Shown one piece after another: positions 1 through 64,000 of a DNA stretch of 64,000 nucleotides. Numbering within the stretch: the stretch's first letter is position 1; each line of letters opens with the position of its first letter. The stretch lies in contig PLLJ01000034.1 of the NCBI GenBank assembly GCA_003140935.1, positions 79,505-143,504 on the forward strand, read 5' to 3'. The notes beneath the pieces are model-generated. The model searched no databases and was not told the DNA's origin. It saw nothing but the letters and a program-made list of their open reading frames with translations. The stretch comes from Candidatus Omnitrophota bacterium. GTDB taxonomy: Bacteria; Omnitrophota; Omnitrophia; Omnitrophales; Aquincolibacteriaceae. A program made the translations under genes and the position numbers.

Positions 1-1005
1 CAGCACCGCGTTCACGGCCACTTTCGCATCTTTCGATGCCTTGTGAGCCAGCATCATGCCTCCGGTAACATCGCCGATGGCGTAAATGTCCGGCTCCGCG
101 GTTCGCTGCCGCGCGTCGACTTGAATGAAACCTTTCGAATCCACGTGAGTTTTTGTTTTCTCAAGACCCAGGTCCTGACCGTTCGGCGTTCTTCCGATCG
201 AAACAAGGACACGGTCATAAACTTCCCGCTTTTCCTCGCTACCGATCGTCATCCGGACTTCGATCCCCTCCGGAAGCGGTTTCAGTTGAGTCACTTTGGC
301 ATTGAGCCGGATCTCTTTAAAGATCTTTGAGGCACGCTCCTGGACAAGCCGTACAAGATCCGCATCGGCTCCAAGCAGGATCCCGCCAAGCGCCTCCGCA
401 ACCGTCACTTCACTGCCAAGCGCGGCGTAAACAGTACCAAGCTCCATACCGATGTACCCGCCACCCACCACGAGCATTTTCTTCGGAATATCCTGAAGCG
501 CCAGGGCCTCGGTCGAGGTCATGACCCGTGCGTCCTTGATATCAAAAATAGATGGCAACGCGGCTCGTGAGCCGGCAGCAATAATGGCTTTGCCGAATTG
601 GATCTGCTGAGGGCCTTCCGAAGTTTCGACGAGCAGGCACTTCGGCCCTTCAAAGGCCGCGTGGCCCGTGATCACCCGAACGTTTCTACGGCCGGCAAGG
701 TTCGCGATCCCGGCACCGAGCTTTTCAAGAACAGACTCTTTCCATGCACGTAATTGATCGAGATGGACGACGGGCTTCGCGAATGTCACACCGCATTTTT
801 CGCTCTCCGCTGTCTCAAAAATGAGCTTGGCAAGATGAAGAAGGGTTTTAGAAGGGATGCAACCGCGGTTCAGACACACGCCGCCAAGGCGCTTTTCCTG
901 TTCGATCAGAACAACTTTTTTGCCGCGGGCAGCGGCATAAAATGCGGCCGTATAGCCGCCGGGCCCCGCCCCGATCACTGCAATGTCTGTCTGGATCGTT
1001 TCCAT
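1..1005 (-). CDS. lpd: dihydrolipoyl dehydrogenase (E3 pyridine nucleotide-disulfide oxidoreductase); 3' end lies outside window
   Basis: Minus-strand frame open from the window edge to an ATG at 1003-1005. Translation starts METIQTDIAVIGAGPGGY (FAD GxGxxG) and contains GGVCLNRGCIPSK, the redox-active disulfide signature of Lpd. It is absent from the ORF track only because it is truncated. Confidence 0.8.
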   Translation of the reverse strand, partial: METIQTDIAVIGAGPGGYTAAFYAAARGKKVVLIEQEKRLGGVCLNRGCIPSKTLLHLAKLIFETAESEKCGVTFAKPVVHLDQLRAWKESVLEKLGAGIANLAGRRNVRVITGHAAFEGPKCLLVETSEGPQQIQFGKAIIAAGSRAALPSIFDIKDARVMTSTEALALQDIPKKMLVVGGGYIGMELGTVYAALGSEVTVAEALGGILLGADADLVRLVQERASKIFKEIRLNAKVTQLKPLPEGIEVRMTIGSEEKREVYDRVLVSIGRTPNGQDLGLEKTKTHVDSKGFIQVDARQRTAEPDIYAIGDVTGGMMLAHKASKDAKVAVNAVL

Positions 1006-1066
1006 AGGTTCCTCTGGGTGCAAAGACGGCCCTGATTCATATTTTCTTCTAATCCACGGTAATCAG

Positions 1067-1111
1067 TGCCGCCCCAATTTCATCTTTGTTAAAATTGATA
1101 AGTATTGGGAC
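1067..1111 (-). repeat. REP/MITE-like hairpin element, copy 5 (inverted orientation)
   Basis: tgccgccccaatttcatctttgttaaaattgataagtattgggac is the reverse-complement arrangement of the consensus GTCCCAATT..ATCAATTT(stem-loop)AAATTGGGGCA found at 4495, 12945, 26435 and 44645. Confidence 0.5.
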
Positions 1112-1233
1112 GCGCTATTGTAACAAAACACGTTTTAAGGCGACAGCCCAAACTTATCATTTCGTTCCCAAAATGGTAGTTTGGGCAGCCCCCATTTCAA
1201 CAAAACTAAAATTGAAAGGTGTTGAGACAGGCA

Positions 1234-2139
1234 TTAATTGACTGCCTGACATCTTTTATAAAGCACGGCGATCCACCGGCGCCCGCGGAGGATTTTTAAG
1301 CACCTCAACGGAGCCCCGAAAAATCCACGCCTGAATGCCGGGAAGTTCTGAATGGCGATCCCCGACACAAGAAGATGACCTCCCGGGCGAACACGGGCGA
1401 TGATCCTCTCACGATGTTCCAAGAGGGTCTTGGAAAGCAGGTTCGCGCCGACGGTGTCAAAATAGCCGGAGACTTTCGTCCTCTTGAGCTGCGCGTAAAA
1501 AAACCTCCCGTTCTCGCATTGATTCCTCCGGAAATTCTCCTGGGCAACAAAGATTGAGGGCTTATCATTGTCGTATCCGGTGATCTTCCCGGCACCCAAT
1601 TTCGCCGCCACGACCGACAGGATCCCGGTCCCGCACCCAATATCGAGAAAGCTCCCGATCTTCCCGGCAAGCGACTCGAGCAATCGTGCGATAAGACGCG
1701 TGGTCTCATGATACCCGGATCCGAACGCGCTCCCCGGTTCCAGATAGACCGGTATACGTGGACCGCCAGGCTTGAATTTGAGCCTCTCCCAAAACGGTAC
1801 GATCACGAACTTGGCACCAAGGGGCTTTATATGATAATCCCGTTTCCATTTATCGAACCAGTCGCACCGCCTGAGCCTCTTGACCTTAAGGGTAAGAGAG
1901 CCGCGGAGGTCCCATGTCTTGTATTTCTTTTTAACCTCTCGGACTTTCTTTGCGGAACGAGTGTAGCAGTTAACACGGAACGCGTCTTTGTAATCGGAAA
2001 AGACGAGATCGCGTCCCGGGATCCGGCAACTTAAAAGAAGTGCCCGGGCCGACACTTTTTCCTGAGCGCGAAGGCCATGACCACACAAGGCGATCTCAAT
2101 CACGGAATACTTTCCGGAGGGTCCGATGGCTTTTTTCAT
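1234..2139 (-). CDS. prmA: ribosomal protein L11 methyltransferase
   Basis: 301 aa with GSGYHETT and DIGCGTGILS SAM-binding motifs, and PrmA-type architecture. Confidence 0.8.
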   Translation of the reverse strand: MKKAIGPSGKYSVIEIALCGHGLRAQEKVSARALLLSCRIPGRDLVFSDYKDAFRVNCYTRSAKKVREVKKKYKTWDLRGSLTLKVKRLRRCDWFDKWKRDYHIKPLGAKFVIVPFWERLKFKPGGPRIPVYLEPGSAFGSGYHETTRLIARLLESLAGKIGSFLDIGCGTGILSVVAAKLGAGKITGYDNDKPSIFVAQENFRRNQCENGRFFYAQLKRTKVSGYFDTVGANLLSKTLLEHRERIIARVRPGGHLLVSGIAIQNFPAFRRGFFGAPLRCLKILRGRRWIAVLYKRCQAVN

Positions 2140-2957
2140 TCCAACGGATAATCGGAGATTTTGACGAACTTGTAGCCCTTGGCGCGGAGCTCACGAACTG
2201 CTTTCATCACGCTATCCACGAAGGAACTTTGTAGCGAGACGCCTCCAAGGATCGCGATAGCGCCCGCGGCGGGGTTCACGAGCACATCCAGGATCTTTTT
2301 CTGTCCAAAATTCTTGCCCTGCGCTCCACGGTCGAAAGAACCGAGGGCTTCGTACCCAAGCGCCTTGACAATGCGCACCGCCACCTCATCATAGTGACCG
2401 GATCCGGCGTGATAATATTGCGGCAGAATACCGGTGATCGCTTCGATTTTTCTGGCATTCCGTTCGATCTCCGCAAAAAGTTCTCCGATGTTGCCTGTAC
2501 CGGGGATTCCGTTTGCGCTCTTCCCGTTCACGGAACACGCCTTACGCGACACACCCTGATTTGCGATCTCAAAAAGAGGATTGGCGGCAAGCTTTTTGAG
2601 CATTGCGCTGTTCTTGTCGACCCAATCCCCGCAAACAAACAAAGTCGCGGGAATGTTCTCAGCCGTCAGGAATTTGATCAATTTCGCGTCTTGGCCCTTG
2701 TCCATCAGATCACAGGTGTCGACACCGAGCGCCAAGACCTTGTCCTCGGTTTTAAGACGTGTCTTGACGCCGGAGACCGCTTCCCCCCACTCGTGCGGGG
2801 CCTGGCCGGAAAACTCTGTATTGATAATCTCACGAAGAAGCTGGTAATCCTCGGGCTCGGGATCTCGTTCATGCTGGGGATTCGCCGCCATGCAAAACCA
2901 TTCCCCTTGCAAGGCACCGCACGCCAAAAATAGAAGGACCCAAATGATGCGTCTCAC
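2136..2957 (-). CDS. secreted polysaccharide deacetylase-like protein (divergent NodB-type)
   Basis: 273 aa with an N-terminal signal peptide (MRRIIWVLLFLACGALQG). Loose resemblance to carbohydrate esterase 4 / NodB proteins, but the canonical TFDDG motif is not obvious. 4-bp overlap with prmA. Confidence 0.35.
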   Translation of the reverse strand: MRRIIWVLLFLACGALQGEWFCMAANPQHERDPEPEDYQLLREIINTEFSGQAPHEWGEAVSGVKTRLKTEDKVLALGVDTCDLMDKGQDAKLIKFLTAENIPATLFVCGDWVDKNSAMLKKLAANPLFEIANQGVSRKACSVNGKSANGIPGTGNIGELFAEIERNARKIEAITGILPQYYHAGSGHYDEVAVRIVKALGYEALGSFDRGAQGKNFGQKKILDVLVNPAAGAIAILGGVSLQSSFVDSVMKAVRELRAKGYKFVKISDYPLE

Positions 2958-2960
2958 TTA

Positions 2961-3599
2961 TCAACCCTCGAAGTGCACTATCCTCCGCTCTTCAGGAACA
3001 TCGGAACTTCGTTCTATTTCTTTGAGCATCTTTTGAAGCAGTTCTTTGGGCAGGCCCACCACATTCGAATAGGAACCCCGGATCTTCCGCACAATCTTAA
3101 GCCTGCCTTGGATCGCATAAGCTCCGGCTTTATCAAAAGGATGGATGGTGTCCACATATTTTTGGAGCCAGGCTTCTCCGACCGGTTTCATCCATACATC
3201 GGTCCTGGCGCATCCGGTGAACACGCATCCTGTTTTCCGGTCCCAGATCGCAAGGCCGGTATAAACGGCATGTTTTCTCCCCGAAAGTCTGCGTAATATA
3301 CGCAAAGCTTCGGCACGGTTTCGAGGCTTTCCGAGACCGCGACCGTGATGCCAAACAATCGTGTCCCCTCCCAAAACAAAACGCCCGCCGCTTGGAAGTG
3401 CGGCTTTGCGGGCTTTTCCGATCGCGTGGCGTATGCAAAGGACCTCGGGAGTGGTTTTCCGGCACCACCGCTCACGGTACGCACTTGAGATAATCTTAAA
3501 AGGAACTTTTAAACTTTTGAGAAGTTCCCGTCTCCGGGAAGACTGGGAGGCAAGATATATAGTCCATCGACGTCTTGGCATGATCAAGGCCTCTGGCAC
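2961..3599 (-). CDS. maf: Maf-like nucleoside triphosphate pyrophosphatase (septum formation protein Maf)
   Basis: LASQSSRRRELL near the N-terminus and GAYAIQG near the C-terminus are Maf signatures. True start may be the internal MPRRRW. Confidence 0.75.
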   Translation of the reverse strand: MPEALIMPRRRWTIYLASQSSRRRELLKSLKVPFKIISSAYRERWCRKTTPEVLCIRHAIGKARKAALPSGGRFVLGGDTIVWHHGRGLGKPRNRAEALRILRRLSGRKHAVYTGLAIWDRKTGCVFTGCARTDVWMKPVGEAWLQKYVDTIHPFDKAGAYAIQGRLKIVRKIRGSYSNVVGLPKELLQKMLKEIERSSDVPEERRIVHFEG

Positions 3600-3632
3600 A
3601 TCGTGAGAGATCTGGAAGATAAATCCTAAATC

Positions 3633-3676
3633 AAATCAAAAAAAAAGAGGGGGTCGCGAAACCCCCTCTTTTTCGA
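3633..3676 (-). terminator. rho-independent terminator downstream of the 3694-4023 gene
   Basis: aaaaaaaaa GAGGGGGTCGCGAAACCCCCTC tttttcg: a GC-rich hairpin flanked by A and T runs. On the minus strand the hairpin is followed by a U-run. Confidence 0.6.
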
Positions 3677-3693
3677 ATACAAAATACAAACAA

Positions 3694-4023
3694 CTATTTT
3701 CCGCTAAGATCCACCGGGCTTGGAATTTCAATGTCAGCCGGGATCGGGAAGGTGACCAACTGAACGGCACCAAGAACCGTGGTGACACAGGTATCCATCA
3801 AACCCTGTCCAACGCCCTGCCAAACATTCTTCTTCTCATTGGAGTATTGGTTCGGAGTGGTAAAAATCTTGGTCCAACCAAGAACCGTGTTGGTCAAGCC
3901 ATACCCGAGCTTTCCCGAAACCTTCTCACCATAGGTTTTTCCATCCACCCACGGACTCGCGGCAAAAGCCAACGGCGCGAGCAGCATGGAGAGTACAATC
4001 ACCAGACTCATGATCTTCTTCAT
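3694..4023 (-). CDS. small secreted protein, probable exosortase-system-associated family (TIGR04073-like)
   Basis: 109 aa with a signal peptide. KLGYGLTNTVLGWTKI and GVGQGLMDTCVTTVLGAVQLVTFPIP resemble the conserved blocks I recall for TIGR04073. A strong SD (caggagga) 7 nt upstream supports the start. Confidence 0.5.
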   Translation of the reverse strand: MKKIMSLVIVLSMLLAPLAFAASPWVDGKTYGEKVSGKLGYGLTNTVLGWTKIFTTPNQYSNEKKNVWQGVGQGLMDTCVTTVLGAVQLVTFPIPADIEIPSPVDLSGK

Positions 4024-4087
4024 TGGTTTTCCTCCTGTTGGTTAGAACGTGAAACTTTTGAATCCCTCAAGATTCCGTTCTGGATTT

Positions 4088-4116
4088 ACTTTACTAAAAA
4101 AAATTTAATGATGCAA
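4088..4116 (-). promoter_or_regulatory. putative sigma70-type promoter for the 3694-4023 gene
   Basis: Minus strand reads TTGCAT-17 nt-TAAAGT, about 60 nt upstream of the start codon, in an AT-rich 360-bp intergenic region. Confidence 0.3.
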
Positions 4117-4389
4117 CCGATATTTCCATTTTTTTAATAGGATCATCGAGAGGTGTGCTATCGACCTCCCCTAAAAAAACTTAACGAAATCCCTTTACCC
4201 GGCGTGCAAGCCGGGTCCCGATCGAGGCGGCACACGATTGACATCAAATCGTGGTAACCTCGCATTTGCGCATCGGCGCAAGTGTTACTAAACCAAACCG
4301 CCCTAATACAAAAAACGCATTAGGACAGACCCTTTTTTTGTCTCTCAGGAAGAAAACCTTCGGTTTTCTATATCAACGCAAAAAAAGGG

Positions 4390-4462
4390 TCGGGGTGAGA
4401 GGAATTGAACCTCCGACATCTTGCTCCCAAAGCAAGCGCTCTAGCCCCTGAGCTACACCCCG
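4390..4462 (-). tRNA. tRNA-Pro (anticodon TGG)
   Basis: Minus strand: CGGGGTGTAGCTCAGGGGCTAGAGCGCTTGCTTTGGGAGCAAGATGTCGGAGGTTCAATTCCTCTCACCCCGA. 7-bp acceptor, anticodon stem CTTGC/GCAAG, loop TTTGGGA, T-loop TTCAATT, no encoded CCA. Confidence 0.85.
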
Positions 4463-4494
4463 AAGTGACCTTGTGATTTTTTTATATCGGAACT

Positions 4495-4552
4495 TCGGGG
4501 TTGTCCCAATTTTCCGATCATTTCAAATCGAAATTGGGGCACCCCGAAACAA
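4495..4552 (+). repeat. REP/MITE-like hairpin element, copy 1 (divergent)
   Basis: ggggttGTCCCAATTTtccgatcatttcaaatcgAAATTGGGGcaccccgaaac: inner CCCAATTT/AAATTGGG stem plus an outer CTTCGGGG/CCCCGAAA stem. Lacks the TTGTCACC..TTTAAAAAAAG tail of the other copies. Confidence 0.5.
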
Positions 4553-4615
4553 CTTCGTACCTTACTTAAGGCGAACGCCATTGTATCGACCGAGCCTATT
4601 GATGGCAAATGCTTC

Positions 4616-5698
4616 TCAAAATATCGACCGTTCTTTGTAGACGCTCAAGACAAGCCCCAGACAAAGACAGGTCATGATGAAAGAAGACCCCCCGTAACTG
4701 ACCAGGGGAAGCGGCACTCCGGCGATCGGCATCAGTCCGATGGTCATCCCGACATTGATTATCACATGCGAAAAAAGGAGCGCGAGCACCCCCCCGCAAA
4801 GCATCTTCGCCTTCACGTCCGTTGTATGCTGCATGACCAGAAAGATCGAATGAAAAAGGAACCCGTAGAGACACAACACGAGAAGACTTCCGAGAAATCC
4901 CAATTCCTCTCCGATCACGCAAAAGATGAAATCGGTGTGATGTTCGGGAACAAAATGAAGTTGCGTTTGCGTCCCGGCCAAATATCCTTTGCCCCAAAAC
5001 CCTCCCGACCCGACCGCGATCTTGGACTGGAGAGCCGTGTAGCCGGAACCCAGAGGATCCAGGCTGGGGTTAAGAAATACCATCAAACGCTTCTTCTGAT
5101 AACCCTTGAGAAATCCCCAGGCTAAAGGAGCTGCAAGCAACAGTGCGCTCAGACTCGTAATGAGAAAACGTTTTCGCACACCCCACAGGAAAAGTATGAC
5201 GATCGACATGGGGATAAAAAGAAGTGCCGTTCCGAGATCGGGCTGTTTGATGATCAGAAAAAGCGGCACGGCCAGAAGCAAGAGCGCGACACTTACCGTC
5301 TTAGTCTGACCTTCCCATGGATGATGGGATCCCAAGAAATTGACACCGGCCAGGAGCGCTCCGACTTTCGCGAATTCCGAAGGCTGGATCGCAATGGGAC
5401 CTAACGTCAGCCATCTCTGAGCACCCAAAACCTTGCTTCCAAAAAAATCGACCAAGACAAGCAAAATGAGCGTCAGAAAATAAAAAGGATAAGAAACGCT
5501 CAGGAAGGGACGATATCCGATAAAGGGAACGCTGATCAGCACCACCAAACCCGCCAAAATCCAGAAGACCTGCTTGGCCTCATAATTCCCTGGGTCACGA
5601 TAAGATGCGCTGTAAATAAAAAGGATCCCGATCGCGGCCAAAGCCACCACCGCAAAAAAAAGCGGGAAATGGATCTCGTTAAGCCACCGGCGCAACAT
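4616..5698 (-). CDS. rodA: rod shape-determining protein RodA (SEDS family peptidoglycan glycosyltransferase)
   Basis: 360-aa polytopic membrane protein of the FtsW/RodA/SpoVE family, located immediately downstream of mrdA-mreDCB. Confidence 0.8.
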   Translation of the reverse strand: MLRRWLNEIHFPLFFAVVALAAIGILFIYSASYRDPGNYEAKQVFWILAGLVVLISVPFIGYRPFLSVSYPFYFLTLILLVLVDFFGSKVLGAQRWLTLGPIAIQPSEFAKVGALLAGVNFLGSHHPWEGQTKTVSVALLLLAVPLFLIIKQPDLGTALLFIPMSIVILFLWGVRKRFLITSLSALLLAAPLAWGFLKGYQKKRLMVFLNPSLDPLGSGYTALQSKIAVGSGGFWGKGYLAGTQTQLHFVPEHHTDFIFCVIGEELGFLGSLLVLCLYGFLFHSIFLVMQHTTDVKAKMLCGGVLALLFSHVIINVGMTIGLMPIAGVPLPLVSYGGSSFIMTCLCLGLVLSVYKERSIF

Positions 5699-7406
5699 GA
5701 AGGTCCCTCCACGCCTCGAGCATCTGCTTCACAAGACGCGCGCTTGTGACACCCCCGGATCCGCCATGCTCCACGAACACGACGAACGCGATCTTCGGAT
5801 TTTTGTAGGGGAAAAATCCGGTCATCCAACTGTGCGCCTTCTGGGGCGGCGCCTGAGCGGTCCCGGTCTTGCCGGCCAGTTTATCAAAATCCACGCGCGC
5901 CAACTGCCCGGTCCCGTAATCTGATTCCACGACTTGGAGCATGGCCCTTTTGACCGCTTCAAGATTCTCTTCACGAATGGCTACCCGGGGAATCTCCGGC
6001 ATCACCGTGCTGTCTTGAACGACCAGGTGGGGCTCCACGACTTTGCCGTTCTTCGCGATGATCGAAGTAAGGCGGAGGATCTCGAAGGGAGTCACAAGCA
6101 TATAACCCTGCCCGATCGCCATATTGAGAGTTTCACCCTGGAACCAAGGCTGATTGAAATGCTCTTTCTTCCATGCGGAATCAGGGATGAGACCCGGAGC
6201 CATGCGCGAGATCTCGAGCTTGAGGGGCTCGCCGAGACCGAGTTCGTGGGCATAATGTGCGATCTCATCCGGCGTTAATCTTTTGGCCACATTAAAAAAA
6301 TAGACGTTACAGGAACGCTCGAGAGCCTCGTAAAGATTAAGGCTCCCATGACCCTCATGATTCCAGCAATGCACGGGTTTTGATTTCGGACCCAATTGAA
6401 AAGTACCGGTACACCGGAACCGTGTTTGGGGAGTGATCTTCCCGAGATCGAGTCCGGCGAGCGCCGTCACCAGTTTGAAGATCGAACCGGGAGGATAAGC
6501 GGCGTTGATCCCGCGATCCAACATCGGAGAGTTCTCGTCCTTCAGGATACGGAGACGCTGTTCACTGGCCGCCGGGGAAACAAAAATATTCGGATCATAG
6601 GCCGGTGCGCTGGCCAGCGCCAGAAGCCCGTCCGTCTCGAGGTCCAGAACGGCAATGCTTGCATGCAGACCGTTGACCATGCTCATGATCTTCTTTTGGA
6701 ATTCGAGATCCAGCGTAAGCTTGATATCGGAACCCGCCTCGGGCTTGCGATCTGAAAGCACCCGGACCATTTGCCCGCGCGCATCCACTTCGATCTGTTG
6801 CCCGCCCCGCCACCCGCGAAGATCATCATCAAAAGCCCTTTCAATCCCGGCCCGACCGATCTTGGAGTTGATTCCAAACCTGTCGTGGTCCATATCCTCG
6901 TACTCGCGGGGACTCACCGCCCCAATGTAGCCGATCACGTGCGAAGCCGTTTCGCCGTAAGGATAATAACGGATGCCCTCAACACGAACACTTACGCCGG
7001 AAAGTTCCGGCCGTCGTTCTTCAATGAGGAATGCGAGTTCTTGAGGAACATCTTCCTTGATCACCGCCGGCGCGAATGGATACTCACGGCCCGCACTCAT
7101 GCGCCGTCGGACCTCCTTTTCCGGAATCTCCAATAACTTCGCGAGCCTTGGATAAACCTCAGGGGTGATATCTTCCGGAATCGCAATGACGTTGTAGGAA
7201 GGACGATTCGCGGCAAGCAACCGATCCTTCTGATCGAGCACGCGTCCGCGCGGAGCTTCGAGAGGAATAAGGCGAACTCGGTTACGCTTGCTGAGTTCGT
7301 AGTAGTAAGACCCGCGCAAAACCTGCGTTTGGAAGAGCCCCAGCCCCAGAAGGGCCATGAGAATAAAAACGAACGTCTGGAAGAAATGAAACCGTGTGAA
7401 CATCAT
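5679..7406 (-). CDS. mrdA: penicillin-binding protein 2 (elongasome transpeptidase)
   Basis: SxxK (GSIFK), SxN (SCN) and KTGTAQ motifs. Follows mreD and precedes rodA. ORF track start 7448; I prefer the internal MMFTRFHFF start (7406), which abuts the mreD stop. Confidence 0.8.
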   Translation of the reverse strand: MMFTRFHFFQTFVFILMALLGLGLFQTQVLRGSYYYELSKRNRVRLIPLEAPRGRVLDQKDRLLAANRPSYNVIAIPEDITPEVYPRLAKLLEIPEKEVRRRMSAGREYPFAPAVIKEDVPQELAFLIEERRPELSGVSVRVEGIRYYPYGETASHVIGYIGAVSPREYEDMDHDRFGINSKIGRAGIERAFDDDLRGWRGGQQIEVDARGQMVRVLSDRKPEAGSDIKLTLDLEFQKKIMSMVNGLHASIAVLDLETDGLLALASAPAYDPNIFVSPAASEQRLRILKDENSPMLDRGINAAYPPGSIFKLVTALAGLDLGKITPQTRFRCTGTFQLGPKSKPVHCWNHEGHGSLNLYEALERSCNVYFFNVAKRLTPDEIAHYAHELGLGEPLKLEISRMAPGLIPDSAWKKEHFNQPWFQGETLNMAIGQGYMLVTPFEILRLTSIIAKNGKVVEPHLVVQDSTVMPEIPRVAIREENLEAVKRAMLQVVESDYGTGQLARVDFDKLAGKTGTAQAPPQKAHSWMTGFFPYKNPKIAFVVFVEHGGSGGVTSARLVKQMLEAWRDLHVAPVA

Positions 7407-7918
7407 CGGAAAAGCTCGTATTGTCTGGCGGCAGAATGGCCGAACCACCGGTCTGTTAGAAAATTAAAGAGAGGCAAGAGCGCGGTTGTATAAAGCGCTG
7501 TCATCGTGATCATCCCCAAATAGTTCCCAACAAAGGATGGCGGCAATTCACCCGCATAGCTCACCAGAAGTCTTAAAGCCCCCGCGCAGAAGACAAAAAG
7601 GAACGTAATGATGAAATGGATCCCCGGCAACTGTCGCTCCATTTTTTGGATCAAGAAATCAAGCGCCGGAGCTAAAACGACCAGAAGGATCGCATCAAGC
7701 CCGATCAACCCGCCCCCCAAAAGGTCCCGCAGAAGCCCGGCCCAGAACGCGACATAAACGGTCTTGGTCGCCCCCCATTCAAAAGCAGCGTAGCAAATGA
7801 AAAGGTAAAGAAGGCTCGGATACGTGGAACGGATCTGAAAGGCCGGCATCACAGACCCATCCAGGACCGCAAGCAAAATAAAATAAAGAATTACTTTTGC
7901 GGAGACGAGACGATGCAT
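7403..7918 (-). CDS. mreD: rod shape-determining protein MreD
   Basis: 171-aa polytopic membrane protein between mreC and mrdA. Confidence 0.65.
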   Translation of the reverse strand: MHRLVSAKVILYFILLAVLDGSVMPAFQIRSTYPSLLYLFICYAAFEWGATKTVYVAFWAGLLRDLLGGGLIGLDAILLVVLAPALDFLIQKMERQLPGIHFIITFLFVFCAGALRLLVSYAGELPPSFVGNYLGMITMTALYTTALLPLFNFLTDRWFGHSAARQYELFR

Positions 7919-8724
7919 AGCACTTCCTCAAGTTTGGAGAATGACACAGCGGGTTTGACGAGAGCGAGAAGATGCAATCCGTCGCTGTCACGTTCGATCG
8001 CTTCGATCTTCCCGATCTGGAGGCCCTTCGGAAAAACACTCCCGATGCCGGACGTGGTGACATCTTCCCCGACTTCAATTTCGGCATCCAGGGCCAGATA
8101 CTTCATTTGGAGCTTGTCCGTGCCGATCCCAGCGACGATTCCCTGTGCGCGGCTTGTCGCGGTCAGCGCGCTCACGCGGGAATCCGGGTCCAACAAAAGG
8201 ATCGTATGAGCCGTGTAAGGCTCGACTTCCAGGATCCGTCCCACCAACCCTTCCGGCACAACAACGGCCATATCTTTCTTAAGATCGTTGCGGCTTCCTT
8301 TGTCCAAGAGAACGATTTTTTTCCAAGGGGTCACATCCTCCCCGATCACCCGGACCCCGATGGTGCGCGTGGCAAGCGGCAGACTGAAATTGAGAAGCTT
8401 CTTGAGTCGCTGGTTCTCCCGGTCCATTTCACGAAAACGGACGAGCTGCCCCTCAAGTTCCTGAATGCGCGCGAGATATTCCCTTTGCTTTCCGACCGCA
8501 TCCAGAAAATTTCCGGATTGGTAGCGGATCGCGTAGAGGCCGTCCCGAACACTGCTTCCGAGCACAACCGCAGGCCGGGCCAGGGTAGAGAAAACAGAAT
8601 GGACGGACTCGTTGACGCGGGGATACTGAAAAGAAACGATGAGGACAACGACGGGAACCCCAAAAAAATAATACGAACGCCAGCGCCGCATGAGGGCAAA
8701 ATCTCCGATAAGCGATAAAAGCAA
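7891..8724 (-). CDS. mreC: rod shape-determining protein MreC
   Basis: 277 aa: N-terminal TM, coiled coil, then a beta-rich periplasmic domain. Conserved position after mreB. Confidence 0.75.
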   Translation of the reverse strand: MLLSLIGDFALMRRWRSYYFFGVPVVVLIVSFQYPRVNESVHSVFSTLARPAVVLGSSVRDGLYAIRYQSGNFLDAVGKQREYLARIQELEGQLVRFREMDRENQRLKKLLNFSLPLATRTIGVRVIGEDVTPWKKIVLLDKGSRNDLKKDMAVVVPEGLVGRILEVEPYTAHTILLLDPDSRVSALTATSRAQGIVAGIGTDKLQMKYLALDAEIEVGEDVTTSGIGSVFPKGLQIGKIEAIERDSDGLHLLALVKPAVSFSKLEEVLCIVSSPQK

Positions 8725-8797
8725 AAAGATCCTGAAAAAACGACTTCCTCAGATGTCAGGAGACTGCTTTCGGAGGGGCGCTAAAACAAAAAAACTT

Positions 8798-9850
8798 TCA
8801 GTATTCCCGGGTAGCGTTGCTGTTCACCGACAAACGCTTCAAAAGATGAAAATCGCTTAAATAACGACCCGTACCAAGCGCCACGGCGGTAAGAGGATCA
8901 TCCGCGATGTGCACAGGAAGCCCTGTTTCCTCGCTGATCAGTTTATCAAATCCCCTTAAAAGCGATCCTCCTCCTGCTAAGACCAGACCCCGATCAATCA
9001 GATCCGCGGATAGTTCCGGCGGTGTGCGCTCCAGCGCGATGCGAACGGCCTCGAGAATAGTGGAAAGCGGCTCAGAGAGAGCTTCCCGGATCTCTTCGCT
9101 GGTCACACTGATTGTTTTCGGCAATCCAGCGAGGACATCACGTCCCTTGACGTCCAGTGTCGTTTCTTCTTCAAGAGGGTACGCAGAACCGATACGGATC
9201 TTGATCTCTTCGGCCGTGCGCTCCCCGATCATCAAATTATAGGCCTTCTTCAAGTGCGACATGATCGACTCATCGAACTCATCGCCGCCGATACGGATGC
9301 TTTTGGCGAACACGATGCCTGAAAGCGAGATCACGGCGATCTCGGTCGTCCCGCCGCCGATATCGATGATCATGTTACCGGCCGGCTCATGGATCGGAAG
9401 TCCGACGCCGATCGCTGCCGCAATGGGTTCTTCCACAAGATAAACCGGCGTGCGGGCTCCCGCCCGCTCCGCGGAATCTTTTACGGCGCGCTTTTCGACC
9501 TCGGTGATTCCGCTCGGAACCGCGATGACAACACGCGGGCTGATACCGGTCTTGCGGCGATGGACCTTACGTATAAAATAACGGAGCATGGCTTCGGTGA
9601 TATCAAAGTCGGCGATCACACCATCCTTCATGGGCCGGATGGCGGTGATGTTTCCCGGCGTGCGGCCGAGCATGCGCTTGGCCTCTTCTCCGACGGCAAG
9701 CACTTGATGGGTCGAACGGTCAATAGCGACCACGGAAGGCTCACACAACACGACTCCCTGGCCTTTGACATAAACGAGGGTATTCGCGGTACCGAGATCG
9801 ATACCAATATCGCTCGAGAAGAATCCTAACAGTCTATCGATTAGAAACAT
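8798..9850 (-). CDS. mreB: rod shape-determining protein MreB (actin homologue)
   Basis: [16 protein letters not shown] phosphate-1 motif and [11 protein letters not shown]. The ORF track adds a 30-aa N-terminal extension; likely start is [21 protein letters not shown] at 9850. Confidence 0.85.
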
Positions 9851-9949
9851 GGGCTTTGCCTTTTCGTATCTGTTGTGTGGGCTGGCGTTTATAGAAGCCG
9901 TAGTATATCGAAAGCCTTTTTCACTGTCAAACCAAAACAACCTCGTGTT

Positions 9950-11242
9950 TCAAACCTTGAGAAGCCGGTGAAAATGGTCCGTAAAGGCAGGGTAAGAAGT
10001 CGCGATACATGCTGTGTCTGTCACCGTGATCGTCCCCTTCGCGGCGAGGCTTGCCACGCCCATGCTCATTGCCGTCCGGTGATCCCCGAAACTTTCGACG
10101 GTTGCACTATGGAATCTCTCCACGCCCCGGATCAGAGAACCGTCCGGAAGTTCCTCGATCAATGCCCCAATAGCCTTGAGATTCCGGACCATGGATTGAA
10201 TGCGATCGGTTTCTTTGACGCGTAGCTCTGCCGCTCCCGAAATAAGACTTTCTCCTTCTGCGAGCGCCATCGCAACCATCAAAACAGGCAATTCGTCGAT
10301 CAGGGACGGGATTTCTTCATGCGTAATCCCAGTACCTTTTAGCTTCGCGCCCCACACACGGATCGTCCCCATCGGTTCAGGGACCGTCTGCGTGATCTGT
10401 GTTTCAACCCTTGCGCCCATACGTTTCAGAACTTCAAGAAACCCGGTACGCGTGGGATTGAGTCCCACGTCCTGAACGGTCACTTCAGCCCCCGGGGTCA
10501 TCGCGGCACCCACGATAAAAAAAGCGGCGGATGAAATATCGCCCGCAATACACGCATGGATCGGCAAAAGCATTTCCGTCTTTTCGATGATAAGATGGTT
10601 GCCGATCTTTTGGAAACGTGCACCGGTCGCCTCAAGAAAGCGCTCCGTATGATCCCGCGACGGAATCGCTTCACGGACGATCGTCCTTCCCTCGGCGTAC
10701 ATCCCCGCGAAAAGAAGCGCGGACTTGACCTGCGCACTCGAAAGCTTGTTATCGAAATCAATCCCGCGAAGTTTACCGCCGCGGATCGTAAGCGGCGCAA
10801 AGTTGCCGTTGTCTTTGCCTTTGATCTGCGCGCCCATCTGTTTCAAAGGATCGGTCACGCGGCGCATCGGCCGGACCGAAAGAGACGGATCTCCTGCCAA
10901 CACGGCTTCGAAGCGCTGACCCGCCAGGATCCCCAATAAAAGTCTCAAGGAAGTTCCGGAATTTCCGAGATAAAGTTCCTGCCCCGGAGCGGAAAGCTTA
11001 TGAAGCCCCTTCCCCGATATCCGGACCTTGCCCGTTCCTTTTTCATGCTGGATCTGAACGCCCATCCGGCGCATCGCTTCCAGGGTGTGAAGACAATCCC
11101 CGGCTTCCAGGAAATTCTCATAAACGCTCTCCCCTTCGGCTAAAGCACCGAAAAGGACCGCTCGGTGGGAAATGGACTTATCTCCGGGAGGGGCATAGGT
11201 CCCGCAAAACCGGCCGGGTCCTGTGAACGAAAGAGAAGGCAT
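9950..11242 (-). CDS. aroA: 3-phosphoshikimate 1-carboxyvinyltransferase (EPSP synthase)
   Basis: PGDKSISHRAVLFGALAEG, the AroA counterpart of LPGSKSxSNRALLLAA, and about 430 aa. Start adjusted to MPSLSF. Confidence 0.8.
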   Translation of the reverse strand: MPSLSFTGPGRFCGTYAPPGDKSISHRAVLFGALAEGESVYENFLEAGDCLHTLEAMRRMGVQIQHEKGTGKVRISGKGLHKLSAPGQELYLGNSGTSLRLLLGILAGQRFEAVLAGDPSLSVRPMRRVTDPLKQMGAQIKGKDNGNFAPLTIRGGKLRGIDFDNKLSSAQVKSALLFAGMYAEGRTIVREAIPSRDHTERFLEATGARFQKIGNHLIIEKTEMLLPIHACIAGDISSAAFFIVGAAMTPGAEVTVQDVGLNPTRTGFLEVLKRMGARVETQITQTVPEPMGTIRVWGAKLKGTGITHEEIPSLIDELPVLMVAMALAEGESLISGAAELRVKETDRIQSMVRNLKAIGALIEELPDGSLIRGVERFHSATVESFGDHRTAMSMGVASLAAKGTITVTDTACIATSYPAFTDHFHRLLKV

Positions 11243-11250
11243 GAAAAAAG

Positions 11251-11472
11251 TTATTTCCGGTGGACCCAAATTTTAACGATCGCGAGCTCTTCGAGGATCT
11301 TATTTTCTTTGGCGATAATGTCGTCTTGCTTTTTCTCGAGGGCTGTCAAACGGGTCTTGATATCGCTCAGATCACTTTTAGTTTGTTCTTCGAGGGCAAA
11401 AGCTCGTGAGGCAAACAGGATTCCGCCCAACAACAGGCATAGGAAAAAGAGCTTAAGCCTTGCGGATCTCAT
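11251..11472 (-). CDS. small membrane-anchored coiled-coil protein (FtsB/DivIC-like?)
   Basis: About 73 aa from MRSARLK: signal-anchor helix followed by the heptad-rich LEEQTKSDLSDIKTRLTALEKKQDDIIAKENKILEEL. The longer ORF-track version overlaps the upstream gene. Confidence 0.35.
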   Translation of the reverse strand: MRSARLKLFFLCLLLGGILFASRAFALEEQTKSDLSDIKTRLTALEKKQDDIIAKENKILEELAIVKIWVHRK

Positions 11473-12370
11473 CGCCTTCAATAACCTGCTGCTTGGGATT
11501 TTCTGACATAAGAGTGGCCGCGGAAAATTTATCATAGAGTTTTTCGATCTGGACCGTTGCGATCTCCTGACCCTGTCTGAGGACCTTCAGCTTGTCCCCC
11601 ATCTTGAGTCCTTCTTGAAGTCCTTGGTTGATAACCACAAAATTAAATTTCCGGTTCACTGTGAGGACTTTGGGACCTGTCGTTGCTGCTGCCGAAGTCA
11701 ATTGCGTTGGCGGTGTGGACGTGGCCACCGGATTCGCGGCAGGAGAAGATTCCGGTCCTTGTGAAACCTTTTGAACGCCCGGAGCCACAGAGGGCGGCAC
11801 AGCGGCCATTCCGGACGCCTTTCCTGCTGGAGTGACCGGTTTAAAAACAAGCGGTGGAGGTCCAACTGTGGAAACGGCCGGTGTTGAAGCCGATGCGTTT
11901 GTGACAGGTTGGGCCGAAACTAAGGTGTTCGTTCTCAAATCTGCGGGAGTCACCCCGCAAGCCGCTTGAGCATCTTTAGCCTTTTGTTCAAGCTCCTGCA
12001 TCTTTGTCTGGAGCTCTGCGATCACTCTTTGCCGCTCTTCAAGCTGGTTTGCGAGTGCGGCTTTTTCGGATGCGGCCTGTTGCTGCTCGGTCTGAAGTTT
12101 TCCAACTTGGGTCTGCATAGCCTCGGCCTGGGCCCGAAATTTTTCGCTCTCGGCCGCGGCCTGCTCTTTTTCAGCCTTGATCTTTTCTTTCTCGGACTGG
12201 ACCGTGATTATTCTTTCTCTAACCTGATCGTACTTGGCCTCAACAACGCCCCGGACAGTACGCGCTTCAACCCAGCCTTGATATAAATAATAAGAGCCGG
12301 CAGCAGCGGCAACGGAAAGGAGAAACGCCAAAATAATCCCGATCTTCCCCATAAGAGTCCCTCTTCTCAC
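11453..12370 (-). CDS. membrane-anchored coiled-coil protein with Pro/Ala/Thr-rich linker and C-terminal globular domain (hypothetical)
   Basis: N-terminal TM (IGIILAFLLSVAAAAG), about 110 aa of Q/E/A-rich coiled coil, a low-complexity PAST linker, and a conserved-looking C-terminal 70 aa (NFVVINQGLQEGLKMGDKLKVL...). Confidence 0.45.
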   Translation of the reverse strand: MRRGTLMGKIGIILAFLLSVAAAAGSYYLYQGWVEARTVRGVVEAKYDQVRERIITVQSEKEKIKAEKEQAAAESEKFRAQAEAMQTQVGKLQTEQQQAASEKAALANQLEERQRVIAELQTKMQELEQKAKDAQAACGVTPADLRTNTLVSAQPVTNASASTPAVSTVGPPPLVFKPVTPAGKASGMAAVPPSVAPGVQKVSQGPESSPAANPVATSTPPTQLTSAAATTGPKVLTVNRKFNFVVINQGLQEGLKMGDKLKVLRQGQEIATVQIEKLYDKFSAATLMSENPKQQVIEGDEIRKA

Positions 12371-12440
12371 TGATCGCTTGAATGATTGTTTAAAGAAAAA
12401 AACAAAATTTCAAACACCGCCCCTCACGAAGGGCTCGTTC

Positions 12441-12486
12441 TCAGGCCGGAGAGGGTCCGGAAGTTTTGCTTCCGGGCCCTCTCCGC
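12441..12486 (-). terminator. strong inverted repeat, possible terminator after the SWIB gene
   Basis: GGCCGGAGAGGGTCCGGAAG-tttg-CTTCCGGGCCCTCTCCGCC: a 19-bp near-perfect stem about 70 nt downstream of the SWIB stop. The T-rich tract on the minus strand is displaced by about 30 nt, so terminator function is uncertain. Confidence 0.35.
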
Positions 12487-12558
12487 CCATCCGACTTTTA
12501 CATGAACCCCATCCTCCGCCCTACAGCAAAGAACAGAGCGATGAAAAACGAAAGAGGC

Positions 12559-12813
12559 CTAAGAAAGGTGCTTGCTGACGAGTTTGGTCATCTCGAACAT
12601 ATTGACGACCGCCTTGCCGCCGAACACAGCCTTGAGCGAGGCATCCGCGTTGATGTTGCGCTTGTTCGCCTGATCCTGGAGCTTATTCTTCTTGATGTAT
12701 TCCCAAAGCTTTTTCACGACTTCACTGCGAGGCATCGGCCCCTTACCGACCACCACCGCAAGTTCTGCACTTACATTCATCGGTTTCATAAACGCTGCGT
12801 TTGCTTTCGCCAT
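12559..12813 (-). CDS. SWIB/MDM2 domain-containing protein
   Basis: 84 aa: KPMNVSAELAVVVGKGPMPRSEVVKKLWEYIKKNKLQD matches the SWIB domain consensus (P..S.EL.. P.sR.eVvK.lWeYIK..nLQD). Confidence 0.75.
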   Translation of the reverse strand: MAKANAAFMKPMNVSAELAVVVGKGPMPRSEVVKKLWEYIKKNKLQDQANKRNINADASLKAVFGGKAVVNMFEMTKLVSKHLS

Positions 12814-12944
12814 AATGCTTTCTCCTTTTAGTTTGAACCGAGTTCCCGCATCCGACGTCCCGGACCCGCGCCCACGGCCTTTGCTGGGTTAGTATCATAC
12901 AATACAGTTTCAAAGACAACAATAAAGCTTTTCTTTTTTTGTGA

Positions 12945-13011
12945 GTCCCAATTCCAATCAATTTCATCGAAGATGAAATTGGGGCAATCCTTGTCACCCT
13001 TTTAAAAAAAG
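12945..13011 (+). repeat. REP/MITE-like hairpin element, copy 2
   Basis: GTCCCAATTccaatCAATTTCATCgaaGATGAAATTGGGGCAatcCTTGTCACCcTTTTAAAAAAAG: a perfect 10-bp inner stem CAATTTCATC/GATGAAATTG. Confidence 0.6.
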
Positions 13012-13033
13012 AACGCCGGACAAGGATAGAAGA

Positions 13034-13492
13034 TTATTTCGGCTTCGCCAGCAGAGACTTAAGCTCTTTCATGAAATGGCCCACATCCTGAAAATCACGA
13101 TAGACACTGGCAAAACGCACATAAGCCACCTGATCGATCTTTGCGAGATGCTGCATGATGAACTCCCCGATGACCCGGGACGGAACCTCGCGGTCATACT
13201 TTTCACGGATCGTGGTTTCCAGATCATCCGCGACTTTCTCTTGAGCCGCAAGCGGAACGGGACGCTTCTCGCAAGCCTTGTACACCCCGGCGAGGACCTT
13301 GGAACGCTCATAGGCCTCGCGACGATGGTCTTTTTTCACCACGAACATCGGGATCTCCTCGACCCGCTCATAAGTGGTAAATCGCTTACTGCAAGCCGTG
13401 CACTCGCGCCGCCTGCGAACCACCTCCCCTTCGTTCGCCCCGCGCGAATCGATCACTTTGTCAGAATCCTGTTTGCAGAAGGGACAACGCAT
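13034..13492 (-). CDS. nrdR: transcriptional repressor NrdR
   Basis: MRCPFCK...C..C Zn-ribbon followed by an ATP-cone (EEIPMFVVKKDHRREAYERSKVLAGVYKA). Confidence 0.85.
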   Translation of the reverse strand: MRCPFCKQDSDKVIDSRGANEGEVVRRRRECTACSKRFTTYERVEEIPMFVVKKDHRREAYERSKVLAGVYKACEKRPVPLAAQEKVADDLETTIREKYDREVPSRVIGEFIMQHLAKIDQVAYVRFASVYRDFQDVGHFMKELKSLLAKPK

Positions 13493-13507
13493 GCGTTCTC
13501 TTTTCTT

Positions 13508-14770
13508 TTATTGAAGTTCCGGATAAAGCGGAAACTTTTGGGTCAAAGCTTCGACCCGCGAAAGAACTTTCGCAAGATTCGCTTCTTCGCCGGGAGCCTT
13601 GAGCGTTTCATCGATGAGCTCGGCAATGAGCTCCATTTCCTTTTCTTTCATCCCGCGCGTGGTCACGGCAGGCGTTCCCAAGCGAACCCCGGACCCTTTA
13701 AAAGGCGATTCTTTGTCGAACGGGATCATGTTCTTATTTACCGTGATCTTTACCTTGTCCAAAAGCTCCTGGACCTGCTTTCCGTTAAAACCCTTCACCG
13801 TCACGTCCACGAGCATAAGATGATTGTCCGTACCGCCGGAGACGATCCTCCAGCCGCGCGCGGCCATTGAGCTCGCAAGTGTCTTGGCGTTTTTCACGAT
13901 TTGAGCGCTGTATTCTTTGAATTCCGGGCTCGAGGCTTCTTTCAACGCCACCGCCTTGGCCGCGATCACATGCATGAGCGGACCCCCTTGAATCCCCGGA
14001 AACACGGCGGAATCGATCGCTTTCGCATATTTCTCTTTGCAAAGGATCAGGCCTGCGCGAGGACCGCGAAGGGTTTTGTGCGTCGTCGTGGTCACAACAT
14101 CCGCGTAGGGCACGGGACTGGGGTGATGCCCCGTGGCCACAAGACCTGCGAAGTGCGCCATATCCACCATCAGAAGCGCCCCGACCTGGTCGGCAATTTT
14201 CCGTCCTCGTTCAAAATCAATGATCCGCGGATACGCCGACGCACCCAAAAGGATCATTTTAGGCTTATGCTCTTTGGCTAAATGCTCCAAGGCGTCATAA
14301 TCGATCCTCTCATCCTTCGGGCTGACGCCGTACGGAATGATCGTATAAAATTTCCCGGAATAATTCATTTTATGGCCATGAGACAAATGGCCGCCATGCG
14401 TCAGGTCCATCCCCAGGATCTTATCCCCCGGCTTCAAGAGCGCCATGAAGACCGCGATATTAGCCGAGGTCCCGCTATGGGGCTGGACATTCGCGTGCTC
14501 GGCCCCGAAAAGCTGCTTCGCGCGATCGATCGCAAGTTGTTCGACCACATCCATATTTTCGCAGCCCCCGTACCAACGCTTAGCCGGATATCCTTCGGCG
14601 TATTTGTTCGTCAAGACCGATCCCATCGCCTCGAGGACGGAAAGCGAAGCGAAATTCTCGCTCGCGATCAGTTCGATATTCTCATTCTGCCGGCGAACTT
14701 CCGCACGAATCGCGTTATAAATATCCGGATCGGTTCTCTTAAGCTGCGTTTGATCGATGATGCTTTTTTT
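13508..14770 (-). CDS. glyA: serine hydroxymethyltransferase
   Basis: [12 protein letters not shown], the PLP-lysine region [14 protein letters not shown], and about 420 aa from MKKSIIDQ. The ORF-track start 14818 is an N-terminal over-extension. Confidence 0.9.
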
Positions 14771-15209
14771 CATAAGCCTTGATTTTGTTAACACGGACCT
14801 CATGTCGTCCCCTTTCAAATGGTGTGTTGAGCCAGGTATCTACGAGCGGAAGGATAATATCTTGCGGCAAAAACCCCGAGCCGAGGATCAGCATATTGGA
14901 ATCATTATGCCCCCGGGAAAGGCGCGCTTGTTCGATATTTTGGCAAAGCGCCGCGCGAACGCCATCGACCTTGTTGGCCGCGATCGTGCTCCCGATCCCG
15001 GTGTAACAGATTCCGATCCCACGTTGGCATTCTTTGCTGGCCACCTTCTCGGCCGCGGCGATAATAAAATCCGGATAATCACAGGACTCGTCGGTAAAGG
15101 CGCCGCAGTCAATCACCTCGAAATGTTTGTTCTTGAGAAAATCGATCAGCGCGTTCTTCAATTGAATGCCGCGGTGATCGGCAGCGATCGCAATCTTGGG
15201 TTTCATCAT
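14739..15209 (-). CDS. rpiB: ribose-5-phosphate isomerase B
   Basis: [10 protein letters not shown]...[13 protein letters not shown]... is the RpiB/LacAB family signature. 156 aa. Confidence 0.8.
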
Positions 15210-15220
15210 GGTTTCCGCCT

Positions 15221-16294
15221 TTAAGGTTGATCCAACCGGAGTATCTTGTCCATATATTGTTTCATTTTCGATTCGATATCAAGTAAGGTCTTCTCGTAAA
15301 CCTGCATGCTCATCCCGATGGGATCTTCCACATTCAACGTGATCATCTTTTCCTTCGCCGAAGGCAACATATCCGCCATGGCTTCTGCGTGCTGCGTCGA
15401 CATCGCGAGAACAAGATCCGAACTCCACAGATCCCCTTTCCGACAACGGTGGCTGCGAAATCCGCTGAGATCTATCTCACGATTGCGCATCACAAGCTCC
15501 GCTTCGGGTGTGCACGGGAGGCCGTCCCGCGCGCTCGTCCCACAGGAAATGACTTCGATCTCGGAAGACAATCCCCTTTTTTCGATCTCGTGTTTAAGCC
15601 ATCCTTCCGCCATCGGTGAACGGCAGGAATTTCCGGTGCAAATGATCAAAATACGTTTGCGCGGGCATTTGCCTGAGACGATTCTTTCAACAGCCTTTTC
15701 CACATCCGTGCCTTGTGCGCCTTTGCGAAGAATGACCGGGATCTCTCCCGTAAGATCCACCACCGTCGAATCAAGCATCAGCTCGGTCTTACCGCCATCG
15801 ATCAGCTGATCGAAAGCACCCTGCAACTCCTCGATCACGTGATGCGCCGTGTGAGGCGAGGGTTTTCCGCTCCTATTCGCGCTGCTCGCAATAAGCGGTT
15901 CGCCAACTTCCTGGATCAAAGCAAGCGCGATCCTGCTCCTTGGGAACCGGATCCCGATCTTTTGACCGGCAGTGTCTAAGACCACCAAGGTCACCGGACC
16001 CGGCCAAAACTGCCGGGCCATCGTGCGGACAAGCGGTGTTTTTTTGACCTTGAGTGCATCGAGCATCACCCAATCGCCGACATGATAGGCAAAGGGTTTT
16101 TTGTCCGAACGCTCCTTGATCTCACGAAGACGCTTTTCGACCCCCGGAGCGCTCATCATCCCGCCGATCCCATAAACCGTTTCCGTGGGGAACACAATAA
16201 CCTTGCCCTCTTTACAGGCATGTGCCACTTCCCGGACACGCGCCATATCCGGATCGTGACTATCGATCTTGATCACTCCAGGCGTTACCATCAC
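15221..16294 (-). CDS. tsaC: L-threonylcarbamoyladenylate synthase (TsaC/YrdC domain) fused to low-molecular-weight protein tyrosine/arginine phosphatase
   Basis: N-terminal half has KGKVIVFPTETVYGIGG (YrdC/Sua5). C-terminal half has CTGNSCRSPMAEG (LMW-PTP CX5R P-loop) and a DP-containing loop. Confidence 0.75.
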   Translation of the reverse strand: MMVTPGVIKIDSHDPDMARVREVAHACKEGKVIVFPTETVYGIGGMMSAPGVEKRLREIKERSDKKPFAYHVGDWVMLDALKVKKTPLVRTMARQFWPGPVTLVVLDTAGQKIGIRFPRSRIALALIQEVGEPLIASSANRSGKPSPHTAHHVIEELQGAFDQLIDGGKTELMLDSTVVDLTGEIPVILRKGAQGTDVEKAVERIVSGKCPRKRILIICTGNSCRSPMAEGWLKHEIEKRGLSSEIEVISCGTSARDGLPCTPEAELVMRNREIDLSGFRSHRCRKGDLWSSDLVLAMSTQHAEAMADMLPSAKEKMITLNVEDPIGMSMQVYEKTLLDIESKMKQYMDKILRLDQP

Positions 16295-16326
16295 GATGCG
16301 TCAGACCCCCTGCATGTTATTGCGAC

Positions 16327-16830
16327 CTATTTGCGGAGTTTCTCTTGCAACTTTTTGTTCTTTTCCCGGCTGCTTTCCACCAAAGCATTTTTATATTTCC
16401 TGAGTTTCTCCGCCAATTTCGCGTCCGAAAGAGCCAGGATCTGCACCGCCAAAAGACCGGCATTGCGTGCGCCGGGTTTCCCCACCGCCACCGTTGCCAC
16501 CGGAACCCCGGCCGGCATCTGGACTGTCGCTAAAAGCGCGTCCAAACCATTCATTTGGGTCGCTGCCAGTGGCACCCCGATCACCGGTAAGATCGTATTC
16601 GCGGCCACAGCCCCGGCCAAATGCGCGGCTCCGCCCGCCCCGGCCACAATGACCTTGAGACCCTTTTGCGTCGCTTGGGTCGCGAAATCTGCGACCAGGA
16701 TCGGTGTACGGTGTGCCGAAAGCACCTGCATCTCAAAGCTCACCCCGAACTCTTTGAGCACCTCCGCACATTCCTGCATCACTTCCAGATCCGAGTCACT
16801 TCCCATCACGATCGAAACAAGTTCGTTCAT
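16327..16830 (-). CDS. purE: 5-(carboxyamino)imidazole ribonucleotide mutase / AIR carboxylase catalytic subunit
   Basis: VSIVMGSDSDLEVM...AGGAAHLAG. Start taken at MNELVS. Confidence 0.85.
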   Translation of the reverse strand: MNELVSIVMGSDSDLEVMQECAEVLKEFGVSFEMQVLSAHRTPILVADFATQATQKGLKVIVAGAGGAAHLAGAVAANTILPVIGVPLAATQMNGLDALLATVQMPAGVPVATVAVGKPGARNAGLLAVQILALSDAKLAEKLRKYKNALVESSREKNKKLQEKLRK

Positions 16831-18122
16831 CGCAACACCTCTATGGCCTTCTGGCCGATGTCCCGGCGGCAAAAGCCGCCTTCGAAATTGATTTGTGTGA
16901 TCACTTGATAAACACGTTCATTGGCGGACTTGAGCGTATCACCCCAAGCCGTCACGGCCAGGACACGTCCTCCGGCTGTCACGATCTCTTTTTGTGCGTT
17001 AAATGCCGTACCGGCATGAAAAATCGCCACGTCCTGCTGACCCTTCACAGTCTCAAGCCCCCGGATCGGAAAACCTTTTGCGTAGGAACCCGGATACCCG
17101 CCCGATGCCATCACGACCGTAATGCATGCCTTGTCATACCATTCAAGGCTTTGAGTTTCCAGACATCCGTTGGCGATCTGCACCATCACAGGGAGAAGAT
17201 CGGAACGCAGCCGTGGCAGGATCACCTCGGTTTCAGGGTCTCCGAACCGGCAATTGTACTCCAGCACGAACGGCCCTTCTTTGGTCATCATAATCCCCGC
17301 ATAAAGAACGCCCCGGTAAGGCATCCCGTCCCGGGCCAATCCCTCAAGGATCGGACGCACCGTGATATCGATGATCCCCGCGATCTCGGACTCCGGAATC
17401 TTCATACTCGGCGAAAAGGCGCCCATGCCGCCCGTATTCGGACCCCGGTCGTGGTCATACACCCGCTTATGGTCACGGGCGCTCGCGAGAGGAATGATCT
17501 TCTTTCCATCCGTCAGCACGAGAATGGAAAGCTCTTCACCTTCAAGTTTTTTTTCGATGATGACCTTGGAGCCGGCTTCCCCGAAATGTTTTTCTTCCAT
17601 CATTTGAGTCAACGTCGCGACCGCCTGCCCGGAACTTTCGCAGATCACCACGCCCTTGCCCGCCGCGAGCCCGTCCGCCTTGATCACCACCGGCATGTCG
17701 GCCTCGATCACATAATGCTTGGCTTCTTTCACGTGCGTAAAAATCTCGTAGGCAGCCGTGGGCACGCCGAATTTCGTCATGATCTCTTTGGAAAAAGCCT
17801 TGCTTCCTTCAAGAAGCGCCGTTTCTTTGGACGGACCAAAGAGCAGCAATCCATTTTCACGGAACACATCCCCGATCCCCGCCACCAAAGGGACTTCGGG
17901 ACCCACCACGGTCAGATCGATCTTTTCACGGATCGCAAATTTCAGAAGTCCGTTGATGTCATCCGAGGCGATGGGAACGCATTCCGCGTGCTGGCTGATC
18001 CCGGCATTTCCCGGAGCCGCATAAAGCTTTGCAAGGAGCGGACTCTGCGCGATCTTCCACGCGAGCGCGTGTTCCCTGCCTCCCGAACCCACCAAAAGGA
18101 CTTTGATCCCGACGGCATTCAC
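16827..18122 (-). CDS. purD: phosphoribosylamine-glycine ligase
   Basis: MNAVGIKVLLVGSGGREHALAWK, an ATP-grasp fold, 431 aa. Confidence 0.9.
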   Translation of the reverse strand: MNAVGIKVLLVGSGGREHALAWKIAQSPLLAKLYAAPGNAGISQHAECVPIASDDINGLLKFAIREKIDLTVVGPEVPLVAGIGDVFRENGLLLFGPSKETALLEGSKAFSKEIMTKFGVPTAAYEIFTHVKEAKHYVIEADMPVVIKADGLAAGKGVVICESSGQAVATLTQMMEEKHFGEAGSKVIIEKKLEGEELSILVLTDGKKIIPLASARDHKRVYDHDRGPNTGGMGAFSPSMKIPESEIAGIIDITVRPILEGLARDGMPYRGVLYAGIMMTKEGPFVLEYNCRFGDPETEVILPRLRSDLLPVMVQIANGCLETQSLEWYDKACITVVMASGGYPGSYAKGFPIRGLETVKGQQDVAIFHAGTAFNAQKEIVTAGGRVLAVTAWGDTLKSANERVYQVITQINFEGGFCRRDIGQKAIEVLR

Positions 18123-19138
18123 GCGACGGTCACCCCGCTTGAGCGGACGATCTTTCCGATCGCCCAGGAATTTAATTTAAAATTCTTTAAAACTTTTTGA
18201 GCAGAACGGACATGACGTTTTTCAAGGATCACCACCATCCCGACGCCCATATTGAAGGTCTTATACATTTCATGGGCCGAGATGCCGCCGGCTTTTTGTG
18301 CAACACGGAAGATCTCGGGAACTTTCCATGAGTTACGGGCAATGCATGCGCCCAAGCTTTTCGGGATCACGCGAGGCAGATTGTCATAAAAACCGCCTCC
18401 GGTGATATTGACGATGCCTTTCACCGGTATTTTTTTCACAAGTGCCAGGACCGGCTGTACGTAAATGAAGGTCGGCGTCAAAAGTTTCCGTCCTACGGAA
18501 CCTTTCAGTTCTTTTTCGGAAAAGATCTTTCTCAGAAGTGAATATCCGTTCGAATGAAATCCCGAAGACTGAATGCCGAGAATGATATCTCCCGTTTTGA
18601 TCTTTTTTCCCGTCACAACTTTCCTGCGGTCCACCGCGCCGACCGAAAATCCGGCAATGTCATACTGCGCCGCAAGTGTTGTTTTCTTGTCGGTATAAAA
18701 TCCGGGCATAATAGCCGTCTCGCCGCCCACAAGTGCGCAACCCGACTGCCGGCAGCCTTCGGTGACGCCTTTCAGGACCTCGCCGATCACGTCCGTCTGG
18801 AATTTCCCGGAAGCATAATAATCAAGAAAGAAAAGCGGACGCGCGCCGGAGGTAATAAGATCGTTCACGCACATGGCGACAAGGTCGATCCCGATCGTGT
18901 CGTGTTTACCGAGAAGCCGCGCAAGTTCCAGCTTGGTCCCCACGCCATCGGTCGAAGCCACAAGCAAAGGGTCCTTGATCCCTGTCTTCGAAAGGTCGAA
19001 AAGTGAGGCAAATCCGAGTGTGTCTCCGCAAACACCCGGAGTGCGGGTCGAACGTATAAGTCCTGCGATCTTCCGGTTGTACGCGGGATCGCCCTTCAGG
19101 TGCGGCACTCCGGCCTTCTCGTAAGTCCAGGCGCTCAT
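18119..19138 (-). CDS. purM: phosphoribosylformylglycinamidine cyclo-ligase (AIR synthetase)
   Basis: AIRS family, 339 aa; DGVGTK and GGETA motifs. Confidence 0.85.
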   Translation of the reverse strand: MSAWTYEKAGVPHLKGDPAYNRKIAGLIRSTRTPGVCGDTLGFASLFDLSKTGIKDPLLVASTDGVGTKLELARLLGKHDTIGIDLVAMCVNDLITSGARPLFFLDYYASGKFQTDVIGEVLKGVTEGCRQSGCALVGGETAIMPGFYTDKKTTLAAQYDIAGFSVGAVDRRKVVTGKKIKTGDIILGIQSSGFHSNGYSLLRKIFSEKELKGSVGRKLLTPTFIYVQPVLALVKKIPVKGIVNITGGGFYDNLPRVIPKSLGACIARNSWKVPEIFRVAQKAGGISAHEMYKTFNMGVGMVVILEKRHVRSAQKVLKNFKLNSWAIGKIVRSSGVTVA

Positions 19139-20556
19139 ATTTTGCAGGTATTCCTTTTGTGTTCCAATTTATACTTGTCATCCGAATCGTAGATCTTGGT
19201 CGGATATTTTCCCGTGTAACACGCGGCGCAAAAATCCTTCGGGTTCTGCGTGGTCGCGCCCAGCATTCCCTCCAGGCTCAGGTAGCCCAACGAATCCACA
19301 TTCAAAAATTTCTTGATATCTTCCATACTGTTATTGGCCGCCAAGAGCTCCTTTTTGGAAGGAAAATCGATCCCGTAAAAACAGGGCGAAATATGCGGCG
19401 GACCGCTGATCCGCATGTGGACCTCTTTGGCGCCCGCGCCTCTCAAAAGCTTGACGCGGCTTCTTGCGGTGTTTCCGCGAACGATCGAATCGTCCACCAC
19501 GATCACGCGTTTACCTTCCACGACCTGCCGGATCGGGTTCAATTTGATCTTGACCTTGAGCAAACGTCCCGCTTCCGAAGGACTGATGAACGTACGGCCG
19601 ATATAGTGGTTGCGGACGAACCCGTGCGAAAGCGGGATCCCCGACTCCCGGGAATAACCCATCGCCGCGAAACTTCCCGAGTCGGGGACCGGGATCACGA
19701 TGTCCGCGTCCACGGGATGCTCCTTCGCGAGTTGACGGCCAAGATTTTCCCGCACAAACGCTACACTATCATTAAAAATGGTCGAGTCCGGACGCGCGAA
19801 ATAGACGTGTTCAAAAATGCACTGCGCCTTGGCGGGTTTTTCATCTTTAAAAGGAAAATGGCTACGAAGCCCCTTGCTGTCGATCACGACGATCTCGCCC
19901 GGTTCGATCTCACGGATGAATTCGGCTTCGATCAGGTCGAACGCACAAGTCTCAGAAGCAAGCACGTAGCTATTCCCCAATTTTCCTAGGCAAAGCGGCC
20001 TGAACCCCTGCGGGTCGCGGACCCCGAACAAATGATCCTCGGTCAGAAGGACCAGACTGAACGCGCCTTTCGCCCGTTTTGCCGCCCCGATCACGCCCTC
20101 TTCATGAGAACGGTAGGACGGCTTGGCGATCATATGCACAAAAACTTCGGAATCGATCGTGCTCCCGAAAATGGAACCGTAAGCCTCAAGTTCTGCGCGA
20201 AGGATCTGCGCGTTCACAAGATTTCCGTTATGCGCGATCGCGATCTGCCCGCGCGAATAATCGACCTTGCAAGGCTGGGCGTTCAAAAGCGTCGAGGACC
20301 CGGTCGTGGAATAGCGGACATGGCCAATGGCATTCTTACCGGGAAGCTGGGCGAAAGACTCCTCATCAAACACCTCGCCGACATGTCCCATTTTTTTGAC
20401 AAGATAAAGATCGGAGCTGTCGCTGGTGCAGATCCCGGCCGCTTCCTCGCCGCGATGCTGGAGCGCAAAAAGCCCGAGCTGCGTGATGCGCGCCGCGTGG
20501 GGATGGTTGTAAATGCCGAAAATGCCGCAATGGTGTTTGATATTTTCGCCGCTCAT
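19135..20556 (-). CDS. purF: amidophosphoribosyltransferase
   Basis: N-terminal nucleophile CGIFGIY immediately after Met, and a PRTase motif [12 protein letters not shown]. Confidence 0.9.
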
Positions 20557-22826
20557 GATTTTCGCTCCATGATATTGTGGATCATGTTTTCGAAAAGTTT
20601 CACCATGTCCCCGACTGGAAGCCGGATCCGTTCTCCCAGGATGAGCGCATCCCCGCCCACTTTCCCGATCTCATAGAGAGGCACTCCCTGCTTTTGCGCT
20701 AAATATCTGATGTCTTTTTGATGCTCAGGCTTGACCGAGATAATCACGCGTGATTGGCTTTCGCCGAAATAGAGCGCGTCCACGCGAAGTCCTTTCTGAT
20801 GTTCCGAAACACCCTCAAGACCTCGCACCACAGCACCCAGGCCCGCGGCGCTTTTGATGCAACATTCAGCAAGCGCTACCGCGAGCCCACCTTCGGAAAG
20901 ATCGTGGCAGGAAACAAGCTTTTTTCCTTCCGCGGCCGCGAGAATGAATTGCTGAAGCGCTTTTTCGCGCACGAGATCCATCCGTGGCGGCAGACCCTGC
21001 TTCAAACCGTGCTCGATCATCAAGTAGTGGCTTCCTCCGAGTTCATTGAAAGTCTCCCCCGCAAGAAAAATAATGTCCCCCTCATCTTGAAAGGCCGACG
21101 GAATGCGCTTTTCGATATTCTCCAAAAGGCCGACCATCCCGATCGTAGGCGTCGGATAGATGGCGCCCTGCGGGCTCTCATTATAGAAGCTGACATTCCC
21201 GCCCGTGACCGGGATCTCAAGCGCCTTGCAGGATTCGATGATCCCGGACACCGCACTATGAAATTGCCAGAAAATCTCAGGCTTCATGGGATTGCCGAAA
21301 TTAAGACAGTTCGTCATGCCGATTGGTTTGGCGCCGGAACAGATGACGTTGCGCGCCGCTTCCGCAACGGCGATCTTCCCGCCTTCAAACGGATCAAGAT
21401 AAGCATAAAGACTATTGCAATCGGTTGAGACCGCGATCCCCTTTTGTGTTCCCTTGATGCGGATAAGCGCCGCATCGTGCCCCGGATAAAAGACCGAGTC
21501 CGTCCGGACCATGTGGTCGTACTGCTGCCAAACCCAGACTTTGGAGGCGATCGACGGATGTGAAAGTAATCGCTGGAGTACGGCACTGCAATCCCGCGGC
21601 TCGGGAACCGCGCCGAGATCGAGTCGCTGAGCTTCGGCCAAATAGGCTGGTTTTTCTTCTTCGCGCGTATAGACCGGCCCGTCATCCGCGAGTGCCTTCG
21701 CCGGGATCTCCGCGGCCAACTTCCCTTCATCCAGCACGCGATATTTATCGCCACGGGTCACTTCACCGATCTTCACGGCATGGAGGTCCCACTTCGTAAA
21801 AATGGTCTCGACCTCTTTTTCTTTTCCTTTTTTGACAATGACCAGCATGCGTTCTTGCGATTCCGAGAGCAAGGTTTCATAGGGGGTCATTCCGGGTTCG
21901 CGGCGCGGCACTTTTGCGAGGTCGATCTCGACCCCGGTGCTCGCACGGGATGCGGTCTCGCAGCCCGCGCAGGTCAGCCCCGCGGCGCCCATATCCTGCA
22001 TCCCCACCAGCGCGTCGGTCCTGAGAAGCTCCAAACACGCCTCCATTAAAAGTTTTTCCATGAAGGGGTCCCCCACTTGCACGGCCGGACGGTCCTCATG
22101 ACTTTGCTCCGAGAGTTCTTTGGAAGCGAATGCCGCACCGCCCAATCCGTCACGGCCGGTCGTGGCTCCCACGTAATAAACCGGATTGCCGACGCCGTGC
22201 GCCGCTCCGCGCACGATTTCGTCCTTCTTGATGATCCCGAGCGCCATCGCATTCACGAGAGGATTTCCCTCATAGGATGCGTCAAAATAAATATCCCCGC
22301 CCAGAGTCGGGATCCCCATGCAATTCCCGTAATGCGCGATCCCGGCAACTACGCCGCGGAAAAGCCGCTGGCTCACCGGTTCTTTGAGATCTCCGAACCG
22401 GAGAGAATTCATGAGAAGGATCGGCCGCGCACCCATCGTGAAAATGTCCCGGAGAATGCCTCCCACACCGGTCGCCGCGCCCTGGAAAGGCTCAATGGCC
22501 GAAGGGTGGTTATGACTTTCGATCTTGAAGCACACCGCAAAACCGTCGCCGATATCCACGATCCCGGCGTTCTCCTGCCCCGGCTTCACCAGCAGGTGTT
22601 CCTGATGCGGGAGTCCCGCGTTCATTCTCGAAAAAAGCTTGAGGATGGGCTTGGAATTCTTATAAGAGCAATGCTCGCTCCACATCACGCTGAACATTCC
22701 GAGTTCCGTGATGTTGGGATCCCGGCCGAGGATGTCCCGGATATGCTGATACTCCTGCGGCGTGATCCCGTGCGCCGCGATCAATTCCGAAGTGATGGGT
22801 GTCGTCGAATCTAATGCCGGCATCAT
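20553..22826 (-). CDS. purL: phosphoribosylformylglycinamidine synthase subunit PurL (FGAM synthase II)
   Basis: 757 aa with duplicated AIRS-like domains; split purS-purQ-purL arrangement. Confidence 0.85.
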
Positions 22827-23516
22827 TTATTCCAGTGCGTTTAAAATGCTTTCGAAGATCTTGCGTCCGTCCGAAGAACCGAGAAGGTCCTCGCTCGACC
22901 GCTCCGGGTGGGGCATCATACCCAGGACATTTTTCTTTTTGTTCACGATGCCCGCGATATGATCCTTGGAACCGTTCGGATTGAACTCTTCTCCGAGTTT
23001 TCCGCCCTCGGACGAATAACGGAAAACGATCTGCGAATTATCATGCAAGGATTTCAGCGTATCCTCATCGCAATAATAATTCCCCTCACCGTGCGCAATG
23101 GGGACGCAAAGCGTCTCGCCCGGATCCATTTGCCCGGTAAAGATCGTCAGATTTTCTTCCGTGCGGATCCAGATATGTTTGCAAACAAATTCCAGCGTCT
23201 TGTTCCTGAGCATCGCGCCCGGCAAGAGCCCGGCTTCCAGAAGGATCTGGAACCCGTTACAGATCCCGATCACGGCACGGCCGCTCTGGGCGTGCTGGAT
23301 CACGGATTCCATGACCGGTGAAAAACGGGCGATCGCGCCGGTCCTCAGATAATCCCCGTAGCTAAACCCCCCCGGAATGACCACCAGATCCACCTTCGGA
23401 AGAGTACGTTCCTTGTGCCAGACGTACTCCACCGGCACTTTGACGACGTCTTTGAGCGCGTGGAAACAATCCGTATCACAATTAGAACCCGGAAATACAA
23501 TGACCGCGGCTTTCAT
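22827..23516 (-). CDS. purQ: phosphoribosylformylglycinamidine synthase glutaminase subunit PurQ
   Basis: Class I glutamine amidotransferase with GICNGFQ nucleophile elbow. 229 aa. Confidence 0.85.
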
Positions 23517-23602
23517 GAACTTCCTCTTCGGGGAACGCTGAACGGGAAATGCAGAACGTCAAAGCTTTTTCGTTCCCCGTTCCCTGTTGCCCGATATTTT
23601 AA

Positions 23603-23860
23603 TTAGGATGGCACTTCTTGAATTTCGAATGAATACTCTTCGATCACGGGATTATGAAGCAATTTGTCGCACATGACGTGAATGCGTTCTTCAGCCTTCA
23701 CGCGCGTCTCCGCTTCAAGCACAAGCTCGAAATATTTCCCGATCCTCAAACTCTTCGCTTCTTTGAACCCCATGGACTCAAGCGCGTGGAGCGTCGTCTG
23801 CCCCTGCGGATCCAAAACCGATTTTTTCAAGCTCGTATGAATTCTTGCTTTGAATTGCAT
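23603..23860 (-). CDS. purS: phosphoribosylformylglycinamidine synthase subunit PurS
   Basis: 85 aa located between purC and purQ, of typical PurS size. Confidence 0.7.
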   Translation of the reverse strand: MQFKARIHTSLKKSVLDPQGQTTLHALESMGFKEAKSLRIGKYFELVLEAETRVKAEERIHVMCDKLLHNPVIEEYSFEIQEVPS

Positions 23861-23868
23861 GCATCCCC

Positions 23869-24795
23869 CTACTTCTGGCTCCGAATATCTTTTCCGGATA
23901 ACCGCTTATAGATCTCACAATAGGCCTCGGTGGTCTTCTCAATGATATCTTCCGGAAGCTCCGGTGCGGGCGCGCGTTTTTCCCACGAAAGCGTTTCTAG
24001 ATAATTTCTTACGATCTGTTTGTCAAAACTCGGCTGATCATGGCCGGTCTCATACTGGTCGGCGGGCCAAAAGCGCGAGCTGTCGGGCGTCAAGATCTCG
24101 TCGATCAGCATCATTTTTCCGTCATGGATACCAAATTCGAATTTCGTGTCCGCGATAATGATCCCCTTCGACGCCGCGTATTCCTGGCCCTTCTTATAAA
24201 GAAGGATGGAAAGGTCCTTGGCTTGTTGGGCGATGTCTTTCCCAACGATCCGGATCGCCTCGCTGAAATCGATATTGACGTCATGCCCGCTCTTTGCCTT
24301 CGTGGACGGCGTAAAAAGCGGCTCCGGGAATTTCTGGCACTGTTCCATGCCGGGCAAAAGCGTGTGCCCGCAAACCTTACCCGTCTTCAGGTAATCCTTC
24401 CATCCGGAACCGGTAATATAGCCCCGGACCACGCATTCGATCGCGAGCGGTTCCGCCCGCTTCACGAGCACGGAACGCCCGGTCAGTTCATGACGAAAGT
24501 TAGCAACCACTTCTTTCGGCAGGCCCATGGCATCCACGTCCGCGGTGATCAGATGCTGTGGAAGGATATCCTTAAAATGCTCCAGCCAAAAAAGCGTGAT
24601 CTGATTGAGGACCTTCCCCTTCATCGGGATCGGGTCCGGCATCACCACGTCAAAAGCGCTCAGCCGGTCGGTCGTCACGATCAGAAGCTTATCAGGTCCT
24701 ACTCCGTAGATATCACGCACTTTTCCGACCGCGACACGCGGCAGCGGCAGGCGCGTTTCCAGGATCGCTTCGTTCCTATCAAGATCACTCGCCAT
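23869..24795 (-). CDS. purC: phosphoribosylaminoimidazole-succinocarboxamide synthase (SAICAR synthetase)
   Basis: GKVRDIY ATP-binding motif near the N-terminus; 308-aa long-form PurC. Confidence 0.85.
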   Translation of the reverse strand: MASDLDRNEAILETRLPLPRVAVGKVRDIYGVGPDKLLIVTTDRLSAFDVVMPDPIPMKGKVLNQITLFWLEHFKDILPQHLITADVDAMGLPKEVVANFRHELTGRSVLVKRAEPLAIECVVRGYITGSGWKDYLKTGKVCGHTLLPGMEQCQKFPEPLFTPSTKAKSGHDVNIDFSEAIRIVGKDIAQQAKDLSILLYKKGQEYAASKGIIIADTKFEFGIHDGKMMLIDEILTPDSSRFWPADQYETGHDQPSFDKQIVRNYLETLSWEKRAPAPELPEDIIEKTTEAYCEIYKRLSGKDIRSQK

Positions 24796-24806
24796 AGGGT
24801 GCTCCC

Positions 24807-26117
24807 TTATTTTGAGGATGAACGGATTCCCGCACGTTTTAGAATGACCGGTATGTTCTTAAGATGCCTGTCATAGCTGAAGACCGCGCGTATCTCCTGG
24901 GGCGTCAGGATTTTTAAGATCTTCTCTTCTTTCAACACCACTTGCTCCAGATAAAGTTTTTCATCTTCCCAAAGTTTTTTGGCTGCGTCCTGCACGAGCT
25001 TATAACCCTCCTCGCGAGTCAGGCCCTTTTCCACAAGCGCGAGAAGCAGACCCTGCGAAAACACCATGCCCCGGCTGGACTCCAGATTTTTGAGCATGCG
25101 GTCTTTATTGACCACAAGATTCTTGATCACGTTCTGCATAAGCCCGAGCATATAATCAAGGAGAATGGTGCTGTCGGGGAAAATGACGCGCTCGACGGAA
25201 GAATGCGTGATGTCCCGTTCGTGCCACAGCGCGATGTTCTCAAAACCCGCAAGCGCGTTCCCGCGAAGAATGCGCGAAAGCCCTGCCACACGTTCGCAAA
25301 TAATGGGATTCCGCTTGTGCGGCATCGCCGAAGAACCTTTCTGCCCTTTTGAGAAAAATTCCTGCACTTCAAAAATCTCTGTTCTCTGAAGACCCCGGAT
25401 CTCGGTCGCAAGCTGTTCGAGCGAACCCCCGACGATCGCGATCGCTCCCAGATATTCCGCGTGACGGTCACGCTGAAGGACCTGCGTTGAAACCGGCGCC
25501 GGGTTCAGCCTGAGTTTCTTGCAGACAAATTCCTCGACCTTGGGATCCACGTTCGCGAAAGTCCCGACCGCACCGGAGATCTTGCCATACCGGAGATTTT
25601 CTTTGGCGGCCTCAAGGCGCACAAGACCCCGTTGACACGCGGCATGGAAAAGCGCCATCTTGAGCCCGAAAGTGATGGGTTCGGCATGCACGCCGTGCGA
25701 GCGGCCCACCATAAGGGTGCGGGCATGTTCTTTGGCTTTTTCGCCGAGAAGCACAATAAGTTTTTTCAGCTCACGGATAAGGATCTCCGAGGCCTCCTGA
25801 ACTTGAAGTGAAAGCCCGGTATCCAGAATGTCTGAGGAAGTCAAGCCAAAGTGAACGTAGCGGCCCGCGGGGCCGACGTTCTCGGAAATATTGGTAAGAA
25901 AGGCAATGACGTCATGATTGACGACCTTCTCGATCTCTTTGACGCGCTCAACATCGAATTTTGCCCGGGCACGGACCTTGGCGGGAACACCCTTGGGAAT
26001 ATAGCCGTAGTGCGCAAGCCCCTCAAGCGCGGCCAACTCCACTTCAAGCCACTTTTGAAGCTTGTTCTCTTCAGTCCAGATCTTCGCCATTTCCTGGCGC
26101 GTGTAACGAGAGATCAT
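24807..26117 (-). CDS. purB: adenylosuccinate lyase
   Basis: Fumarate-lyase superfamily with GSSAMPHKRNP signature. Start taken at MISRYTRQEM. Confidence 0.85.
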   Translation of the reverse strand: MISRYTRQEMAKIWTEENKLQKWLEVELAALEGLAHYGYIPKGVPAKVRARAKFDVERVKEIEKVVNHDVIAFLTNISENVGPAGRYVHFGLTSSDILDTGLSLQVQEASEILIRELKKLIVLLGEKAKEHARTLMVGRSHGVHAEPITFGLKMALFHAACQRGLVRLEAAKENLRYGKISGAVGTFANVDPKVEEFVCKKLRLNPAPVSTQVLQRDRHAEYLGAIAIVGGSLEQLATEIRGLQRTEIFEVQEFFSKGQKGSSAMPHKRNPIICERVAGLSRILRGNALAGFENIALWHERDITHSSVERVIFPDSTILLDYMLGLMQNVIKNLVVNKDRMLKNLESSRGMVFSQGLLLALVEKGLTREEGYKLVQDAAKKLWEDEKLYLEQVVLKEEKILKILTPQEIRAVFSYDRHLKNIPVILKRAGIRSSSK

Positions 26118-26226
26118 CTTGTATCCGCCTTCCTTACGGTCCACAACCACTGGTACTGCATTACTATTTATTCTAAAGGCTCGCAGTGCCGTACCGTCAA
26201 CCCTTAAAATTGATCGAAGACGGTAC

Positions 26227-26304
26227 TGGTAGCGCTAACGGGATTTAAACCCGTGTTTCTGCCTTGAGAGGGCAGCGTCCTAGATCAGGCTAGACGATAG
26301 CGCC
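26227..26304 (-). tRNA. tRNA-Glu (anticodon CTC), CCA encoded
   Basis: Minus strand: GGCGCTATCGTCTAGCCTGATCTAGGACGCTGCCCTCTCAAGGCAGAAACACGGGTTTAAATCCCGTTAGCGCTACCA. Glu-type D-arm (GTCTAG..AGGAC), anticodon loop CTCTCAA. Confidence 0.6.
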
Positions 26305-26434
26305 CTGATGAATCCCGCTTATCTTCTATATCGATCATCAGGACGCCTTTAGAAAACACGTGCCCTGTGACAGATCTAACCCACGATTGAAAAACAAGTT
26401 GCGGGGAGAATAAAAGCGCTAAAAACGAACTCGG

Positions 26435-26498
26435 TCCCAATTTTTATCAATTTTTGAGAATCTGAAATTGGGGCAGCACTTGTCACCATTTAAAAAAG
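26435..26498 (+). repeat. REP/MITE-like hairpin element, copy 3
   Basis: GTCCCAATTtttATCAATTTttgagaatctgAAATTGGGGCAgcaCTTGTCACCaTTTAAAAAAG. Confidence 0.6.
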
Positions 26499-26623
26499 CA
26501 AAATTAAGACGAGTGCAGTATAGCTTTGCCCCTATAGAATGTCAACGGACACACACCCCGGAAAAAACAGCCTAAAACAAGGGAGACTTTCCGGAACGAT
26601 CGAATGACTTGTAAAAGCGCTCT

Positions 26624-26902
26624 TTAAAAACGCCGATCCACCTTGTCTTTTAGGTCATACACGGATTTTTCAAGCATTTTCACGCGCTCTGCCATGAACC
26701 GGTTCGCCTGTTCCAAGTCGGAAACACGCCGTTCAAGCGTATCCGCACGGTCTTGCTTGAGAGTTTTTTCCATGTCGGAAAAATCCGTCGAAGTCCCGCT
26801 CATGCCCGTCCCCTTCGCTTCGTCCTCGGCCGCCCGCAAAAGCGGAAGTGCGATCGAAAAGAAGCACATCACCAAGATTGAAACTACCGCGAGTTTTTTC
26901 AT
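26624..26902 (-). CDS. small secreted coiled-coil protein (hypothetical)
   Basis: From MKKLAVVSILVMCFFSIALPLLRA (signal peptide), followed by a charged coiled-coil region. The ORF-track N-terminal extension is discounted. Confidence 0.4.
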   Translation of the reverse strand: MKKLAVVSILVMCFFSIALPLLRAAEDEAKGTGMSGTSTDFSDMEKTLKQDRADTLERRVSDLEQANRFMAERVKMLEKSVYDLKDKVDRRF

Positions 26903-27027
26903 AAGAGTCACCTCGTGCGGGAGTATAGCATAACCCAGGAGAACGCAAAATGGGAAACACGATGTGAAAAAACCGGGATTCGTCCCTCGCCTGGCTCTCA
27001 TTCAAATTTTTATTGAAAGCCAGTGCA

Positions 27028-27066
27028 GTACTGAATAACCATTAATTTTTATCAGTTATTCAGTAC
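27028..27066. repeat. perfect 12-bp inverted repeat (hairpin) downstream of xerD
   Basis: GTACTGAATAAC-cattaatttttatca-GTTATTCAGTAC. Confidence 0.5.
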
Positions 27067-27133
27067 GGGACTCAAAAAACGAAAAAACAGAAAGCGATTT
27101 GTGTCGAGGATCGAGTCCCCAGTCCCGCGCTTG

Positions 27134-28060
27134 TCAGCCTCGGGGATGAAATTTCGCGTGGATGGATTTGAGGCGGTTCCCGGAGACATGCGTGTAGATC
27201 TGCGTCGTAGAAATATCCGCATGGCCGAGAAGCTCCTGGACCACACGCAGGTCCGCGCCGCGCTCCAAAAGGTGGGTCGCAAAAGAATGGCGGAACGTGT
27301 GGGGGGTGATCTCCTTGGTGATACCGGCAAGCCGCGCATATTTTCCGATCATCTGCCACACAAATTGCCGCGTCAGCCCTTTCCCGCTTCGGCCCAGAAA
27401 AAAATGCTCGGTCTTGGCCTTCATCTTGGAACGGACCCTGGCAAGATAGGTCTGGCAAGCCGAGACCGCGACACTGCCGAGCGGTACAAGCCGTTCCTTA
27501 TCCCCTTTGCCGCGACACTTGATGAACTTATTATCCAGATACACATGCCCCAAAGGAAGTTCCGTGATCTCTGAGACCCGCATCCCGGTCGCGTAAAGAC
27601 ACTCCAAGAGCGCCAGGTCCCGTATCCCTCCGGGCTTTTTGACGTCTGGCGTCTTGAGAAGAGAGTCCATTTCCTGCGTGGTCAAAAAATGAGGCAGTTT
27701 TTTCCAGAGTTTCGGCGATTCCAGGACGCTTGTAATGTCGCTCTGGACATGGCGTTCTTTAGTGAGAAAACGGTGGAAAAGCTTGACCGAGACAAGTCCT
27801 CGGGCGATCGAGGAAGATTCGAGACCCCGTTTACTTTCCGCGTTCAGGAATTTCAGGATATGGGTCCGCGTGACCTTCGCCCAGTCTGAAACCTTTTCTT
27901 TTTTCAGGAAGGAGTCGTAACGCGCGAGGTCCTGCCGGTAGGCGTCCAGCGTATTCTGGGCCAGCCCTTTTTCCACGGAGAGATAGTTCAGAAACTCCTC
28001 GAAAAGGAGTTGGCTCTTGTCCTTAGGTTTCTCTGCGGTTACCGGTGCCGTATCCATCAC
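27134..28060 (-). CDS. xerD: site-specific tyrosine recombinase XerD-like
   Basis: R..HTFRHSFATHLLERGADLRVVQELLGHADISTTQIYTHV with the catalytic Tyr; N-terminal SAM-like core-binding domain; 308 aa. Confidence 0.8.
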   Translation of the reverse strand: MMDTAPVTAEKPKDKSQLLFEEFLNYLSVEKGLAQNTLDAYRQDLARYDSFLKKEKVSDWAKVTRTHILKFLNAESKRGLESSSIARGLVSVKLFHRFLTKERHVQSDITSVLESPKLWKKLPHFLTTQEMDSLLKTPDVKKPGGIRDLALLECLYATGMRVSEITELPLGHVYLDNKFIKCRGKGDKERLVPLGSVAVSACQTYLARVRSKMKAKTEHFFLGRSGKGLTRQFVWQMIGKYARLAGITKEITPHTFRHSFATHLLERGADLRVVQELLGHADISTTQIYTHVSGNRLKSIHAKFHPRG

Positions 28061-28156
28061 CCCAGGTATCGGCTAATTAGACTGGAGACTGGAGACAGAG
28101 GACTGGGAATCCTCATAGCGCACGGCAACCACAGCACTTTTATACTGACCGTGCGG

Positions 28157-28981
28157 TCATGGTTTTTTGCTATCGGTAGAAGAGCCGTAGGTGCGACACA
28201 GGGCTTTCTTTTCATCCGGATCGACAAAGAGCAGTTTTTTGTTGTCGTACCTCTTTCTCGCTAATTTTCTCGTCTCGGCCTGTCCGGGCGGCATGAGAGT
28301 CAGGGTATCCAGATATTCTGATTCACGGTCCGCGCAAACGGCGACTTCCATAAACTGGTTCAGGTCCGTGTCCAGATCTAAGACATCACCCCGTTTCATC
28401 CTAGCCAGCATGAGCGCTCTCAAAGCGTCAAAGTAATCCGTCATACCCTTTCTTTCGTACCGGGCCCTTTCGGAAAAAATCGCGGCTTTTCTAGAAAGAA
28501 GGCTTATGTCTCCGGGACTTCTTTTTAATTCCTCATCGATCTCTCTGAGGGCTTTTCCTCTCTCATTGCGAAGACCCAAATAATACCTGGCCCTGCGATA
28601 GACCTTCTTGGCGTCCCACACATACCATTTGGACTTTTTGGGAATAGCATCGTAGGCAATGATCGCGACCTCTTTGCCTTCCAAAAAAAACTGCCATATA
28701 TCGGGACGAGGCTCAGGCCCGTACTTGGGGGGTTCCGGGGATACAGCAAAATATTGATAGCCTTGGCCGACCACATATTCGCTGATCCTATACAGATCTT
28801 TGTTGGACATGCGGGGACTTGGAACCGGCCATTCGGTTTTCACCAGAGAATCATAGATGTCATAGCTGTCCAGGACCTTCACCTGGTCCTCCAAAGAATC
28901 CGCCCACAAAAGACCTGCCCCGGCAAAAAACAGCAGGACCATAAAACAAAATAATATTTTGCAATTCCCGGCAGGCATCAT
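28157..28981 (-). CDS. secreted hypothetical protein
   Basis: 274 aa with a signal peptide (ILFCFMVLLFFAGAGLLWA); no motif recognised. Confidence 0.45.
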   Translation of the reverse strand: MMPAGNCKILFCFMVLLFFAGAGLLWADSLEDQVKVLDSYDIYDSLVKTEWPVPSPRMSNKDLYRISEYVVGQGYQYFAVSPEPPKYGPEPRPDIWQFFLEGKEVAIIAYDAIPKKSKWYVWDAKKVYRRARYYLGLRNERGKALREIDEELKRSPGDISLLSRKAAIFSERARYERKGMTDYFDALRALMLARMKRGDVLDLDTDLNQFMEVAVCADRESEYLDTLTLMPPGQAETRKLARKRYDNKKLLFVDPDEKKALCRTYGSSTDSKKP

Positions 28982-29050
28982 TTAACTCCGGACTTTTTAA
29001 GTTCGAGCGAACGCGGGTGCTTCTTCCCTGGCCCGATCCCCTCACTTTGT

Positions 29051-30154
29051 TTATTCTTCAAACCGCACCGCCAAACCTTCGTCCAGCAATTCCTGGTTCA
29101 CATAGATGTAGCTGTCGGCCCGGACGGGAACGGCAGGTTCCTGGCGAAGCCGTTCTTGCTCATTGGGGACAAGGGCCACCCAGACATCCGCCAGGTAACG
29201 GTCGTACTTGTCGGACTTAACGGTCCTGATGAGAACGGGCGTTTTGGCTTTAAGGAGCCGCTCTTCGAGAAAAGCCTTGGCCTCCTGGCCGTCGGTGCTT
29301 ACGATCTCCGGAGCGTCCAGCCCGCGCAGACGCAGTTTCTGGACGGTGGTGAATCCGAACCCGAGCGGGACCGCGGCCTTGAGCGTGTCGCCGTCGATCA
29401 CTTCGATCACGTCCACCGGGTAGGTGTAAAGGGCCTCCTCGCCGGCTTGGGATTTTTGAAGCTTCCCTTTTTCAAACGTCACAATATCGCCTTCCTGCAA
29501 ACCGGTTGTGTTCTCCGGCTTGAAATAATTCGAAAACCCGAGGTCCAGCACCAGCGCGCCCGTAAATTCCCCGGCCGTGGCCTTGAGAACGCGATACGTT
29601 CCCGGGATTCCGGGACGGGCCTCGAGAGGGACTTCGGCTGGCAAAGGAGCCCCGGCAGGAACTTTCAGTTTCTTGATTTCCCGGCGAAGTTTTTTCTGCG
29701 ACCAGTGGTGGCTTTCGGCCTGCTTTGTCATTTGCTCTCGTTCTTTTGAATCATTCAAAGAAAGGAGTTCACGATAATGTGCCCAGCTCAATTTCCCCGG
29801 CGCCGGGGCAATTGGGTAAGCCCTGGCGAATCGAAGCATATAGCCTAGTTCCGTGTCACTCACACCCAGATCTTTGGCGAGTTTAAGAAGGACCTGTTTT
29901 CCGTACTCGGCCCGTTCCTGATGAAGCAGAATGTGTTCGTCGATGAGCTTCCCGGTCTCCCACGCCTCACGGACCTTTTCCTGCGCCACGGCCTGCGCAA
30001 CCCGCTTCTGACTTTCGGTCCTCACCTCACGGATCGCCGCCACCAGTTGGTCGTACGTCTCGACCTTCGACAGAGCCGCGGTTTGTGCCTGTAATGCTCC
30101 TGAACTTATGAGAACCAGAATAAGAAAAATACTAAAGATTTTTATTTTTTTCAT
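29051..30154 (-). CDS. secreted nuclease: DUF1016 (YhcG) N-terminal domain fused to staphylococcal-nuclease-like (SNase/thermonuclease) domain
   Basis: Signal peptide MKKIKIFSIFLILVLISSGALQA. YDQLVAAIREVRTESQKRV...ERAEYGKQVLLKLAKDLG...LGYMLRFARAYP matches the YhcG_N (DUF1016) consensus. The C-terminal VIDGDTLKA...LRGLDAPE...KSDKYDRYLADVWV matches the SNase fold motifs. Confidence 0.6.
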   Translation of the reverse strand: MKKIKIFSIFLILVLISSGALQAQTAALSKVETYDQLVAAIREVRTESQKRVAQAVAQEKVREAWETGKLIDEHILLHQERAEYGKQVLLKLAKDLGVSDTELGYMLRFARAYPIAPAPGKLSWAHYRELLSLNDSKEREQMTKQAESHHWSQKKLRREIKKLKVPAGAPLPAEVPLEARPGIPGTYRVLKATAGEFTGALVLDLGFSNYFKPENTTGLQEGDIVTFEKGKLQKSQAGEEALYTYPVDVIEVIDGDTLKAAVPLGFGFTTVQKLRLRGLDAPEIVSTDGQEAKAFLEERLLKAKTPVLIRTVKSDKYDRYLADVWVALVPNEQERLRQEPAVPVRADSYIYVNQELLDEGLAVRFEE

Positions 30155-30642
30155 GACTTCAGCCAATCCAGAGGCCGCCGCCCTGCCATTCGCATACACT
30201 GATCCTTCAGCTTCTTGAGCCGGAGGGTGATGATCTCAATGTCGCCGCTCGGATCGTCAAGCTCCAGGGTGCCTTCTTCGCTGATGTCCTTGATCTCGCC
30301 CGTCGCGATCATTAAATACTGGCGGCAATCGTGGATGAGCATTTCGAGCATATCCAGTGTCCCGTTCTCGGGATACACGGTAAGCGACCGCAGGTCCTTG
30401 CGCTTCCGGGACCAATCCGCGAGGATCCTGCCCGCTCTCCGACCGTCCTCCACCACGACCCAGAGCGCCACGCCCTGCCCGGTATAAAAGGAACGCCCGC
30501 CAAGCTCCCGGGAATCCGTGGCGGCGCGAATCCCGTGCTTGCGCAAATAAGCGATCGCCTTCCGCGCCCCGGCCAAGGTATGGAACCGTTCCAGATTACA
30601 CATTGGTACTGTTTCTTTTTCCTTCCTCATTTTCTTTCCCAT
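30151..30642 (-). CDS. hypothetical protein (possible DUF2007-like small alpha/beta domain)
   Basis: 163 aa; 4-bp ATGA overlap with the downstream nuclease gene suggests translational coupling. Confidence 0.35.
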   Translation of the reverse strand: MGKKMRKEKETVPMCNLERFHTLAGARKAIAYLRKHGIRAATDSRELGGRSFYTGQGVALWVVVEDGRRAGRILADWSRKRKDLRSLTVYPENGTLDMLEMLIHDCRQYLMIATGEIKDISEEGTLELDDPSGDIEIITLRLKKLKDQCMRMAGRRPLDWLKS

Positions 30643-30664
30643 TGCCGCCCCCCCTGTCTCTCTG

Positions 30665-30692
30665 TGCCGTATATCATATATGATATACGGCA
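30665..30692. promoter_or_regulatory. perfect 28-bp palindrome, candidate operator
   Basis: TGCCGTATATCATAT|ATGATATACGGCA, located 23 nt upstream of the 30151-30642 start codon. Confidence 0.4.
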
Positions 30693-30725
30693 GGATCCTC
30701 CACTTGAGGTTTACTTCTGACTTCC

Positions 30726-31580
30726 TTACGTGCCACCCGAATTACCAGACCCCTTTTTATTTAAAAAAAATGGTGTTCGTATTTCATCAAGAAAGGGAAC
30801 ATCTTCTAGTTTGACCTCGGGAGGGTTTATTGTATCGATATCTAAATATTTTTGACTAAAAACTAACACGTATGAATTTAAAAAAATGGAAAATGCGTGC
30901 GCAATCGATGTCACTTCATCGATCATTTTTTCAAACTTGCCTTTCAACTCATCTGGATCATTCCCTTGTATTCCTAAAGCCTGCAAAATCATGAGTTGGT
31001 GTGAAAGAACATAACAACAATTTCCATCTGTTTCCCCTAAGAAAATATGTGGGTCTTTGATAACATTAAATTTCTTTCGCTGATGGAAAGCTTGCTCCAA
31101 GTCATAGTGAAAACCAAATTTATTACGTAATCGTTTGAGCAAATTATTCTTTAAAAAATAATCCTGTATTTTTTCATTTGCTTTTTTAGCTTCACCGCTC
31201 ATTGCCGGCATAAAAGTATCGGCTAATGGCCTTAGCTTCAATTTCGTAATTTTCTTTTGCTTTGTTTTGAATGCTCTACACTTCAGCGGAGTACCTGGAT
31301 TTGCATAAAAGCCAAGCTGTATGAAATCAAAAGTTTCACAACACATACCAGCCAGCATCCTTATAAAACAAAATGATTGGGCAACTTGAGCGCTGGTTTC
31401 TGGAGAATTAGGATTATTTAGAGGCATCGCGGCAGTCGAATGCAAAATAGCCTTCTGGAGAACAGATATATCGTTAAGAATGCTCATAGCCCTTAAGAAA
31501 AACGCCGTTTCCTGCTGCGGAGCCTTTCCGAGCATATCAATAGGAATTTTTAATTCATAAAGAAATAATGATTTACCCAT
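30726..31580 (-). CDS. hypothetical protein in a strongly AT-rich (about 37 % GC) gene; possible HEPN-like RNase (R-x5-H)
   Basis: 284 aa. GC content drops sharply relative to the flanks. LRNKFGFHYD provides a single Rx4-6H motif; no other recognisable domain. Confidence 0.4.
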   Translation of the reverse strand: MGKSLFLYELKIPIDMLGKAPQQETAFFLRAMSILNDISVLQKAILHSTAAMPLNNPNSPETSAQVAQSFCFIRMLAGMCCETFDFIQLGFYANPGTPLKCRAFKTKQKKITKLKLRPLADTFMPAMSGEAKKANEKIQDYFLKNNLLKRLRNKFGFHYDLEQAFHQRKKFNVIKDPHIFLGETDGNCCYVLSHQLMILQALGIQGNDPDELKGKFEKMIDEVTSIAHAFSIFLNSYVLVFSQKYLDIDTINPPEVKLEDVPFLDEIRTPFFLNKKGSGNSGGT

Positions 31581-31613
31581 TTATCCTTATAAAAATTAAA
31601 ACGCAAAGACGCA

Positions 31614-33707
<2,094 letters not shown>

Positions 33708-33710
33708 TTA

Positions 33711-34430
33711 TTAAGAAATAAGTCTTTCCGCCAGGAACCGCGGCAGTCCCGCCGCCAGGATTTTTTGCGCGGCTTTCTTATTATTATAAGGGAGACGGAC
33801 GATTTCAAACATTAATTCCTCCGGGTCGAAGATCCCGAACGAAAGACGCAGGTCCCGGTCGCGGGGCTGGCCGATGCTCCCGGGGTTGAGAAGATAGCGC
33901 TCTCCTTTTTTCAGCGGATGGACCCCTTCTTTTAAATAGCCCAAGGTCTGCTCTTTTTCGGCAAAAAAGGAGGGGATGTGCGTGTGGCCCACGAACCCGA
34001 ATTTTTCCCGGAAGGCCATAAAGGATTTGTGTGCGTCGGCAGGTTCCAACAGGTAATGGAACTCTTCCGGATCGTGAAGTGTTCCGTGGGCCAGAATGAC
34101 TTCGCCCTCTCTTTGAAGATACGGCAGGTCTTTGATCTTCTGGGTCAATTCGGGCCTCAGCCGCTCCGCCGTCCATTGGATCGCGATACGGGCCCAATCT
34201 GTAAATTTCAACTGCACCTTTTCATGGATCACCGCGGCCTCATGGTTCCCGAGAATATGAAACCCGGCGTTGCCGAGCGCCCACTCAAGGCATTCGTTCG
34301 GATTGGCGCCATACCCCACGGAATCACCCAGGACAAAAAAACGGGAGAGACCTCGCTTCTCAGCACATTCCAGCGCGGCCTCAAGCGCCTCCAGATTCCC
34401 GTGAATATCTGCGAAGATCGCGTGCTTCAT
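33711..34430 (-). CDS. metallophosphoesterase (calcineurin-like phosphoesterase family)
   Basis: MKHAIFADIHGNLEALEA...VLGDSVGYGANP...GNHE metal-binding motifs. Confidence 0.75.
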   Translation of the reverse strand: MKHAIFADIHGNLEALEAALECAEKRGLSRFFVLGDSVGYGANPNECLEWALGNAGFHILGNHEAAVIHEKVQLKFTDWARIAIQWTAERLRPELTQKIKDLPYLQREGEVILAHGTLHDPEEFHYLLEPADAHKSFMAFREKFGFVGHTHIPSFFAEKEQTLGYLKEGVHPLKKGERYLLNPGSIGQPRDRDLRLSFGIFDPEELMFEIVRLPYNNKKAAQKILAAGLPRFLAERLIS

Positions 34431-34454
34431 GGCGTTCTAGCACCGTTTCAAGTT

Positions 34455-34730
34455 TTAGTAAGCTATCCCGAACCCCTTAAACGTTCCTTGCGCATTCGAC
34501 CAGTGGGCCTCAACGTCCCGGATATAATCTTTCATGCCGGAGCCGCGGATCGCCGTCAGAAAATCGACCAGCGTCGTCTCTTCGCCCTCGGCCACGACCT
34601 CGACGCGTCCGTCGTCCAGATTACGGACAAAACCGCTCACGGAAAAACGCCGCGCCAGGCGTTCCGCCGTAAAACGGAAGCCCACTCCCTGGACCGTTCC
34701 GCTGAAAAAAACCTGCATCCGTTTCATCGA
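34455..34730 (-). CDS. acyP: acylphosphatase
   Basis: VFFSGTVQGVGFRFTAERLARRFSVSGFVRNLDDGRVEV is the acylphosphatase signature. Start taken at MKRMQVFF. Confidence 0.75.
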   Translation of the reverse strand, partial: SMKRMQVFFSGTVQGVGFRFTAERLARRFSVSGFVRNLDDGRVEVVAEGEETTLVDFLTAIRGSGMKDYIRDVEAHWSNAQGTFKGFGIAY

Positions 34731-34749
34731 TGCGGGCAGCGCACAACGA

Positions 34750-35472
34750 TCAACGCTCAACGTTTTTGAAGATACGTTGCGCCTTGTCCGCCAAAGGACG
34801 GATCCGTCCGACGCATTGTGGCGGACGTGTTGCGCTTCGTGCCCTGTCCTTTCTTAGCAAATTCCCAATGTGAAAAGCGGCCACCCCGAACGCGACGCTC
34901 ACGTTCAGAGAGTTTTTCAGCCCCGCCATCTCGATCTCGATCGTTTGGTCACACAAGGACAGAAGTTTTTCGGAGACACCGGTCACTTCATTTCCCACGA
35001 TCAGACAAACCGGTGCGGCGGGTTCATAATCCTGATAAGGAATACTGCCCGCGACCTGCTCCAGAAGGACGATCTGGTAGCCTTGGGACTTGAGTTTGCG
35101 TACGACCGAGCGGACGTCTTCCCGGTATTCCCAGGGAACTTCTTTTTCGGCACCCAAGGCGGTTTTGGTGATCTGGGTGTCCGGCGGGAATCCCGTGATC
35201 CCGCAGATCCAGATCTTTTCGACCCCGATGCCGTCCGCGGTCCTGAAGATCGATCCCACGTTATAGAGGCTCCGGATATCGTTCAGGACCACGCAAAACG
35301 GAAGCCGTGGTTCCTTTTGCCGGTCTTGCTGGCGGGCGAGAAGTTCCGGATGGCTTAATTTTCTCACGGCAAAGTCGCGGGCTTTTTTTTGTCCCAGGAA
35401 AGATAACGGCGATAACCCCAGTGGTACACGGATTCCGGGACCTGGCGAAGGAGCCACATCACGATCCCCCAC
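34750..35472 (-). CDS. TrmH/SpoU-family RNA 2'-O-methyltransferase
   Basis: SPOUT motifs NVGSIFRTADGIGV...VLLEQVAGSIPY...LIVGNEVTGVS. The N-terminal about 35 aa overlaps the upstream SDR gene, so the true start is probably further in. Confidence 0.65.
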   Translation of the reverse strand: MGDRDVAPSPGPGIRVPLGLSPLSFLGQKKARDFAVRKLSHPELLARQQDRQKEPRLPFCVVLNDIRSLYNVGSIFRTADGIGVEKIWICGITGFPPDTQITKTALGAEKEVPWEYREDVRSVVRKLKSQGYQIVLLEQVAGSIPYQDYEPAAPVCLIVGNEVTGVSEKLLSLCDQTIEIEMAGLKNSLNVSVAFGVAAFHIGNLLRKDRARSATRPPQCVGRIRPLADKAQRIFKNVER

Positions 35473-36137
35473 CAGGACGGCACGTACGCGATCCTCTTCC
35501 CTTTCCGGACGGCCTCATAAATATCCTCTGCGGCTTTTTCCGGAGAAATGATCCCGAAGAGCCCCTTGCGGCCGCGCACCATTTCCGTGTCGACAAAACC
35601 GGGACGGATATCGACCACTTGGATGGCCGTATTTGAAAATTTCTGCCGCAAACCTTCCATATAGTTGGAAACAAAAGCCTTGGAAGCGTTGTAGGCCGGG
35701 GAACGGCCGCTGCCGCGGTGAGCGGCCACCGAAGAGATCCCGACAATGCAACCGGCGCCTTTTTGCAGAAAATAATCCGCCGCCACATTGGCCACGGCCG
35801 CAAAGCCAAGTGCGTTCACCTTGATCATTTCTTCCTCAAGGTTCCATTGCAATGGTTCATTTTGAAAAAGCACTCCGGCATTAATGACCATCAGATCCAG
35901 ATCGTGTAAAGCCATGATCAGGTTCCGGAAGTTATGGATCGCCTCACGCGTGTCGCGAACATCGATCTCCCGGGCCAGGCTTTCCCCGGGCAATTCCTTT
36001 TGCAGTTCCTGCAATCTTTCAAGCGAGCGTCCGGTCAGCGCGACCAGGTAACCTTCGGCGGAGAGTTTCTTGGCCAACGCACGGCCGATCCCGGTGCTGG
36101 AACCGACCACGATGGCTTTTTTCTTGGAGGATTTCAT
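35364..36137 (-). CDS. SDR-family oxidoreductase
   Basis: TGxxxGIG (VVGSSTGIGRALA), NAG, and YNASK catalytic Tyr-Lys. Confidence 0.75.
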   Translation of the reverse strand: MKSSKKKAIVVGSSTGIGRALAKKLSAEGYLVALTGRSLERLQELQKELPGESLAREIDVRDTREAIHNFRNLIMALHDLDLMVINAGVLFQNEPLQWNLEEEMIKVNALGFAAVANVAADYFLQKGAGCIVGISSVAAHRGSGRSPAYNASKAFVSNYMEGLRQKFSNTAIQVVDIRPGFVDTEMVRGRKGLFGIISPEKAAEDIYEAVRKGKRIAYVPSWWGIVMWLLRQVPESVYHWGYRRYLSWDKKKPATLP

Positions 36138-36156
36138 TGATTTTTCGCTTGCTTGG

Positions 36157-36357
36157 TTACCGCTTTTTTAAATGAAGCGAAAGGAATTTTTCCACAGACC
36201 GGTCATAGGTTCTTTCGACGTCTTTGGGAAAATAACAGGCAGGCAACTGGTTCTGGGCCCGGTGGTAAGCCACACACTCACAGCAGACCCCCTTGCGGGG
36301 GCAAGAATCGTAGGTGCAATTGCAATGCTTCTTGTTGACCTCGATCTGACATTCCAT
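36157..36357 (-). CDS. small cysteine-rich protein (conserved CNCTY..C....CC.C..YH family)
   Basis: 66 aa from MECQIEVNKKHCNCTYDSCPRKGVCCECVAYHR: eight Cys in a compact pattern. Confidence 0.45.
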   Translation of the reverse strand: MECQIEVNKKHCNCTYDSCPRKGVCCECVAYHRAQNQLPACYFPKDVERTYDRSVEKFLSLHLKKR

Positions 36358-36385
36358 CGGCACCCTCACCTCGGATGGTAAAAAA

Positions 36386-36460
36386 TGGTCGGGGTGATAG
36401 GATTTGAACCTACGACCTCTCGGTCCCGAACCGAGCGCACTACCTCTGTGCTACACCCCG
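36386..36460 (-). tRNA. tRNA-Pro (anticodon CGG), CCA encoded
   Basis: Minus strand: CGGGGTGTAGCACAGAGGTAGTGCGCTCGGTTCGGGACCGAGAGGTCGTAGGTTCAAATCCTATCACCCCGACCA. Anticodon loop TTCGGGA. Confidence 0.85.
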
Positions 36461-36591
36461 ACGATATTCATATGCAATGATTTTATCTGTTCATTCAGTC
36501 CGCAAAAGGCGGACCCGGATTTTCCGCCAGACAGCGCGGCGGACCTGTCCCAAAGCGCTGTCGGACGGACCCGCCATCGCTTTTTGGCGGG

Positions 36592-36648
36592 GAACCTACG
36601 ACCTCTCGGTCCCGAACCGAGCGCACTACCTCTGTGCTACACCCCGAC
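36592..36648 (-). repeat. partial tandem duplicate of the tRNA-Pro(CGG) 5' portion (acceptor/D/anticodon arms, no T-arm)
   Basis: About 57 nt identical to 36404-36460 (aacctacgacctctcggtcccgaaccgagcgcactacctctgtgctacaccccgac), separated from the intact gene by about 130 bp. Confidence 0.7.
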
Positions 36649-36747
36649 AACTGAATAATCCGGTTATTTTAAAATATCGATCTGTGATTATTGGCGTGTC
36701 AGGGCGGGGATTATATCACCCTCATTAGGAGTATTCAATCAAAGGCA

Positions 36748-38502
36748 TTAATCCACCGCCAGATCGGCGGTGGCGGCAACCTGCTCGGGAGTGAGCTTGG
36801 GAGAAACGCTTTCACGAGAAGGTTGCGATCCTTGGGTCATAAGCGCGGCCTCCATGACTTCCTTAAAAACAGGCGCGGCAACGGTCCCGCCGTAATAAAG
36901 AGGCCGTGCTTCATCCAGTACGACCACCATGGCATAACGGGGATTTTCCGCCGGCGCGAATCCCACAAAGGTAGACATGAACGCTGAATGGGAGTAGCCT
37001 CTGCCTCCCGGAAGGATCTTTTGCGCGGTGCCGGTCTTGCCGCCGACCGGAATGTCCGGGATCTTCGCCTTCGTGCCGGTGCCTCTTTCCACCACCTGCG
37101 TAAGGATTCTTCGCATGGTCGCGGCCGTTTCGGGTGTGATCACCCGCTTTTTCACAATAGGTTTTTTCTCCTTGAGGATGACTCCCGCAGAATCCTGGAC
37201 CTTGGAAATAATATAAGGTTTTACAAGATTTCCCCCGTTCGCGATCACCGACATCGCAGTCACCATCTGCAGGGCCGTGACCATCACCTCTTGCCCCATC
37301 GGAATGTTGTACGGCGAGGTCTTGGACCATTGAGAGGGCGGCCTCGTATACCCGGGCGCCTCTCCGGCCAGGTCGATACCGCTCCAGGTCCCGAACCCGA
37401 AACCTGTCACATAATTTTGGAATTTCTGCGCCCCCATCTTGAGCCCGATCTTCACGGCCCCGATATTGCTCGACTTTACGATCACTTCCTCCATAGGCAT
37501 CATGCCATAAGGGTGGACATCGTGAAGCACTTTGATGCCATAATTCCACTTTCCATTTTCGCAATTAATGACCGTTTCCGGGGTGACCGTGCCCTCATTC
37601 AGCGCGCCGCTCGCGGTCACGATCTTGAATACCGAGCCGGGTTCGTACATGTCCGTGATCGCACGGTTGCGTTTCGCGTCAGGACCCGCCTGGGAGTAAT
37701 GGTTGGGATCAAAACCCGGTTGGTTCGCCATCGCCAAGATTTCGCCCGTTTGGGGATCCATCACGATCGCCCATGCACCCTTGGCCTTCCACTGTTTGAA
37801 GGCCTGTTCAAGCGCCTTCTCGGTTAAGTACTGAAGATGTTGATCGATCGTCAGCACGACACGGTTCCCGTCGACCACGGGAAGACTTTTGATTTCGAAG
37901 GCTTTGATCTCACGTCCCTTGGCGTCGCGCTGGGTCACGCGCTTGCCGGGCCTTCCGCGAAGATCGCCATCCATAGACCGTTCGAGCCCCTCCACTCCCT
38001 GATTGTCCACCGTAGAAAATCCGAGCACCTGCGCCAGCATGGTTCCCTGGGGATAGAACCGTTTGTATTCTTCAAGAATACCCAAATCGGGGCATTGGAG
38101 TTTCCTGATCTTTTCGGACTCCTCAAAAGTGACGCGCCGTTTGAGCCACACGAACGATTTATCCCGGCTCAATCGCTCCATCACCCATTTAGGGTCCAGG
38201 CCCAGGATCTTCGCGATCTCCCGACTGAGGCCTGCGCGTTCATCGTCTTTCAGAGCGCGAGGTACCGCATAAATGGACGGGATCTTGAGATTGGTAACAA
38301 ACTCTTTTCCGTGGCGGTCCGTGATAGGCCCCCGCAAGGGCGGCACATCGATCGTCAAATAATGCTGGCGATGCGCAAGAGTAAGAAGTGAGGACTGATG
38401 GAACCAGGTCAGCTGGACGATCTGATAGATCACGAGACCAAAAAGAATGAACAGAACGATGTAGAGGAACCAAAACCGACGCGGCGAAAGCAACGCACGC
38501 AT
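36748..38502 (-). CDS. ftsI: peptidoglycan D,D-transpeptidase FtsI (PBP3-type class B PBP)
   Basis: N-terminal TM, dimerisation domain, and transpeptidase motifs GSVFK, SSN, KTGTAQK. Position after ftsL and rsmH. Confidence 0.8.
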   Translation of the reverse strand: MRALLSPRRFWFLYIVLFILFGLVIYQIVQLTWFHQSSLLTLAHRQHYLTIDVPPLRGPITDRHGKEFVTNLKIPSIYAVPRALKDDERAGLSREIAKILGLDPKWVMERLSRDKSFVWLKRRVTFEESEKIRKLQCPDLGILEEYKRFYPQGTMLAQVLGFSTVDNQGVEGLERSMDGDLRGRPGKRVTQRDAKGREIKAFEIKSLPVVDGNRVVLTIDQHLQYLTEKALEQAFKQWKAKGAWAIVMDPQTGEILAMANQPGFDPNHYSQAGPDAKRNRAITDMYEPGSVFKIVTASGALNEGTVTPETVINCENGKWNYGIKVLHDVHPYGMMPMEEVIVKSSNIGAVKIGLKMGAQKFQNYVTGFGFGTWSGIDLAGEAPGYTRPPSQWSKTSPYNIPMGQEVMVTALQMVTAMSVIANGGNLVKPYIISKVQDSAGVILKEKKPIVKKRVITPETAATMRRILTQVVERGTGTKAKIPDIPVGGKTGTAQKILPGGRGYSHSAFMSTFVGFAPAENPRYAMVVVLDEARPLYYGGTVAAPVFKEVMEAALMTQGSQPSRESVSPKLTPEQVAATADLAVD

Positions 38503-38505
38503 TTT

Positions 38506-38898
38506 TTAGGAGGAAAGATCTGTTTTTGCCTGGGCCGTTTGGATCCACCGGCCAAGAAAACTCGTCACCTTGGAAGAAAGAGTGCTCGTGACCTTGGGTC
38601 CCGACGAGGCGGGAATCACAAGCTCGGAAACGGGCGGCACTTCCACCACTTGGATCTTGTTAGGAATCGCTAATCCCATGTCATGATGTTTCATTTTCGC
38701 TTCTAGCAGGCGGGGGGCCCTCAACTGGTCGACCTTGAATTGAAATTTTCGAAGTATCTCTTGTTTCTCGGCCAACGCGCGGGAACTCGTATGGATATCG
38801 AAAGAGACTAGAACGGAAGCAATTTGTAAATGCACATAGAAAAGCATTGCGCAAGTCAGGATGGCTATAAGCACTAAAATCTTTCCGCTGCCTTTCAT
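38506..38898 (-). CDS. ftsL: cell division protein FtsL-like
   Basis: 130 aa: short cytoplasmic N-terminus, one TM, coiled coil. Conserved position between rsmH and ftsI. Confidence 0.55.
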   Translation of the reverse strand: MKGSGKILVLIAILTCAMLFYVHLQIASVLVSFDIHTSSRALAEKQEILRKFQFKVDQLRAPRLLEAKMKHHDMGLAIPNKIQVVEVPPVSELVIPASSGPKVTSTLSSKVTSFLGRWIQTAQAKTDLSS

Positions 38899-39803
38899 GA
38901 TATTTTTTCGATCACTCTCAGTTTGGCGCTTCTTGCTCTTGGATTATTCAATATTTCCGAACGGTTTGCAACTACTGGTTTACGAAAAATCAAACTTCCG
39001 CGCTCCTCGTCGTCCCATTTCCGGAACTGACGCTTCACGATCCTGTCCTCCATCGAATGAAAGCTGATAATTCCGAGCCGCCCGGTCTTAGTGAGATGAT
39101 CGAACGCCGCGGTCATACCTTCCTTGAGCGCTTCCAACTCATCATTGACTCCGATCCGGAGAGCCTGGAACACTTTGGTCGAGGGGTGACGCCGTGCCCA
39201 GGATGGCCTCTGCCCTTTTTTAAATCTCATATGGGCGGGCAACGCTTGTTCCAGCGTCTGGTTGAGATCTTCGATCGTACGGATGGGTTGTTGCCGCCGT
39301 CTTTCTACAATGACACGGGCAAAACGGCGTGAGTTGCGTTCTTCGCCATAATGATAGAAAAGATCCGCAAGCTCGGCTTCAGACATTTGAGCGAGCAGTT
39401 CTGAAGCCTTAAGACCGACTTCCGGGTTCATCCGCATATCCAATTCCCCTTCCGTTTGGAAACTGAAACCGCGCTTCCCATCCGCCAATTGTTCCGACGA
39501 GGTCCCGATATCTAAGAGTACTGCGTCGAATGCCGCCACTCCCAGTCCCGAAAAGACTTTCTCTAAATTCCTGAAATTCTCGTGCACCAACGTGACCCGC
39601 GGATCCTTTTGGAACAACACACGGCAACGCGCGATCGCCTCAGGATCCTGATCAAATCCGATCAATTTTCCTGAGGGACCTATTACCCCGAGGATCGCCT
39701 CCGCATGCCCTCCGCTCCCGAGGGTCCCATCCATCACAACAGCCCCGGGTTTTAAAGCGAAAGACCCAAGAACTTCCTGTAAAAGAACGGGGTTATGCCG
39801 CAA
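38895..39803 (-). CDS. rsmH: 16S rRNA (cytosine1402-N4)-methyltransferase RsmH (MraW)
   Basis: VMDGTLGSGGHAEAIL, DQDPEA and LLDIGTSSEQL motifs. Confidence 0.9.
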   Translation of the reverse strand: MRHNPVLLQEVLGSFALKPGAVVMDGTLGSGGHAEAILGVIGPSGKLIGFDQDPEAIARCRVLFQKDPRVTLVHENFRNLEKVFSGLGVAAFDAVLLDIGTSSEQLADGKRGFSFQTEGELDMRMNPEVGLKASELLAQMSEAELADLFYHYGEERNSRRFARVIVERRRQQPIRTIEDLNQTLEQALPAHMRFKKGQRPSWARRHPSTKVFQALRIGVNDELEALKEGMTAAFDHLTKTGRLGIISFHSMEDRIVKRQFRKWDDEERGSLIFRKPVVANRSEILNNPRARSAKLRVIEKIS

Positions 39804-40131
39804 AACTAAGGATCGCCTCTTCTTCTGTCGAATAACTTTCCATCAAACCATTGACCCCGATCATCTGGAAAGTCTTTTCGACTTCGGGCCGCAAATTGCA
39901 CAATTTGATATCCCCTTTTTGTTCACGCACCTTGCGCAAACGGTCTACCAAAATGCCGACGCCCGCCAATTCCACATGTTTCGTATCTTTCAGGTCCAGC
40001 AAGAGGCGCTTGTGGTTTCTGTTAAGCAGACGGTTCATGCGACCTTTCATTTTGATCATGCTAAGAGCATCGAGATCTCCGTTGAAACGCAACACATCCA
40101 CCCCGACCTTCGTTCTGGCATGATAAACCAT
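39793..40131 (-). CDS. STAS-domain anti-sigma-factor antagonist (SpoIIAA-like)
   Basis: 112 aa; DLKDTKHVELAGVGILVDRLRKV carries the STAS fold signature. Confidence 0.65.
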   Translation of the reverse strand: MVYHARTKVGVDVLRFNGDLDALSMIKMKGRMNRLLNRNHKRLLLDLKDTKHVELAGVGILVDRLRKVREQKGDIKLCNLRPEVEKTFQMIGVNGLMESYSTEEEAILSFAA

Positions 40132-40144
40132 GATGACCCCTTTC

Positions 40145-40582
40145 TTATTCCGATACTAATTTTTCTGCGAGTTCTTCAAAGTGGTTCTTATGATTATCAA
40201 AAAAGCTTTGCCATTTTTCTTTTGCCCAGATTTCAATACGACTTGAAACTCCCACGATCATGACGTCCGTCTTAATGTCGGCATAAGTCTTAAGATAGTC
40301 CGGGATGAGGATCCTCCCCTGCTTATCGCAAACAACTTCGGAAGCACCCGAGAAAAAAAGCCGGTTGAAAGTTCTGGATTCGGCTTTGGTAAAAGGCATA
40401 TCGCGAAACTTTTTTTCTTCCGTCTTCCATTGTTCTTCGGTGAAAACAAACAAACATTGATCAAGGCCGCGTGTGATAAAAAAGCGCTCTACATAGCGCT
40501 CCTTGAAAATCTCGCGGAATTTGGCAGGGATCATCACGCGGCTTTTGGTATCGATCACATGTCCGAATTCACCGTAAAACAT
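40145..40582 (-). CDS. mraZ: transcriptional regulator MraZ
   Basis: 145 aa; duplicated DxxxR motifs in the contexts IDTKSRVMIPAKFRE and CDKQGRILIP. Confidence 0.85.
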   Translation of the reverse strand: MFYGEFGHVIDTKSRVMIPAKFREIFKERYVERFFITRGLDQCLFVFTEEQWKTEEKKFRDMPFTKAESRTFNRLFFSGASEVVCDKQGRILIPDYLKTYADIKTDVMIVGVSSRIEIWAKEKWQSFFDNHKNHFEELAEKLVSE

Positions 40583-40603
40583 GGATTTTCTTTCCTTTCA
40601 TAT

Positions 40604-40674
40604 TCCCACTTCATCCCACTTTATCCCACTTCATTATCGACGGCAGTATATATTTCCCTTAATATCGTGTCAAT
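40604..40674 (-). promoter_or_regulatory. mraZ promoter (TTGACA-17-TATACT) with three MraZ-box direct repeats (GTGGGA at 10-bp spacing) in the leader
   Basis: Minus strand: TTGACAcgatattaagggaaataTATACTgccgtcgataatgaAGTGGGAtaaaGTGGGAtgaaGTGGGAatatgaaaggaaagaaaatccATG. Confidence 0.65.
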
Positions 40675-40833
40675 ATTCTTTTTTATTGGGAATCCGTTAA
40701 ACCCATCCATAGTATCCTCCTAAAAAGGAACCACAAGATGATGGGCAAAAATATAGTGCTTAAGACAGAGCGGGGCCGCTAGGTTGTAACCTTAAGGGGA
40801 TGAGAGACGGCGAATGGTTGGAACGGAAGAAAG

Positions 40834-41550
40834 CTAGTTTTCGAAGTAGAGAATGCGGGAACAGTTCTCGCAAACAATGATCTGCTCGCCGAGCCGGATC
40901 TCATTGATGAGTTGCGGGCGCAACTTCATCTGGCAAGCAGCACAAACTTCACCGTTTACAACGGCAAGAGCCAGTCCCTGCTTTTTGAGAGCGATCCGGC
41001 TGTAAAGCTCCCCAAGTTCGGGCGGCAATTCCGCGACAGATTCTTCGCGCTGTTTTTTCAAAACTGCAAGACGTTCCTGCAAAGTCTTTTCTTGACCGGC
41101 CATTTCGTTATCCCGGTCCTGGAAAGATGTAGTGATGGATGAGAATTTTTCTTTTTCTTTGCGGGTCTCTTCTTTCGCCGCATCCACTTCATCCATAATA
41201 TGAATGATCCCTTCCTCGAGAAGCGAATTATCGGCCTTCAAAGAAGCGATCTCCTGTTGAAGCGCGGCGTATTCCTTGTTCGTTTTCACCTGGGAGAGTT
41301 GCCCGTCGAGCTTTTTGATTTGCGTTTCTTTCTGCATAAGTTCTATTTCTTTTTCTTTCTGTTTCAACTGTATATCCTTGAGGGATTTCTCCAGTTCATG
41401 GAGATGGACCTTTTCGAGTTCCAATTCGGATTTGAGCTGAGCCCGCTGCGCAGGGATTTCTTCCAGAAGAATATGAGTGTGATGGATCTCACTATCCAAT
41501 TGCTGGGCTTTTTTCAAGGCATCAAGATTCTGGGCAATAGGGCCTGTCAT
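40834..41550 (-). CDS. zinc-ribbon domain protein with N-terminal coiled coil (DUF164 / zf-RING_7 family)
   Basis: Long coiled coil with the family-typical NKEYAALQQEI block and a C-terminal CAACQMKL...CENCSRIL C4 ribbon. Confidence 0.65.
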   Translation of the reverse strand: MTGPIAQNLDALKKAQQLDSEIHHTHILLEEIPAQRAQLKSELELEKVHLHELEKSLKDIQLKQKEKEIELMQKETQIKKLDGQLSQVKTNKEYAALQQEIASLKADNSLLEEGIIHIMDEVDAAKEETRKEKEKFSSITTSFQDRDNEMAGQEKTLQERLAVLKKQREESVAELPPELGELYSRIALKKQGLALAVVNGEVCAACQMKLRPQLINEIRLGEQIIVCENCSRILYFEN

Positions 41551-41678
41551 AAGTGCAGCGATTATAGAAGAGATGGGAGGCACCATCAAGGACGAAATAC
41601 GAAACGCCTGTGCAAGTCACACTACGCATAACGTCTCTTTCGCCACCCTACTGAAAAGCCGCACTCCTCTTTAATATT

Positions 41679-42785
41679 TCAGGCGATGCCTTTGGAACCC
41701 AGGGGCATGATCTCCCCTCCTCCCAGGCATACATCTTTCCGGTAGAGCACAGCAAATTGGCCAGGAGTCACAGCCCGCTGGGGTTTATCAAAAACGATCC
41801 TCGTTCGGTTCCCGGAAAGAGGATAAAGCCTGCCGGGCGCCGCGGCTTGACGGTACCGGATCTTCGCCTTGACGCGCAGAGACCGCTTGGGCATTCCGCC
41901 GATAAAGTTACACGGAGAAAGAAGCACTTCCCGGCTCAAAAGCTTTTTTTCGTCACGGGTCACTCGGAGAACATTGCGTTTTATATCGGATCCCATCACA
42001 AAGAAAGGCCCGCCCGAAAACCCGAGCCCCTTGCGCTGGCCCACCGTATAAAAATGAAGCCCTTGATGAGTGCCGATCACATGCCCCATATCATCCCGAA
42101 CTTCGCCTTCATTTCTTCCGATCTCCTTAACAAGGAACGGCTCCATCGCATTCCCTGAAACAAAACAAAAGTCCTGGCTCTGCTTACGTTTGAGAAAGAT
42201 CTCAAAACCTCGCTTCGCGGCCATTAGGTAGATTTCTTTTTTTGTATATTTCCCCAGAGGGAACACGACACGGCGAAGCTGGTCCTGTGAAAGAAAACTC
42301 AGGGAGTAAGTCTGGTCTTTTTCCGCGTCTTTACTTGTGAGAAGTTCGAACTTCCGGGTCCTTGGATTCTTCCGGACCTGTGCGTAATGCCCGGTCGCCA
42401 CATGCGCGATATGGTGGCGTGACGCCCATGCCAGAAGTTGTTTGAATTTGAGGTGCCTGTTGCACATCACGCAGGGATTCGGGGTCTTGTGATCGCGCAA
42501 GCGGCCAAGGAAATAATCCATGACCTCTTTTTCGAAATCACGCGATACATCGACGATATGATAAGGAACGCCCAGTGTTTTACAGACATCTTCCGCGATC
42601 TGAAAGGATTCCGTACTGCAGCAGATATTCTCTCTCAGGCAATTCGCCTCGTCGTGCCAAACAGGGTACTTGAGCGAAACGCCGACCGGATCCCATCCCT
42701 GTTCTTTCAGGAGTACGAGCGCCATGGAGGAATCCACGCCACCCGACATCCCGACCACAATGGGCCTTCGCTCTTTTCTCTTCAT
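41679..42785 (-). CDS. mnmA: tRNA-specific 2-thiouridylase MnmA
   Basis: PP-loop VVGMSGGVDSS, catalytic Cys pair, about 368 aa from MKRKERRPIVVG (ATG at 42783-42785). ORF-track start 42986 is an over-extension. Confidence 0.85.
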   Translation of the reverse strand: MKRKERRPIVVGMSGGVDSSMALVLLKEQGWDPVGVSLKYPVWHDEANCLRENICCSTESFQIAEDVCKTLGVPYHIVDVSRDFEKEVMDYFLGRLRDHKTPNPCVMCNRHLKFKQLLAWASRHHIAHVATGHYAQVRKNPRTRKFELLTSKDAEKDQTYSLSFLSQDQLRRVVFPLGKYTKKEIYLMAAKRGFEIFLKRKQSQDFCFVSGNAMEPFLVKEIGRNEGEVRDDMGHVIGTHQGLHFYTVGQRKGLGFSGGPFFVMGSDIKRNVLRVTRDEKKLLSREVLLSPCNFIGGMPKRSLRVKAKIRYRQAAAPGRLYPLSGNRTRIVFDKPQRAVTPGQFAVLYRKDVCLGGGEIMPLGSKGIA

Positions 42786-42795
42786 GACAATAAGC

Positions 42796-43488
42796 TCAGG
42801 GCCTTCCGAAGAAATGATAGAAACCCGACAATCGGAGGCCGAAAGTAAAACGGGAACCCGAAGAGGCCGAGACCTTAATGCGCCGCAAAAGATAGGGATT
42901 CCCCACACATCTACGGTCGTGCACATGGCTTGCGGCACAGCCATACGCATACCCCGTGCTACGGACCATTTCAATGATCCCTTCATTAAAGGAACCGCAC
43001 GGATAAGAGATCGCCTTTATTTCACGGCCGAGCTTTTCCTCCAGGATCTTCTTGGAAATAACCACGGAAGTTCGGGCCTCTGTCCCGAGCATATCGGAAA
43101 GCGGTTTGTGCTCAAGCGTGTGGCTCCTGATCTCGATCCCGGGAACTGCAGCCATTTCACGAAGCATGTCCCAAGTCATGAAGCCTGCCTTGCCCACGTC
43201 CGCTGCCGTGACAAAAAAAGTAGCAGAAAATCCAAACTCTTTAAGGACGGGAAAGGCCTGCTGGTAATTATCCAGATAGCCATCATCGAATGTGATCGCG
43301 GTTTTACGCTCCCAAAGATTCTCTTTCCACCTTTCTTTCGCGCACGCCGCAAGCCCGATCACCTGGCATCGTTCTTGCTTGATCCAAAGCATTTGTTTCC
43401 TGAAAAGCCCGGGGCTGATCGCAAGCTTATTCGGAAACCGCTTCGGATCGAGACTATGATAAGCAAGGATCGGAATGAATTTCTTCAT
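42796..43488 (-). CDS. polysaccharide deacetylase (NodB homology domain, CE4)
   Basis: Canonical motif 1 ITFDDGYLDNY, and motif 2 H..H context. Confidence 0.75.
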   Translation of the reverse strand: MKKFIPILAYHSLDPKRFPNKLAISPGLFRKQMLWIKQERCQVIGLAACAKERWKENLWERKTAITFDDGYLDNYQQAFPVLKEFGFSATFFVTAADVGKAGFMTWDMLREMAAVPGIEIRSHTLEHKPLSDMLGTEARTSVVISKKILEEKLGREIKAISYPCGSFNEGIIEMVRSTGYAYGCAASHVHDRRCVGNPYLLRRIKVSASSGSRFTFGLRLSGFYHFFGRP

Positions 43489-44603
43489 GCCTTTCCCGCC
43501 AGAACATTTTCATAAACCTTCAGGATGCGTTCGCACATTACGGAAGAAGTATATTCCAGCGCTGCTTGGCGGGCCGCTTTGCCCATTTGGGAACGCAATG
43601 ACGTGTCCTTTGCATAGCGGAGAAAACAGGACGCGAGATCCGACACATTTTCCCTTTCGAAGAGTAGTCCGTATTTCCCATGCCCCAAAAGATCCACAAT
43701 ACCGCCGGAAATGGATCCCACCACGGGCAACCCAACTGCCATGGCCTCCAGCACGGCAAGCCCGAAGGCTTCCGGCCAGAGATAGGGCGCCGCGAAAATA
43801 TCCCCGGCGCGTAAAGGCTTCTCAATCTCAGGTTCATTCCCGAGAAAAAGCACATCTCTCTCGAGTTTCAATTCCTTCACACGATCCTTCAGCTCTTGCG
43901 TGTAAACCGGATCTCCTGAACCCGACACGAGTAATTTTAATTCCCGAGCTTCTTTGCGCGCCGCCGCAAAAGCCTCGATCAAGATGTGGACACCTTTGAC
44001 GGAGATCAATCGGGAAAGCGACAGGATAACAAGGTCTTCGTTCTGGTATCCATAATTTTTTCGGATCTTGTCGCGATCAGCGCTGTCAAATTTTGCGCAC
44101 AGCTTCTCCACATCGATTCCGTTCGGCACGACGATAATGGGAGGCAATTCTTTTTCCTTAAAGATAGTCCTTAAACCCTCTTCCATGACGTTAGAAATAG
44201 CAATGATCTTTTTTCCCCAACACGGAAAAAGGCGGCGCCCTAAGCGGCGCTTGTAGAACATATGTGCCGTTGAAACGTAGGGAATTTTGACAAAAAAAGT
44301 CGCTGCCGCGGCAAGCACCTGTGTCACGCGGGTGTGCGTGTGGATGATGTCGATGGACCGGGTCTTCAGGATATGAATAAGCTTGGGCAACGTAAGCCAA
44401 AGCCTCGGAGAAAGCTCGCTTTTACAACGCGGAACATCTCCCAAAACCGTGCTTCCTCCGGCTCGCAGATCTTGGGAGCAGCTTCCGTCAGCGCCCCAGA
44501 CGAAGACATCATGCCCGGCCTTGACCTGCTCTCCGGCCAAGGTACGGATATAGGTAGTGATACCACCGGTATTCAAATGATTTGTGAGATGCAGGATCTT
44601 CAA
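43485..44603 (-). CDS. glycosyltransferase family 4 (GT-B, RfaB-like)
   Basis: N-terminal MKILHLTNHLNTGGITTYI and a C-terminal E-x7-E-containing GT4 domain. Confidence 0.75.
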   Translation of the reverse strand: MKILHLTNHLNTGGITTYIRTLAGEQVKAGHDVFVWGADGSCSQDLRAGGSTVLGDVPRCKSELSPRLWLTLPKLIHILKTRSIDIIHTHTRVTQVLAAAATFFVKIPYVSTAHMFYKRRLGRRLFPCWGKKIIAISNVMEEGLRTIFKEKELPPIIVVPNGIDVEKLCAKFDSADRDKIRKNYGYQNEDLVILSLSRLISVKGVHILIEAFAAARKEARELKLLVSGSGDPVYTQELKDRVKELKLERDVLFLGNEPEIEKPLRAGDIFAAPYLWPEAFGLAVLEAMAVGLPVVGSISGGIVDLLGHGKYGLLFERENVSDLASCFLRYAKDTSLRSQMGKAARQAALEYTSSVMCERILKVYENVLAGKA

Positions 44604-44644
44604 GCTTCCCTCTCAACAGGATTCTATGCAACGAGGCATTATAG

Positions 44645-44710
44645 TCCCAATTCTTATCAATTTCAGAGAAACTGAAATTGGGGCAATCCTGACTACCCTT
44701 TAATAAAAAG
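44645..44710 (+). repeat. REP/MITE-like hairpin element, copy 4
   Basis: GTCCCAATTcttATCAATTTCAGagaaaCTGAAATTGGGGCAatcCTgactACCcTTTAAtAAAAAG: a perfect 9-bp inner stem CAATTTCAG/CTGAAATTG. Confidence 0.6.
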
Positions 44711-44740
44711 AAAGTAAAAGTCAGGATAGCCCAAAAACTC

Positions 44741-44775
44741 AAAAAAAAAGGGGCTCTTCTTGGAGCCCCTTTTCA
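44741..44775 (-). terminator. rho-independent terminator after mscL (bidirectional-capable)
   Basis: aaaaaaaaa-GGGGCTC-ttcttg-GAGCCCC-tttt, 20 nt downstream of the mscL stop. Confidence 0.65.
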
Positions 44776-44794
44776 TAAGAACAACAGGTCGACG

Positions 44795-45235
44795 TTAAAA
44801 TTGAGACGTGCAATTTGGACAACGGACCGCCTTGATCGCGATCGCGGAACAACAGAACGGACATTCCCGGGTCACCGGCGCTGCGGGCTTAGCCGGTTTC
44901 TGGAGTTTGTTGATCTGCTTGATCATGAGAAAGATCACGAACGCAACGATCAAAAAATTGATCACGTTATTGAGGAAAAGTCCGTAATTGAGAGTCGGGG
45001 CGCCGGCCTTCTGTGCTTCTGCTAGCGATGCGAACGTCTTTCCGGACATATTGATATAAAGACTGCTAAAATCCACTTCCCCGAGCAAAAGCCCGATCGG
45101 CGGCATAATGATGTCGCTCACCATAGAGGCCACGATCTTTCCGAACGCGCCGCCGATGATCACACCGACCGCCATATCAATAACGTTGCCTCGCATAATA
45201 AATTGCTTAAATTCATCCATGATCTTCATATTCAC
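44795..45235 (-). CDS. mscL: large-conductance mechanosensitive channel MscL with C-terminal zinc-ribbon-like extension
   Basis: MscL core ([19 protein letters not shown]..., TM2 [13 protein letters not shown]) followed by an atypical tail [24 protein letters not shown] (CxxC...CxxC). Confidence 0.8.
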
Positions 45236-45239
45236 ATCC

Positions 45240-45629
45240 TTATTTTACTGATTGGGATGGTTCGATCTGGATCTTGGCGAAATCCCCGCCTTTTTCCTGA
45301 AAAGCCTGCGCATAGATCCGGTACCGCTCGAAAAGGGCCTCTCCCTCTTGTCCGATTCCCACGATGCGCCGCGTCATGGACTTATTATCGAAAACCTTAT
45401 TCATAGGCATACGCCGTATCTCCTCCTGGATCTTCTGGATCTCGGCCTTTTTCGCGCGTATCGCTGCCGCGTAAGCGGATGCATAAGACTCTAGTTCTGC
45501 GAGGGGCATCGCTACCACTTCTTTTTGGATCTTTTCAATCGGCCTTTTCGGATCCGCTTTCCTCGCACAGCCTGTGAAAGGAATAAGCAGCAGGACTAAA
45601 AGATATACGGGGATAAATCGAAATCTCAT
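45240..45629 (-). CDS. lipoprotein (hypothetical)
   Basis: Signal peptide ending in the lipobox LIPFTGC, followed by a helical region. 129 aa. Confidence 0.5.
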
Positions 45630-45710
45630 AAAATCGCCTCCTTGAGCTGATCAACAGGTGCTTTCTTCAGAAACCACATCGGTGCCCTATTTGCCTACAT
45701 TGAGAATAAG

Positions 45711-45785
45711 CGTCCCCAAGGGGATTTGAACCCCTGTTACCAGGATGAAAACCTGGTGTCCTAGGCCGACCTAGACGATGGGGAC
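45711..45785 (-). tRNA. tRNA-Glu (anticodon TTC)
   Basis: Minus strand: GTCCCCATCGTCTAGGTCGGCCTAGGACACCAGGTTTTCATCCTGGTAACAGGGGTTCAAATCCCCTTGGGGACG. Classic Glu architecture; no encoded CCA. Confidence 0.85.
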
Positions 45786-45931
45786 ACAGTTTCCTTTTGT
45801 CCTGCTTCCGCGGCACCTCAAAGTGCCGGTGAGCCGTGCTTGTGCCACGGGGCACAAGTGCGATGGGGACGTGAAAGAAGCGCCAAAAGAGAGGTGATTA
45901 TACCGATTTGCCTTCCTTGAGGGAAGAAATT

Positions 45932-48900
45932 TTACGCCGCAGTGCGGATCTGGAGATATCCTTGGATCGCTTGAAGGACGGCCTCCAGCAGGGTCCCGTG
46001 ATCATACTCGGAAGGTTTATGAATGTTGAACCGGTCCGTTTCCCACTGTTTGTCTAATGCCGCATAAAGCACGGTCGTGAGGGCTGCAGCGAGAGTCTTC
46101 ATGTCACCCGCGTCTTCCGTCACCCAACGGCTTCCAATCCCCTTGCGATAGGCGACCTGGTCGAAGGATCCGTTGTTACGCGCCACCAAAGCGTCTACCT
46201 TTTGAGTTCCTTTCAACAAGAACGGGTCCTCCTGCCGAGAAGAGACGATCTTGAGTTGATCGGGTGCCAATGTGATCCCCTCCTGTTTGGCTAGACCGCG
46301 GATCTTTTCACTGATGTCTTGAGTCGTTTTGTCGTCAGTATCGATGTTCATCAAAAGACGTCCACGCAATGATACAAGAGCTCCCAACACCACCGTAAAA
46401 TGTGTGATCAACTCCGACCGGTCATTCTCCGTAAGGCCCGTTAAATGAACATGGACCCGAGGTCCTTCAAGAGAAGTTCCGGACGGAAGCGCGGCGCCGG
46501 CCGGCACCGCTTTTTGGAACGTCTCCAAAACCTTCGCCAGCCGTTCATTCGAGATCCCCGAAGCCGCCGCTTGCATGAGAACTTTCTGTGTCATTTGCCC
46601 CACGACCCAACCCTGCGCGGCTTCCAACCCCGACAGTATCACTTGCCGGCCTTCTACAGTCACGGAAACTTGCTTGGGAAGATAAAACGCGATCCCCGAA
46701 ACGGAGAAAATGGTGTCCACGCTATCTGCGGCATCAACGACAGCATCCCGCGGAAACTCCGGTACGTCCAGGGAAAATGCCTTATTCGAAGCCGCAAGCT
46801 GATCTCTTGCCACAGCCGTTGGTCCCCGGAGTTCTGAACGACTCGGTACGCTTTCCGCCTTCTCGAACACGAACTCCTCTTGATGGAACTGCAATCCTTT
46901 CGCCGCCTGGATCATGAATGCTAAACCTTCTTCCAAATGAAAGAGTTCGCGACGGTGGCGGGGACCGATCGCGTCCCTGGATCCGGCCTGAATGCGGTCC
47001 ACCAACTCCCCGGACTCGAGGCGCTCCGTCTTGTGCCATCCCTTCAGATATCCTTCAATATACTCCGGCCGTTTTTCTCTCGCGGCGGGAGGATTCCACG
47101 GCTCACGCGACCATTCGAGGATCAGATCCGGAAATGTCTCCACGATCCCGCGAAATCCCGTGTACCCCGCGGGGATCTCGTCGAGAAGGCGCCGGACCGC
47201 GAGCGTCCAGACCTCTGTGGTCTTTTGGATATAACCCCGGATCGCCTGGTTATCATGTTTCCCACGAAGCGGATCATACCGATAGAGGGACGTTTCCCAT
47301 CCGTTATAGATTTCCTGAAATGCCACGGCTTCTCCCGCCCACACATTCAAGCGATTGCGTAAAGGCGTCAAAACCTTCCGGTCCGTGACAGAACCTTTAT
47401 AAGCTGGACGTGAGTCGAACCCTGCAAAGATCCGGTCCGCGATCTCCTTGGCCGACCGGATGCGTTCCGGATCCGCGTACCGGTTCTTTTTCATGTTTTT
47501 CTCGAGAGCCGTCAGTTCCTTAAACAATAAATTGAAATTCGAGTAGAAAAAGGGCGGCTTCCAGGTCCCGGTCATTCGTGCGCGGATAGCCTTCAAATCC
47601 AACATTCCGATCGCGTTCAAAAGCGCGGCGTTCTTTTCAAGAAGTCTGCCCTGCAAAACCTCCAGGTCCCGCGCATTTTCCTCCGTCCGCACTTCCGAGC
47701 GTTTCCCTTCCCGTGAGACCTTATCTCTTATGTCGGAACGTGCGGGTGTTTTCACCAGATCGCTTAGAGAGGTGACAATATGGTCGGCTATTTCACGAGA
47801 GCGGGCGGCCTCTTTGGCGGTCGCCGGCATTCCCACGAGCCAGAATTGCCGTCTAACTTCCGGTTTGATCCTCACTGCCCGATCAATGGCTTTGGAACTA
47901 TCATCAACGAAAATGGCTTTGGCTTCGGGAGGCAAGTCGCCTAGCGCCTTTGCCAGGACACTTATTTTTTCATCCAACGTGTTGACAAAAACGAGATCCT
48001 TTTCCGGATCCTCGAAATATTTCAGCAATCCGGTTTTTTGAATAATGGGTAAACGGAATTCTTTTTTCGATGTCGAAATGATCCGGACCCGCTTTCCCTG
48101 GTCTTTAGCTGCCTCAAAAAATTCCATCACCCCCGGCATAAGCAATCTTTGTCTCACTTCCTGTTCCGGCAATTGAAGAATCGAACGCAGGTCTTCATCT
48201 CTTCTAGTTTCGTAAAGTTTCAGGAAATACCCGGCAGGATCATTTATGCCAGGGAAAACAAGGTCTTTCCGTTCATTGAATAGAGTCTTTAAATTTTTTT
48301 CAGTAGATTCGCCGAGTCTTTGGTCATAAAACGCGGTTCCCTCCCGCAGCGCCTCGGGATCCGGCTTAAACCCTGAGGGATCCGCGATTTGATTGAAGAT
48401 CATTGAGTAAATATAAGCCGCGTGTTTCCGGTTTAAACCAATGGTGTCCAAAACAACCCCGTCCAGGTCCAAGTAAACATCCGTTATTTCATCGAACGAG
48501 AACGGCGCCTGATGATCGCCCCGCATCTCGGAACGCCGGGGCCAATGAAGAAAATACATCTCTGGGTTTTTAAAAATGGGTCTTAAGAAATCGCCGCGGA
48601 CAGGTTTCTTTAATAGATGAACCGGATGTTGTTCTTTTAACTCCCCGAGGATTTTATCTCCCACCTCATCGCCCATAAAAACGATCGGAACTCTCTCTAA
48701 ACCCGGCATCTTGACAGCCTCCAAGATCCACTCCGGCCCTGTCATTCCGGACATGGGGACTTTAGTAAGAATAGCGTCCGGTACCCCTTGGTTGAGCGCT
48801 TGCAGAGCCGCTTCCCCCGAAGATACCGCCGTGACCTTAAAACCATCTAAATTGAGCAACAGTTCCAGAGCTTCTAAAGCACTTTCCCTGTCATCAACGA

Positions 48901-60900: not shown

Positions 60901-63900
60901 CTTCGGAACGAACGGAAAAAGGTTGTCGCCCTTCTGTTTCCCGCACCGCTTGCCGCGAACCCTGCGAACCGGCGACGGGTCTTTTTTTCAAAAATAGATA
61001 ACGCCCGAGAAGATCGCCCACCGTCCACAAGGCACTGACAATCGTTCTAAGATCTCGTGGTTCAGACGGCTTTTCATCATTGACCCGCCGATAAGCCCGG
61101 TCATTCCACGCCACTCTTCCATCGAGCGGCACAACGTCCCAACCCGGGAATGGCATTCCATGCCGCGATGAATCATAGTCATAGAGGAGCACCTGCCCGG
61201 TAGGCTTAACCTCACGGCGCAAAAGTTGAACGACGTCCTGATTTGCGGTCCAAAGTCCCTGAGTCGTTGTCGCGCGAGGCATCGCGCCGGTCCAGAAGTA
61301 AAAGATCAGGTCGGCCGTCTTGAGGTGATCCTGCCGCACGGCCGGATCAAAAAAATCCCCCTCAACAAAAACGGCGGGAGCAAGGTCCATCTCGCCCGCA
61401 AGTCTGCTTTGAACGGCGAGGCCAACCTGGATCAGCTTCGGATCATGTTCAAAACCAACAGCTCGAGCACCCATGAGCGCCGCCAGGAGCACAACCCTGC
61501 CATCCCCGCTGCCAAGGTCCACAACCCGCTTGCCCGGACCAATCCCGAGGGATTGCAATCGTGCCCAAATTTCATGCAAAGGCGTCGGCTTGTAGATACC
61601 AGCGCTCGTCGGAGCCACGCCGGAACTCATGCCCACTCTCGCAAGCTCCTCTTCAATGATTTGCTCGACCCTGTCAAGCAGGACGGTGACCTCATCCGCC
61701 AGCAGAGTGCCTCCCCTCGCTTCGGAACGGGCTTCATCGGTTTTTGTGACAGCGGCAGAGGTTTTCATCAACGCGTCCCCACCAGCGATCAAATCTCTTC
61801 GCACGCGGTATATCTTGGGGTTATCAAAATCCCAGATCACGAAATCGCACTGCGCGATCAGCGCGTTGAGCAATTCATTTTTATCTCTTTTGAATTTCTC
61901 TTTTGATAGCGCATCTTCAGGTTCTGGAAGACTGAATATCGGTCCTAAAACAGCCACGGTGACGAGTCCCAGACGCCTGCCATTTTTTAATTCATTCACA
62001 TTGTCATCGAATAAAATCCCGGGGCCTTCTCGCTTGCTCATCTCCGTTCTAAACTCTTTTTCCTTGTCACCGACCGTGCCAATGTAAAATGGGATGCCTT
62101 GCGTGTCCGGAGGCATACTGATTTTTAAGGAACCGCGATTTAAATATCCGAGCGCTTCCGGAGAACTGCTGATAATGGCAATGTGACGCTCTTTTTCCTG
62201 GATCCTGTTCAAAAAATGTCTTGCGCCACGCACGAGGGCCGAAGGATTCGAGTCGATCAAGTCCTGCTCTTTATCGAAATACAGTTTCTGATAACGCGTC
62301 AAAACATCCGGAGTAACTTCCCATCCTCCGGCGCGAACGGCGTCCCGCAGGTCGATCTCTGAAAGAATCCTCTCAGACAAAGCGTTTCCCTTGATTGGCG
62401 GGATGCCGTATTCCGCCATTTGTTGAAGCGCAAATACCAGCGCTTCCCGGTGGGCATTTTCAATATACAAACTGGTATGGTGAAGCGTCTCATCCACGTC
62501 GAAAAGAAAGGTCTGGTATGTGCGAAGCCATTTCTCCAAAGATTCGGCAGGATCTTCGACGAGAAGCGGATGGCCGGCGAGTTCTTTTTTAACCCTTCCA
62601 TTTGAATCTTGCTGGATCGCCCAGAAAAAATCCCGGGGCGATGATTCGGCCGCAACAGGCTCGGCTCGCACCTCGGAGCGCTTGCCCTCCGTATCCCCTT
62701 CCTTTTGTCGATGATTTCTCTCGGGATTGAAACCTGCCATTCCTTGTTTTAATTTTTCTCTGACAGTATTCACTAAGTCAACGGAAACATTCATCGAATG
62801 GGTTATTAATTCATTGGTTTCTCCTCCTAAAATTTTGTCTGCTATTTCACGCTCAGTTCCCTGGTCAAGCGAATTCAGGATATCTGTTAATCGTTTATAA
62901 AATTCACGCCGGTAGGTATACCAATAAGGATCGATCTCGGTTTTGACCAGCCCCCTTTTTCCGTCGACCCATCCAGCTTGCAAAACAGGATTGCCGAAAA
63001 CCGAGAACGATTCGACCGTTTCAAGATCAATCATGATCGGCATTGCCTTCCGCCGGCCTGCCTGATCCTTGGCCCCAGGAACCCAACGCACCATGGGCCC
63101 TATCTGGAAGGCCTTGTAAAAAGTATCTTTCCCTTCCTCCAGACGGACCACGCACTGGACCCACCCATTGACACGGTCCGCCGCGATCACTGTCGCCGTC
63201 CATTTTTCGCCTGGTTTCGGGTAAGACCCCAGAACGGACCAGGTATAGATGTAATTATGGATATAAAAACGGACCGCTCCATAGCCATTCAAAAGTCCTA
63301 CTTTCAAACCCGGCAACCGGGCAACATCCTGAACATTCACTTCGGTTTTGCTGCCGATGGCTTCGATAATCCTTGAGAGCGGCCGGAGAACGGCCCGTTG
63401 GCTCAGCATACGCACTTCCACATTCGGCCGCCCTAAATTGCTTTTCAACATTTTGGATTCCGGCGAGACCTGGAAATAAAATATCTTAGGCTCGGCTCCA
63501 GACTTCTCTAAACTGATGCCGAATTGATACACACCATCCTTGACTCCCCCGTCGATAAGGTAGCCCGTGCGGTCTGCATAAGGCTTAAAGCTCAGGGTAT
63601 AGGCATAGCTTGCATCGCCCGGCACAGGATAGAAGACAAAATCCCCCTTAACAGGCGTTGGTTTGCCAAGCAATATTCTCTTGAAAGACCGTACCTTGTC
63701 GGGATTCTGGACCCAATCATAATCCGAGGGTTTCATCACAATTTCTGAAAGCGTATACAGCCCCGGACGCTCTAAAACCTCAAACACAGTGTCCGGCTCA
63801 CCTGATTTCGCTCCAACCCGCGCTTCCAAGGGACGACGATGGGGACCAACCTGAAACGTTTTTGGGAACGTTTCGCGACCTTGTTTGCGGAATTCGACAT

Positions 63901-64000
63901 GGAACAGGTACGCGCCATCCCGAACACCGGCCTCCAGGATCACCATCTCCCACCCGCTGTCGGCAAATCCAAGCATGAAAGGCAAATATTGAGACGCTCC
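45932..64000 (-). CDS. giant multidomain protein (>6017 aa in window; 5' end beyond window edge)
   Basis: Uninterrupted minus-strand reading frame of 18,054 nt, still open at the window edge (...GASQYLPFMLGF). Contains recognisable HAD, SAM-methyltransferase, protein-kinase-like, NAD-epimerase and receiver-like domains, plus TM segments and tandem repeats. Confidence 0.85.
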   Translation of the reverse strand, partial: GASQYLPFMLGFADSGWEMVILEAGVRDGAYLFHVEFRKQGRETFPKTFQVGPHRRPLEARVGAKSGEPDTVFEVLERPGLYTLSEIVMKPSDYDWVQNPDKVRSFKRILLGKPTPVKGDFVFYPVPGDASYAYTLSFKPYADRTGYLIDGGVKDGVYQFGISLEKSGAEPKIFYFQVSPESKMLKSNLGRPNVEVRMLSQRAVLRPLSRIIEAIGSKTEVNVQDVARLPGLKVGLLNGYGAVRFYIHNYIYTWSVLGSYPKPGEKWTATVIAADRVNGWVQCVVRLEEGKDTFYKAFQIGPMVRWVPGAKDQAGRRKAMPIMIDLETVESFSVFGNPVLQAGWVDGKRGLVKTEIDPYWYTYRREFYKRLTDILNSLDQGTEREIADKILGGETNELITHSMNVSVDLVNTVREKLKQGMAGFNPERNHRQKEGDTEGKRSEVRAEPVAAESSPRDFFWAIQQDSNGRVKKELAGHPLLVEDPAESLEKWLRTYQTFLFDVDETLHHTSLYIENAHREALVFALQQMAEYGIPPIKGNALSERILSEIDLRDAVRAGGWEVTPDVLTRYQKLYFDKEQDLIDSNPSALVRGARHFLNRIQEKERHIAIISSSPEALGYLNRGSLKISMPPDTQGIPFYIGTVGDKEKEFRTEMSKREGPGILFDDNVNELKNGRRLGLVTVAVLGPIFSLPEPEDALSKEKFKRDKNELLNALIAQCDFVIWDFDNPKIYRVRRDLIAGGDALMKTSAAVTKTDEARSEARGGTLLADEVTVLLDRVEQIIEEELARVGMSSGVAPTSAGIYKPTPLHEIWARLQSLGIGPGKRVVDLGSGDGRVVLLAALMGARAVGFEHDPKLIQVGLAVQSRLAGEMDLAPAVFVEGDFFDPAVRQDHLKTADLIFYFWTGAMPRATTTQGLWTANQDVVQLLRREVKPTGQVLLYDYDSSRHGMPFPGWDVVPLDGRVAWNDRAYRRVNDEKPSEPRDLRTIVSALWTVGDLLGRYLFLKKRPVAGSQGSRQAVRETEGRQPFSVRSEVRGGGRVATARLQRIDRGFQEYQDSFDSGETDFFLTEVQPVSVVRFQKIVKWLNVFNIPKSVLNLFLRGALIFILVAISGNPVIAIPGGIIRAALVFLFHSGGDLVSRPPRKIDLEKKKFQKRVLEAMRKRMNEASSLEEKRKLAQTPRFFGGYYFLAEYVLNELEKIPTSTQFFATDDHPSLREQLVDVFGACVDQIIRWKSTGAQHQKDWALLTRLFEFLTDPDQRVVVAAVRWLGQIESKIDDVTRNEIEKKYFEIATSQSSEVSRGAVVRGLRFIRTPKSFERMLEIIESDPSPWVQTYATEVIQFLLESGQYDARAVQYFYGPRLIRVLMKKASGEEGGKSSYIMRRVGSLKALAFLSWYEPNVVNNFRDILLHDTNAAVQEVALWALARAYAEYPQLSEGVDDLLKALLLYMEGKHEGQHNFLLANYARRLLGEFSRDAFNPLLKQKAIAASLERESAPQDGEDTPVILVAMDPLVPTTGPDAQKGAESDKVFDVVKIGQERGWTVLMAPRYRVDRDKAKAQNHFLSGTNLDLPRLVHAVNRLRKLLPIRVPSRDDKRNKADRHSTSPVIPKKGGPIVIFVNARELYEISLQISNLSPQIVLLQDHPELFHQRWRGMTVVKKYDPQDLIDLVEAAASQARQQATKAGTQLAAREIEEQRPSSVRSESREGEGLAAQRSPEERFRRFFGASSDRLLRWLASRASQPISSYEIRSERITDLWVYRRIVEKHTLRMGENTFTWFTKRYEGASLLRKFFLSWIRHEAIVTRHAFRLGLSPRTFMVVDRDNYFLTLISQTGHPLSEPINEVKAAAVGNALGRLHRGGVIHGDVVERINALIPRLEHFYVDQGTVRFIDFGEGKIGITSRNGFWERLRFALARKLEASKLGRALAHQAEDSIKDRVLQAYSRAYKEAYLGHVPAGGHQAESQRSEIREGAALSNPLKGSSPFHIGWNMYRWASYDREVAESLGIRLTTRATGLYYFLIELFGIKPEEAHAKGFDRLFWLWSQYMMVGDDLLDRFGKRLSVDEITEMLAEVDRTHKIDLRLRSRVAEAELRAAPISAVFPSDPRDGIQIIDSFPERFEQALSLTPLHETERQAMRDAFWQNSRVFLHSYLLERRGGLFPPLRDMTNIFTEKDDFRPLMQIATKVFRKFAPGQFRTRESLLHQAALFCQYLDDWMDYFSDYSVQPNMLWALAKERHPEEFQKLSAWVTPRSAASLTAANGALFRLAPKTTREYLLKARLVFRQALLSQKSIPRFMFAYFFFRYLWRTLSGVRIHRHAPDLAPQNGGEKVGHSEVREKQAQSAFTGARLVKLDPLRNRRALITAGIGVSMVMLSILSFLYQHWVLGLMSLVPSAGILFLSMEIFFGLNRLGFYSAYRWVTSEREIPIGLISHLVVLRSFGGPPFAELHLDRNEHLWKRQPGETPEQRKYRSTKMIYQNLLELARALRDEDASLKGIVFIREKFHVLAKSAWRQKYEDMGYDFDPVVVRRLTPFYRRWLDRVFRAPTAIISRENLIKAIPLLEQYVQVLDERLRTISDPGKGADDSTARSEARSEMRVEELGEAALKGLMIFRHGPFKKSQQEYISRLAVKIENEMNWRGPGTWGFHSAEIKKLSLQLATNAMNIVAATDGSLEAIKALFREEGSLFDAALVASLQDMVNEEAAAKKIVDQFDLLAAAFLRDFEDYPEKDKVLRQEYSNVMNMLVLYRRGYNFLRDYLGEEGIRDGILKVAGQPVSPGILSNLAKLVISLDKEWDIVHQSVKVKQQYLTAVFSVAATGSRGFTLLKQAMELWKDEGVTWAGMTDELKKQYLIAVYAVSIRGPKALESMEAVLKLWKQEGVVFSELTPELQKQFFTAVYKVAMTGSAATDAMEEIFKAWKKEGVVWTEMSNVLKQQYMIAVYVVAMRGKPAVKAMLEVLELWRADGVLWRGLSDSSKRQFLVAVYEAAWPGKEGVQAMKEVMGMWAEIGATWRGIQEASLGEGKNRENYEALKNQYLVAVYNVAMKGKTSLKKMKAVLALWKKEGVAWNGLDEVMQKQFLVAVYRVAVGDPEGPEAMGEILEFWRGQGVTWAGLDPKLGQQFMRMVYNIAMRGKDAAAVLPQVTAFLREEGINWETLSMELKNQYLTLVYCAAMRGMAGLVLMKNIMALWKSEGVAWPTLDSEALQSQFLTAVSSVAIRGQESLDTMKDVLALWHEAGVGAFQELQLARRNFLVAVFEVSVQGKDALEAMKGILALWKKEGVVWGNLSNLSRIGYLTAVYNAAIEGEEGRVSTEAALELWRKNGVIWSDLGNEALQRRFMVAVYNTSMFGHSGVAIMEQALQMWRDEGVVWSGLPADQRGLFLITVYFASVSGVGSTAILEHSFRTIKEKFGPGQSLRFMRLISSWIRLGENSEKVDAMLGRIQKAPGDERGQLIEQTRLELGRRVFEKLREYASKKRKSVTTVALDEDVTPAEDPGDIQRSEVREKASRVEKAAAEARNYRRQVGDWESEGGATARGPQAPTINDRSEMRTEERFVDVTDLTLEALQNFRLMTERGSLDAAPVSMGLLTEPVEVPLRLPAPEGVGRRGFLRATGTVGVLGAALWALGGATTLAGQVRKPAVPAKPAPADAASQAMRAMNQIRYAASLEPLQFNDWNGTKGNAIATVLGELNSFIEQWKKMPKQGAAPEKLGEIHRVFFLALAKRINSGTKLPEGYGLDYVRAIARLIHKDLPQFFAAQGLAFNVKGTAVENLTVQTTRGGQVVRSQDYFYPTLAMPDKYFFVLKANARRDLKVPAQVLGDEKTPLVLVQPVQIRIGGGQVQFSPYAEQWREGQNNELGFADGTTAFLRADLIEQALKYDRASLGKIDLGFLAGDFSLRDIIQGVRVGEPTVSQGKKTVKVISYPVTDLSSAAGYAAMKLMTAVTRTLDKGKTVFDFGLWQLARYLETAKHEITHVNDSHGNLWRTIWQMSQPASDHRVAQEDTNQAEVLIEQNARLEALRKVPAVSLVGLLATVQTGGRPVTNSDKAQAGILDAVTRELNRDPARYGIVIDAGLKLGRAIQITAQFYRIVEKPDRVEALYAAVRKALAIDARAQALASKYASLDPSASSSGRSEMREEELSVGQGERLPQDIYSVEMPVREFMTALKLEETRIVRRFREASSGLYATEVEIAHLDGRPLAVKGPHVLRELFDFDRQRLHGKSARFYVLYDDENLPLAIFPKEGQAPADVREHYNEMEFLTYSFLDLTDYRTPYDLLRTFGHPGDRAKWKEHALSLGVLKEKVAAFKNYYEQVLLKNAGEFPMTGDVSVGQHPFIYSEFDAREKKIKSVSFGPEFFLSDHPDRHSSLSDFNYDTGEDVQARERIFLDSGNPRAVFIRFWSVFNYMSSSYADGPFRRHVYDTVRETVPAMHAGDVIGDLGTGPGVMTWLAWIAAGDRRDEFEYAAADINPLAAANAETNLKYILKVPHVSVTVHDNLVSPEKTRAFPKPLRVLIINAPAYGYKDPGEPTGNVTLFDFHDGGKPGYQFWDGLIDGLPLSMDRERSMMLAWNFTGDGAAQDDPLFGRFENIPGVSSVRWGRSLPGETTAHHTYIAQFGRPESPRSEARTGSSISEVDKGMLKEKQVVLTGAGGNIGSVLFDELLGKAKHVTPLLLPAEIEPYAGYGFENAHKATIKTTELPDPKIQKEMVAQNDVIFHLAMWGAAIGAEKLSDPLILPEFLYKNVLPTAIFVRAAENAPHKPRIVFASTMRVYDLMDLKEQLSLEESGLKLDPELEAWIAMAVEFFTSISDLTDKAQALERVQGFLREHAPSERYTKNPDALAKIVSERIIDRYSNGISLRLGNVYGPAYDPQKTSLNRRLVHRYFFQVLHGEKEIRFDRVPKNLIYVDDVAHAFIAAATADLGPLGGQRVINVGASTRHTGEEVARTIVRVAGAKIALVPETDSKEKPRLLMDTQRMKSVLGLDPAGFVTLEEGVRRTWTWMNQHPDVFTDTWSNRFFRSEAREDRRPLEKPIKTILVVDDRESALEALELLLNLDGFKVTAVSSGEAALQALNQGVPDAILTKVPMSGMTGPEWILEAVKMPGLERVPIVFMGDEVGDKILGELKEQHPVHLLKKPVRGDFLRPIFKNPEMYFLHWPRRSEMRGDHQAPFSFDEITDVYLDLDGVVLDTIGLNRKHAAYIYSMIFNQIADPSGFKPDPEALREGTAFYDQRLGESTEKNLKTLFNERKDLVFPGINDPAGYFLKLYETRRDEDLRSILQLPEQEVRQRLLMPGVMEFFEAAKDQGKRVRIISTSKKEFRLPIIQKTGLLKYFEDPEKDLVFVNTLDEKISVLAKALGDLPPEAKAIFVDDSSKAIDRAVRIKPEVRRQFWLVGMPATAKEAARSREIADHIVTSLSDLVKTPARSDIRDKVSREGKRSEVRTEENARDLEVLQGRLLEKNAALLNAIGMLDLKAIRARMTGTWKPPFFYSNFNLLFKELTALEKNMKKNRYADPERIRSAKEIADRIFAGFDSRPAYKGSVTDRKVLTPLRNRLNVWAGEAVAFQEIYNGWETSLYRYDPLRGKHDNQAIRGYIQKTTEVWTLAVRRLLDEIPAGYTGFRGIVETFPDLILEWSREPWNPPAAREKRPEYIEGYLKGWHKTERLESGELVDRIQAGSRDAIGPRHRRELFHLEEGLAFMIQAAKGLQFHQEEFVFEKAESVPSRSELRGPTAVARDQLAASNKAFSLDVPEFPRDAVVDAADSVDTIFSVSGIAFYLPKQVSVTVEGRQVILSGLEAAQGWVVGQMTQKVLMQAAASGISNERLAKVLETFQKAVPAGAALPSGTSLEGPRVHVHLTGLTENDRSELITHFTVVLGALVSLRGRLLMNIDTDDKTTQDISEKIRGLAKQEGITLAPDQLKIVSSRQEDPFLLKGTQKVDALVARNNGSFDQVAYRKGIGSRWVTEDAGDMKTLAAALTTVLYAALDKQWETDRFNIHKPSEYDHGTLLEAVLQAIQGYLQIRTAA
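47710..48520 (-). other. giant protein: HAD-superfamily hydrolase domain 2
   Basis: Motif I YLDLDGVVLDT, downstream RIISTSKK, and motif IV-like AIFVDDSSKAID. Confidence 0.55.
48540..48940 (-). other. giant protein: receiver (REC)-like domain with Lys in place of the phospho-acceptor Asp
   Basis: KTILVVDDRESALEALELLLNLDGFKVTAVSSGEAALQAL..PDAILTKVPMSGMTG aligns to the CheY-like ..PDLVLLDxMMPGMDG with D replaced by K. Confidence 0.45.
48960..50130 (-). other. giant protein: NAD-dependent epimerase/dehydratase (extended SDR) domain
   Basis: KQVVLTGAGGNIGSVLFDELL (Rossmann GxGGxxG) and a downstream Y...K region (YTKNPDALAK), about 390 aa. Confidence 0.5.
50150..50800 (-). other. giant protein: SAM-methyltransferase-like domain 2
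   Basis: AGDVIGDLGTGPGVMTWLAWIAAGD...AAADINP...LRVLIINAPAYG. Confidence 0.45.
53110..53195 (-). other. giant protein: internal twin-arginine (Tat)-like signal/TM segment
   Basis: GVGRRGFLRATGTVGVLGAALWALGGATTLAGQ: an RRxFLR motif, then a hydrophobic h-region, then an A-x-A-like site. Confidence 0.4.
53800..55610 (-). repeat. giant protein: about 14 tandem 43-aa repeats (k.QyL.AVY.VA..G......m...L.LWK.EGV.W..L...l)
   Basis: For example KKQYLIAVYAVSIRGPKALESMEAVLKLWKQEGVVFSELTPEL and QKQFFTAVYKVAMTGSAATDAMEEIFKAWKKEGVVWTEMSNVL. Conserved at protein level; divergent at DNA level. Confidence 0.7.
56700..56990 (-). other. giant protein: transmembrane hairpin (2-3 predicted TM helices)
   Basis: ITAGIGVSMVMLSILSFLYQHWVLGLMSLVPSAGILFLSMEIFFGL, then IPIGLISHLVVL. 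Confidence 0.5.
58110..58880 (-). other. giant protein: protein-kinase-like domain of the Kdo/WaaP/RIO type
   Basis: GRLHRGGVIHGDVVERINALI (catalytic loop HGD...N) and TVRFIDFGEG (DFG-equivalent). Confidence 0.5.
59650..60250 (-). other. giant protein: HEAT/PBS-lyase-like helical repeats
   Basis: VVAAVRWLGQIES..., PWVQTYATEVIQFL and HDTNAAVQEVALWALARAY are typical short HEAT-like repeat signatures. Confidence 0.4.
60915..61712 (-). other. giant protein: class I SAM-dependent methyltransferase domain 1
   Basis: GKRVVDLGSGDGRVVLLAALMGARAVGFEHD (motif I with acidic post-I residue), VEGDFFD, ADLIFYFW. Confidence 0.55.
61735..62665 (-). other. giant protein: HAD-superfamily hydrolase domain 1
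   Basis: Motif I FLFDVDETL (DxDxT) at the domain N-terminus. Downstream are ISSS (motif II-like) and GILFDDNVNE (motif IV-like). Confidence 0.55.
62690..64000 (-). other. giant protein: repeated small modules (G..DG.Y.F.v...k.G.e..pK.FQVgP), unknown fold
   Basis: AGVRDGAYLFHVEFRKQGRETFPKTFQVGP, GGVKDGVYQFGISLEKSGAEPKIFYFQVSP and VVRLEEGKDTFYKAFQIGP recur in the N-terminal about 430 aa seen in the window. Confidence 0.4.

Follow-up and report, generated by a model that had tools for sequence, protein, structure and literature searches.

An undescribed 84-base two-hairpin repeat with the appearance of selfish DNA in Candidatus Omnitrophota

The recurrence of one hairpin sequence in several intergenic regions of a 64-kb stretch of Candidatus Omnitrophota DNA (the whole stretch is hereafter called the window) raises the question of whether the sequence is an RNA gene or a mobile DNA element, and of how such an element would move. 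A sequence-only reading had proposed five copies of a 65-nt REP/MITE-like element, and all five are present where that reading placed them. The gene neighbours that it named (prmA and an lpd-like gene, rodA and tRNA-Pro, nrdR and SWIB, an ORF and tRNA-Glu, mscL and GT4) are correct, as are its inner-stem variants, CAATTTCATC/GATGAAATTG, CAATTTCAG/CTGAAATTG and CAATTT/AAATTG, and a 12-mer, GAAATTGGGGCA, has four exact occurrences on the + strand of the 64 kb. Five is not the total, since a canonical copy lying 30 nt from the first had been overlooked, and two of the copies, rather than three, adjoin tRNA genes. A covariance model built on 80 copies scored four of the copies first reported at 78.6-95.3 bits and counted six canonical copies in the window, with E values of about 9e-16 to 1e-23, of which five are itemised in Table 1.

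Table 1. Members of the hairpin repeat family located in the window.
Feature	Position	Strand	Bits	E value	Triplets (5', 3')	Stem and loop	Context or remark
Canonical A+B copy	1027..1113	-	78.6	2e-18	GCG, CCG		A module about 1070-1113, B module about 1027-1071; first copy of the sequence-only reading
Canonical A+B copy	1144..1230	-	68.5	9e-16	CTG, CTG	B stem CCCAAACT/AGTTTGGG	
Divergent composite	4457..4549	+	23.4 on -, 13.2 on +				tRNA-Pro(tgg) leader
Canonical A+B copy	12943..13029	+	90.9	1e-21	GAG, TAG	B stem TCCTTGTC/GACAAGGA	between nrdR and SWIB gene
Related single-hairpin module, lower confidence	26186..26226	+				stem TACCGTC/GACGGTA, loop starts AACCC	
Canonical A+B copy	26432..26518	+	86.8	1e-20	CGG, CAG	B stem GCACTTGTC/GACGAGTGC, one T·G wobble within	between ORF and tRNA-Glu(ctc)
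Related single-hairpin module, lower confidence	27026..27066	+				12-bp stem, loop from CC of ACCATT	
Canonical A+B copy	44642..44729	+	95.3	9e-23	TAG, TAG	B stem TCCTGACT/AGTCAGGA	between mscL and GT4 glycosyltransferase gene

The canonical copy is 87 nt long and displays the following order: a junction triplet, xyG; hairpin A, which reads TCCCAAT…ATTGGGGC; hairpin B, with a variable stem of 9–11 bp and a loop that begins ACC; and xyG once more. The basic module is a hairpin of ~39 nt in which the stem runs from TCC to GG(A/G) and the ~22-nt loop begins (A)ACC, and modules are separated by a 3-nt junction of the form [T/C][A/G]G. Most often the mobile unit is an 84-nt A-B pair, in which the A stem is invariant (TCCCAAT/ATTGGGG) and carries an extra inner hairpin in its loop, and the B stem is variable. 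The earlier 65-nt extent was therefore too short: its 'CTTGTCACC…TTTAAAAAAAG' tail corresponds to hairpin B's 5' arm and loop, and the 3' arm of that hairpin had escaped notice. Likewise, the inner variants of the proposed 'inner' CAATTT/AAATTG stem are real, but this stem and the 'outer' CCCAAT/ATTGGG stem cannot both form fully because they compete for the same 3' ATTG. The triplet at the 5' end equals that at the 3' end in most copies, conservation of the G in the preceding triplet reaches 97%, and no conservation was seen in the flanks beyond the triplet. At the 5' foot of hairpin B lies a complementary internal triplet, C-y'-x', whose match to xyG holds at positions 1 and 3 in 76-78 of 80 copies (the pairing of x in the flank with x' inside the element holds in 76), the middle position being mostly A·A or T·T. 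Units are arranged directly, A to B, in head-to-tail tandem arrays nearly throughout, with a few convergent pairs (L080, L091 and L008); they have expanded in tandem and have inserted into one another.

Several copies in the window could be set beside orthologous loci. In the ortholog L115 the site of the first copy is a 75-nt intergenic spacer alone, with the element absent, and the 30-nt spacer between the first and second copies (the second begins 3 nt past the prmA stop codon) is homologous to this empty intergenic sequence. At the exact spot of the mscL copy L089 carries three tandem copies and L070 zero, and the L082 ortholog of the tRNA-Glu copy reads GCCCTTGTC/GACAAGGGC, a compensatory change of C-G to A-T at one site. 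The copy reported at 4495-4552 is present and divergent (23 bits), and the arms flanking it are a repeat of the first 8 nt of tRNA-Pro. It belongs to a composite made up of a B-like hairpin (4457-4500), whose 5' arm is complementary to the first nucleotides of tRNA-Pro, a short A-like hairpin (4503-4541, the same span as the nhmmer match to the A module) and an orphan arm, ACCCCGAA (4541-4549), with a DNA fold of -20 kcal/mol (z -4.4); the orthologous tRNA-Pro leaders L048 and L094 contain two such units apiece, each bounded by TCGGGGTG. A generic search for a stem with an ACC loop returned the two single-hairpin modules of Table 1, which are assigned with lower confidence: the first appears to be of the same design family (DNA fold z -3.4), and the second has a DNA fold of -9.2 kcal/mol (z -6.1) and a weak covariance-model score of 16 bits. 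The TACCGTTAACCC class of single-hairpin module adjoins A+B copies at six loci.

Both stems are maintained via compensatory change, as the sequence-only reading had maintained. Paired cells amounted to 94.5%, and double-change cells numbered 326 as compared with 107 ± 21 after shuffling, a value reached by 0 of 500 shuffles, with the reservation that these counts are inflated by copies related through descent; the signal collapsed once the stem partners were slid. Covariation was seen at 10 of the 11 pairs of the B stem and at three in the A stem, and over the 80 copies the top three pairs of the inner A-loop stem showed 20, 36 and 17 double changes. Wobbles in the B stem, a count likewise swollen by common descent, comprised 15 G·T versus 2 A·C, which indicates that one particular strand is the folded strand.

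The strong covariation, together with the excess of G·U over A·C on one strand and the conserved loop motifs, is also what speaks for a structured RNA family, whether a small RNA in many copies or a cis-acting element with a leader, stabilising or processing role, in which selection would act on RNA hairpins and copies would spread by duplication. RNA folds of the wobble-bearing copies were better for the sense than for the antisense strand, the compensatory change in the L082 ortholog took place in situ, and a predicted near-consensus sigma-70-like promoter would transcribe the copy at 26432-26518 along with tRNA-Glu. Moreover, in 13 of 137 cases the copy directly adjoins the start codon of a gene on the opposite strand, whose 5' leader must then be the A end; however, these leader copies are read antisense, from the strand that carries the A·C mismatches. 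Orientation relative to transcription is not fixed either, as copies lie in convergent, divergent and both co-directional contexts (all four are present, with 37, 22, 22 and 21 copies), some copies lie in frame within proteins, and no conserved promoter or terminator was found inside or beside the sharply bounded unit. A search of the window and nine loci against Rfam 15 brought only tRNAs to the gathering score, and even at E ≤ 10 yielded chance-level matches of at most 17.6 bits. Since indels of precisely 84 nt at a matching triplet, described below, also run against it, we regard an RNA family as quite improbable.

Direct evidence of mobility came from 14 independent orthologous sites at which filled and empty states could be compared, and which differed by exactly 84 nt each time. 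The 84 nt are added 3' of a pre-existing [T/C][A/G]G triplet and end with that triplet, and in all comparisons that were flush exactly 3 nt were left. The triplet at the empty site was identical to the left triplet of the element in nine of the 14 events, one base off in four and unrelated in one, the sole non-matching site (CGG as compared with AGA/GGA/TGC). In L022 and L122 the left triplet, CAG, is that of the empty site and the right triplet, CTG, is of the internal type, which identifies the left triplet as the target and the right triplet as the element's own. Within one and the same intergenic region of different species, a CGG-type element occupies a CGG and a CTG-type element occupies a CTG 13 nt off. 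The earlier reading had preferred a REP/MITE-like DNA element, mobile or structural, to an ncRNA gene, and these data bear it out; that the family is a mobile, REP/MITE-like structured DNA repeat is very probable in our judgment; the 'uptake/anchoring sequence' that had been offered as an alternative found no support.

A small, mostly intergenic element of high copy number, most copies of which are flanked left and right by the same 3 nt found singly at empty sites, could be taken for a conventional MITE, i.e. double-stranded DNA moved by a DDE transposase with a 3-bp target-site duplication. The ends do not agree with this: terminal inverted repeats are absent, the left end, TCCCAATACC, and the complement of the right end, TCCTTGTCTT, sharing only TCC, and the element is thus not a classical MITE. 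The supposed duplication is limited to [T/C][A/G]G and covaries with the internal base in 76 of 80 copies, so it is not a duplicated random target; copies whose two triplets differ have a right triplet of the internal type and a left triplet that agrees with the empty site; and the wobble asymmetry is strand-specific. A conventional MITE is accordingly an improbable account of the repeat.

The 84-base repeat is undescribed, and it is selfish-looking DNA, not a gene. Further copies beyond the window, on which the sequence-only reading had staked its proposal, were found in more than 117 stretches of genomes and more than 120 of metagenomes, with at least 288 full-length copies over 1.63 Mb of sequence from metagenomes and about 20 Omnitrophota MAGs, and 166 covariance-model matches in 670 kb of genome loci. 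Nearly all genome matches were in Candidatus Omnitrophota MAGs, about 20 of them, and the viral contigs searched gave zero matches. On balance we favor the view that the copies make up a family of small modular DNA repeats, mobile but non-autonomous, that is specific to the clade and spread across many uncultured Omnitrophota.

Copies that are open in frame survive inside protein-coding genes, namely in L116 (a NuoI-like ferredoxin) and in L041 and L028 (histidine kinases). In this they are like the Rickettsia palindromic elements, which are 100-150 bp long and are reportedly inserted in frame into protein-coding genes (Ogata et al. 2000), where they are tolerated as extra peptide segments; unlike the Rickettsia elements, to which they are unrelated in sequence, most copies of the repeat are intergenic. 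The modular build, here of A, A', B and C-type modules, recalls the boxA-boxB(n)-boxC organization of pneumococcal BOX elements, and with both BOX and the Correia elements of Neisseria (which have 26-bp inverted repeats and a TA duplication) the repeat shares stable secondary structure and an intergenic position near genes to which it may supply promoter or leader sequences, although there is no sequence relationship to either. To our knowledge the mobility and targets of BOX elements are undefined, whereas the repeat has a matched 3-nt target.

The repeat is a mobile, non-autonomous, REP/BIME-like modular element whose putative mechanism most resembles the 'peel and paste' of IS200/IS605. IS608 possesses subterminal hairpins, inserts 3' of a short target without duplication, and has its cleavage sites read by guide bases at the hairpin foot through pairs that include non-canonical ones (PMC3201880). 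Like members of IS200/IS605 and their ORF-less derivatives, the palindrome-associated transposable elements, the repeat lacks terminal inverted repeats and has a different hairpin at each end. As in IS608, insertion occurs 3' of a short specific sequence, the donor joint shows no gain or loss, and one strand would be the active one, to which wobbles and folds point indirectly in the repeat (PMC3201880). A possible counterpart of the guide bases is the short sequence at the foot of the right hairpin, on its 5' side, which can pair with a terminal sequence resembling a cleavage site, one position being non-canonical, in a geometry that departs from that of IS608. The two systems differ in that the target is 3 nt in the repeat and 4-5 nt in IS608, that target and right end are one triplet rather than TTAC and TCAA, that no gap separates the triplets from the stems (the distances in IS608 are 19 and 10 nt), and that both ends would depend on one internal triplet. 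The loops of the repeat are also long (about 22 nt), and a tnpA-carrying parent was not found in the loci searched.

With REP, BIME and REPIN sequences and their RAYT (TnpA-REP) in E. coli, Pseudomonas and Stenotrophomonas, the repeat has in common high-copy, mostly extragenic hairpins that follow a short conserved motif, mosaic clusters of several hairpin types, restriction to a species or clade, and a presumed non-autonomous, single-strand processing (PMC8266576, PMC3333891). It departs from them in that A is paired with B in the same orientation and tandems are direct, where theirs are inverted pairs, that [T/C][A/G]G takes the place of GTAG as the motif before the hairpin, that the loops measure about 22 nt, and that the core is conserved over about 20 species. 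A stricter version of the comparison would make the copies true REPs, substrates of the clade's own REP-associated tyrosine transposase with which they would form a REPtron. REPs are themselves hairpins after a conserved motif that are processed as single strands (PMC8266576), and a RAYT, which the earlier reading had suggested seeking elsewhere, does exist in the clade as a Y1_Tnp gene whose HUH and Tyr motifs are intact. In L217 an A+B copy is found 140 nt upstream of this gene, in L239 and L244 A+B-like copies come to within 400 nt of it, and in L100 the start of a second Y1_Tnp gene is preceded by an A+B copy that ends 36 nt away. However, in L217, L239, L242 and L244 each RAYT gene of this single-copy, syntenic family stands directly between copies of another perfect palindrome, which varies with the species (GGACACACCCGGTGTGTCC in L217, GTACACACCCGGTGTGTAC, present four times, in L239, and GTCAAATCCGGGATTTGAC in L242), and by the usual criterion it is that palindrome, not A/B, which is the cognate REP; the repeat therefore falls outside the definition of a REPtron. 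No A/B copy lies near the gene in L242, A/B copies are merely nearby in the other three, and given how dense such copies are their proximity to Y1_Tnp genes could be due to chance. The A/B units form direct pairs rather than the inverted pairs of REPINs and BIMEs. We consider the strict REP interpretation unlikely.

How the repeat moves can be proposed from the likeness to IS200/IS605. Transposition would proceed through a folded single-stranded DNA intermediate, cut and rejoined as in 'peel and paste' by an HUH/Y1-type enzyme supplied in trans, with the target chosen by base pairing with the element's own triplet; resident copies may secondarily affect neighboring genes as leaders or ribosome-binding sites. 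Such a single-strand HUH mechanism is offered tentatively, as less likely than not. Among about 350 A modules none belonged to an autonomous copy (A…gene…B), no enrichment of transposase-like ORFs near copies was observed, and no Y1 HUH transposase (TnpA) with matching element ends was found within the 1.63 Mb of loci around copies, to which the search was confined. The second Y1_Tnp family of the clade is riboswitch-controlled, is partly without the catalytic residues and is not accompanied by A/B modules. The bias in how copies are oriented to gene direction was only weak (37 against 22), and it did not run in the direction expected from a simple lagging-strand model.

A bolder proposal, about which we have more doubt than confidence, is that the repeat is a self-targeting miniature single-strand transposon, in which the internal 3-nt 'guide' C-y'-x' would pick both the element's own right-end cut and its landing triplet. 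Sub-families would then be defined by the guide, with the TAG, CAG, CTG, CGG and TGG types colonizing different triplets, and the mover would be an Omnitrophota host enzyme, possibly one of the two domesticated Y1_Tnp families. If this proposal is true, the repeat would be the smallest known element with programmable target choice, and would be a major force in shaping the intergenic regions, tRNA leaders and even the protein sequences of an uncultured phylum.

All five copies of a REP/MITE-like hairpin family that the sequence-only reading had described are present in the window; on its plus strand (64 kb) there are four exact occurrences of the 12-mer GAAATTGGGGCA. Their extent and number had been set too small, however, as a second hairpin and a sixth copy were overlooked. 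The tail CTTGTCACC-n-TTTAAAAAAAG, formerly taken as the end of the element, turned out to be the 5′ arm and loop of this second hairpin, the 3′ arm of which lies about 20 nt further on. On the sense strand, the complete unit (the A/B element) displays the following features: (i) module A, preceded by the flanking triplet xyG, reads TCCCAAT-nnnn-ATCAATTT, a variable stem top with a 3–5-nt loop, and GAAATTGGGGC; (ii) module B follows as y′x′TCC, 5–6 variable bp, ACC(A/C)TT, a purine-rich loop, and the complement ending in GGA, and then xyG; (iii) the total length is 86–88 nt, with 87 the commonest; and (iv) A and B share a common design, in which the stem begins with TCC and ends with GG(A/G) and the loop begins with ACC. 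The loop of module A holds an extra inner hairpin. The "outer" and "inner" stems reported earlier for A compete for the same ATTG. Each complete unit of the window folded as a pair of hairpins, the z-scores running from -3.2 to -6.9. A covariance model, R1, was built from an alignment of 80 canonical copies (A2) and used to scan the window with filters off; the four canonical copies scored 78.6–95.3 bits. The arrangement of modules is combinatorial, including A-A′-B-B, A-B-B, head-to-tail A-B-A-B sharing a junction triplet, and lone B- or C-type hairpins, and the element takes up a sizeable share of several short intergenic spacers of the window.

Features of the A/B element and its surroundings in the window and in the fetched Omnitrophota genome or metagenome loci compared with it (L-numbers)
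Feature	Location	Detail
Second-hairpin arms	window 1027-1113 (-)	CTGATT…AATCAG
Second-hairpin arms	window 12943-13029	CCTTGTC…GACAAGG
Second-hairpin arms	window 26432-26518	GCACTTGTC…GACGAGTGC
Second-hairpin arms	window 44642-44729	ATCCTGACT…AGTCAGGAT
Sixth copy	window 1144-1230 (-)	68.5 bits; 30 nt from copy 1
Low-scoring copy	window 4495-4552	23 bits only
Single module	window 26186-26226	
Single module	window 27026-27066	
In-frame copy	L116 5108-5192	NuoI-like protein (ferredoxin), between two [4Fe-4S] motifs
In-frame copy	L041 6173-6257	PhoR-like histidine kinase, inside sCache domain
In-frame copy	L028 3223-3306	histidine kinase, between HisKA and HATPase_c
Y1_Tnp gene beside A/B copy	L217 3023-3688	PF01797
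Y1_Tnp gene beside A/B copy	L100 3521-4186	PF01797
Bracketing palindrome	L217 2929, 3016, 3698	GGACACACCCGGTGTGTCC
Bracketing palindrome	L239 about 3885-5040	GTACACACCCGGTGTGTAC, four times
Bracketing palindrome	L242 about 3850-3950	GTCAAATCCGGGATTTGAC
c-di-GMP-I riboswitch	L246 2818-2896	RF01051, 54.7 bits
c-di-GMP-I riboswitch	L248 2818-2897	RF01051, 64.7 bits
Putative sigma-70-type promoter	window 26517-26545 (-)	near-consensus TTGACA-17-TATACT, 11/12 matches, conserved in L082; would transcribe antisense of copy 26432-26518, then tRNA-Glu(ctc)
Possible outward hybrid promoter	window 44638-44666 (-)	antisense A end of copy 44642-44729; -10-like hexamer TATAAT, opened by junction TA
Intrinsic-terminator-like hairpin and T-run	window 44745-44774 (-)	after mscL, immediately upstream (transcription order) of copy 44642-44729
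Truncated tRNA-Pro(cgg) duplicate	window 36587-36646 (-)	first ~58 nt, ~125 nt upstream of intact gene 36386-36460 (-); Rfam tRNA at 30.8 bits, no ARAGORN call
Single giant ORF	window 45932-63985 (-)	at least 6017 aa, runs off right end; no A/B copies inside

That the stems are kept by compensatory change, as had been argued from the first copies, was borne out by a covariation test on A2. Paired cells amounted to 94.5% against 81.5% in shuffles, and two-sided changes to 326 cells against 107 ± 21, a value reached in none of 500 shuffles. When the partners were slid by 1–3 columns, pairing dropped to 30–54%. Covarying pairs comprised 10 of the 11 in the B stem together with the top three of the A stem. 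The invariant cores GTCCCAAT and GAAATTGGGGC were imposed by the search pattern and are uninformative in this respect; that they can vary is evident from copies that the model found outside the pattern, such as the sixth window copy. Within the B stem, G·T/T·G cells outnumbered A·C/C·A cells by 15 to 2 with a habitual mismatch column set aside, although kinship by descent among the copies inflates both these wobble counts and the covariation; the excess means that the relevant fold is that of the sense strand. The copy at tRNA-Glu is shared by L082, where its B stem carries a compensatory C-G to A-T change.

Counting copies beyond the window, as the sequence-only reading had proposed, brought out many more: at least 117 stretches in genomes (one per species) and at least 120 in metagenome contigs carry the A/B element, and the viral contigs scanned yielded no match. 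Among the genome matches listed, all but two came from about 20 MAGs of Candidatus Omnitrophota, which are uncultured, ultra-small bacteria; the two others came from a Lysobacterales MAG (by chance) and a bin labelled proteobacterium. A total of 288 full-length copies were present in the 1.63 Mb of fetched loci, and the proteins flanking the window copies are 66–96% identical to those of element-bearing Omnitrophota MAGs. This identity places the source of the window within the clade, as does well with the 6017-aa open frame at its right end. The sequence is conserved over about 20 species and its positions are polymorphic; the observation is real and highly non-random. No Rfam family matched the element, either at the gathering score on the window and nine loci or at E ≤ 10 on one copy, and the searchable literature held nothing relevant on Omnitrophota or Omnitrophica repeats or RNA motifs. 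As far as these two sources show, the family is new.

Comparison of orthologous sites with and without the element (filled and empty sites) revealed both its gain and its loss. Between an lpd-like gene and prmA, L115 has a 75-nt spacer, and the window has two copies flanking a homologous 30-nt core. In place of the single copy between mscL and GT4, L070 has none and L089 has a tandem of three at the identical site. A systematic search over all loci aligned the flanks of filled sites flush to other loci, and in every flush filled/empty alignment the flanks were exactly 3 nt apart at the empty site. Of 14 independent, non-nested events, nine had these 3 nt identical to the triplet on the left of the filled site and four had a single-base difference (TAA or TGG for TAG, CGG for TGG); in the other, L075, they were unrelated (CGG vs AGA/GGA/TGC). 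Insertion thus adds a unit of 84 nt on the 3′ side of a [T/C][A/G]G that was already there.

In most of 89 copies, the same triplet stands at the 5′ and the 3′ end (TAG 32, CAG 9, CGG 8, CTG 4, and others). The triplet between A and B (C-y′-x′, at the 5′ foot of hairpin B) follows these flanks: x′ complements x in 76 of 80 copies at the 5′ flank and in 78 of 80 at the 3′ end, and y′ repeats y when this is A or T, giving A·A or T·T, and complements it when it is G or C. L022 and L122 carry CAG on the left, as does the empty site, and CTG on the right, as the internal triplet predicts; the target is therefore the left triplet, and the right one belongs to the element. Within a single intergenic region, a CGG-type unit was found at CGG (L023) and a CTG-type unit at CTG 13 nt away (L097 and L076). 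A plain target-site duplication does not fit, since the correlation with an internal base is beyond its reach; such a correlation can arise if the target is chosen by its complementarity or identity to a triplet that the element carries. The proposal of a mobile, REP/MITE-like structured DNA repeat is supported by the 84-nt gains at triplet sites and the covarying stems.

These traits resemble those of IS608: there are no terminal inverted repeats and each end has a different hairpin; a short target, still intact at the empty site, has the insertion on its 3′ side; the right hairpin has complementary bases at its 5′ foot, possibly guides, with a non-canonical middle position; and one folded strand is preferred. 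In IS608, the Y1 HUH enzyme TnpA binds subterminal hairpins, and guide bases read the cleavage and target tetranucleotides by both canonical and non-canonical pairing (PMC3201880). A similar processing of REPs by REP-associated tyrosine transposases, RAYTs, is presumed (PMC8266576). From this shared pattern we infer a single-strand route, in which the A/B element would move by "peel and paste" with the enzyme supplied in trans.

No autonomous parent of the form A…gene…B was present among about 350 A modules, and when 787 ORFs from the vicinity of copies were clustered, no transposase-like family proved enriched. Genes enclosed by inverted copy pairs were rejected as transposases, being an HPr-like gene in L020, small secreted proteins in L069 and L095, and a LacI-like gene in L028. 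Against the genome loci, tblastn with E. coli RayT gave a best E of 0.4 and an HUH…Y regex gave no match; in the metagenome loci the regex matched once, in L217. Such single-sequence negatives are weak, since phmmer of RayT against PDB misses even IS608 TnpA. The search for a RAYT suggested earlier did bring out two genes with the HUH/Tyr domain Y1_Tnp beside copies, in L217 and L100, and both families were traced to 11 further contigs.

In the L217-type protein the HUH and Tyr motifs are intact; it has 2073 relatives in the database, many of them named as from Omnitrophota. Its single-copy gene keeps a conserved neighbourhood (giant gene – Y1_Tnp – DUF1844 – LPG_synthase_TM – aroQ – accB – accC) and is bracketed on both sides by a species-specific perfect palindrome unrelated to A/B. 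Gene and palindromes are a classical REPtron with its own REP, and A/B copies are simply near the gene in three of four contigs. The L100-type proteins are membrane-anchored, Y1_Tnp-domain proteins, mostly of 320–335 aa with a C-terminal extension (221 aa in L100 itself), and in several members the first His or the Tyr is missing. Their genes sit in a conserved operon, flanked there by the secretin/TPR cluster and the giant protein, with a c-di-GMP-I riboswitch and terminator upstream; four further contigs of this type contained no A/B copies. Sequence similar to the riboswitch of L246 and L248 is present in L247 and L249. Either Y1_Tnp family may be the partner, but neither is a convincing one. 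The A/B element does not qualify as a classical MITE or as a REPtron REP, and its behaviour is closest to that of IS200/IS605-type elements; the "peel and paste" route is a tentative reading, since neither an A…gene…B parent nor an enriched transposase-like ORF was found and the orientation bias is weak.

This bias was seen in the gene context, where crude gene calls placed 37 copies antisense co-directional, 22 divergent, 22 sense co-directional and 21 convergent. Neither flank conservation outside the junction triplet nor a constant promoter or terminator feature in or beside the copies was seen, and the element is not a gene-linked regulator. A promoter reading drew on the antisense A end, where some copies only have TTGAAA at 17 nt from the edge of the element; the hexamer varies with the covarying stem and hence is not a conserved property. 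As for a terminator, neither hairpin has a T-run after it on either strand. A small ORF was rejected on account of in-frame stops in TAG-type copies and a unit length varying over 83–85 nt, and an uptake sequence because the unit is 87 nt long, structured and low in count per kb.

At many loci with an A stem top of CAAC/GTTG or CAG/CTG, the antisense A end shows TTGAAA or CTGAAA exactly 17 nt from the edge, which together with a -10-like hexamer may form an outward hybrid promoter, without conservation across sub-types. The terminator-like hairpin at mscL has the same arrangement in L089.

Some copies reach into genes. Thirteen of 137 abut an opposite-strand start codon (…CAT|AG TCCCAAT), so that the antisense A end must supply the leader of that gene; most of the 13 have AGGU about 9 nt upstream of the start. 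The stop codon TAG is the left triplet in seven copies. Copies in frame within proteins, with further loci in L006, L010 and L093, recall the Rickettsia palindromic elements; each adds about 28–29 residues, e.g. VPIPxNFxxxEIGAVPxxxxEKK, and giant ORFs hold several. In the NuoI-like protein of L116, the Fer4_7 match covers 84 residues against a 52-position profile. Giant genes are typical of Omnitrophota. Copies abut tRNA genes as well. In three species the tRNA-Pro(tgg) leader consists of one to two units, and the arms flanking these units duplicate the initial 8 nt of the tRNA. The truncated and intact tRNA-Pro(cgg) are separated by GC-rich hairpins, and L104 (tRNA-Leu) has a similar duplicated tRNA 5′ part around an A module.

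The A/B element accounts for many "conserved intergenic hairpins" and odd 28–29-residue protein inserts in Omnitrophota MAGs. Since many contigs end within copies, it is also a likely cause of assembly breaks. The matched flanking, internal and terminal triplets make the 84-nt unit a case in which target choice encoded by the element can be tested directly, and offer a handle for tracing the responsible enzyme. Its main interest lies in this element-encoded 3-nt target and in its reach into the tRNA leaders and proteins of an uncultured phylum.

Follow-up and report, generated by a model that had tools for sequence, protein, structure and literature searches.

The stretch of DNA analysed here, a window of 64 kb, is part of a 288-kb metagenomic scaffold from a Candidatus Omnitrophota MAG, and its LigA is 70–86% identical to that of about 20 Candidatus Omnitrophota MAGs. 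Within the window the interval between ligA and xerD comprises four genes, namely the gene under study (hereafter the target), p163, a fusion of DUF1016_N with a staphylococcal nuclease, and p274. The features on which the analysis draws are the following, with coordinates given in the window:

27134..28060, minus strand: xerD, a housekeeping gene and the conserved downstream anchor of the islet (TIGR02225; synteny).
28157..30642, minus strand: the other islet cargo, p274 (28157–28981), the DUF1016_N+SNase nuclease (29051–30199) and p163 (30151–30642), with host-like GC and patchy in relatives.
30665..30692, unstranded: a perfect 28-bp palindrome (TGCCGTATATCATA TATGATATACGGCA), operator-like and of the host lineage, at the downstream edge of the insert (recurs in relatives).
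30726..31580 (stop codon included), minus strand: the target, an acquired gene for a 284-aa standalone HEPN-like predicted RNase (ORF with ATG start; family HMM; AlphaFold).
30760..31599, minus strand: nucleotide homology to L002, 78% over 840 bp, taken as the minimum foreign segment (blastn; converted from L001 9937–10776).
31107..31127, minus strand: codons of the Rx5H motif R152-N-K-F-G-F-H158, the predicted catalytic centre (R and H invariant in 102 sequences).
31335..31337, minus strand: codon of E82, acidic and conserved (E in 97 of 102 sequences), within the model's second long helix (60–90).
31581..31613, minus strand: a 33-bp AT-rich spacer from the ligA stop to the target ATG, with a Shine-Dalgarno-like AAGGA at 31584–31588 (sequence).
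31614..33668, minus strand: ligA, the gene of the NAD-dependent DNA ligase, the conserved upstream anchor whose 3' end is the landing site (Pfam; 77 related loci).

The initial annotation had described an 855-bp reading frame at 30726–31580, which is present exactly as stated, on the minus strand and with an ATG start. The GC content of about 37% given for it agrees with the 36.3% found here, and the context of about 57% agrees with the immediate flanks (53–60%), while the average over the whole window is lower, at 52.7%. Among 855-bp windows (mean 52.7%, sd 3.2%) the target reaches z = -5.2, and the GC minimum of the 64 kb at this length falls on it, in the window that begins at 30751. A second low-GC patch at 39.8–40.8 kb turned out to be simply where the conserved dcw cluster begins, with mraZ/STAS. 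The edges of the tract are sharp: GC is back at 0.53 or more no further than about 30 bp from where ligA stops (31614) on one side and about 40 bp from the target's own stop on the other. Codon usage unlike that of the neighbours had also been claimed and could be confirmed: GC at the three codon positions is 0.44/0.32/0.32, compared with a GC3 of 0.56–0.73 in nine neighbouring genes, and a CAI-like index calculated by leave-one-out is 0.53 for the target versus 0.66–0.81 for its neighbours.

The target is a real gene under purifying selection, with a dN/dS of 0.12 in comparison with L002, the one homologue for which DNA is available. The family HMM matches it at E = 1.6e-72, and it is the sole copy within the window. 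The public gene call, P0001 (269 aa), begins at Met16 and leaves out the first 15 residues. Since these residues are conserved in homologues and are modelled confidently, as a beta-strand paired with residues 255–258, the 284-aa reading is the right one.

Nine window proteins were mapped onto 77 related ligA loci, in which a backbone of metallophosphatase, ligA, xerD, (p125) and purB is conserved. The gap between ligA and xerD measures about 20 bp in L040 and reaches 6.5 kb in L007, and is filled with differing cargo; in relatives a gene with a TIR domain, ORF6N/Rha-like genes and DUF1016 nucleases are among it. The target gene is absent at this position from all 77 loci, among them the closest relative L003 (LigA 86% identical), which keeps only p274 and a flavoprotein-like gene. 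Since the backbone is conserved and the gene is missing throughout, it was acquired and is not ancestral. From a word-indexed search of 5.8 billion proteins only three close homologues were obtained (65–73% identity), all residing on AT-rich or short metagenomic contigs, and the contig of the closest one, L002, has 35–44% GC. The target was thus acquired horizontally, as the initial annotation had proposed, and a gene of the same low GC at the same position in all relatives was not found. One could still imagine an ancestral Omnitrophota gene whose low GC stems from functional constraint, given that genes of this family are AT-richer than their flanks in other hosts too, which may partly reflect amino-acid composition. 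However, with the gene absent from every related locus, even that with an 86% identical LigA, a GC3 of 0.32 and so few close homologues, confined to contigs of the kind just described, we regard this explanation as scarcely credible.

The extent of DNA homology to L002, from 19 bp upstream of the target ATG to 34 bp before its stop, indicates that the acquired piece consists essentially of a ribosome-binding site and the ORF. At the junction between ligA and the target neither a terminator nor a convincing promoter could be detected, the scan for both remaining at background. As no terminator separates the two genes, read-through or co-transcription with ligA is likely. On the downstream side, the initial annotation had drawn the palindrome into its argument for a neighbourhood in which defence genes lodge. 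Its core, however, lies 15–25 nt upstream of small-gene starts in L005 (twice) and L013 (twice), both of which are without the target, and the palindrome is therefore host-lineage DNA belonging to the next gene, p163, outside the acquired piece. The xerD-like recombinase about 3 kb away, likewise cited there, is the housekeeping XerD (TIGR02225, 373.6 bits at a cutoff of 329.6; integron-integrase model, 137.9 bits at a cutoff of 265). Being an equivalog of XerD with synteny across the phylum, it provides no evidence for a mobile element. An integron cassette was considered for the window copy and rejected, the nearby recombinase being XerD and not IntI, and the palindrome being of the host lineage and showing, on inspection, none of the core sites of attC. 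The target is not flanked by direct or inverted repeats that would point to a transposon or to att sites, and nothing in Rfam came near gathering scores.

Other related loci carry different genes at the very same spot. L005 holds an unrelated AT-rich ORF of 269 aa (37% GC), L004 an AT-rich ORF of 557 aa (36% GC), and L007 a TPR protein of 559 aa (39% GC) together with a methyltransferase. Immediately upstream of the AT-rich ORF, L004 and L007 each repeat the final ~70 bp of ligA (85–87% identity). From this recurrence of varied cargo we infer that the 3' end of ligA is a hotspot for integration or recombination of mobile and defence-type genes. Within the window, p163 as a partner of the target could be ruled out, since it occurs in L014 without the target. 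Neither a restriction-modification (R-M), MNT or antitoxin gene nor any other recognisable partner was found in the window with Pfam, NCBIfam, PADLOC and PHROG models and a search for R-M/BREX homologues.

No model of Pfam, NCBIfam, PADLOC (PADLOC-DB v2) or PHROG matched the target. The target is nevertheless not an orphan: an exhaustive HMMER search of 1.84 billion representatives yielded 539 proteins at E <= 1e-3, of which 124 reach E <= 1e-10. Most of them have 240–260 aa, and the family thus numbers 539 cluster representatives or more (clusters at 50% identity). No member examined is named in any public source, and word-indexed searches with family profiles, in part confined to a capped number of candidates, added only further unannotated members, with no bridge to annotated AbiU2 proteins. 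The host backgrounds of the family span 25% to 69% GC. Over 55 loci the GC of the family gene falls short of that of its flanks by a median of 7 points, with extremes such as 0.43 versus 0.69, and a deficit of this size across such varied hosts marks the gene as widely mobile. A phage origin was tried and rejected, since none of 50,697 phage records matched and the family was met on a single IMG/VR contig. On plasmids, only a truncated homologue was found, in IS-rich Bradyrhizobium plasmids.

The family alignment comprises 102 of the family's sequences, with a mean column identity of 17%. Its only invariant columns are R152 (codon 31125–31127) and H158 (codon 31107–31109), precisely the arginine and histidine that the initial annotation had singled out in LRNKFGFHYD as a possible HEPN motif. 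The family signature reads [IV]RNxFAFHY, and the position following the arginine, 153, is occupied by the polar residues N (85 of 102) or D (9 of 102). Further well-conserved positions are F142 (99 of 102), N187 (96), P270 (98) and F272 (99). The Ex3[KR] pattern that many HEPN families show cannot be recognised around E82, there being no K or R at +4, and a subclade of P0056, P0088 and P0092 has alanine at the E82 position.

With the family alignment as input, AlphaFold returned an all-alpha model with a small N/C-terminal beta pair (pLDDT 94.1, pTM 0.91). It supersedes a model built from four sequences only, in which the motif region was poor (pLDDT 63.7). In the model, R152 sits at the end of helix 147–155 and H158 in the following loop 156–160, and extra helices are placed between the putative core helices. 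The HEPN core is all-alpha, four helices bundled up and down, in which an insert of varying extent separates helices 2 and 3. In HEPN proteins the Rx4-6H motif has been described as starting where a core helix ends and running into the loop behind it, usually with a polar N, D or H directly after the arginine; helix 2 often contributes an acidic residue that is conserved as well (PMC3710099). The position of the motif in the model agrees with this description. The leading structural matches likewise come from HEPN proteins:

Rank 1: 3jrt, score 8.6, of the 'Integron cassette HEPN' family in PMC3710099.
Rank 2: C-domain of kanamycin nucleotidyltransferase, score 7.9, HEPN superfamily.
Rank 3: HEPN-MNT toxin 7ae2, score 7.6, a HEPN RNase toxin.
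Rank 5: Las1L, score 7.4, HEPN superfamily.

Lower-ranked matches include Csx1, Csm6, AF0298, TTHA0636 and YutE. At the level of significance of a Foldseek search against the PDB no match was better than E = 0.1, and profile searches against PDB sequences gave zero matches. Among family members, P0088 matches HEPN_AbiU2 and P0056 the KEN (RNase 2-5A) domain of Pfam, both below threshold at about 14 bits and centred on the motif. The family consensus has no match in the sequence libraries, HEPN_AbiU2 at E <= 10 included, and no sequence library places the target or the consensus in any HEPN family. Taking the all-alpha model, the invariant R and H and the structural matches into account, the HEPN type suggested by the initial annotation holds up, no housekeeping fold having emerged, and we assign the family to the HEPN superfamily with reasonable confidence, though not with certainty.

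Within this assignment, the protein could be a non-catalytic helical regulator binding RNA or a ligand, comparable to the HEPN-like MtlR or the KNTase C-domains, in which R152 and H158 would serve binding. HEPN domains of that kind typically lose the Rx4-6H motif (PMC3710099), whereas here R and H are the sole invariants and a polar N follows the R. A mobile distribution in defence islands is, moreover, unlike that of a housekeeping regulator. We therefore consider a non-catalytic role very unlikely and retain the reading of the target as a predicted RNase.

The genomic contexts of the family were assessed in 81 further loci with 150 non-redundant neighbours within two genes of the family member. 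P0007 (39% identical to the target) starts 2 bp after the end of hsdS, and the ORF behind it matches EcoR124I HsdR at E = 1.7e-34. P0007 thus lies inside a Type I R-M operon, with hsdS on one side and hsdR on the other. P0006 (43%) carries an N-terminal HsdS fragment and is flanked by a Fic/RhuM gene and by BrxA/BrxB. P0009 adjoins a Phd-YoeB pair, P0163 a HicB-like gene in an otherwise housekeeping region, and P0092 lies beside an HNH endonuclease. L109 contains a bona fide integron integrase (TIGR02249, 330 bits at a cutoff of 265), and the first ORF diverging from it is the family gene, which takes the first-cassette position. The commonest Pfam domain of the neighbours is TIR (5, a raw count among 150), accompanied by AAA_21/AbiEii-like ATPases, BrxL, HsdM, Dcm, RmuC and IS200 transposases; PADLOC matches among the neighbours are mad2 (4), AriA/AriAB (PARIS), AbiLi and MkoA, again as raw counts among 150. 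With family members in Type I R-M, BREX, toxin–antitoxin (TA), integron and TIR/PARIS contexts, the proposed defence role gains support. Applied to the 102 members themselves, PADLOC matches only the HsdS fragment fused to P0006. A partner or antitoxin gene conserved in the family was not found, the largest neighbour cluster covering 6 loci, mostly near-duplicate contigs, and NTases are missing from the top 25 Pfam families, by frequency, of the 150 neighbours.

The proximity of family genes to Phd-YoeB, a HicB-like gene, IS elements and integrons, together with the frequent use of HEPN domains as TA toxins (PMC3710099; 7ae2, 5yep), would also fit a selfish toxin or addiction gene, whose RNase stabilises the carrying islets, integron arrays or plasmids and is not directed against phages. 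In such a case an antitoxin is expected. However, none is conserved in the family and none is found in the window, where an MNT-type nucleotidyltransferase is equally missing, and a lone toxin without antidote should be counter-selected, in conflict with the dN/dS of the target. Selfish maintenance is accordingly quite unlikely as an explanation of this gene.

A further possibility arises from P0007 and P0006, the nearest relatives with context, which are embedded in or fused to parts of Type I R-M systems. The native role of the family could be that of a PrrC-like RNase guarded by a Type I R-M or BREX complex and released once a phage has disabled it, with the window copy being an orphaned sentinel that is otherwise regulated or carried as silent cargo. 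PrrC itself occupies the same slot, between hsdS and hsdR, in the EcoprrI Type I R-M locus. Linkage to R-M operons has been reported for several HEPN families (PMC3710099). Most family loci, though, have no R-M neighbour and no partner is universal, the family is without the ATPase domain of PrrC, and the window contains no homologues of the R-M/BREX genes found beside P0006 and P0007; even so, the window copy is intact and evolves under purifying selection. An orphaned sentinel therefore appears unlikely to us.

We propose that the target is a recently acquired single-gene module encoding a standalone HEPN-type predicted RNase, most likely an effector of abortive infection or a toxin, and assign this reading a probability of roughly 60%. 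The AbiU2-domain cassette of V. mimicus described below is a direct precedent for phage resistance conferred by a HEPN cassette of one gene. The module would have been inserted precisely between the ligA stop and the promoter/operator of the next host gene. Its product would be an all-alpha protein of about 280 aa, built on a HEPN-type helical bundle core with the invariant R-N-x4-H. HEPN enzymes act as dimers with a composite RxxxxxH site and are metal-independent endoribonucleases (PMC3710099). By analogy, the target protein most likely forms a dimer that would bring two RxxxxxH motifs together into such a site. The RNase would be latent in healthy cells, and infection or the loss of a guarded system could lead to cleavage of host or phage RNA, whereby the infection would be aborted. 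RNase activity, dimerisation, trigger, RNA target and anti-phage phenotype are in this model predictions from analogy with characterised HEPN enzymes.

Considered jointly, the observations on the family and on the landing site might point to a widespread single-gene abortive-infection RNase system so far unrecognised (at least 539 clusters), which moves as a cassette of ribosome-binding site and ORF and fills the PrrC slot of Type I R-M operons, first-cassette positions of integrons and hotspots at gene ends. The ligA 3' end would then be a clade-specific integration site that repeatedly catches AT-rich defence cargo by duplication of about 70 bp of ligA. We put this broader picture forward tentatively, at somewhat less than even odds. 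If the proposed reading of the target as a HEPN defence RNase is correct, a sizeable HEPN family for which no model exists joins the candidate anti-phage effectors, and a candidate defence gene is added for Omnitrophota, an uncultured phylum. The locus also points to the 3' end of ligA as a place where foreign genes repeatedly settle in that phylum. The family alignment, the high-confidence model and the catalytic predictions (R152, H158, possibly E82 and N187) are ready for mutagenesis. Since current defence annotators miss the family, genomes carrying it are under-annotated. Both the HEPN superfamily as such and its part in defence are well known, and what is new is the family itself, absent from Pfam, NCBIfam, PADLOC and PHROGs. 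With HEPN defence RNases being a well-populated class, the conceptual advance is incremental.

In comparison with known systems, the closest structure, the integron-cassette HEPN protein 3jrt (Vpc_cass2, PMC3710099), is only 9% identical to the target with no match at the sequence level, and has 166 residues versus 284. Unlike 3jrt, the target family shows in its model additional helices between the putative core helices as well as the small N/C-terminal beta pair, and unlike an integron-cassette HEPN, the window copy is located outside any integron. The HEPN-MNT type VII toxins (7ae2, 5yep, 8xdj) differ in their MNT partner, which is absent beside the target and at the family loci; the target neighbours p163, the DUF1016_N-SNase protein and p274 contain no NTase domain. 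The target also has a motif spacing of Rx5H and is about twice as long as these toxins. With PrrC and RloC the family shares the logic of the catalytic R/H motif and, in P0007, the hsdS–hsdR slot. It differs from them in having no N-terminal ABC-type ATPase domain, in its much smaller size and in showing no sequence similarity, and the window copy has no R-M neighbours. A further comparison concerns AbiU2 (PF18734, HEPN_AbiU2), a single-domain lactococcal HEPN Abi family which has been reported in R-M operons (PMC3710099). The target (at E <= 1), the consensus and 99 of the 102 members are without a match to PF18734, the best score being 14.4 bits compared with a cutoff of 26.8, and no homologue carries a precomputed PF18734 tag, so that the family is not placed in AbiU2 or in any other named HEPN family. 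A likeness to AbiU2 is nonetheless visible in three of the 102 members, which match PF18734 weakly (E >= 0.006), one of them centred on the RNxxxxH motif. For an integron cassette of V. mimicus with an AbiU2 domain, a single gene whose product forms a dimer, protection against T4 and T7 has been described (preprint 10.64898/2026.03.17.712381).

We observed that in two related Omnitrophota MAGs (loci L007 and L004) the last ~70 bp of ligA is present twice, the second copy retaining 85–87% identity and lying 0.9–1.3 kb beyond the point where the genuine ligA gene stops. Directly downstream of this second copy begins a large AT-rich ORF, of 559 aa in L007 and 557 aa in L004, and the two ORFs have no mutual relationship. 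The arrangement looks like a trace left by an element that integrated into the 3' end of ligA and duplicated its target. The regions concerned are given here together with further features of the variable interval between ligA and xerD.

Features of the ligA–xerD interval in the window and in related Omnitrophota loci
Window 29051–30199, minus strand: DUF1016 N-terminal domain fused to a staphylococcal-nuclease domain, an unusual architecture
Window 30151–30642, minus strand: p163, an unannotated gene whose 3' end is overlapped for 49 bp by the start of the fusion gene
Window 30665–30692: palindrome copy
Window ~31621–31691: segment equivalent to the duplicated ligA 3' end
L004:2940–4327: region of the duplicated ligA 3' end
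L007:11962–12984: region of the duplicated ligA 3' end
L005 ~13057–13090: palindrome copy
L005 ~14054–14078: palindrome copy
L013 ~14863–14919: palindrome copy
L013 ~15151–15192: palindrome copy

A perfect 28-bp palindrome with the core CCGTATATCATATATGATATACGG occurs repeatedly in this hotspot in several Omnitrophota. It is placed 15–25 nt 5' of start codons, and the small genes that follow differ from copy to copy. The palindrome is probably a clade-specific operator for a repressor. As a separate observation, a TIR-domain gene is found ~130 bp downstream of one of the L005 copies.

In several relatives (L016, L019, L021 and L007) the fusion gene follows ligA immediately or almost immediately. 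Its DUF1016 part matches many PADLOC candidate models (PDC-S02), and the N-terminus of the encoded protein resembles a signal peptide.

The second-lowest GC patch in the window (41–47%, 39800–40800) was considered as foreign DNA and rejected; it contains mraZ and a STAS-domain gene, with which the conserved dcw cluster begins, and is therefore housekeeping.

Homologues of the predicted HEPN-like protein are found in diverse genomic settings. At L163:2820–10495, P0007 occupies the slot separating hsdS from hsdR in a Type I R-M operon. The same operon additionally encodes a DUF6036 protein and, in a gene that has no annotation, a product of 354 aa, with PLD-nuclease and RadC genes located upstream; this region is a compact defence island. 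A further member occupies a putative first-cassette position at L109:574–2283; next to it, in divergent orientation and across an AT-rich spacer of 277 bp, is a bona fide integron integrase that scores 330 bits on TIGR02249. In each of the three closest homologues a second unannotated gene trails the family gene on the same strand. It encodes 244 aa at L002:979–1713, while of those after P0003 and P0004 one encodes 334 aa and the other no fewer than 122 aa; no counterpart is present in the window. A distant homologue, truncated to 189 aa and annotated as a hypothetical protein, is located on the Bradyrhizobium japonicum plasmid pUSD135-3 (36178–36747), where it is preceded by a DUF2235 gene and surrounded by dense IS256, IS3 and IS110 copies, and three B. 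ottawaense plasmids show the same arrangement.

With respect to the protein itself, the public gene call, P0001, places the start at Met16; at 269 aa it leaves out 15 conserved N-terminal residues (window 31536–31580, minus strand), which are predicted to form a beta-strand pairing with residues 255–258. One subclade (P0056, P0088, P0092 and P0159–P0163) carries Ala in place of the otherwise conserved E82, within the motif AG[WF]EF, while retaining R152 and H158. All weak Pfam echoes that are traceable to named members come from this subclade, namely those to AbiU2 and the KEN RNase domain (P0088 and P0056).

Follow-up and report, generated by a model that had tools for sequence, protein, structure and literature searches.

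A STAS-domain protein without a phospho-acceptor serine is encoded between mraZ and rsmH in a conserved division gene module of the Omnitrophota

The window analysed here is a 64-kb stretch of a metagenome contig from a member of the Omnitrophota, a lineage of the PVC superphylum. Its minus strand carries, in order, mraZ, a gene for a STAS-domain protein, rsmH, an ftsL-like gene and ftsI, followed by tRNA-Pro and unrelated genes, an arrangement put forward in a sequence-only reading of the locus and borne out by open reading frames (ORFs), Pfam matches and ARAGORN. The distances between successive genes of the module are +13, -11, -4 and +3 nt. RsmH (MraW) is the methyltransferase responsible for m4C1402 in 16S rRNA. 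From upstream to downstream, the features are:

40834..41589, minus strand: upstream neighbour, a CT398/CdsZ-like coiled-coil zinc-ribbon protein (PF24481 and PF02591)
40645..40673, minus strand: sigma-70-type promoter, TTGACA-17 nt-TATACT (consensus matched at 11 of 12 positions; no better site in the region)
40604..40631, minus strand: MraZ operator, three copies of the AAGTGGGA box spaced at a 10-bp period (from the sequence itself)
40145..40582, minus strand: mraZ, 145 aa (PF02381, E=3e-35; TIGR00242, 137 bits against a cutoff of 98)
39793..40131, minus strand: single-domain STAS protein, 112 aa, 339 nt (PF01740, E=2e-16)
39793..39803, minus strand: 11-nt overlap of the STAS gene and rsmH, TTGCGGCATAA (from the sequence)
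38895..39803, minus strand: rsmH/mraW, 302 aa, TTG start (PF01795, E=4e-95)
38506..38898, minus strand: ftsL-like bitopic protein, 130 aa (position, topology and relatives)
36748..38502, minus strand: ftsI, 584 aa, last gene of the module (PBP_dimer and Transpeptidase domains)
36592..36648, minus strand: truncated tRNA-Pro copy (repeat finder; 57 nt identical to the 5′ part of the complete gene)
36386..36460, minus strand: complete tRNA-Pro(cgg) (ARAGORN; Rfam tRNA matches of 70 and 30.8 bits in this boundary region)

Both promoter hexamers and their spacing are kept ahead of mraZ in 46 related loci. Just 3′ of the -10 element lie GTGGG boxes at 40629-25, 40619-15 and 40609-05, with 6-nt spacers, and three (A)AGTGG[G/T] repeats with identical spacing recur in 46 of 46 related loci. 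These GTGG boxes agree with the published MraZ-box consensus of GTG(G/T) repeats (PMC12957436). Given the conserved promoter and boxes, a single sigma-70-type promoter, followed by a 5′ leader with three MraZ boxes, almost certainly drives the whole five-gene operon, and the STAS gene is almost certainly co-transcribed with the division genes, as had been proposed. The upstream neighbour matches the CdsZ NCBIfam profile at E=6e-24, below its cutoff, and where a locus extends far enough upstream, a CT398/CdsZ-like gene nearly always precedes mraZ (it is ~1.9 kb away in L048, and none is listed in the gene tables of L081 and L091). Because a 251-nt promoter region separates this gene from mraZ, it is probably outside the operon.

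[quoted passage not shown] The Omnitrophota cluster resembles it in that mraZ is the leading gene, preceded by a promoter with GTGG repeats (the repeated MraZ boxes that are expected ahead of a dcw cluster), and in keeping the order rsmH-ftsL-ftsI. It differs in that rsmH does not directly follow mraZ, the 339-nt STAS gene intervening here and in all of the ~60 related loci, and in that it stops after ftsI, without the murE/murF/mraY...ftsW...ftsA/ftsZ continuation. We found no description in the literature of a STAS insertion between mraZ and rsmH.

The STAS gene, which begins 13 nt past the mraZ stop, has a Shine–Dalgarno sequence of its own (GAAAGGGG). At its other end, the rsmH TTG start (39803-39801) lies inside the final STAS codons and the STAS TAA (39795-39793) inside rsmH codons 3-4. 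The overlap had been placed correctly at 39793-39803 by the sequence-only reading, but with the wrong polarity: the overlap joins the STAS stop to the rsmH start, and not the STAS start to the rsmH 3′ end. PF01795 covers RsmH residues 2-301 over profile positions 3-309, and rsmH therefore needs this upstream TTG rather than the ATG further downstream that certain gene callers select. The overlap, TTGNNNCAT[AG]A, is present in essentially all main-branch loci and is 8 nt long in deep-branch loci. With the rsmH TTG embedded in the STAS 3′ end, translational coupling of the two genes is almost certain. This coupling is no specific sign of a complex, because all genes of the operon are tightly packed.

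Synteny comparison gives the same five-gene module in every relative examined, namely in all 49 species-representative genomes with a homologue and on 11 further contigs, among them deep branches in which STAS identity is only 37-55%. The mraZ-STAS-rsmH-ftsL-ftsI arrangement is not a chance occurrence, and the module is conserved across a deep Omnitrophota clade. STAS proteins are 66-73% identical where RsmH is only ~50% identical, and the STAS N terminus and Shine–Dalgarno sequence are conserved. The ratio dN/dS is ~0.025 for STAS and ~0.027 for MraZ, compared with 0.06 for FtsI, 0.076 for RsmH and 0.093 for FtsL. STAS is a real gene under strong purifying selection.

PF01740 matches STAS residues 6-106 over positions 5-106 of its 106 (59.9 bits against a cutoff of 22.6), and the protein passes the cutoff of the NCBIfam anti-sigma-antagonist superfamily TIGR00377 (57.7 bits; cutoff 53.45). 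Its score of 56.5 bits against the SpoIIAA equivalog profile TIGR02886 is far under the cutoff of 114.75. An AlphaFold2 model (pLDDT 79) has the SpoIIAA fold, with the element order β1-β2-α1-β3-α2-β4-α3-β5-α4, and Foldseek gives TM-scores of 0.80-0.85 against 1TH8_B, 1VC1, 4HYL and 6M36. The best sequence and fold matches in the PDB are SpoIIAA, RsbV and TM1442, in agreement with the original description of the protein as SpoIIAA-like. Besides its fold and its size of 112 aa, the Omnitrophota protein shares with SpoIIAA and RsbV a conserved GxLD loop, xxG-[LV]-G loop and α3 region. Three RsbV elements contact RsbW (PMC7340262), and the invariant STAS blocks F16-L20, V53-V62 and R81-E83 coincide with them; Glu83, aligned by hand, stands at the position of the RsbW-contacting RsbV Arg84. 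A further invariant patch, R34-L35-L36-N37-x-N39, is peculiar to the family and falls outside these canonical contact elements.

The family departs from SpoIIAA and RsbV at the phospho-acceptor. Leu55, in the β3-α2 loop, aligns with SpoIIAA Ser58 (RsbV Ser56), and among 164 members this position holds Leu in 162, Phe in one and Tyr in one, with Ser or Thr in none (0/164). The residue that follows (+1) is Ala in 159 of the 164. Conserved Ser/Thr residues elsewhere in the protein include S24, T87 and S109.

The Omnitrophota gene also differs from those of SpoIIAA and RsbV in its setting between mraZ and rsmH, with no kinase, phosphatase or sigma factor gene adjoining. A kinase profile trained mostly on Planctomycetota sequences detected no HATPase_c_2-like (GHKL/RsbW-like) ORF in any of 64 loci, covering the 64-kb window or 6-10 kb flanks, and tblastn with PP2C phosphatase domains gave one chance-level match only near the loci (E=0.66). 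The nearest out-of-clade relatives, STAS antagonists of Planctomycetota (~30% identity; for example L053, L061 and L077), provide a positive control. They have in common with the Omnitrophota proteins a KLCN[LI]RPE motif, the overall length and membership of the PVC superphylum, but they keep the serine in an FLSSAAL loop, have an RsbW-like HATPase_c_2 kinase gene directly downstream in 24 of 28 loci, and in no case adjoin mraZ. The Omnitrophota STAS protein is not a canonical partner-switching antagonist, and the earlier suggestion of a partner-switching input into division-gene expression is, in its canonical sense, not supported, given the loss of the acceptor serine from all 164 members and a search of 64 loci that found no nearby kinase or PP2C gene.

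Our preferred reading, held tentatively, is that the STAS protein may be a phosphorylation-independent binding module, set by its own abundance, that acts on the MraZ/RsmH head of the operon. It would be a genuine SpoIIAA-type protein freed from kinase and phosphatase control. The unphosphorylated state is the binding-competent one in characterised antagonists. With a hydrophobic acceptor residue the protein would be permanently unphosphorylated, so that its activity would be set by protein amount. MraZ-regulated transcription would determine that amount, and the start of rsmH at a TTG within the STAS stop region would link it to the output of RsmH. The protein would bind a partner through its canonical face (β2-α1 loop, β3-α2 loop and α3 helix), the likeliest partner being MraZ or RsmH, the products of the operon's own regulatory head. 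It would thus be built into the operon to modulate either expression of the division genes or the function of RsmH, rather than being the end point of a phospho-relay. The locus anatomy, conservation, selection, fold, serine loss and lack of a neighbouring kinase are observed; partner binding, the identity of the partner and the direction of the effect are inferred.

The STAS gene stays between mraZ and rsmH even where murE still follows ftsI. Once shared phylogeny is removed, distance covariation with STAS gives a partial r of 0.34 for RsmH and 0.22 for MraZ and at most 0.09 for FtsL, FtsI or CT398, a weak signal that carries no significance test; by the same measure the known pair FtsL-FtsI reaches 0.53, and CT398-FtsI reaches an unexplained 0.54. 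The non-canonical STAS-only proteins SypA, RbaV and BtrV are active unphosphorylated, and the target of such proteins need not be an anti-sigma factor (PMC8256260). They resemble the Omnitrophota protein in consisting of a single STAS domain, but they keep the conserved serine and have a kinase or phosphatase of their own, whereas the Omnitrophota family has neither the serine nor a neighbouring kinase or phosphatase. We know of no STAS protein that binds an AbrB-type regulator or a methyltransferase. An unphosphorylatable STAS protein encoded between mraZ and rsmH points to an undescribed regulatory add-on to the division genes.

It is possible, though we would not expect it, that the STAS protein is instead a non-phosphorylatable, stoichiometric antagonist of a GHKL anti-sigma factor (RsbW/SpoIIAB-like) whose gene lies elsewhere in the genome. 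In that case it would behave as a natural equivalent of SpoIIAA S58A, a variant that has been crystallised with SpoIIAB (1TID/1TIL; the DASG sequence is seen in the alignment). Higher expression of the division operon would sequester more of the anti-sigma factor and free more of some sigma factor, thereby coupling a transcription programme to division-operon activity. Membership of the anti-sigma-antagonist superfamily by the TIGR00377 cutoff, the top matches to SpoIIAA, RsbV and TM1442 and the invariance of the three RsbW-contacting elements are all consistent with such a role, as is the fact that the nearest out-of-clade relatives are canonical antagonists adjoining kinases. However, neither the 64-kb window nor the 64 loci contain a kinase-like ORF, and the bulky Leu at the acceptor position together with Glu83 (hand-aligned to RsbV Arg84) alters the chemistry of the interface.

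AbrB and AbbA form a repressor/anti-repressor pair, and some toxin-antitoxin-like pairs carry an AbrB-fold DNA binder. By analogy with such pairs, the STAS protein is a small protein encoded directly after an AbrB/SpoVT-fold autoregulator, MraZ, which Pfam labels 'putative antitoxin-like', and it could modulate operator binding. The likeness is one of architecture only, the STAS protein having no homology to toxins or to AbbA. We consider it rather unlikely that the protein is a dedicated MraZ partner, a toxin-antitoxin-like or AbbA-like co-repressor or anti-repressor tuning binding to the three-box operator, or a relay of MraZ/RsmH antagonism, which is itself poorly understood. If true, this would be the first protein input to MraZ identified and the first STAS domain recruited to direct transcription-factor control instead of to an anti-sigma kinase.

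A doubtful alternative is that the STAS protein senses a ligand (a nucleotide or other small molecule) or assists an ATPase or transporter as an accessory subunit, in the manner of MlaB with MlaF, and so links division to a metabolic or envelope signal. NTP binding has been proposed for STAS domains (Aravind & Koonin, as cited in PMC8256260), and the R34-N39 patch is invariant off the canonical contacts. The match to the MlaB profile NF033618 is weak (E=0.005; 17.3 bits against a cutoff of 90), and the conserved neighbourhood contains no ABC transporter genes (mlaF/mlaE).

Phosphorylation-driven partner switching, by which a kinase and phosphatase would pass an external signal into division-gene expression, is very improbable. 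Such systems operate in other PVC bacteria, for example Chlamydia (PMC8256260), and the protein belongs to the STAS/SpoIIAA family, but the missing serine largely refutes this reading; the +1 residue is nearly always Ala, and the kinases found beside the Planctomycetota controls have no counterpart near the 64 loci. The STAS gene also lies downstream of the MraZ operator, and is thus more naturally an output or internal modulator of the operon than an upstream input. The idea that this ORF is spurious, or was inserted recently and has no function, draws only on its unusual position. It is ruled out by the recurrence of the ORF at this position in every relative examined, close or distant, by its dN/dS of 0.025, and by its higher identity than RsmH and its conserved N terminus and Shine–Dalgarno sequence.

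We assign the 130-aa ORF after rsmH as ftsL-like from its position, its topology, a weak profile match and its relatives in L088 and L091. It starts at an ATGA that overlaps the stop codon of rsmH, and it encodes an N-terminal transmembrane segment, a coiled coil and an APRLLExxxxxxxMGL motif. It has no Pfam match and a weak NCBIfam match to FtsL_Actino (E=0.049); the ORF at the same position matches DivIC (E=9e-6) and FtsL (E=0.008) in L088, and DivIC weakly in L091. Because the window holds a separate mreB-mreC-mreD-pbp2-rodA cluster at 9940-4616, the ftsI gene at 36748..38502 is the division paralogue of this class-B penicillin-binding protein.

The downstream boundary of the module is formed by the two tRNA-Pro copies (36386..36648, minus strand), which have a promoter-like site upstream of both at 36738-36710, with genes for a DUF6485 protein and an SDR protein beyond them. 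Neither after ftsI nor among the long or otherwise unassigned ORFs of the window (short ORFs overlapping larger genes being excluded) was a mur, ftsW or ftsZ gene found, and the genes downstream of ftsI vary between related loci. Such a break agrees with earlier descriptions of fragmented dcw clusters in PVC bacteria (PMC12283558, PMC5147048); dcw genes are reported to be highly conserved in Ca. Omnitrophota (PMC12283558), and FtsZ has been found in Omnitrophica OLB16 (PMC5147048). At the level of the phylum, this literature would favour a cluster split across the genome over a loss of its other genes. Among 52 loci with at least 1 kb of downstream sequence, a MurE-like sequence follows ftsI solely in L088, a distant relative with the order mraZ-STAS-rsmH-ftsL-ftsI-murE. 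The end of the cluster at ftsI noted in the first reading is therefore real, but because L088 has the STAS gene yet keeps murE, insertion of STAS is one event and the break after ftsI another.

In most bacteria the mraZ-rsmH pair forms the head of the division cluster; to our knowledge, MraZ control and the reason why an rRNA methyltransferase accompanies MraZ are open questions. In the window this pair is separated by a gene for a STAS-domain protein. Genes were called from the ORF list and Pfam scans of the window, and the module is laid out as follows.

Genes of the module and the adjoining tRNA
40582-40145, minus strand: mraZ (ORF list and Pfam)
40131-39793, minus strand: STAS-domain protein, 112 aa (ORF list and Pfam)
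39803-38895, minus strand: rsmH (ORF list and Pfam)
38898-38506, minus strand: ORF in the ftsL position, 130 aa, bitopic, coiled-coil (ORF list and scans)
38502-36748, minus strand: ftsI, class-B penicillin-binding protein (ORF list and Pfam)
36460-36386, downstream of ftsI: complete tRNA-Pro(cgg)

Gene order and coordinates agree with the sequence-only reading, and the spacings from mraZ to ftsI are +13, -11, -4 and +3 nt. That reading had placed the start of the STAS gene over the rsmH 3' end. The overlap does occupy 39803-39793, but its polarity is the reverse: it joins the STAS stop (TAA) to the rsmH start (TTG), in TTGCGGCATAA. In the protein initiated at TTG, the rsmH profile match begins at residue 2, indicating that TTG is the real start and not the downstream ATG of some gene callers. 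The STAS gene has a Shine-Dalgarno sequence of its own (GAAAGGGG). The best promoter-like site of the region, TTGACA-17-TATACT (40673-40645), lies directly upstream of three AAGTGGGA boxes repeated every 10 bp (40631-40604). Both hexamers, their spacing and the three (A)AGTGG[G/T] boxes are kept in the 46 related loci with sufficient upstream sequence, in which the flanking sequence has diverged. The five genes almost certainly form one MraZ-controlled operon. The module is a dcw cluster head carrying a canonical MraZ operator, but differs from the usual cluster in breaking the near-universal mraZ-rsmH adjacency and in ending at ftsI.

A conservation scan of one genome per species yielded 49 Omnitrophota loci. 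Absence of the STAS gene from relatives, which the sequence-only reading had named as a refutation, is not seen: the gene directly follows mraZ in all 49, with rsmH, the ftsL-like gene and ftsI next wherever the contig reaches. The STAS homologues bear Candidatus Omnitrophota names, and the operon sequence of the window is identical to that in a 967-kb JGI metagenome contig. Pfam-labelled gene tables place the module in further contigs as well, including a deeper branch with STAS proteins that are 43-55% identical. The rsmH start is embedded in the STAS 3' end in both groups, the overlap being 11 nt long (TTGNNNCAT[AG]A) in the main branch and 8 nt long in the deep one.

Conservation and selection across the module (median identity to the window protein; Nei-Gojobori dN/dS, pairs with dS < 1.5 only)
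STAS: 79%, dN/dS 0.025
MraZ: 79%, dN/dS 0.027
FtsI: 71%, dN/dS 0.060
CT398-like: 66%, dN/dS 0.061
RsmH: 58%, dN/dS 0.076
FtsL-like: 57%, dN/dS 0.093

This conservation, together with the dN/dS values, indicates that the STAS ORF encodes a real and very strongly constrained protein. The CT398/CdsZ-like coiled-coil zinc-ribbon gene (40834-41589), which the promoter region separates from mraZ, is found upstream in about 41 of the 49 species-representative loci. It occurs in nearly all Omnitrophota loci with sufficient upstream sequence (L001-L049, L083-L087 and L090), is about 1.9 kb from mraZ in L048 and is not listed in L081 or L091. In Chlamydia and Helicobacter, CT398/CdsZ relatives bind sigma-54.

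The STAS protein belongs to the STAS domain family and, with a score above the NCBIfam cutoff, to the anti-sigma-antagonist superfamily, but does not pass the cutoffs of the SpoIIAA and MlaB equivalogs; an MlaB-like protein or a SulP fragment was rejected on scores far under cutoff. The best solved relatives of the family profile are SpoIIAA, TM1442 and RsbV. An AlphaFold2 model (pLDDT 79) shows the STAS fold, with Foldseek TM-scores of 0.80-0.85 to the structures of these three proteins. Leu55 aligns with SpoIIAA Ser58, the residue seen in the alignment to be mutated to Ala in 1TID. Of 164 family members, 162 have Leu at this acceptor position, one has Phe and one Tyr, and the following residue is Ala in 159. 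The nearest relatives outside the clade, Planctomycetota proteins of about 30% identity that are not beside mraZ, keep the serine loop FLSSAAL. A control profile built from RsbW-like HATPase_c_2 domains finds an RsbW-like ORF directly after the STAS gene in 24 of 28 Planctomycetota loci, and none in 64 Omnitrophota-type loci or the whole window; a search of the loci for PP2C phosphatase domains gave a single chance-level match. Census and control together indicate that neither the acceptor residue nor the adjoining kinase gene has survived in the family. The sequence-only reading had proposed a partner-switching input with a cognate kinase and phosphatase, and these results argue strongly against it in its canonical form: of the two features that define partner-switching antagonists, the acceptor serine is missing from the family and the cognate kinase from the neighbourhood of the gene.

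SypA, RbaV and BtrV, the non-canonical STAS-only proteins covered by a review, all keep the serine (PMC8256260), whereas it is replaced in the family described here. RsbV contacts RsbW via three elements, the beta2-alpha1 loop, the Ser56 loop and helix alpha3 (PMC7340262), and the invariant residues of the STAS family fall in the counterparts of these elements; a family-specific patch, RLLNxN, is also present. Searching a 1.84-billion-protein representative library gave only 11 clusters at E<=1e-30, several of them multi-domain proteins ranked high through summed STAS domains; the family is therefore compact. These fusion proteins were set aside as uninformative on the locus, because their rank arises from three STAS domains adding up. 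P0136 (Ca. Krumholzibacteriota, 1438 aa), P0128, P0130 and P0152 from this search carry HATPase_c_2 (RsbW-like), HAMP, SpoIIE/PP2C, HTH and three tandem STAS domains, and look like all-in-one partner-switching proteins.

The operon encodes a strongly conserved protein of SpoIIAA fold that is not phosphorylatable at the canonical site, has no local kinase and is joined to rsmH by a stop/start fusion. Such a protein would be permanently binding-competent, so that its activity would track its own abundance, which the MraZ-repressed promoter would set; it would bind its partner through the canonical face. We tentatively favour a partner in the operon head, MraZ or RsmH. This is suggested by the exact gene position, retained despite deep divergence and regardless of the downstream break, and by evolution of the STAS protein in step with MraZ. 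A weak further hint, obtained with no significance test, is that residual STAS distance covariation (mirror-tree) is highest with RsmH (0.34) and MraZ (0.22), against 0.53 for the known FtsL-FtsI pair.

The main alternative, a rather unlikely one, is that the protein sequesters a GHKL anti-sigma factor encoded elsewhere, like a natural S58A antagonist. A role as ligand sensor or ATPase accessory is improbable. A canonical phospho-switch is highly improbable and was rejected on the acceptor-residue census and the kinase-neighbour control. The dN/dS of 0.025 and the gene order shared by about 60 loci rule out, to near certainty, a functionless element, whether a spurious ORF or a recent insertion. 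With a partner in the operon head still preferred, the broader hypothesis is of a phosphorylation-independent STAS module acting on MraZ, RsmH or a sigma-factor switch, testable in a heterologous host with no need for the uncultured organism. A whole clade keeps a third protein between mraZ and rsmH, evolving as slowly as MraZ and drawn from a well-known signalling family minus the residue and kinase that define that signalling, and the locus is of interest mainly as a handle on the MraZ/RsmH relationship. Literature searches turned up nothing relevant on STAS genes within dcw clusters or on anti-sigma systems in Omnitrophota.

The cluster ends at ftsI, as the sequence-only reading held. Beyond it lie a truncated tRNA-Pro copy, the complete tRNA-Pro(cgg), a DUF6485 gene and a short-chain dehydrogenase gene, and no mur, ftsW or ftsZ gene was found among the other long or unassigned ORFs scanned in the window. 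The only cell-wall genes in the window outside the module form one cluster.

Elongasome cluster
9940-4616: mreB-mreC-mreD-pbp2-rodA, complete

Its separate presence indicates that the penicillin-binding protein of the module is the division paralogue. Next come tRNA-Pro(tgg) (4387-4463) and the gene for a Maf-like septation-inhibitor homologue (2961-3599). An overlapping gene run at 13.5-26 kb, considered as a mur/fts block, comprises purine-biosynthesis and housekeeping genes, and an EPSP-synthase-family gene (9950-11269), considered as murA, is aroA.

Among 52 loci with at least 1 kb of downstream sequence, MurE-like sequence follows ftsI only in L088, and the genes beyond ftsI vary by lineage (tRNA-Pro/DUF6485, RmuC, opposite-strand glutathione synthetase, DUF192 or ribonucleotide reductase). 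L088 is a distant contig (GCA_030603975.1, JAUVWU010000066.1, 1-4476) in which mraZ-STAS-rsmH-ftsL(DivIC-like)-ftsI is followed directly by a Mur ligase gene (murE). Its STAS protein has 37% identity and carries Tyr at the acceptor position; its rsmH ATG begins 4 nt past the STAS stop codon, with no overlap. This may be how the insertion was arranged ancestrally, when the cluster was still unbroken. Because L088 has the insertion without the break, insertion occurs with or without it, and the two are separate, independent events. Earlier papers describe a fragmented dcw cluster in the PVC superphylum and dcw gene retention in Omnitrophota (PMC12283558; PMC5147048); the independence of insertion and break bears on how the supposedly constrained dcw order eroded in that superphylum.

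The truncated tRNA repeats 57 nt from the 5' part of tRNA-Pro(cgg) without a mismatch (36406-36462 and 36592-36648), 186 nt upstream of the complete gene, and still scores 30.8 bits as a tRNA in Rfam. The segment is present in three copies in the near-identical contig L078 and in two in the window, so its copy number varies between strains. A giant minus-strand ORF (45932-63985, >6017 aa) runs past the window end; in L078 and L079, contigs resembling the source, its full length is 7,831-7,854 aa, with faint Pfam matches only (Response_reg, HEAT, Hydrolase, Epimerase). In the interval 26227-31580, tRNA-Glu(ctc) precedes genes for a tyrosine recombinase of XerC/D type (27134-28060) and a DUF1016/SNase nuclease (29051-30199), along with three ORFs without a Pfam match. 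Its GC content is patchy (0.44-0.57), L078 and L079 differ there, and it may represent a small island, mobile or variable. The window also encodes a stand-alone SWIB/MDM2-domain protein of 84 aa (12559-12813; PF02201, E=8e-31), a domain that is mostly eukaryotic and reported in chlamydiae as well. A few genes upstream of CT398-mraZ, several lineages carry a ParA/MinD/MipZ-like ATPase fused to a CBM48/AMPK glycogen-binding domain and followed by two unannotated genes; the fusion is absent at that position in the lineage of the window.

ParA/MinD/MipZ-CBM48 fusions, by locus
L081: 6863-7858
L083: 5944-7044
L085: 3303-4499
L087: 3155-4330
L090: 3234-4466

Follow-up and report, generated by a model that had tools for sequence, protein, structure and literature searches.

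We found that a giant open reading frame (ORF) on the minus strand of a 64,000-nucleotide stretch of DNA (the window) from an uncultured Omnitrophota bacterium from peat is divided into protein-sized modules by a pentapeptide, Arg-Ser-Glu-(Val/Ala/Met/Leu/Ile)-Arg (RSEΦR), that stands at the module boundaries. On the evidence of its sequence, the part in the window probably, if by no means certainly, represents the C-terminal three quarters of a head-cargo-tail polyprotein of ~7,850 aa that would be cut at RSEΦR into separate proteins. An earlier analysis, referred to below as the sequence-only reading, had described the gene as a beads-on-a-string fusion of unrelated domains. The single ORF on which this description was based stands, whereas its organizing principle was missed: a pentapeptide at every junction, together with a constant head and tail, speaks for processing of a polyprotein and against a fusion enzyme.

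A single giant gene in independent assemblies

The frame is free of stops from position 45935 to the window edge at 64000 (6,022 codons) and closes with a TAA at positions 45932 to 45934. As calculated from the base composition, an open frame of 6,022 codons has a probability of about 1e-122, in line with the earlier view that chance cannot explain it, and the remaining two minus-strand frames over the same region contain 230 and 266 stops. The earlier count of 6,017 codons referred to the same open frame but started at the first TTG. The remaining 47 ORFs of the window are separate, ordinary housekeeping genes with normal stops, and stop-codon reassignment is therefore not involved.

Six contigs from ENA, JGI, and Logan were 99.9 to 100% identical across 35 to 55 kb of the window, and these contigs, which come from three sources and no fewer than five samples, call the giant gene at 7,831 or 7,854 aa. 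The complete gene (23,496 to 23,565 nt, with one stop only) was recovered in contig L086 at positions 10001 (or 9932) to 33496. Window position 64000 corresponds to L086 15428; the window holds the C-terminal 6,022 codons plus the TAA, and the preceding 1,809 (or 1,832) codons are outside it. The giant ORF is real and not an assembly artifact. The sequence-only reading, which had recognized a single uninterrupted ORF with its TAA at 45932, had considered chimerism or frameshifts as a possible objection; the independent assemblies agree with each other, and homologous giants are built alike.

Module composition of P0001

Pfam was run on all segments of the full protein, P0001, and NCBIfam, hydropathy, and direct motif reading were also used. 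The resulting layout of the window is given in Table 1, where residue 1 is the first residue inside the window.

Table 1. Modules and junctions of P0001 in the window, from the N-terminal to the C-terminal side
Feature	Position	Strand	Evidence or remark
Module fragment, repeated units (aa 1-440)	62681..64000	-	Last 440 aa of P0001 module 1619-2249; no Pfam/NCBIfam match
Junction RSEVR (aa 441)	62666..62680	-	
HAD-like hydrolase module (aa 446-757), DVDET motif	61730..62665	-	Pfam PF00702, E 1.3e-4, under gathering score
Junction RSEAR (aa 758)	61715..61729	-	
Class I SAM-methyltransferase-like module (aa 763-1030)	60911..61714	-	Pfam PF13847, E 2.4e-5, under gathering score
Junction RSEVR (aa 1031)	60896..60910	-	
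Membrane module (aa 1036-1702): TM hairpin aa 1091-1134, then HEAT repeats	58895..60895	-	Pfam HEAT_2, E 9.4e-11; hydropathy
Junction RSESR (aa 1703)	58880..58894	-	
Bud32/Kdo-kinase-like small kinase module (aa 1708-1965)	58106..58879	-	NCBIfam TIGR03724, E 4.1e-10; Kdo kinase, E 2.7e-3; both under equivalog cut-offs
Junction RSEIR (aa 1966)	58091..58105	-	
Module without family match (aa 1971-2331)	57008..58090	-	No Pfam/NCBIfam match
Degenerate junction HSEVR (aa 2332)	56993..57007	-	
Membrane module (aa 2337-2587): TM hairpin aa 2359-2407, 22 aa past junction	56240..56992	-	Hydropathy; no family match
Double overlapping junction RSEARSEMR (aa 2588-2596)	56213..56239	-	
Repeat module (aa 2597-3498): 13-14 tandem 43-aa helical-looking units	53507..56212	-	Identity autocorrelation peak at lag 43 (0.27)
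Junction RSEVR (aa 3499)	53492..53506	-	
41-aa mini-module between two junctions (aa 3504-3544)	53369..53491	-	
Junction RSEMR (aa 3545)	53354..53368	-	
Predicted exported module (aa 3550-4130): Tat signal GRRGFLRATG ~55 aa past junction, then HExxH domain	51611..53353	-	Tat-like pattern; no family match
Junction RSEMR (aa 4131)	51596..51610	-	Homology with P0004 and P0002 ends directly past motif
Module with GDLGTGPG motif (aa 4136-4618)	50147..51595	-	No Pfam/NCBIfam match; motif read from sequence
Junction RSEAR (aa 4619)	50132..50146	-	
NAD-dependent epimerase/dehydratase module (aa 4624-5014)	48959..50131	-	Pfam PF01370, E 1.3e-15
Junction RSEAR (aa 5015)	48944..48958	-	
Receiver-domain module (aa 5020-5155)	48536..48943	-	Pfam PF00072, E 1.2e-13
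Junction RSEMR (aa 5156)	48521..48535	-	
Second HAD hydrolase module (aa 5161-5420), DLDGV motif	47741..48520	-	Pfam PF00702, E 4.3e-7
Degenerate junction RSDIR (aa 5421), 8-aa spacer, junction RSEVR (aa 5434)	47687..47740	-	
Penultimate module (aa 5439-5720)	46841..47686	-	Common to 5 other giants, always adjoining tail; no family match
Junction RSELR (aa 5721)	46826..46840	-	
Conserved tail module (aa 5726-6022), alpha/beta fold, C-terminus ...QGYLQIRTAA-COOH	45935..46825	-	Always last module

Among the domains that the sequence-only reading had listed, we recovered the two HAD hydrolases with their DxDxT motifs, a SAM methyltransferase, HEAT-like repeats, the Kdo/WaaP-type kinase-like domain (closest to Bud32), the Tat-like signal segment, the NAD-epimerase, and the pseudo-receiver. 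The 14 tandem 43-aa repeats correspond to 13 to 14 units by our count, and the TM hairpin proved to be one of two. The proposed second methyltransferase has a GxGxG-type motif but matches no Pfam or NCBIfam family, and the N-terminal beta-like modules do consist of repeated units but likewise belong to no family, the repeated region of P0003 being their only detected relative. No segment contained condensation/adenylation/carrier, KS/AT/ACP, or RTX domains or Ig-like or cadherin-like repeats by Pfam, in agreement with the earlier statement that the product is not of the adhesin, RTX, PKS, or NRPS type.

Several modules deserve comment. That at aa 1971-2331 shares 66% identity with L007/P0004 873-1240, is bounded by the motif in both proteins, and occupies another position in the closest relative. 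The 41-aa mini-module is possibly a scar of module loss. In the family of the Tat/HExxH module, of which four copies were aligned, H420, E421, H424, H429, and E461 are invariant, and the HExxH motif with a further His and Glu suggests a putative zinc peptidase. The receiver family has 14 occurrences in 5 other giants. The copy considered here carries Lys (read in PDAILTKVPMSGM) in place of the phospho-acceptor Asp at the end of beta-3, whereas homologous modules of P0002 have Asp; its sequence is that of a pseudo-receiver.

A strict pentapeptide at the module boundaries

P0001 contains 20 exact RSExR peptides, as compared to 0.17 expected, and two relatives that share 50% and 26% identity contain 9 and 13, respectively. 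In 152 head-bearing giants, selected as representatives with a pairwise identity of at most 50%, R[SA]ExR was observed 792 times against 27 ± 5 expected, and the conservative variants RSD.R, KSE.R, RSE.K, and RTE.R were at background. A de novo scan for gapped 5-mers ranked RSE.R first in about a dozen species. The 47 ordinary ORFs of the window had a single RSExR copy in a total of 13,913 aa. Three further same-frame matches in the window are in non-coding frames of other genes and are due to chance.

The motif is a five-residue island, all flanking positions having less than 0.35 bits, and its fourth position is restricted by amino acid class (V/L/M/A/I). Position +1 of the flank is the most depleted in N-degron residues (15.8% versus 32.3%), which partly reflects general linker composition. 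A literature search for RSEVR, RSEAR, and similar literal strings returned only noise.

Modules as shuffled cassettes in a family of giants

The median module length in the 152 representatives is 290 aa. For 27.7% of the BLAST homology blocks between giants the start is no more than 10 aa from a motif, compared to 4.2% at random, and the blocks end exactly at the following motif; in the junction alignments, homology ends immediately after R5. These blocks are bounded by the motif, so the modules shuffle as cassettes, and their order and copy number differ between giants. Cargo modules resemble normal stand-alone proteins (for example, HPr, receivers, UDP-glucose dehydrogenase, starch synthase, and APH kinase).

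The N-terminal domain (the head) has 397 relatives, the closest with 80%, 73%, and 62% identity, which are found almost exclusively in Candidatus Omnitrophota metagenome-assembled genomes and bear out the earlier assignment to the Omnitrophota-type giant genes. Every member of the family starts with a Sec signal and a TIKI/ChaN/RRSP-superfamily head, and many end with the conserved tail; the giant ORF is one of thousands of Omnitrophota head-cargo-tail genes. A genome scan with the first 440 aa of the window detected no relatives among the GTDB representatives, from which the species itself is absent. A protein homologue search with the Tat/HExxH module found no match and missed the gene itself, and a search with the tail profile returned only contig-end fragments; both null results carry little weight. 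Another 27 long head-bearing ORFs contain no RSExR and have retained the catalytic residues of the head, whose activity is therefore not tied to the motif. No alternative junction peptide was found in these 27 giants.

The head domain and export signals after the motif

The head consists of a Sec signal peptide followed by a hydrolase domain of the TIKI/ChaN/EreA/RRSP superfamily. In the predicted structure, a parallel sheet forms part of an alpha/beta core that resembles ChaN, Ere, and RRSP. Residues D7-x-H9, E37, and H445 are invariant in 31 heads and form a tetrad of the 2His/2Glu type, and the H-to-E spacing of 28 is the same as in RRSP and Bcr135. The head differs from the TIKI/TraB/ChaN/erythromycin-esterase/RRSP superfamily in having Asp instead of Glu as the first acidic residue and in carrying a helical insertion of ~300 aa. 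Neither PF04187 nor PF01963 matched the head above the Pfam gathering threshold (PF04187 was found in 7 of 31 members, with a best E of 0.0016 and bits under the cut-off), and a PDB profile search with the head alignment gave no match. A TIKI-superfamily fold is no proof of peptidase activity, as members include esterases and the heme-binding ChaN.

Export signals were found directly after the motif in several giants. In P0132, a lipoprotein signal with a lipobox begins 1 aa past RSEAR; in P0002, a Sec-like signal begins 1 aa past the motif; and in P0015, P0041, and P0103, twin-arginine signals begin 2 to 5 aa past it. In the Tat/HExxH module family of P0001 the twin-arginine signals follow at 55 to 72 aa. 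None of 756 motifs had a hydrophobic 15-mer within the 45 aa upstream. Only ~2% of the modules open with a hydrophobic signal, a figure that counts against a polyprotein.

Proposed processing

We propose that the giant gene is translated as one chain that would start with the Sec signal and the TIKI-type hydrolase head, continue with ~20 protein-sized cargo modules (enzymes, regulators, and membrane-anchored and exported proteins), and close with a conserved two-module tail. The pentapeptide at every boundary would be the recognition site of a site-specific endopeptidase, with the cut most likely directly past the second Arg. The released modules would then reach their own compartments, the head via Sec and a few others through Tat, Sec, or lipoprotein signals of their own, and the majority would be cytoplasmic. 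Cleavage itself, its position, and the enzyme responsible are inferred from sequence; according to West-Roberts et al., whether and where Omnitrophota giants are cleaved is unknown (bioRxiv 10.1101/2023.11.21.568195).

The head is the only protease candidate encoded in cis. Its predicted export fits poorly with cleavage in the cytoplasm, it is also present in giants that lack the motif, and a cytoplasmic protease acting in trans is no less likely. The HExxH module was rejected as the junction protease, being present in only 3 to 4 giants and predicted to be exported. Two further results count against a polyprotein, namely, that no recognizable protease recurs among the cargo modules and that no conserved protease gene adjoins the giants in 79 loci, in the window, or in the 10 kb upstream. 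The wider proposal, that a large Omnitrophota clade makes many ordinary proteins as self-processing polyproteins in which a TIKI leader hydrolase or a partner protease cuts RSEΦR, is a tentative one, and the sequences make it conceivable rather than probable.

Relation to known systems

Giant ORFs of >20 kb are common in Omnitrophota (Seymour et al. 2023, PMC10066038). Multi-enzyme giants of this phylum, with methyltransferase, HAD, GNAT, HATPase, receiver, and HEAT domains, have been termed 'Archaeovorin-type' (West-Roberts et al. 2023, bioRxiv 10.1101/2023.11.21.568195), and the class 1 'multi-enzyme metabolic clusters' are Omnitrophota giants with the same Pfam repertoire (bioRxiv 10.64898/2026.06.07.730766). 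Multi-enzyme Omnitrophota giant genes have thus been described, and the present gene belongs to a known class; the sequence-only reading went too far in considering it an undescribed system. The gene shares with these giants the phylum, a single ORF longer than the 20 kb of Seymour et al., many enzyme and regulator Pfams of which none dominates (here HAD, methyltransferase, GNAT, HEAT, kinase-like, epimerase, and receiver), a PEP-utilizer in relatives, TM segments, an N-terminal signal peptide, and mostly unannotated sequence. It differs in its length of ~7.85 kaa, which is under the cut-offs of 10 or 30 kaa of the two preprints. For most Archaeovorins a SecA DEAD-like domain has been reported, together with an N-terminally placed C39 or S8 peptidase, whereas Pfam detected none of these in the full protein. 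The giant-gene papers report no TIKI-like head, conserved tail, or junction peptide, and P0001 has all three. The junction motif, the shuffling of cassettes at the motif, the TIKI-like head with the conserved tail, and the post-motif export signals are undescribed in the literature searched.

The proposed processing resembles viral polyproteins of the picorna-, flavi-, poty-, and nidovirus type, in which one ORF encodes protein-sized units split by a short conserved peptide, with a possible cis protease at the N terminus and products destined for different compartments (predicted here). In contrast to these viruses, the gene lies on a cellular chromosome among ordinary neighbor genes, and we infer its cleavage from sequence. 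To our knowledge, none of the known proteases of viral polyproteins has the TIKI fold.

Giant genes characterize Omnitrophota and other ultra-small symbionts, and the lack of a segmentation rule has blocked their structure-based annotation. The strict junction peptide provides an in silico rule for splitting thousands of giant ORFs into natural units, and RSEΦR may represent a new protease-and-site pair with potential as a tool. If the proposed processing is correct, RSEΦR would give bacterial giant genes their first cleavage code, and thousands of genes would encode a cellular equivalent of the viral polyproteins. Dozens of enzymes, regulators, and membrane and exported proteins would result from one translation event, and a free-living or parasitic bacterium would use the polyprotein strategy for housekeeping-type proteins. 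The reading of gene number, operon structure, and expression stoichiometry in reduced genomes would change.

Alternative explanations

In published work each giant is taken to be one protein with numerous TM segments, and proteomics has detected peptides from one of them. The protein may accordingly be an uncleaved multi-enzyme scaffold, a single membrane-tethered chain in which RSEΦR is bound or modified (docking, phosphorylation, or folding punctuation) and not cut. That no protease was found favors such a scaffold, for which the HEAT and 43-aa repeat modules could serve. We nevertheless consider it unlikely: a docking or modification motif need not mark every module boundary or match recombination breakpoints, lipoprotein and Tat signals function only near a free N terminus, and no coherent topology results when one chain combines a Sec-exported head with enzymes that depend on NAD, SAM, or PEP.

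The MARTX toxins of Vibrio and relatives are likewise very large chains, with constant N- and C-terminal regions around strain-variable effector cassettes that are released by proteolysis at inter-domain linkers, and their effector RRSP shares the TIKI fold of the head. The sites cleaved by the MARTX cysteine protease domain (CPD) are loose and Leu-dependent, whereas the P0001 junction is a strict pentapeptide, and the cargo here is housekeeping-like. P0001 further differs from MARTX toxins in having a Sec signal instead of type I secretion and the TIKI domain as a constant head rather than as cargo, and Pfam detected neither the glycine-rich A/B/C repeats nor the InsP6-activated cysteine protease domain (Peptidase_C80) nor any feature of type I secretion. 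A secreted multi-effector polyprotein of this kind, exported as a whole chain by Sec, delivered by head and tail, and acting in or on prey or host, would not be cut at RSEΦR until it had been exported or delivered, and the TIKI-like head may make the cut. A predatory or parasitic life has been inferred for Omnitrophota, and their giant ORFs have been associated with contact to prey (PMC10066038), and the constant ends with shuffled cassettes match toxins whose effectors are freed by autoproteolysis (PMC6254334). The Sec signal on the head also fits, as do the two TM regions of P0001, both hairpins that leave the flanking chain on one membrane side, and cofactor-dependent enzymes would function in the prey cytoplasm. 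However, internal Tat and lipoprotein signals directly past the motifs fit export after cleavage from the producer's own cytoplasm. In addition, the cargo is mostly metabolism and signaling of the housekeeping type (HPr, receivers, UDP-glucose dehydrogenase, and glycogen synthase), with no recognizable toxins or lytic enzymes, and secretion-system genes are absent from the window and the 10 kb upstream. We regard this explanation as quite doubtful.

Codon usage bears on a third explanation, in which the 15 nt (CGY TCS GAR NNN CGN) are primarily a DNA recombination hotspot serving cassette exchange or an RNA processing or recoding signal and the peptide is a by-product. At R1, CGY accounts for 77% of codons, as against 43% in other Arg-Ser dipeptides, and at S2, TCN reaches 98% as against 66%; this bias exceeds what peptide-level selection alone would give and counts against a polyprotein. 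Recombination breakpoints, moreover, fall at the motif. On the other hand, E3 and R5 do not depart from background at their third codon positions, and the constraint there therefore acts on the peptide. The wobble of the fourth residue is at background too, R5 uses all six Arg codons, and the fourth position is limited by amino acid class and not by nucleotides. Peptides one nucleotide away (RSD.R, KSE.R, and RTE.R) are not enriched, and a 27-nt profile showed neither flanking nucleotide conservation nor an inverted repeat. A nucleic acid element is hence improbable. Internal translation starts at the motif were rejected as well, since the fourth codon is NTG in only ~40% of cases and the modules are not separated by stops.

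Finally, the joining of adjacent separate genes by assembly chimerism or frameshift errors can practically be dismissed, for although the window derives from short-read metagenome assemblies and a 3.2-kb contig (L006) carries a truncated 405-aa call, this call is merely a contig end, the assemblies from the different samples and sources agree, a random loss of ~20 stops is excluded, and the same architecture occurs in hundreds of homologous giants of other species.

Reading frame and class of the giant gene

The minus-strand frame of the giant gene was free of stops over 6,022 codons up to the window edge, a stretch with a chance probability of ~1e-122 given the base composition, whereas the remaining two minus-strand frames contained 230 and 266 stops. 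The sequence-only reading had claimed an uninterrupted giant ORF and advised extending the contig to its true 5' end. Both points were borne out by L086, a contig with the complete gene, where the frame closes with a single stop (window position 64000 is L086 15428). Six loci from ENA, JGI, and Logan samples were 99.9 to 100% identical to the window at 35 to 55 kb, and the gene was called there at 7,831 or 7,854 amino acids (aa). The longer version starts at an in-frame ATG 69 nt further upstream, and its N terminus, MTTLFQRPWTRRGISLFVAIVFTMTTLTGGLPQAFA/SAG, reads as a canonical Sec signal peptide. The protein encoded beside the giant gene had exact matches on 14 contigs, and a short contig with a 405-aa call represents a contig end only. 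The giant frame is no assembly accident, and the chance that an assembly error produced it is negligible, given that these near-identical loci call the same gene. The window's remaining 47 ORFs are ordinary housekeeping genes (prmA, maf, rodA, PBP2, mreCB, an EPSP-synthase-family gene, glyA, purDMFLQCB, xerD, ligA, mraZ, rsmH, ftsI, mnmA, and mscL), each separately terminated; therefore, genetic code and gene structure are normal.

The earlier suggestion of an Omnitrophota-type giant forming an undescribed system was right as to the class, but the gene belongs to an already described class of giant multi-enzyme ORFs (bioRxiv 10.1101/2023.11.21.568195; 10.64898/2026.06.07.730766; PMC10066038). 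It is smaller than the giants of the first two of these reports and has none of the SecA-like, C39, and S8 domains described in many published Omnitrophota giants. The literature searched on these giants makes no mention of a TIKI-like head, a conserved tail, or a junction peptide.

Most domains proposed from sequence were recovered. Pfam supported two HAD domains, one class I methyltransferase, HEAT-like repeats, and the NAD-epimerase, and NCBIfam matched the Kdo/WaaP-type kinase-like domain to Bud32 (4e-10) and Kdo kinase (2.7e-3). The receiver domain found by Pfam carries Lys at the phospho-acceptor Asp position on direct reading, so the term pseudo-receiver is correct. We counted 13 to 14 units of the 43-aa repeat (14 had been stated) and confirmed two transmembrane (TM) hairpins. 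The proposed second methyltransferase retained its GxGxG-type motif but nothing beyond it. Eight segments had no family match even at an E value of 1, and the part beyond the window comprises the head, a GNAT domain, another methyltransferase, and more modules without assignment.

A pentapeptide marks the module boundaries

Reading of the translation revealed R-S-E-x-R at apparent domain boundaries. Along with HSEVR and RSDIR, the window part of the protein has the motif in 15 exact copies; the full protein contains 20, compared to 0.17 expected from shuffles. A first database search returned only two relatives, both giants (5,454 and 5,075 aa) that have ~10% of the query in common and contain 9 and 13 motif copies. 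All three share an N-terminal domain, the head. A scan of reference genomes with this domain identified 397 relatives, which come almost entirely from Candidatus Omnitrophota metagenome-assembled genomes, often with several in one genome. When 1.84 billion cluster representatives were searched with a profile, 8,477 matched (2,337 at E values up to 1e-30); the domain is N-terminal in nearly all of them, and most have lengths in the thousands of residues.

In the best 152 proteins of the profile search, R[SA]ExR occurred 792 times (27 ± 5 expected), whereas RSD.R, KSE.R, RSE.K, and RTE.R remained at background level. A profile of 175 instances showed invariant R, E, and R at positions 1, 3, and 5, S far ahead of A at position 2, and V, L, M, A, or I at position 4 (RSEΦR); each flanking position carried <0.35 bits, leaving a sharp five-residue island. 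An independent de novo word scan ranked RSE.R first among over-represented words for about a dozen species, and two lineages used RAE.R.

Comparison of homologues and synteny across genomes, as earlier proposed, identified cassette modules bounded by the motif in related giants. The median inter-motif distance was 290 aa. Of the homology blocks between giants, 27.7% started no more than 10 aa from a motif (4.2% on random placement), and blocks ended exactly at the next motif; at junctions, similarity continued through RSEMR and stopped where the downstream modules differ. Module order and copy number vary; for example, one giant (L030) consists of the head, four receiver modules, and the same tail. 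Of 837 modules, 447 were singletons; wide distribution was limited to the head, present in 142 of 152 proteins, and to a few families of C-terminal tails. The last module, of generic alpha/beta fold, recurs in 19 to 24 other giants, always C-terminal and preceded by the motif. In this tail and all 19 homologous ones, a conserved QGY.QI stretch is followed by a terminal (A/S)-Ala, an ending similar to the LAA of the ssrA tag and to those on which C-terminal processing proteases act. Identifiable cargo corresponds to normally stand-alone proteins, namely, HPr, receivers, UDP-glucose dehydrogenase, starch synthase, APH kinases, and methyltransferases. Giants of this family can also sit in tandem, given that four loci have another ORF, with 3 to 7 junction motifs, that terminates a short way upstream of the head-bearing ORF and is encoded on the same strand. 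Several "empty" junctions (see the table) may have been left behind where modules were deleted or duplicated.

Coordinates of features in the window and in related sequences
Feature	Sequence	Position	Remark
Giant gene, open frame	Window	45935-64000	Minus strand
Stop codon of giant gene	Window	45932-45934	TAA
Giant gene, complete	L086	10001-33496
Tail end	Window	45935-45950	...QGYLQIRTAA
Tat-signal module	Window	51611-53353	aa 3550-4130
Junction motifs, examples for codon bias	Window	62666-62680; 60896-60910
Empty junction	Window	56213-56239	Overlapping double motif RSEARSEMR
Empty junction	Window	53369-53491	41-aa mini-module
Empty junction	Window	47687-47740	RSDIR, 8 aa later RSEVR
Empty junctions	P0003 (related giant)	aa 3133-3175; 3754-3787	Two 34-43-aa mini-modules, repeated EMVPGTDPGTGTMR directly before RSEAR
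Tandem motif-rich ORF	L012	6-9578
Tandem motif-rich ORF	L021	21-3872
Tandem motif-rich ORF	L028	14-3670
Tandem motif-rich ORF	L059	13-9624
ABC-F family ATPase	L086	7668-9572	Beyond window
Haem-biosynthesis genes	L086	2368-7058	Beyond window
57-bp direct repeat	Window	36406-36462; 36592-36648	Exact; intergenic
Secreted/lipoprotein-like ORF	Window	28157-28981	Predicted; 274 aa
Secreted/lipoprotein-like ORF	Window	45240-45629	Predicted; 129 aa

N-terminal-type signals and possible readings

Sec, Tat, and Lol targeting signals function only near a free N terminus. Hydrophobic segments were enriched 10 to 45 residues after the motif, whereas no hydrophobic 15-mer was found within 45 residues before any of 756 motifs. 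A lipoprotein signal with lipobox starts 1 aa past RSEAR in P0132, a Sec-like signal 1 aa past RSELR in P0002, and twin-arginine signals 2 to 5 aa past the motif in P0015, P0041, and P0103 (all related giants) and 55 to 72 aa past it in the Tat-signal module family of the giant gene, whose two TM hairpins lie 22 to 55 aa past a junction. Among flank positions, the one after the second Arg showed the strongest depletion of bacterial N-degron residues (15.8% versus 32.3%), which is weak support because linkers are generally biased in the same way. These positions suggest that new N termini are made at the motif.

The best reading of the giant gene, to which we give slightly better than even odds, is a polyprotein: a single translation product would be cleaved at RSEΦR, with the second Arg as the probable last residue before the cut. 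The products would be the head, which is exported, enzymes and regulators that mostly stay in the cytoplasm, a small number of membrane or exported proteins, and the tail. Missing knowledge of cleavage points has blocked the segmentation of giants (bioRxiv 10.1101/2023.11.21.568195), and the motif turns this question into a direct test. It is rather unlikely that the motif is a docking or modification site on an uncleaved scaffold, which would account for neither the N-terminal-type signals nor the mixed topology. Somewhat less likely again is a MARTX-like delivery, in which the intact chain would be exported and then cut outside the cell or inside prey; lifestyle, Sec signal, and constant ends fit, whereas internal Tat and lipoprotein signals and housekeeping cargo fit poorly.

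A nucleic acid element behind the motif is improbable, although codon usage at 90 instances across loci speaks for it: R1 was CGT or CGC in 77%, compared to 43% at the remaining Arg-Ser dipeptides of these genes, and hardly ever AGR; S2 was TCN in 98% (66% elsewhere). This motif-specific bias is not accounted for by peptide selection alone. However, E3 and R5 used background codons, and position 4 is constrained by amino acid class.

Candidate proteases

If the polyprotein is processed, the sole universal protease candidate in cis is the head, whose fold is of the right kind. A Sec signal peptide starts 57 of 69 complete heads, and 31 compared heads share invariant D7, H9, Q15, E37, E113, E334, R415, and H445. 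Structural likeness was found to two Ere-like "succinoglycan biosynthesis" proteins, ChaN, HopBA1, EreC, a TraB protein, and RRSP, a MARTX effector and Ras/Rap1-specific endopeptidase. The superfamily has a 2His/2Glu catalytic motif (RRSP E3900, H3902, E3930, and H4030; Bcr135 H85 and E113; PMC6254334). The head, in which D-x-H is followed by a Glu at a spacing of exactly 28 residues and, late in the domain, by a His, is therefore very probably an active hydrolase, predicted to be a peptidase or esterase. Against a role at the junctions, the head is predicted to be exported, and 27 long ORFs with a head keep the catalytic residues with neither the motif nor a substitute. No recurring protease was found among cargo modules and none among neighboring genes.

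All four known copies of the Tat-signal module share an invariant HExxH together with a fourth His and a Glu further downstream, and the module matched no family in either Pfam or NCBIfam. It is probably a zinc peptidase that is exported and may represent an undescribed family, but is too rare to be the general junction protease.

Genomic neighborhood and other window features

An ABC-F family ATPase (ABC_tran, ABC_tran_Xtn, and ABC_tran_CTD) is encoded directly upstream of the giant gene and likewise in its five closest relatives (L007, L008, L013, L014, and L030). ABC-F proteins are ribosome-associated factors; the position may merely be conserved synteny. Further upstream are a radical SAM gene and genes for uroporphyrinogen decarboxylase, a protoporphyrinogen oxidase-like protein, and ferrochelatase. 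ChaN, which the head resembles, is a haem-binding protein, and one cargo module of another giant matches haemophore domain PF16525; the proximity of haem genes to a ChaN-like head may be coincidence.

The 57-bp repeat lies between ftsI and a short-chain dehydrogenase gene, and assembly L001 differs from the window by ~100 bp there, which suggests copy number variation in the population. The two secreted/lipoprotein-like ORFs, neither with a Pfam match, include one immediately downstream of the giant gene (129 aa).

Follow-up and report, generated by a model that had tools for sequence, protein, structure and literature searches.

A recurrent RSExR pentapeptide as lineage-specific junction signature and candidate cleavage site of modular giant Omnitrophota proteins

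A gene of an uncultured Candidatus Omnitrophota bacterium encodes a protein of 7,831 aa (P0001) in which one pentapeptide, RSExR, recurs between enzyme modules, and the question raised is what this repeated peptide is for. The comparison with related giants indicates a junction signature of modular proteins, most likely a precursor cleavage site.

The motif in the giant gene

The window, which is the whole stretch of 64,000 nucleotides analysed, contains a minus-strand ORF (45932..63985) that stays open up to the window end at 64000. It supplies the last 6,022 sense codons and the stop codon of P0001, the start being located beyond the window. The gene was also found on contigs of 967 kb and 289 kb from two JGI samples, and its housekeeping neighbourhood (dcw cluster, ligA, mnmA) is that of a cellular, chromosomal gene.

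Sixteen RS[ED]xR and one HSEVR (17 by the pattern [RH]S[ED]xR) were counted in the window part of the protein, and 22 motifs in full-length P0001. The composition of the window part predicts 0.26 RS[ED]xR, 2,000 residue shuffles gave a mean of 0.26 and a maximum of 3, and the Poisson probability of at least 16 by chance is about 1e-23. Scanned in all six frames, the window has no RS[ED]xR in any other real coding frame. The excess reported in a preliminary description of this DNA is real, and the positions given there were all right to within about 10 bases (Table 1). That description also placed the motif at every domain boundary; it does lie between enzyme modules, but it marks cassette junctions, and several of the P0001 segments between motifs (8 to 902 aa) contain more than one domain. 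One segment is filled by about 13 repeats of 43 aa with no motif between them.

Table 1. Motif copies and modules of the giant ORF in the window (aa, residue in the window part of the protein).
Feature	Positions	Strand	Basis or remark
Giant ORF (P0001 part)	45932..64000	-	ORF listing
RSEVR, aa 441	62666..62680	-	motif count in frame
RSEAR, aa 758; border of HAD-like and methyltransferase modules	61715..61729	-	motif count and domain search
RSEVR, aa 1031	60896..60910	-	motif count
RSESR, aa 1703	58880..58894	-	motif count
Small kinase module, Bud32/RIO-like	58106..58879	-	
RSEIR, aa 1966; RSEMR at the L006 orthologous junction	58091..58105	-	motif count and orthologue comparison
HSEVR variant, aa 2332; L006 orthologous module end adjoins the motif	56993..57007	-	motif count
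Overlapping pair RSEARSEMR, aa 2588-2596	56213..56239	-	motif count; RSEAR 56239-56225, RSEMR 56227-56213
RSEVR, aa 3499	53492..53506	-	motif count
RSEMR, aa 3545; RSEVR in L006 and L007	53354..53368	-	motif count and orthologue comparison
HExxHxxxxH module with interior Tat-like RRGFLRATG... segment	51611..53353	-	also in P0002, L006, L007
RSEMR, aa 4131; aligns with P0002 RSEVR and L006 RSEMR	51596..51610	-	motif count and alignment
RSEAR, aa 4619; epimerase Rossmann start 18 residues downstream	50132..50146	-	motif count and domain search
NAD-dependent epimerase/dehydratase module	48959..50131	-	PF01370, E = 1e-15
RSEAR, aa 5015; N-terminal border of receiver (REC) module	48944..48958	-	motif count and domain search
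Response-regulator receiver module	48536..48943	-	PF00072, E = 1e-13
RSEMR, aa 5156; REC C-terminal border, HAD module start	48521..48535	-	motif count and domain search
HAD-like hydrolase module	47741..48520	-	PF00702, E = 4e-7
RSDIR (aa 5421, 47740-47726) and RSEVR (aa 5434, 47701-47687), 8 residues between	47687..47740	-	
Pre-C module, conserved, 282 aa, helical bundle	46841..47686	-	homology and model
RSELR, aa 5721; precedes universal C-terminal module	46826..46840	-	motif count; predicted disordered
Universal C-terminal module, 297 aa, alpha/beta, ends [AS]A	45935..46825	-	always at extreme C-terminus

Homologues in other members were found for the HExxH module (two copies in P0002), the REC, pre-C and C modules and the segment 1971-2331, and all of them are bracketed by the motif at start-5 and end+1, regardless of the neighbouring modules. 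Cassettes and motif shift as units between architectures. AlphaFold modelling of the two C-terminal modules gave residues 133-154, with the motif inside, a pLDDT of 33-36 and the flanking domains 75-94, which places the motif in a predicted disordered linker.

A family of giants and its junction signatures

The relatives of P0001 are giant proteins of Candidatus Omnitrophota with N-terminal and C-terminal modules common to all, and they span 1.2-7.8 kaa. Nearly all large members (38 proteins; loci L006-L043) show a 40-120-fold enrichment of R[SA]ExR, with 159 copies over all 59 loci, and RSExR is lacking in a 1,199-aa member devoid of RSExR-delimited cargo cassettes. The search of homologous giants proposed in the preliminary description finds module homologues bracketed by the motif at the same positions. 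In the pooled set of 347 distinct R[SA]ExR contexts from 64 proteins, three residues of which were set by the search pattern, position 2 is Ser in 84% and Ala in 16%, and 75% have Met, Val, Leu or Ile at position 4. Conservation is confined to the five residues, the flanks carrying at most 0.26 bit per position, and the surrounding linkers are enriched in P, S, G and A. P0010 (6,580 aa) has nine RAExR and no RSExR, and the kinase module is missing from most members. No description of the motif was found in the literature that could be searched.

Sister lineages have ARMA, GARL[AS] or A[AKS]SLG in place of RSExR: in other genomes of the superfamily ARMA is repeated 7 and 6 times (p = 2e-13 and 6e-12), GARL 7 times (3e-11) and AxSLG 6 times (5e-9). 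Within one genome, paralogues just 27-38% identical have the same signature. This sequence comparison shows RSExR to be a lineage-specific junction signature.

Selection on the pentapeptide and its possible functions

In the window, CGT encodes the first Arg of 11 among 16 copies (background 17%, p = 6e-6), and the Ser codon is TCC in 11 of 17 (background 25%) and never AGY. The bias is family-wide (CGY 80% versus 44%, TCN about 95% versus 68%, AGY Ser almost absent), so common ancestry or a constraint at the nucleotide level plays some part. At seven orthologous junctions the fixed codons mostly differ synonymously, with no non-synonymous change, and the flanking residues diverge; at 53354..53368 all four fixed codons are changed with respect to L006/L007, all synonymously. 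Across 17 aligned sequences with a mean identity of 34%, the motif residues R148, E150 and R152 do not vary (junction 46826..46840). These alignments show that purifying selection keeps RSExR in place at the peptide level. Such selection had been deduced earlier from codon differences between copies; it holds on the evidence of the cross-species junctions, but the codons are not free within the gene.

We infer, with a probability of about 0.5, that RSE[V/M/L/A/I]R is the junction signature of modular giants and a precursor cleavage site; among candidates for the cut sites of giant bacterial proteins it is the best to date. The chassis would consist of a signal peptide or anchor, an N-module of about 600 aa with TIKI fold and an extreme C-terminal module of about 290 aa, and would carry a variable string of enzyme and regulatory cassettes, each with the pentapeptide in a short disordered linker on either side. 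A sequence-specific factor would read RSExR and the precursor would be cut there into separate proteins, as in a bacterial polyprotein comparable to MARTX toxins and viral polyproteins, so that one giant Omnitrophota precursor would yield separate working proteins. The N-module, present in all members, has a predicted TIKI/ChaN/Ere/RRSP fold (moderate-quality model, mean pLDDT 59, five-sequence alignment) with invariant catalytic residues, which makes it a candidate cis protease; this TIKI-like hydrolase is the most obvious candidate for the cutting enzyme, working on its own chain or on paralogues, but cutting in trans by another protease is no less possible. No protease-like fold was found in the C-module when its fold was examined. 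The TIKI superfamily also includes esterases and a haem-binding protein, which counts against a protease, and we know of no preference of RRSP or TIKI for an RSExR-like site. A further point against processing is that the N-module follows a signal peptide and may therefore lie in another compartment than the junctions. Motif pairs 8 or 41 residues apart, or overlapping, occur in P0001 and would release tiny peptides if all sites were cut. Cleavage was one of the readings in the preliminary description and is the best supported, by the disordered linker, the five sharp residues, the lineage differences and a hydrolase in every member, while staying inferential.

Close and overlapping copies are easier to reconcile with binding, and RSExR may be bound rather than cut, docking a partner, a chaperone or a chassis module that folds, compacts, tethers or assembles the giant. 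This is unlikely, though the sharp motif, disordered linkers, lineage variants and peptide-level selection fit it too: a peptide-binding domain was not identified in the universal modules, multivalent docking motifs usually allow more variation, and strict siting at both cassette ends together with a conserved hydrolase head suits processing better. That the motif is a footprint of cassette gain, an ancestral linker or 15-mer recombination joint with little present peptide function, would agree with the codon bias and with the joint movement of cassette and motif. It is nevertheless improbable, since erosion would be expected of a neutral footprint and the motif residues show no change at 34% mean identity; orthologous junctions keep the peptide through synonymous changes while adjacent linker residues decay, and P0002 employs almost every Arg and Ser codon (AGA/AGG/CGN; TCG/TCT/TCA).

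A signal to RNA or ribosome, by internal starts, RNA processing, pausing or peptide-bond skipping, would give separate products without a protease. Position 4, mostly Met, Val, Leu or Ile as given above, is ATG, GTG, TTG or CTG in 69 of 153 copies, GGAGG-like purine runs often lie 3' of the window motifs, and some post-motif modules start like independent exported proteins (P0002, 'MTQVQSKIDRRLFLK'). We consider it quite improbable, as in more than half of the copies that codon cannot serve as a start (GCN, GTY, ACN, TCN), P0002 lacks the purine runs, the spacing between motif and potential start varies and the other four codons vary synonymously; we know of no bacterial skipping peptide. The phosphorylation proposed in the preliminary description, with the protein's own kinase and HAD phosphatase modules adding and removing the phosphate on Ser, matches the basic/acidic context of Ser and the presence of a Bud32-like kinase and two HAD modules. 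It has become very improbable given the Ala copies, the RAExR-only P0010, the lack of a kinase in most members and the sister signatures, which are not built on a conserved Ser (none in ARMA, a last-position alternative in GARL[AS], a different context in A[AKS]SLG). A plain flexible linker that nothing reads specifically, close to a reading also proposed there, is barely credible: the motif does lie in disordered inter-domain segments, but such a linker fails to account for a strict pentapeptide with unconserved flanks, in which one more residue (position 2), beside the three set by the search, is Ser in 84%, for the enrichment, or for whole replacement by different signatures in other lineages.

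Comparison with known systems

MARTX processing occurs after Leu and is not known to involve a strict pentapeptide. The MARTX toxins of Vibrio are giant polypeptides with conserved ends, shuffled enzymatic modules and unstructured processing linkers (PMC6315884). P0001 shares with them the conserved N- and C-terminal regions and the variable module array between, and one MARTX effector, RRSP, adopts the TIKI fold predicted for the Omnitrophota N-module. Unlike MARTX, the Omnitrophota proteins start with a Sec-type signal followed by the TIKI-like head module, their cargo has receiver domains and HPr-like and PEP-utilising modules, and cleavage is a proposal; domain searches of P0001 detected neither RTX/glycine-rich repeats nor a C80 cysteine protease domain. 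Compared with the TIKI/ChaN/erythromycin-esterase/TraB-PrgY/RRSP superfamily, the N-module has a helical insertion of about 370 residues, its first acidic residue is Asp instead of Glu, and its match to Pfam PF04187 is weak (E = 0.008, below threshold).

Omnitrophota giants have been described as Archaeovorins and Dockerin-type proteins (West-Roberts 2023) and as 'multi-enzyme metabolic clusters' (Nielsen & Lui 2026). In these proteins of the same phylum, as in the present family, many unrelated Pfam domains (methyltransferase, GNAT, HAD, REC, glycosyltransferase, HEAT) tile one membrane-anchored polypeptide; post-translational cleavage has been suspected, one paper calling the cleavage points unknown. 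They have at least 10 kaa and no reported junction motif, whereas the present family is smaller and has a defined chassis.

Viral polyproteins (for example picornavirus 3C, flavivirus NS2B-NS3) likewise derive many proteins from one ORF through a short conserved junction motif that changes from lineage to lineage together with its protease, but the Omnitrophota giant is a cellular chromosomal gene product in which a viral protease fold was not found and cleavage is conjectural. The gingipain/adhesin polyproteins of Porphyromonas are large precursors cut at short motifs in disordered regions, and the P97/P102 adhesins of Mycoplasma hyopneumoniae are cut at an S/T-X-F|X-D/E site in disordered regions. 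These precursors of adhesins or proteases give few products and have looser motifs, whereas the Omnitrophota giants are arrays of unrelated enzymes.

The junction motif in the giant protein of the window

A strict pentapeptide located in disordered linkers flanks the exchangeable cassettes of a family of Omnitrophota giant proteins, and it is replaced by other signatures in particular lineages. The member of this family encoded in the window is the C-terminal part of a 7,831-aa protein (P0001), whose gene was found on contigs of 967 kb and 289 kb from two JGI metagenome samples and is therefore no assembly artefact. The gene lies among mraZ/mraW/PBP, ligA, mnmA and a glycosyltransferase gene, all of them ordinary chromosomal genes, and three further tRNA genes (Pro, Glu and Pro) are present in the window in addition to the one adjacent to the stop codon. 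The true start is probably located 38 codons upstream of the JGI gene call, and the extended frame begins with MTTLFQRPWTRRGISLFVAIVFTMTTLTGGLPQAFA/SA; as in the other family members, this is a Sec-type signal peptide or anchor. P0001 also contains two transmembrane hairpins.

Sixteen copies of RS[ED]xR and one HSEVR were found in the frame of the giant gene, at the places where the preliminary description had put them. The excess over shuffled sequences was also borne out, with 0.26 copies expected by composition and a mean of 0.26 (maximum 3) in 2,000 shuffles (Poisson p ~1e-23), and a scan of the whole 64-kb window revealed the motif in no other real frame. The full-length protein contains 22 copies, and cutting at them yields segments of 8 to 902 aa. 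Segments with recognisable content include one enzyme or domain type each (HAD, SAM methyltransferase, HEAT, Bud32-like kinase, NAD epimerase, receiver and again HAD, with GNAT and another methyltransferase upstream of the window), and in Rossmann-type modules the motif precedes the first strand by 12-25 residues. It had been proposed that the motif marks every domain boundary; it does lie at module junctions, but some segments are multi-domain and the block of 43-aa repeats is motif-free inside. The sole database match of this repeat was weakly DnaD/DnaB_2-like. Modules that follow the motif start with a transmembrane or signal-like segment slightly more often than expected (9 observed versus 4.8, p = 0.045), a weak enrichment. 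The HExxH module, without any match in Pfam or NCBIfam, is present twice in P0002, a related giant protein, one copy being located after MTQVQSKIDRRLFLKVAGLAGLGAFFAASS; it could be an exported metallopeptidase-like module.

Location of the features of the giant gene, its surroundings and related loci, and signatures that replace RSExR in other lineages
Feature	Location	Strand (window)	Details
Giant ORF	window 45932..63985	-	open up to the window edge (64000); last 6,022 codons within the window
Probable true start of the P0001 gene	L004, about 9887-10000		upstream of the window
tRNA-Glu(UUC)	window 45710-45785	-	~150 bp 3' of the giant-gene stop
C-terminal [AS]A	window 45935-45946; also P0002-P0038 and L027-L048	-	IRTAA, ILVSA, VLASA, IQRSA
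Two transmembrane hairpins	window 60599-60718 and 56798-56920	-	each begins 30-65 residues past a junction motif
~13 tandem 43-aa repeats, LWKxEGVxW..L....KxQFL.AVY.VA..G	window about 53900-55520	-	within one motif-delimited module
HExxH module	window 51611-53353	-	interior twin-arginine-like segment RRGFLRATGTVGVLGAALWALGG, then HEITHVNDSH (HExxHxxxxH)
In-frame stop	L021, about 9470		single stop in an otherwise continuous giant ORF
In-frame stop	L040, about 16769		single stop in an otherwise continuous giant ORF
ARMA	isolate WC_9; L052, L057		7 and 6 copies; p = 2e-13 and 6e-12
GARL[AS]	SRP278252_co1_282; L059, L062		7 and 4 copies; p = 3e-11 for the 7-copy protein
A[AKS]SLG	OFTM55 and NC_groundwater_1338; L044, L047, L049, L039		6 and 5 copies

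Conserved ends and exchangeable cassettes

A search with 5,000 aa of P0001 retrieved one distant relative, P0002 (5,454 aa), whose best local alignment covers 11% of the query at 50% identity and which still contains nine copies of RSE[VL]R. Both proteins share a 660-aa N-terminal module (N-module), the HExxH module, a receiver module and the last 450 aa, and at the ends of these common modules their motif copies align with each other. An exhaustive HMMER search carried out with the last 449 aa as query revealed 37 proteins, and the matched module (C-module) is the extreme C-terminus in all full-length members (1.2-7.8 kaa). RSExR is 40-120-fold above expectation in almost all large members, and RAExR is found instead in P0010 and partly in P0038. 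Mostly fragments were obtained in a word-index homologue search with the N-module. Scanning genomes with this module yielded 59 loci, of which nearly all belong to Candidatus Omnitrophota MAGs, often as several paralogues per genome; they contain 159 further motif copies, nearly all of these in L006-L043.

In its minimal form the architecture reads N-module, motif, cargo, motif and C-module. Between the conserved N- and C-modules, P0001, P0002 and other members carry almost wholly different cargo. In P0043 (1,199 aa, encoded in a 139-kb contig) the two end modules are separated by about 250 aa, with neither motif-delimited cargo nor RSExR. Comparison with homologues revealed that each module of the window protein with a homologue in the family is motif-flanked there too, at offsets of start-5 and end+1. 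These offsets are the same whatever the neighbouring modules, and therefore motif and module act as a cassette.

Other features of the family were observed. A cargo core absent from the window protein is shared by many family members (seen in P0002, P0014, P0011 and P0022, and in the alignment A1 consensus), and consists of PEP-utilising-enzyme-like, HPr-like (G[IL]HARPA), ACT-like and heptosyltransferase-like (GT9) regions and tandem receiver domains, which points to phosphotransfer or regulation as a theme. In seven loci (L030, L032, L035, L036, L048, L016 and L027), two or three paralogous giant genes form head-to-tail arrays, and every gene has a signal peptide, a TIKI-like head and an [AS]A tail of its own. 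All family members end in [AS]A, with an invariant final Ala, and this tail presumably resembles C-terminal Ala-Ala degrons or secretion tags. The in-frame stops of two loci could be sequencing errors, pseudogenes or read-through sites.

The pentapeptide and its possible reader

A total of 347 distinct copies were gathered with the pattern R[SA]ExR, which itself fixes R, E and R. Position 2 was Ser in 84% and Ala in 16% of them, and position 4 was V (28%), M (23%), L (16%), A (9%) or I (8%). The flanks are essentially unconserved, with small residues slightly commoner at -1 to -3 and Glu or Gly at +1 to +3. The last two modules were modelled with AlphaFold from a 17-sequence alignment (mean pLDDT 74); RSELR (residues 148-152) lies inside a stretch of low pLDDT (33-36, residues 133-154), and the domains on each side reach 75-94.

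It had been argued that codons differ between copies and that selection therefore acts on the peptide. The premise was only partly right, because codons are biased within the gene: the first Arg is CGT in 11/16 and Ser is TCC in 11/17 of the window copies. The bias extends to the whole family (first Arg CGY 80%, background 44%; Ser TCN about 95%, background 68%), which suggests shared descent of the linkers. The conclusion itself is clear from orthologous junctions. At seven of them, compared between P0001 and L006/L007/L038, most of the four fixed codons have changed synonymously and none non-synonymously (for instance, CGG TCT GAA ATG AGG versus CGT TCC GAG GTC CGG), and the adjacent linker residues differ. 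P0002 encodes the motif with AGA, AGG and CGN for Arg and with TCG, TCT and TCA for Ser. The motif columns are also invariant in the 17-sequence alignment, at a mean identity of 34%. The pentapeptide is clearly under purifying selection at the peptide level.

More distant members of the superfamily lack RSExR and carry their own over-represented short signatures at equivalent places. All of these have a small residue at position 2, like R[SA]E[VML]R, and Leu, Met or Val at position 4, save a single ANSLG copy in L039. Paralogues of one genome, with N-modules only 27-38% identical, have one common signature type. A signature that is strict inside a lineage and arbitrary across lineages is what is expected for a site co-evolving with a sequence-specific reader. 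TIKI similarity also follows motif type, so that a reader acting in cis and one acting in trans both fit.

The candidate for this reader is the N-module, with a predicted alpha/beta fold and a parallel beta-sheet core as in TIKI proteins. It gave no significant match to any family model (PF04187 ChaN/Tiki, E = 0.0083, 16.6 bits versus a cut-off of 27.7), and searches against NCBIfam and with PDB-sequence profiles were without match. Among about 60 aligned N-modules of all lineages the conserved residues are D65 (61/63), H67 (63/63), E95 (62/62), R473 (52/56) and H503 (58/58). This set matches the catalytic residues of the endopeptidase RRSP, a 2His/2Glu set with a conserved basic residue (E3900, H3902, E3930, R4001 and H4030; PMC6254334), with spacings of +2, +28 and +30 versus +2, +28 and +29 and with Asp instead of Glu as the first acidic residue, and it also parallels, at equal spacing, the His85/Glu113 pair of Bcr135 (PMC6254334). 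As the catalytic set is reproduced, the N-module is probably an active hydrolase of the TIKI/ChaN/Ere/TraB/RRSP superfamily, which includes site-specific endopeptidases, esterases and a haem-binding protein. No protease fold other than the TIKI-like module was identified. The C-module is an alpha/beta domain without informative structural neighbour, for which PDB-sequence profiles and NCBIfam gave no match, and it is preceded by a helical bundle (pre-C module).

As in polyproteins, a conserved short motif was found at each junction. We assign a probability of about 0.5 to the reading that a sequence-specific reader exists and that the motif most economically serves for the endoproteolytic processing of a polyprotein, with the TIKI-like head as a possible protease. 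The main rival, a docking or assembly site that is bound and not cut, seems rather doubtful. A footprint of recombination or descent is quite improbable: it accounts for the codon bias but fails to explain why the motif has been retained. A signal at the level of RNA or the ribosome is very unlikely, since synonymous variation affects four of the five codons and over half of those found at position 4 are unable to initiate. Internal Shine-Dalgarno sequences and start codons past the motif were also considered; the purine runs are present in the P0001 gene but not in that of P0002, and this was rejected as a general explanation. Phosphorylation of the motif Ser, put forward in the preliminary description, is likewise very unlikely. 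Ala replaces Ser in 16% of the copies and in 9/9 of those in P0010, and the signatures of sister lineages are not centred on a conserved Ser: it is absent from ARMA, and in GARL[AS] or A[AKS]SLG it is only optional or stands in another context. A passive flexible linker, also suggested there, is ruled out by the conservation pattern.

Polyprotein processing could form part of a broader scheme, which is proposed tentatively and appears unlikely at present, in which these proteins are exported, self-processing effector polyproteins of ultra-small, probably predatory or parasitic Omnitrophota. The signal peptide would move the chain out of the cytoplasm and the TIKI-like head, as a relative of the MARTX endopeptidase RRSP, would cut at the lineage-specific pentapeptide. 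At least a dozen cofactor-dependent enzymes would thereby be freed (kinase, phosphatases, methyltransferases, acetyltransferase, epimerase and receiver domains), functional only in the cytoplasm of another cell. RSExR would then be the first usable parsing rule for Omnitrophota giants, possibly including proteins of at least 10 kaa.

Comparison with known systems

Omnitrophota are characterised by giant genes, among whose products are the longest proteins reported in the literature consulted. Giant ORFs and the 'multi-enzyme metabolic cluster' architecture have already been described (Nielsen & Lui 2026 for the clusters). The giant-protein papers ask whether these products work as one chain or as cut pieces, and one of them calls the cleavage points unknown; in other giant families, C39 and S8 domains have raised the suspicion of cleavage. 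The junction motif is not described in the Omnitrophota giant-protein literature found, and a full-text search combining Omnitrophota with polyprotein or TIKI returned nothing relevant. The new part would be a putative polyprotein of bacterial origin, built of modules and provided with a defined junction signature.

The pentapeptide and the universal TIKI-type hydrolase head make the question of one chain or pieces experimental, as the motif predicts exact neo-termini to be sought in metaproteomes. It also provides a splitting rule for structure prediction and annotation, and suggests an evolution of multi-enzyme proteins by cassette exchange. If the chain is not cleaved, the motif still requires a sequence-specific reader; if cleavage is confirmed, the family would represent a cellular counterpart to viral polyproteins and to MARTX toxins, at a far larger scale.

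Like the clusters of Nielsen & Lui 2026, the family comes almost wholly from Omnitrophota and combines many Pfam families (HAD, methyltransferase, HEAT, kinase, epimerase, REC and GNAT) in one chain with a signal peptide or transmembrane segments, but its members are shorter (7,831 aa for P0001 and 1.2-7.8 kaa in the family) than the threshold of 10,000 aa used for their catalogue of 916 proteins. The closest functional analogues are viral polyproteins and MARTX toxins, the latter having conserved ends, a shuffled series of enzymatic modules, and linkers between these in which processing occurs. Identity with MARTX toxins was rejected: unlike them, no segment of P0001 or P0002 matched the RTX-type glycine-rich repeats of their N- and C-terminal regions (RTX/HemolysinCabind), and neither protein matched Peptidase C80, the inositol-hexakisphosphate-activated cysteine protease. 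What the P0001 family has in common with MARTX toxins is a variable array of modules between conserved ends, with the motif in a predicted disordered linker.
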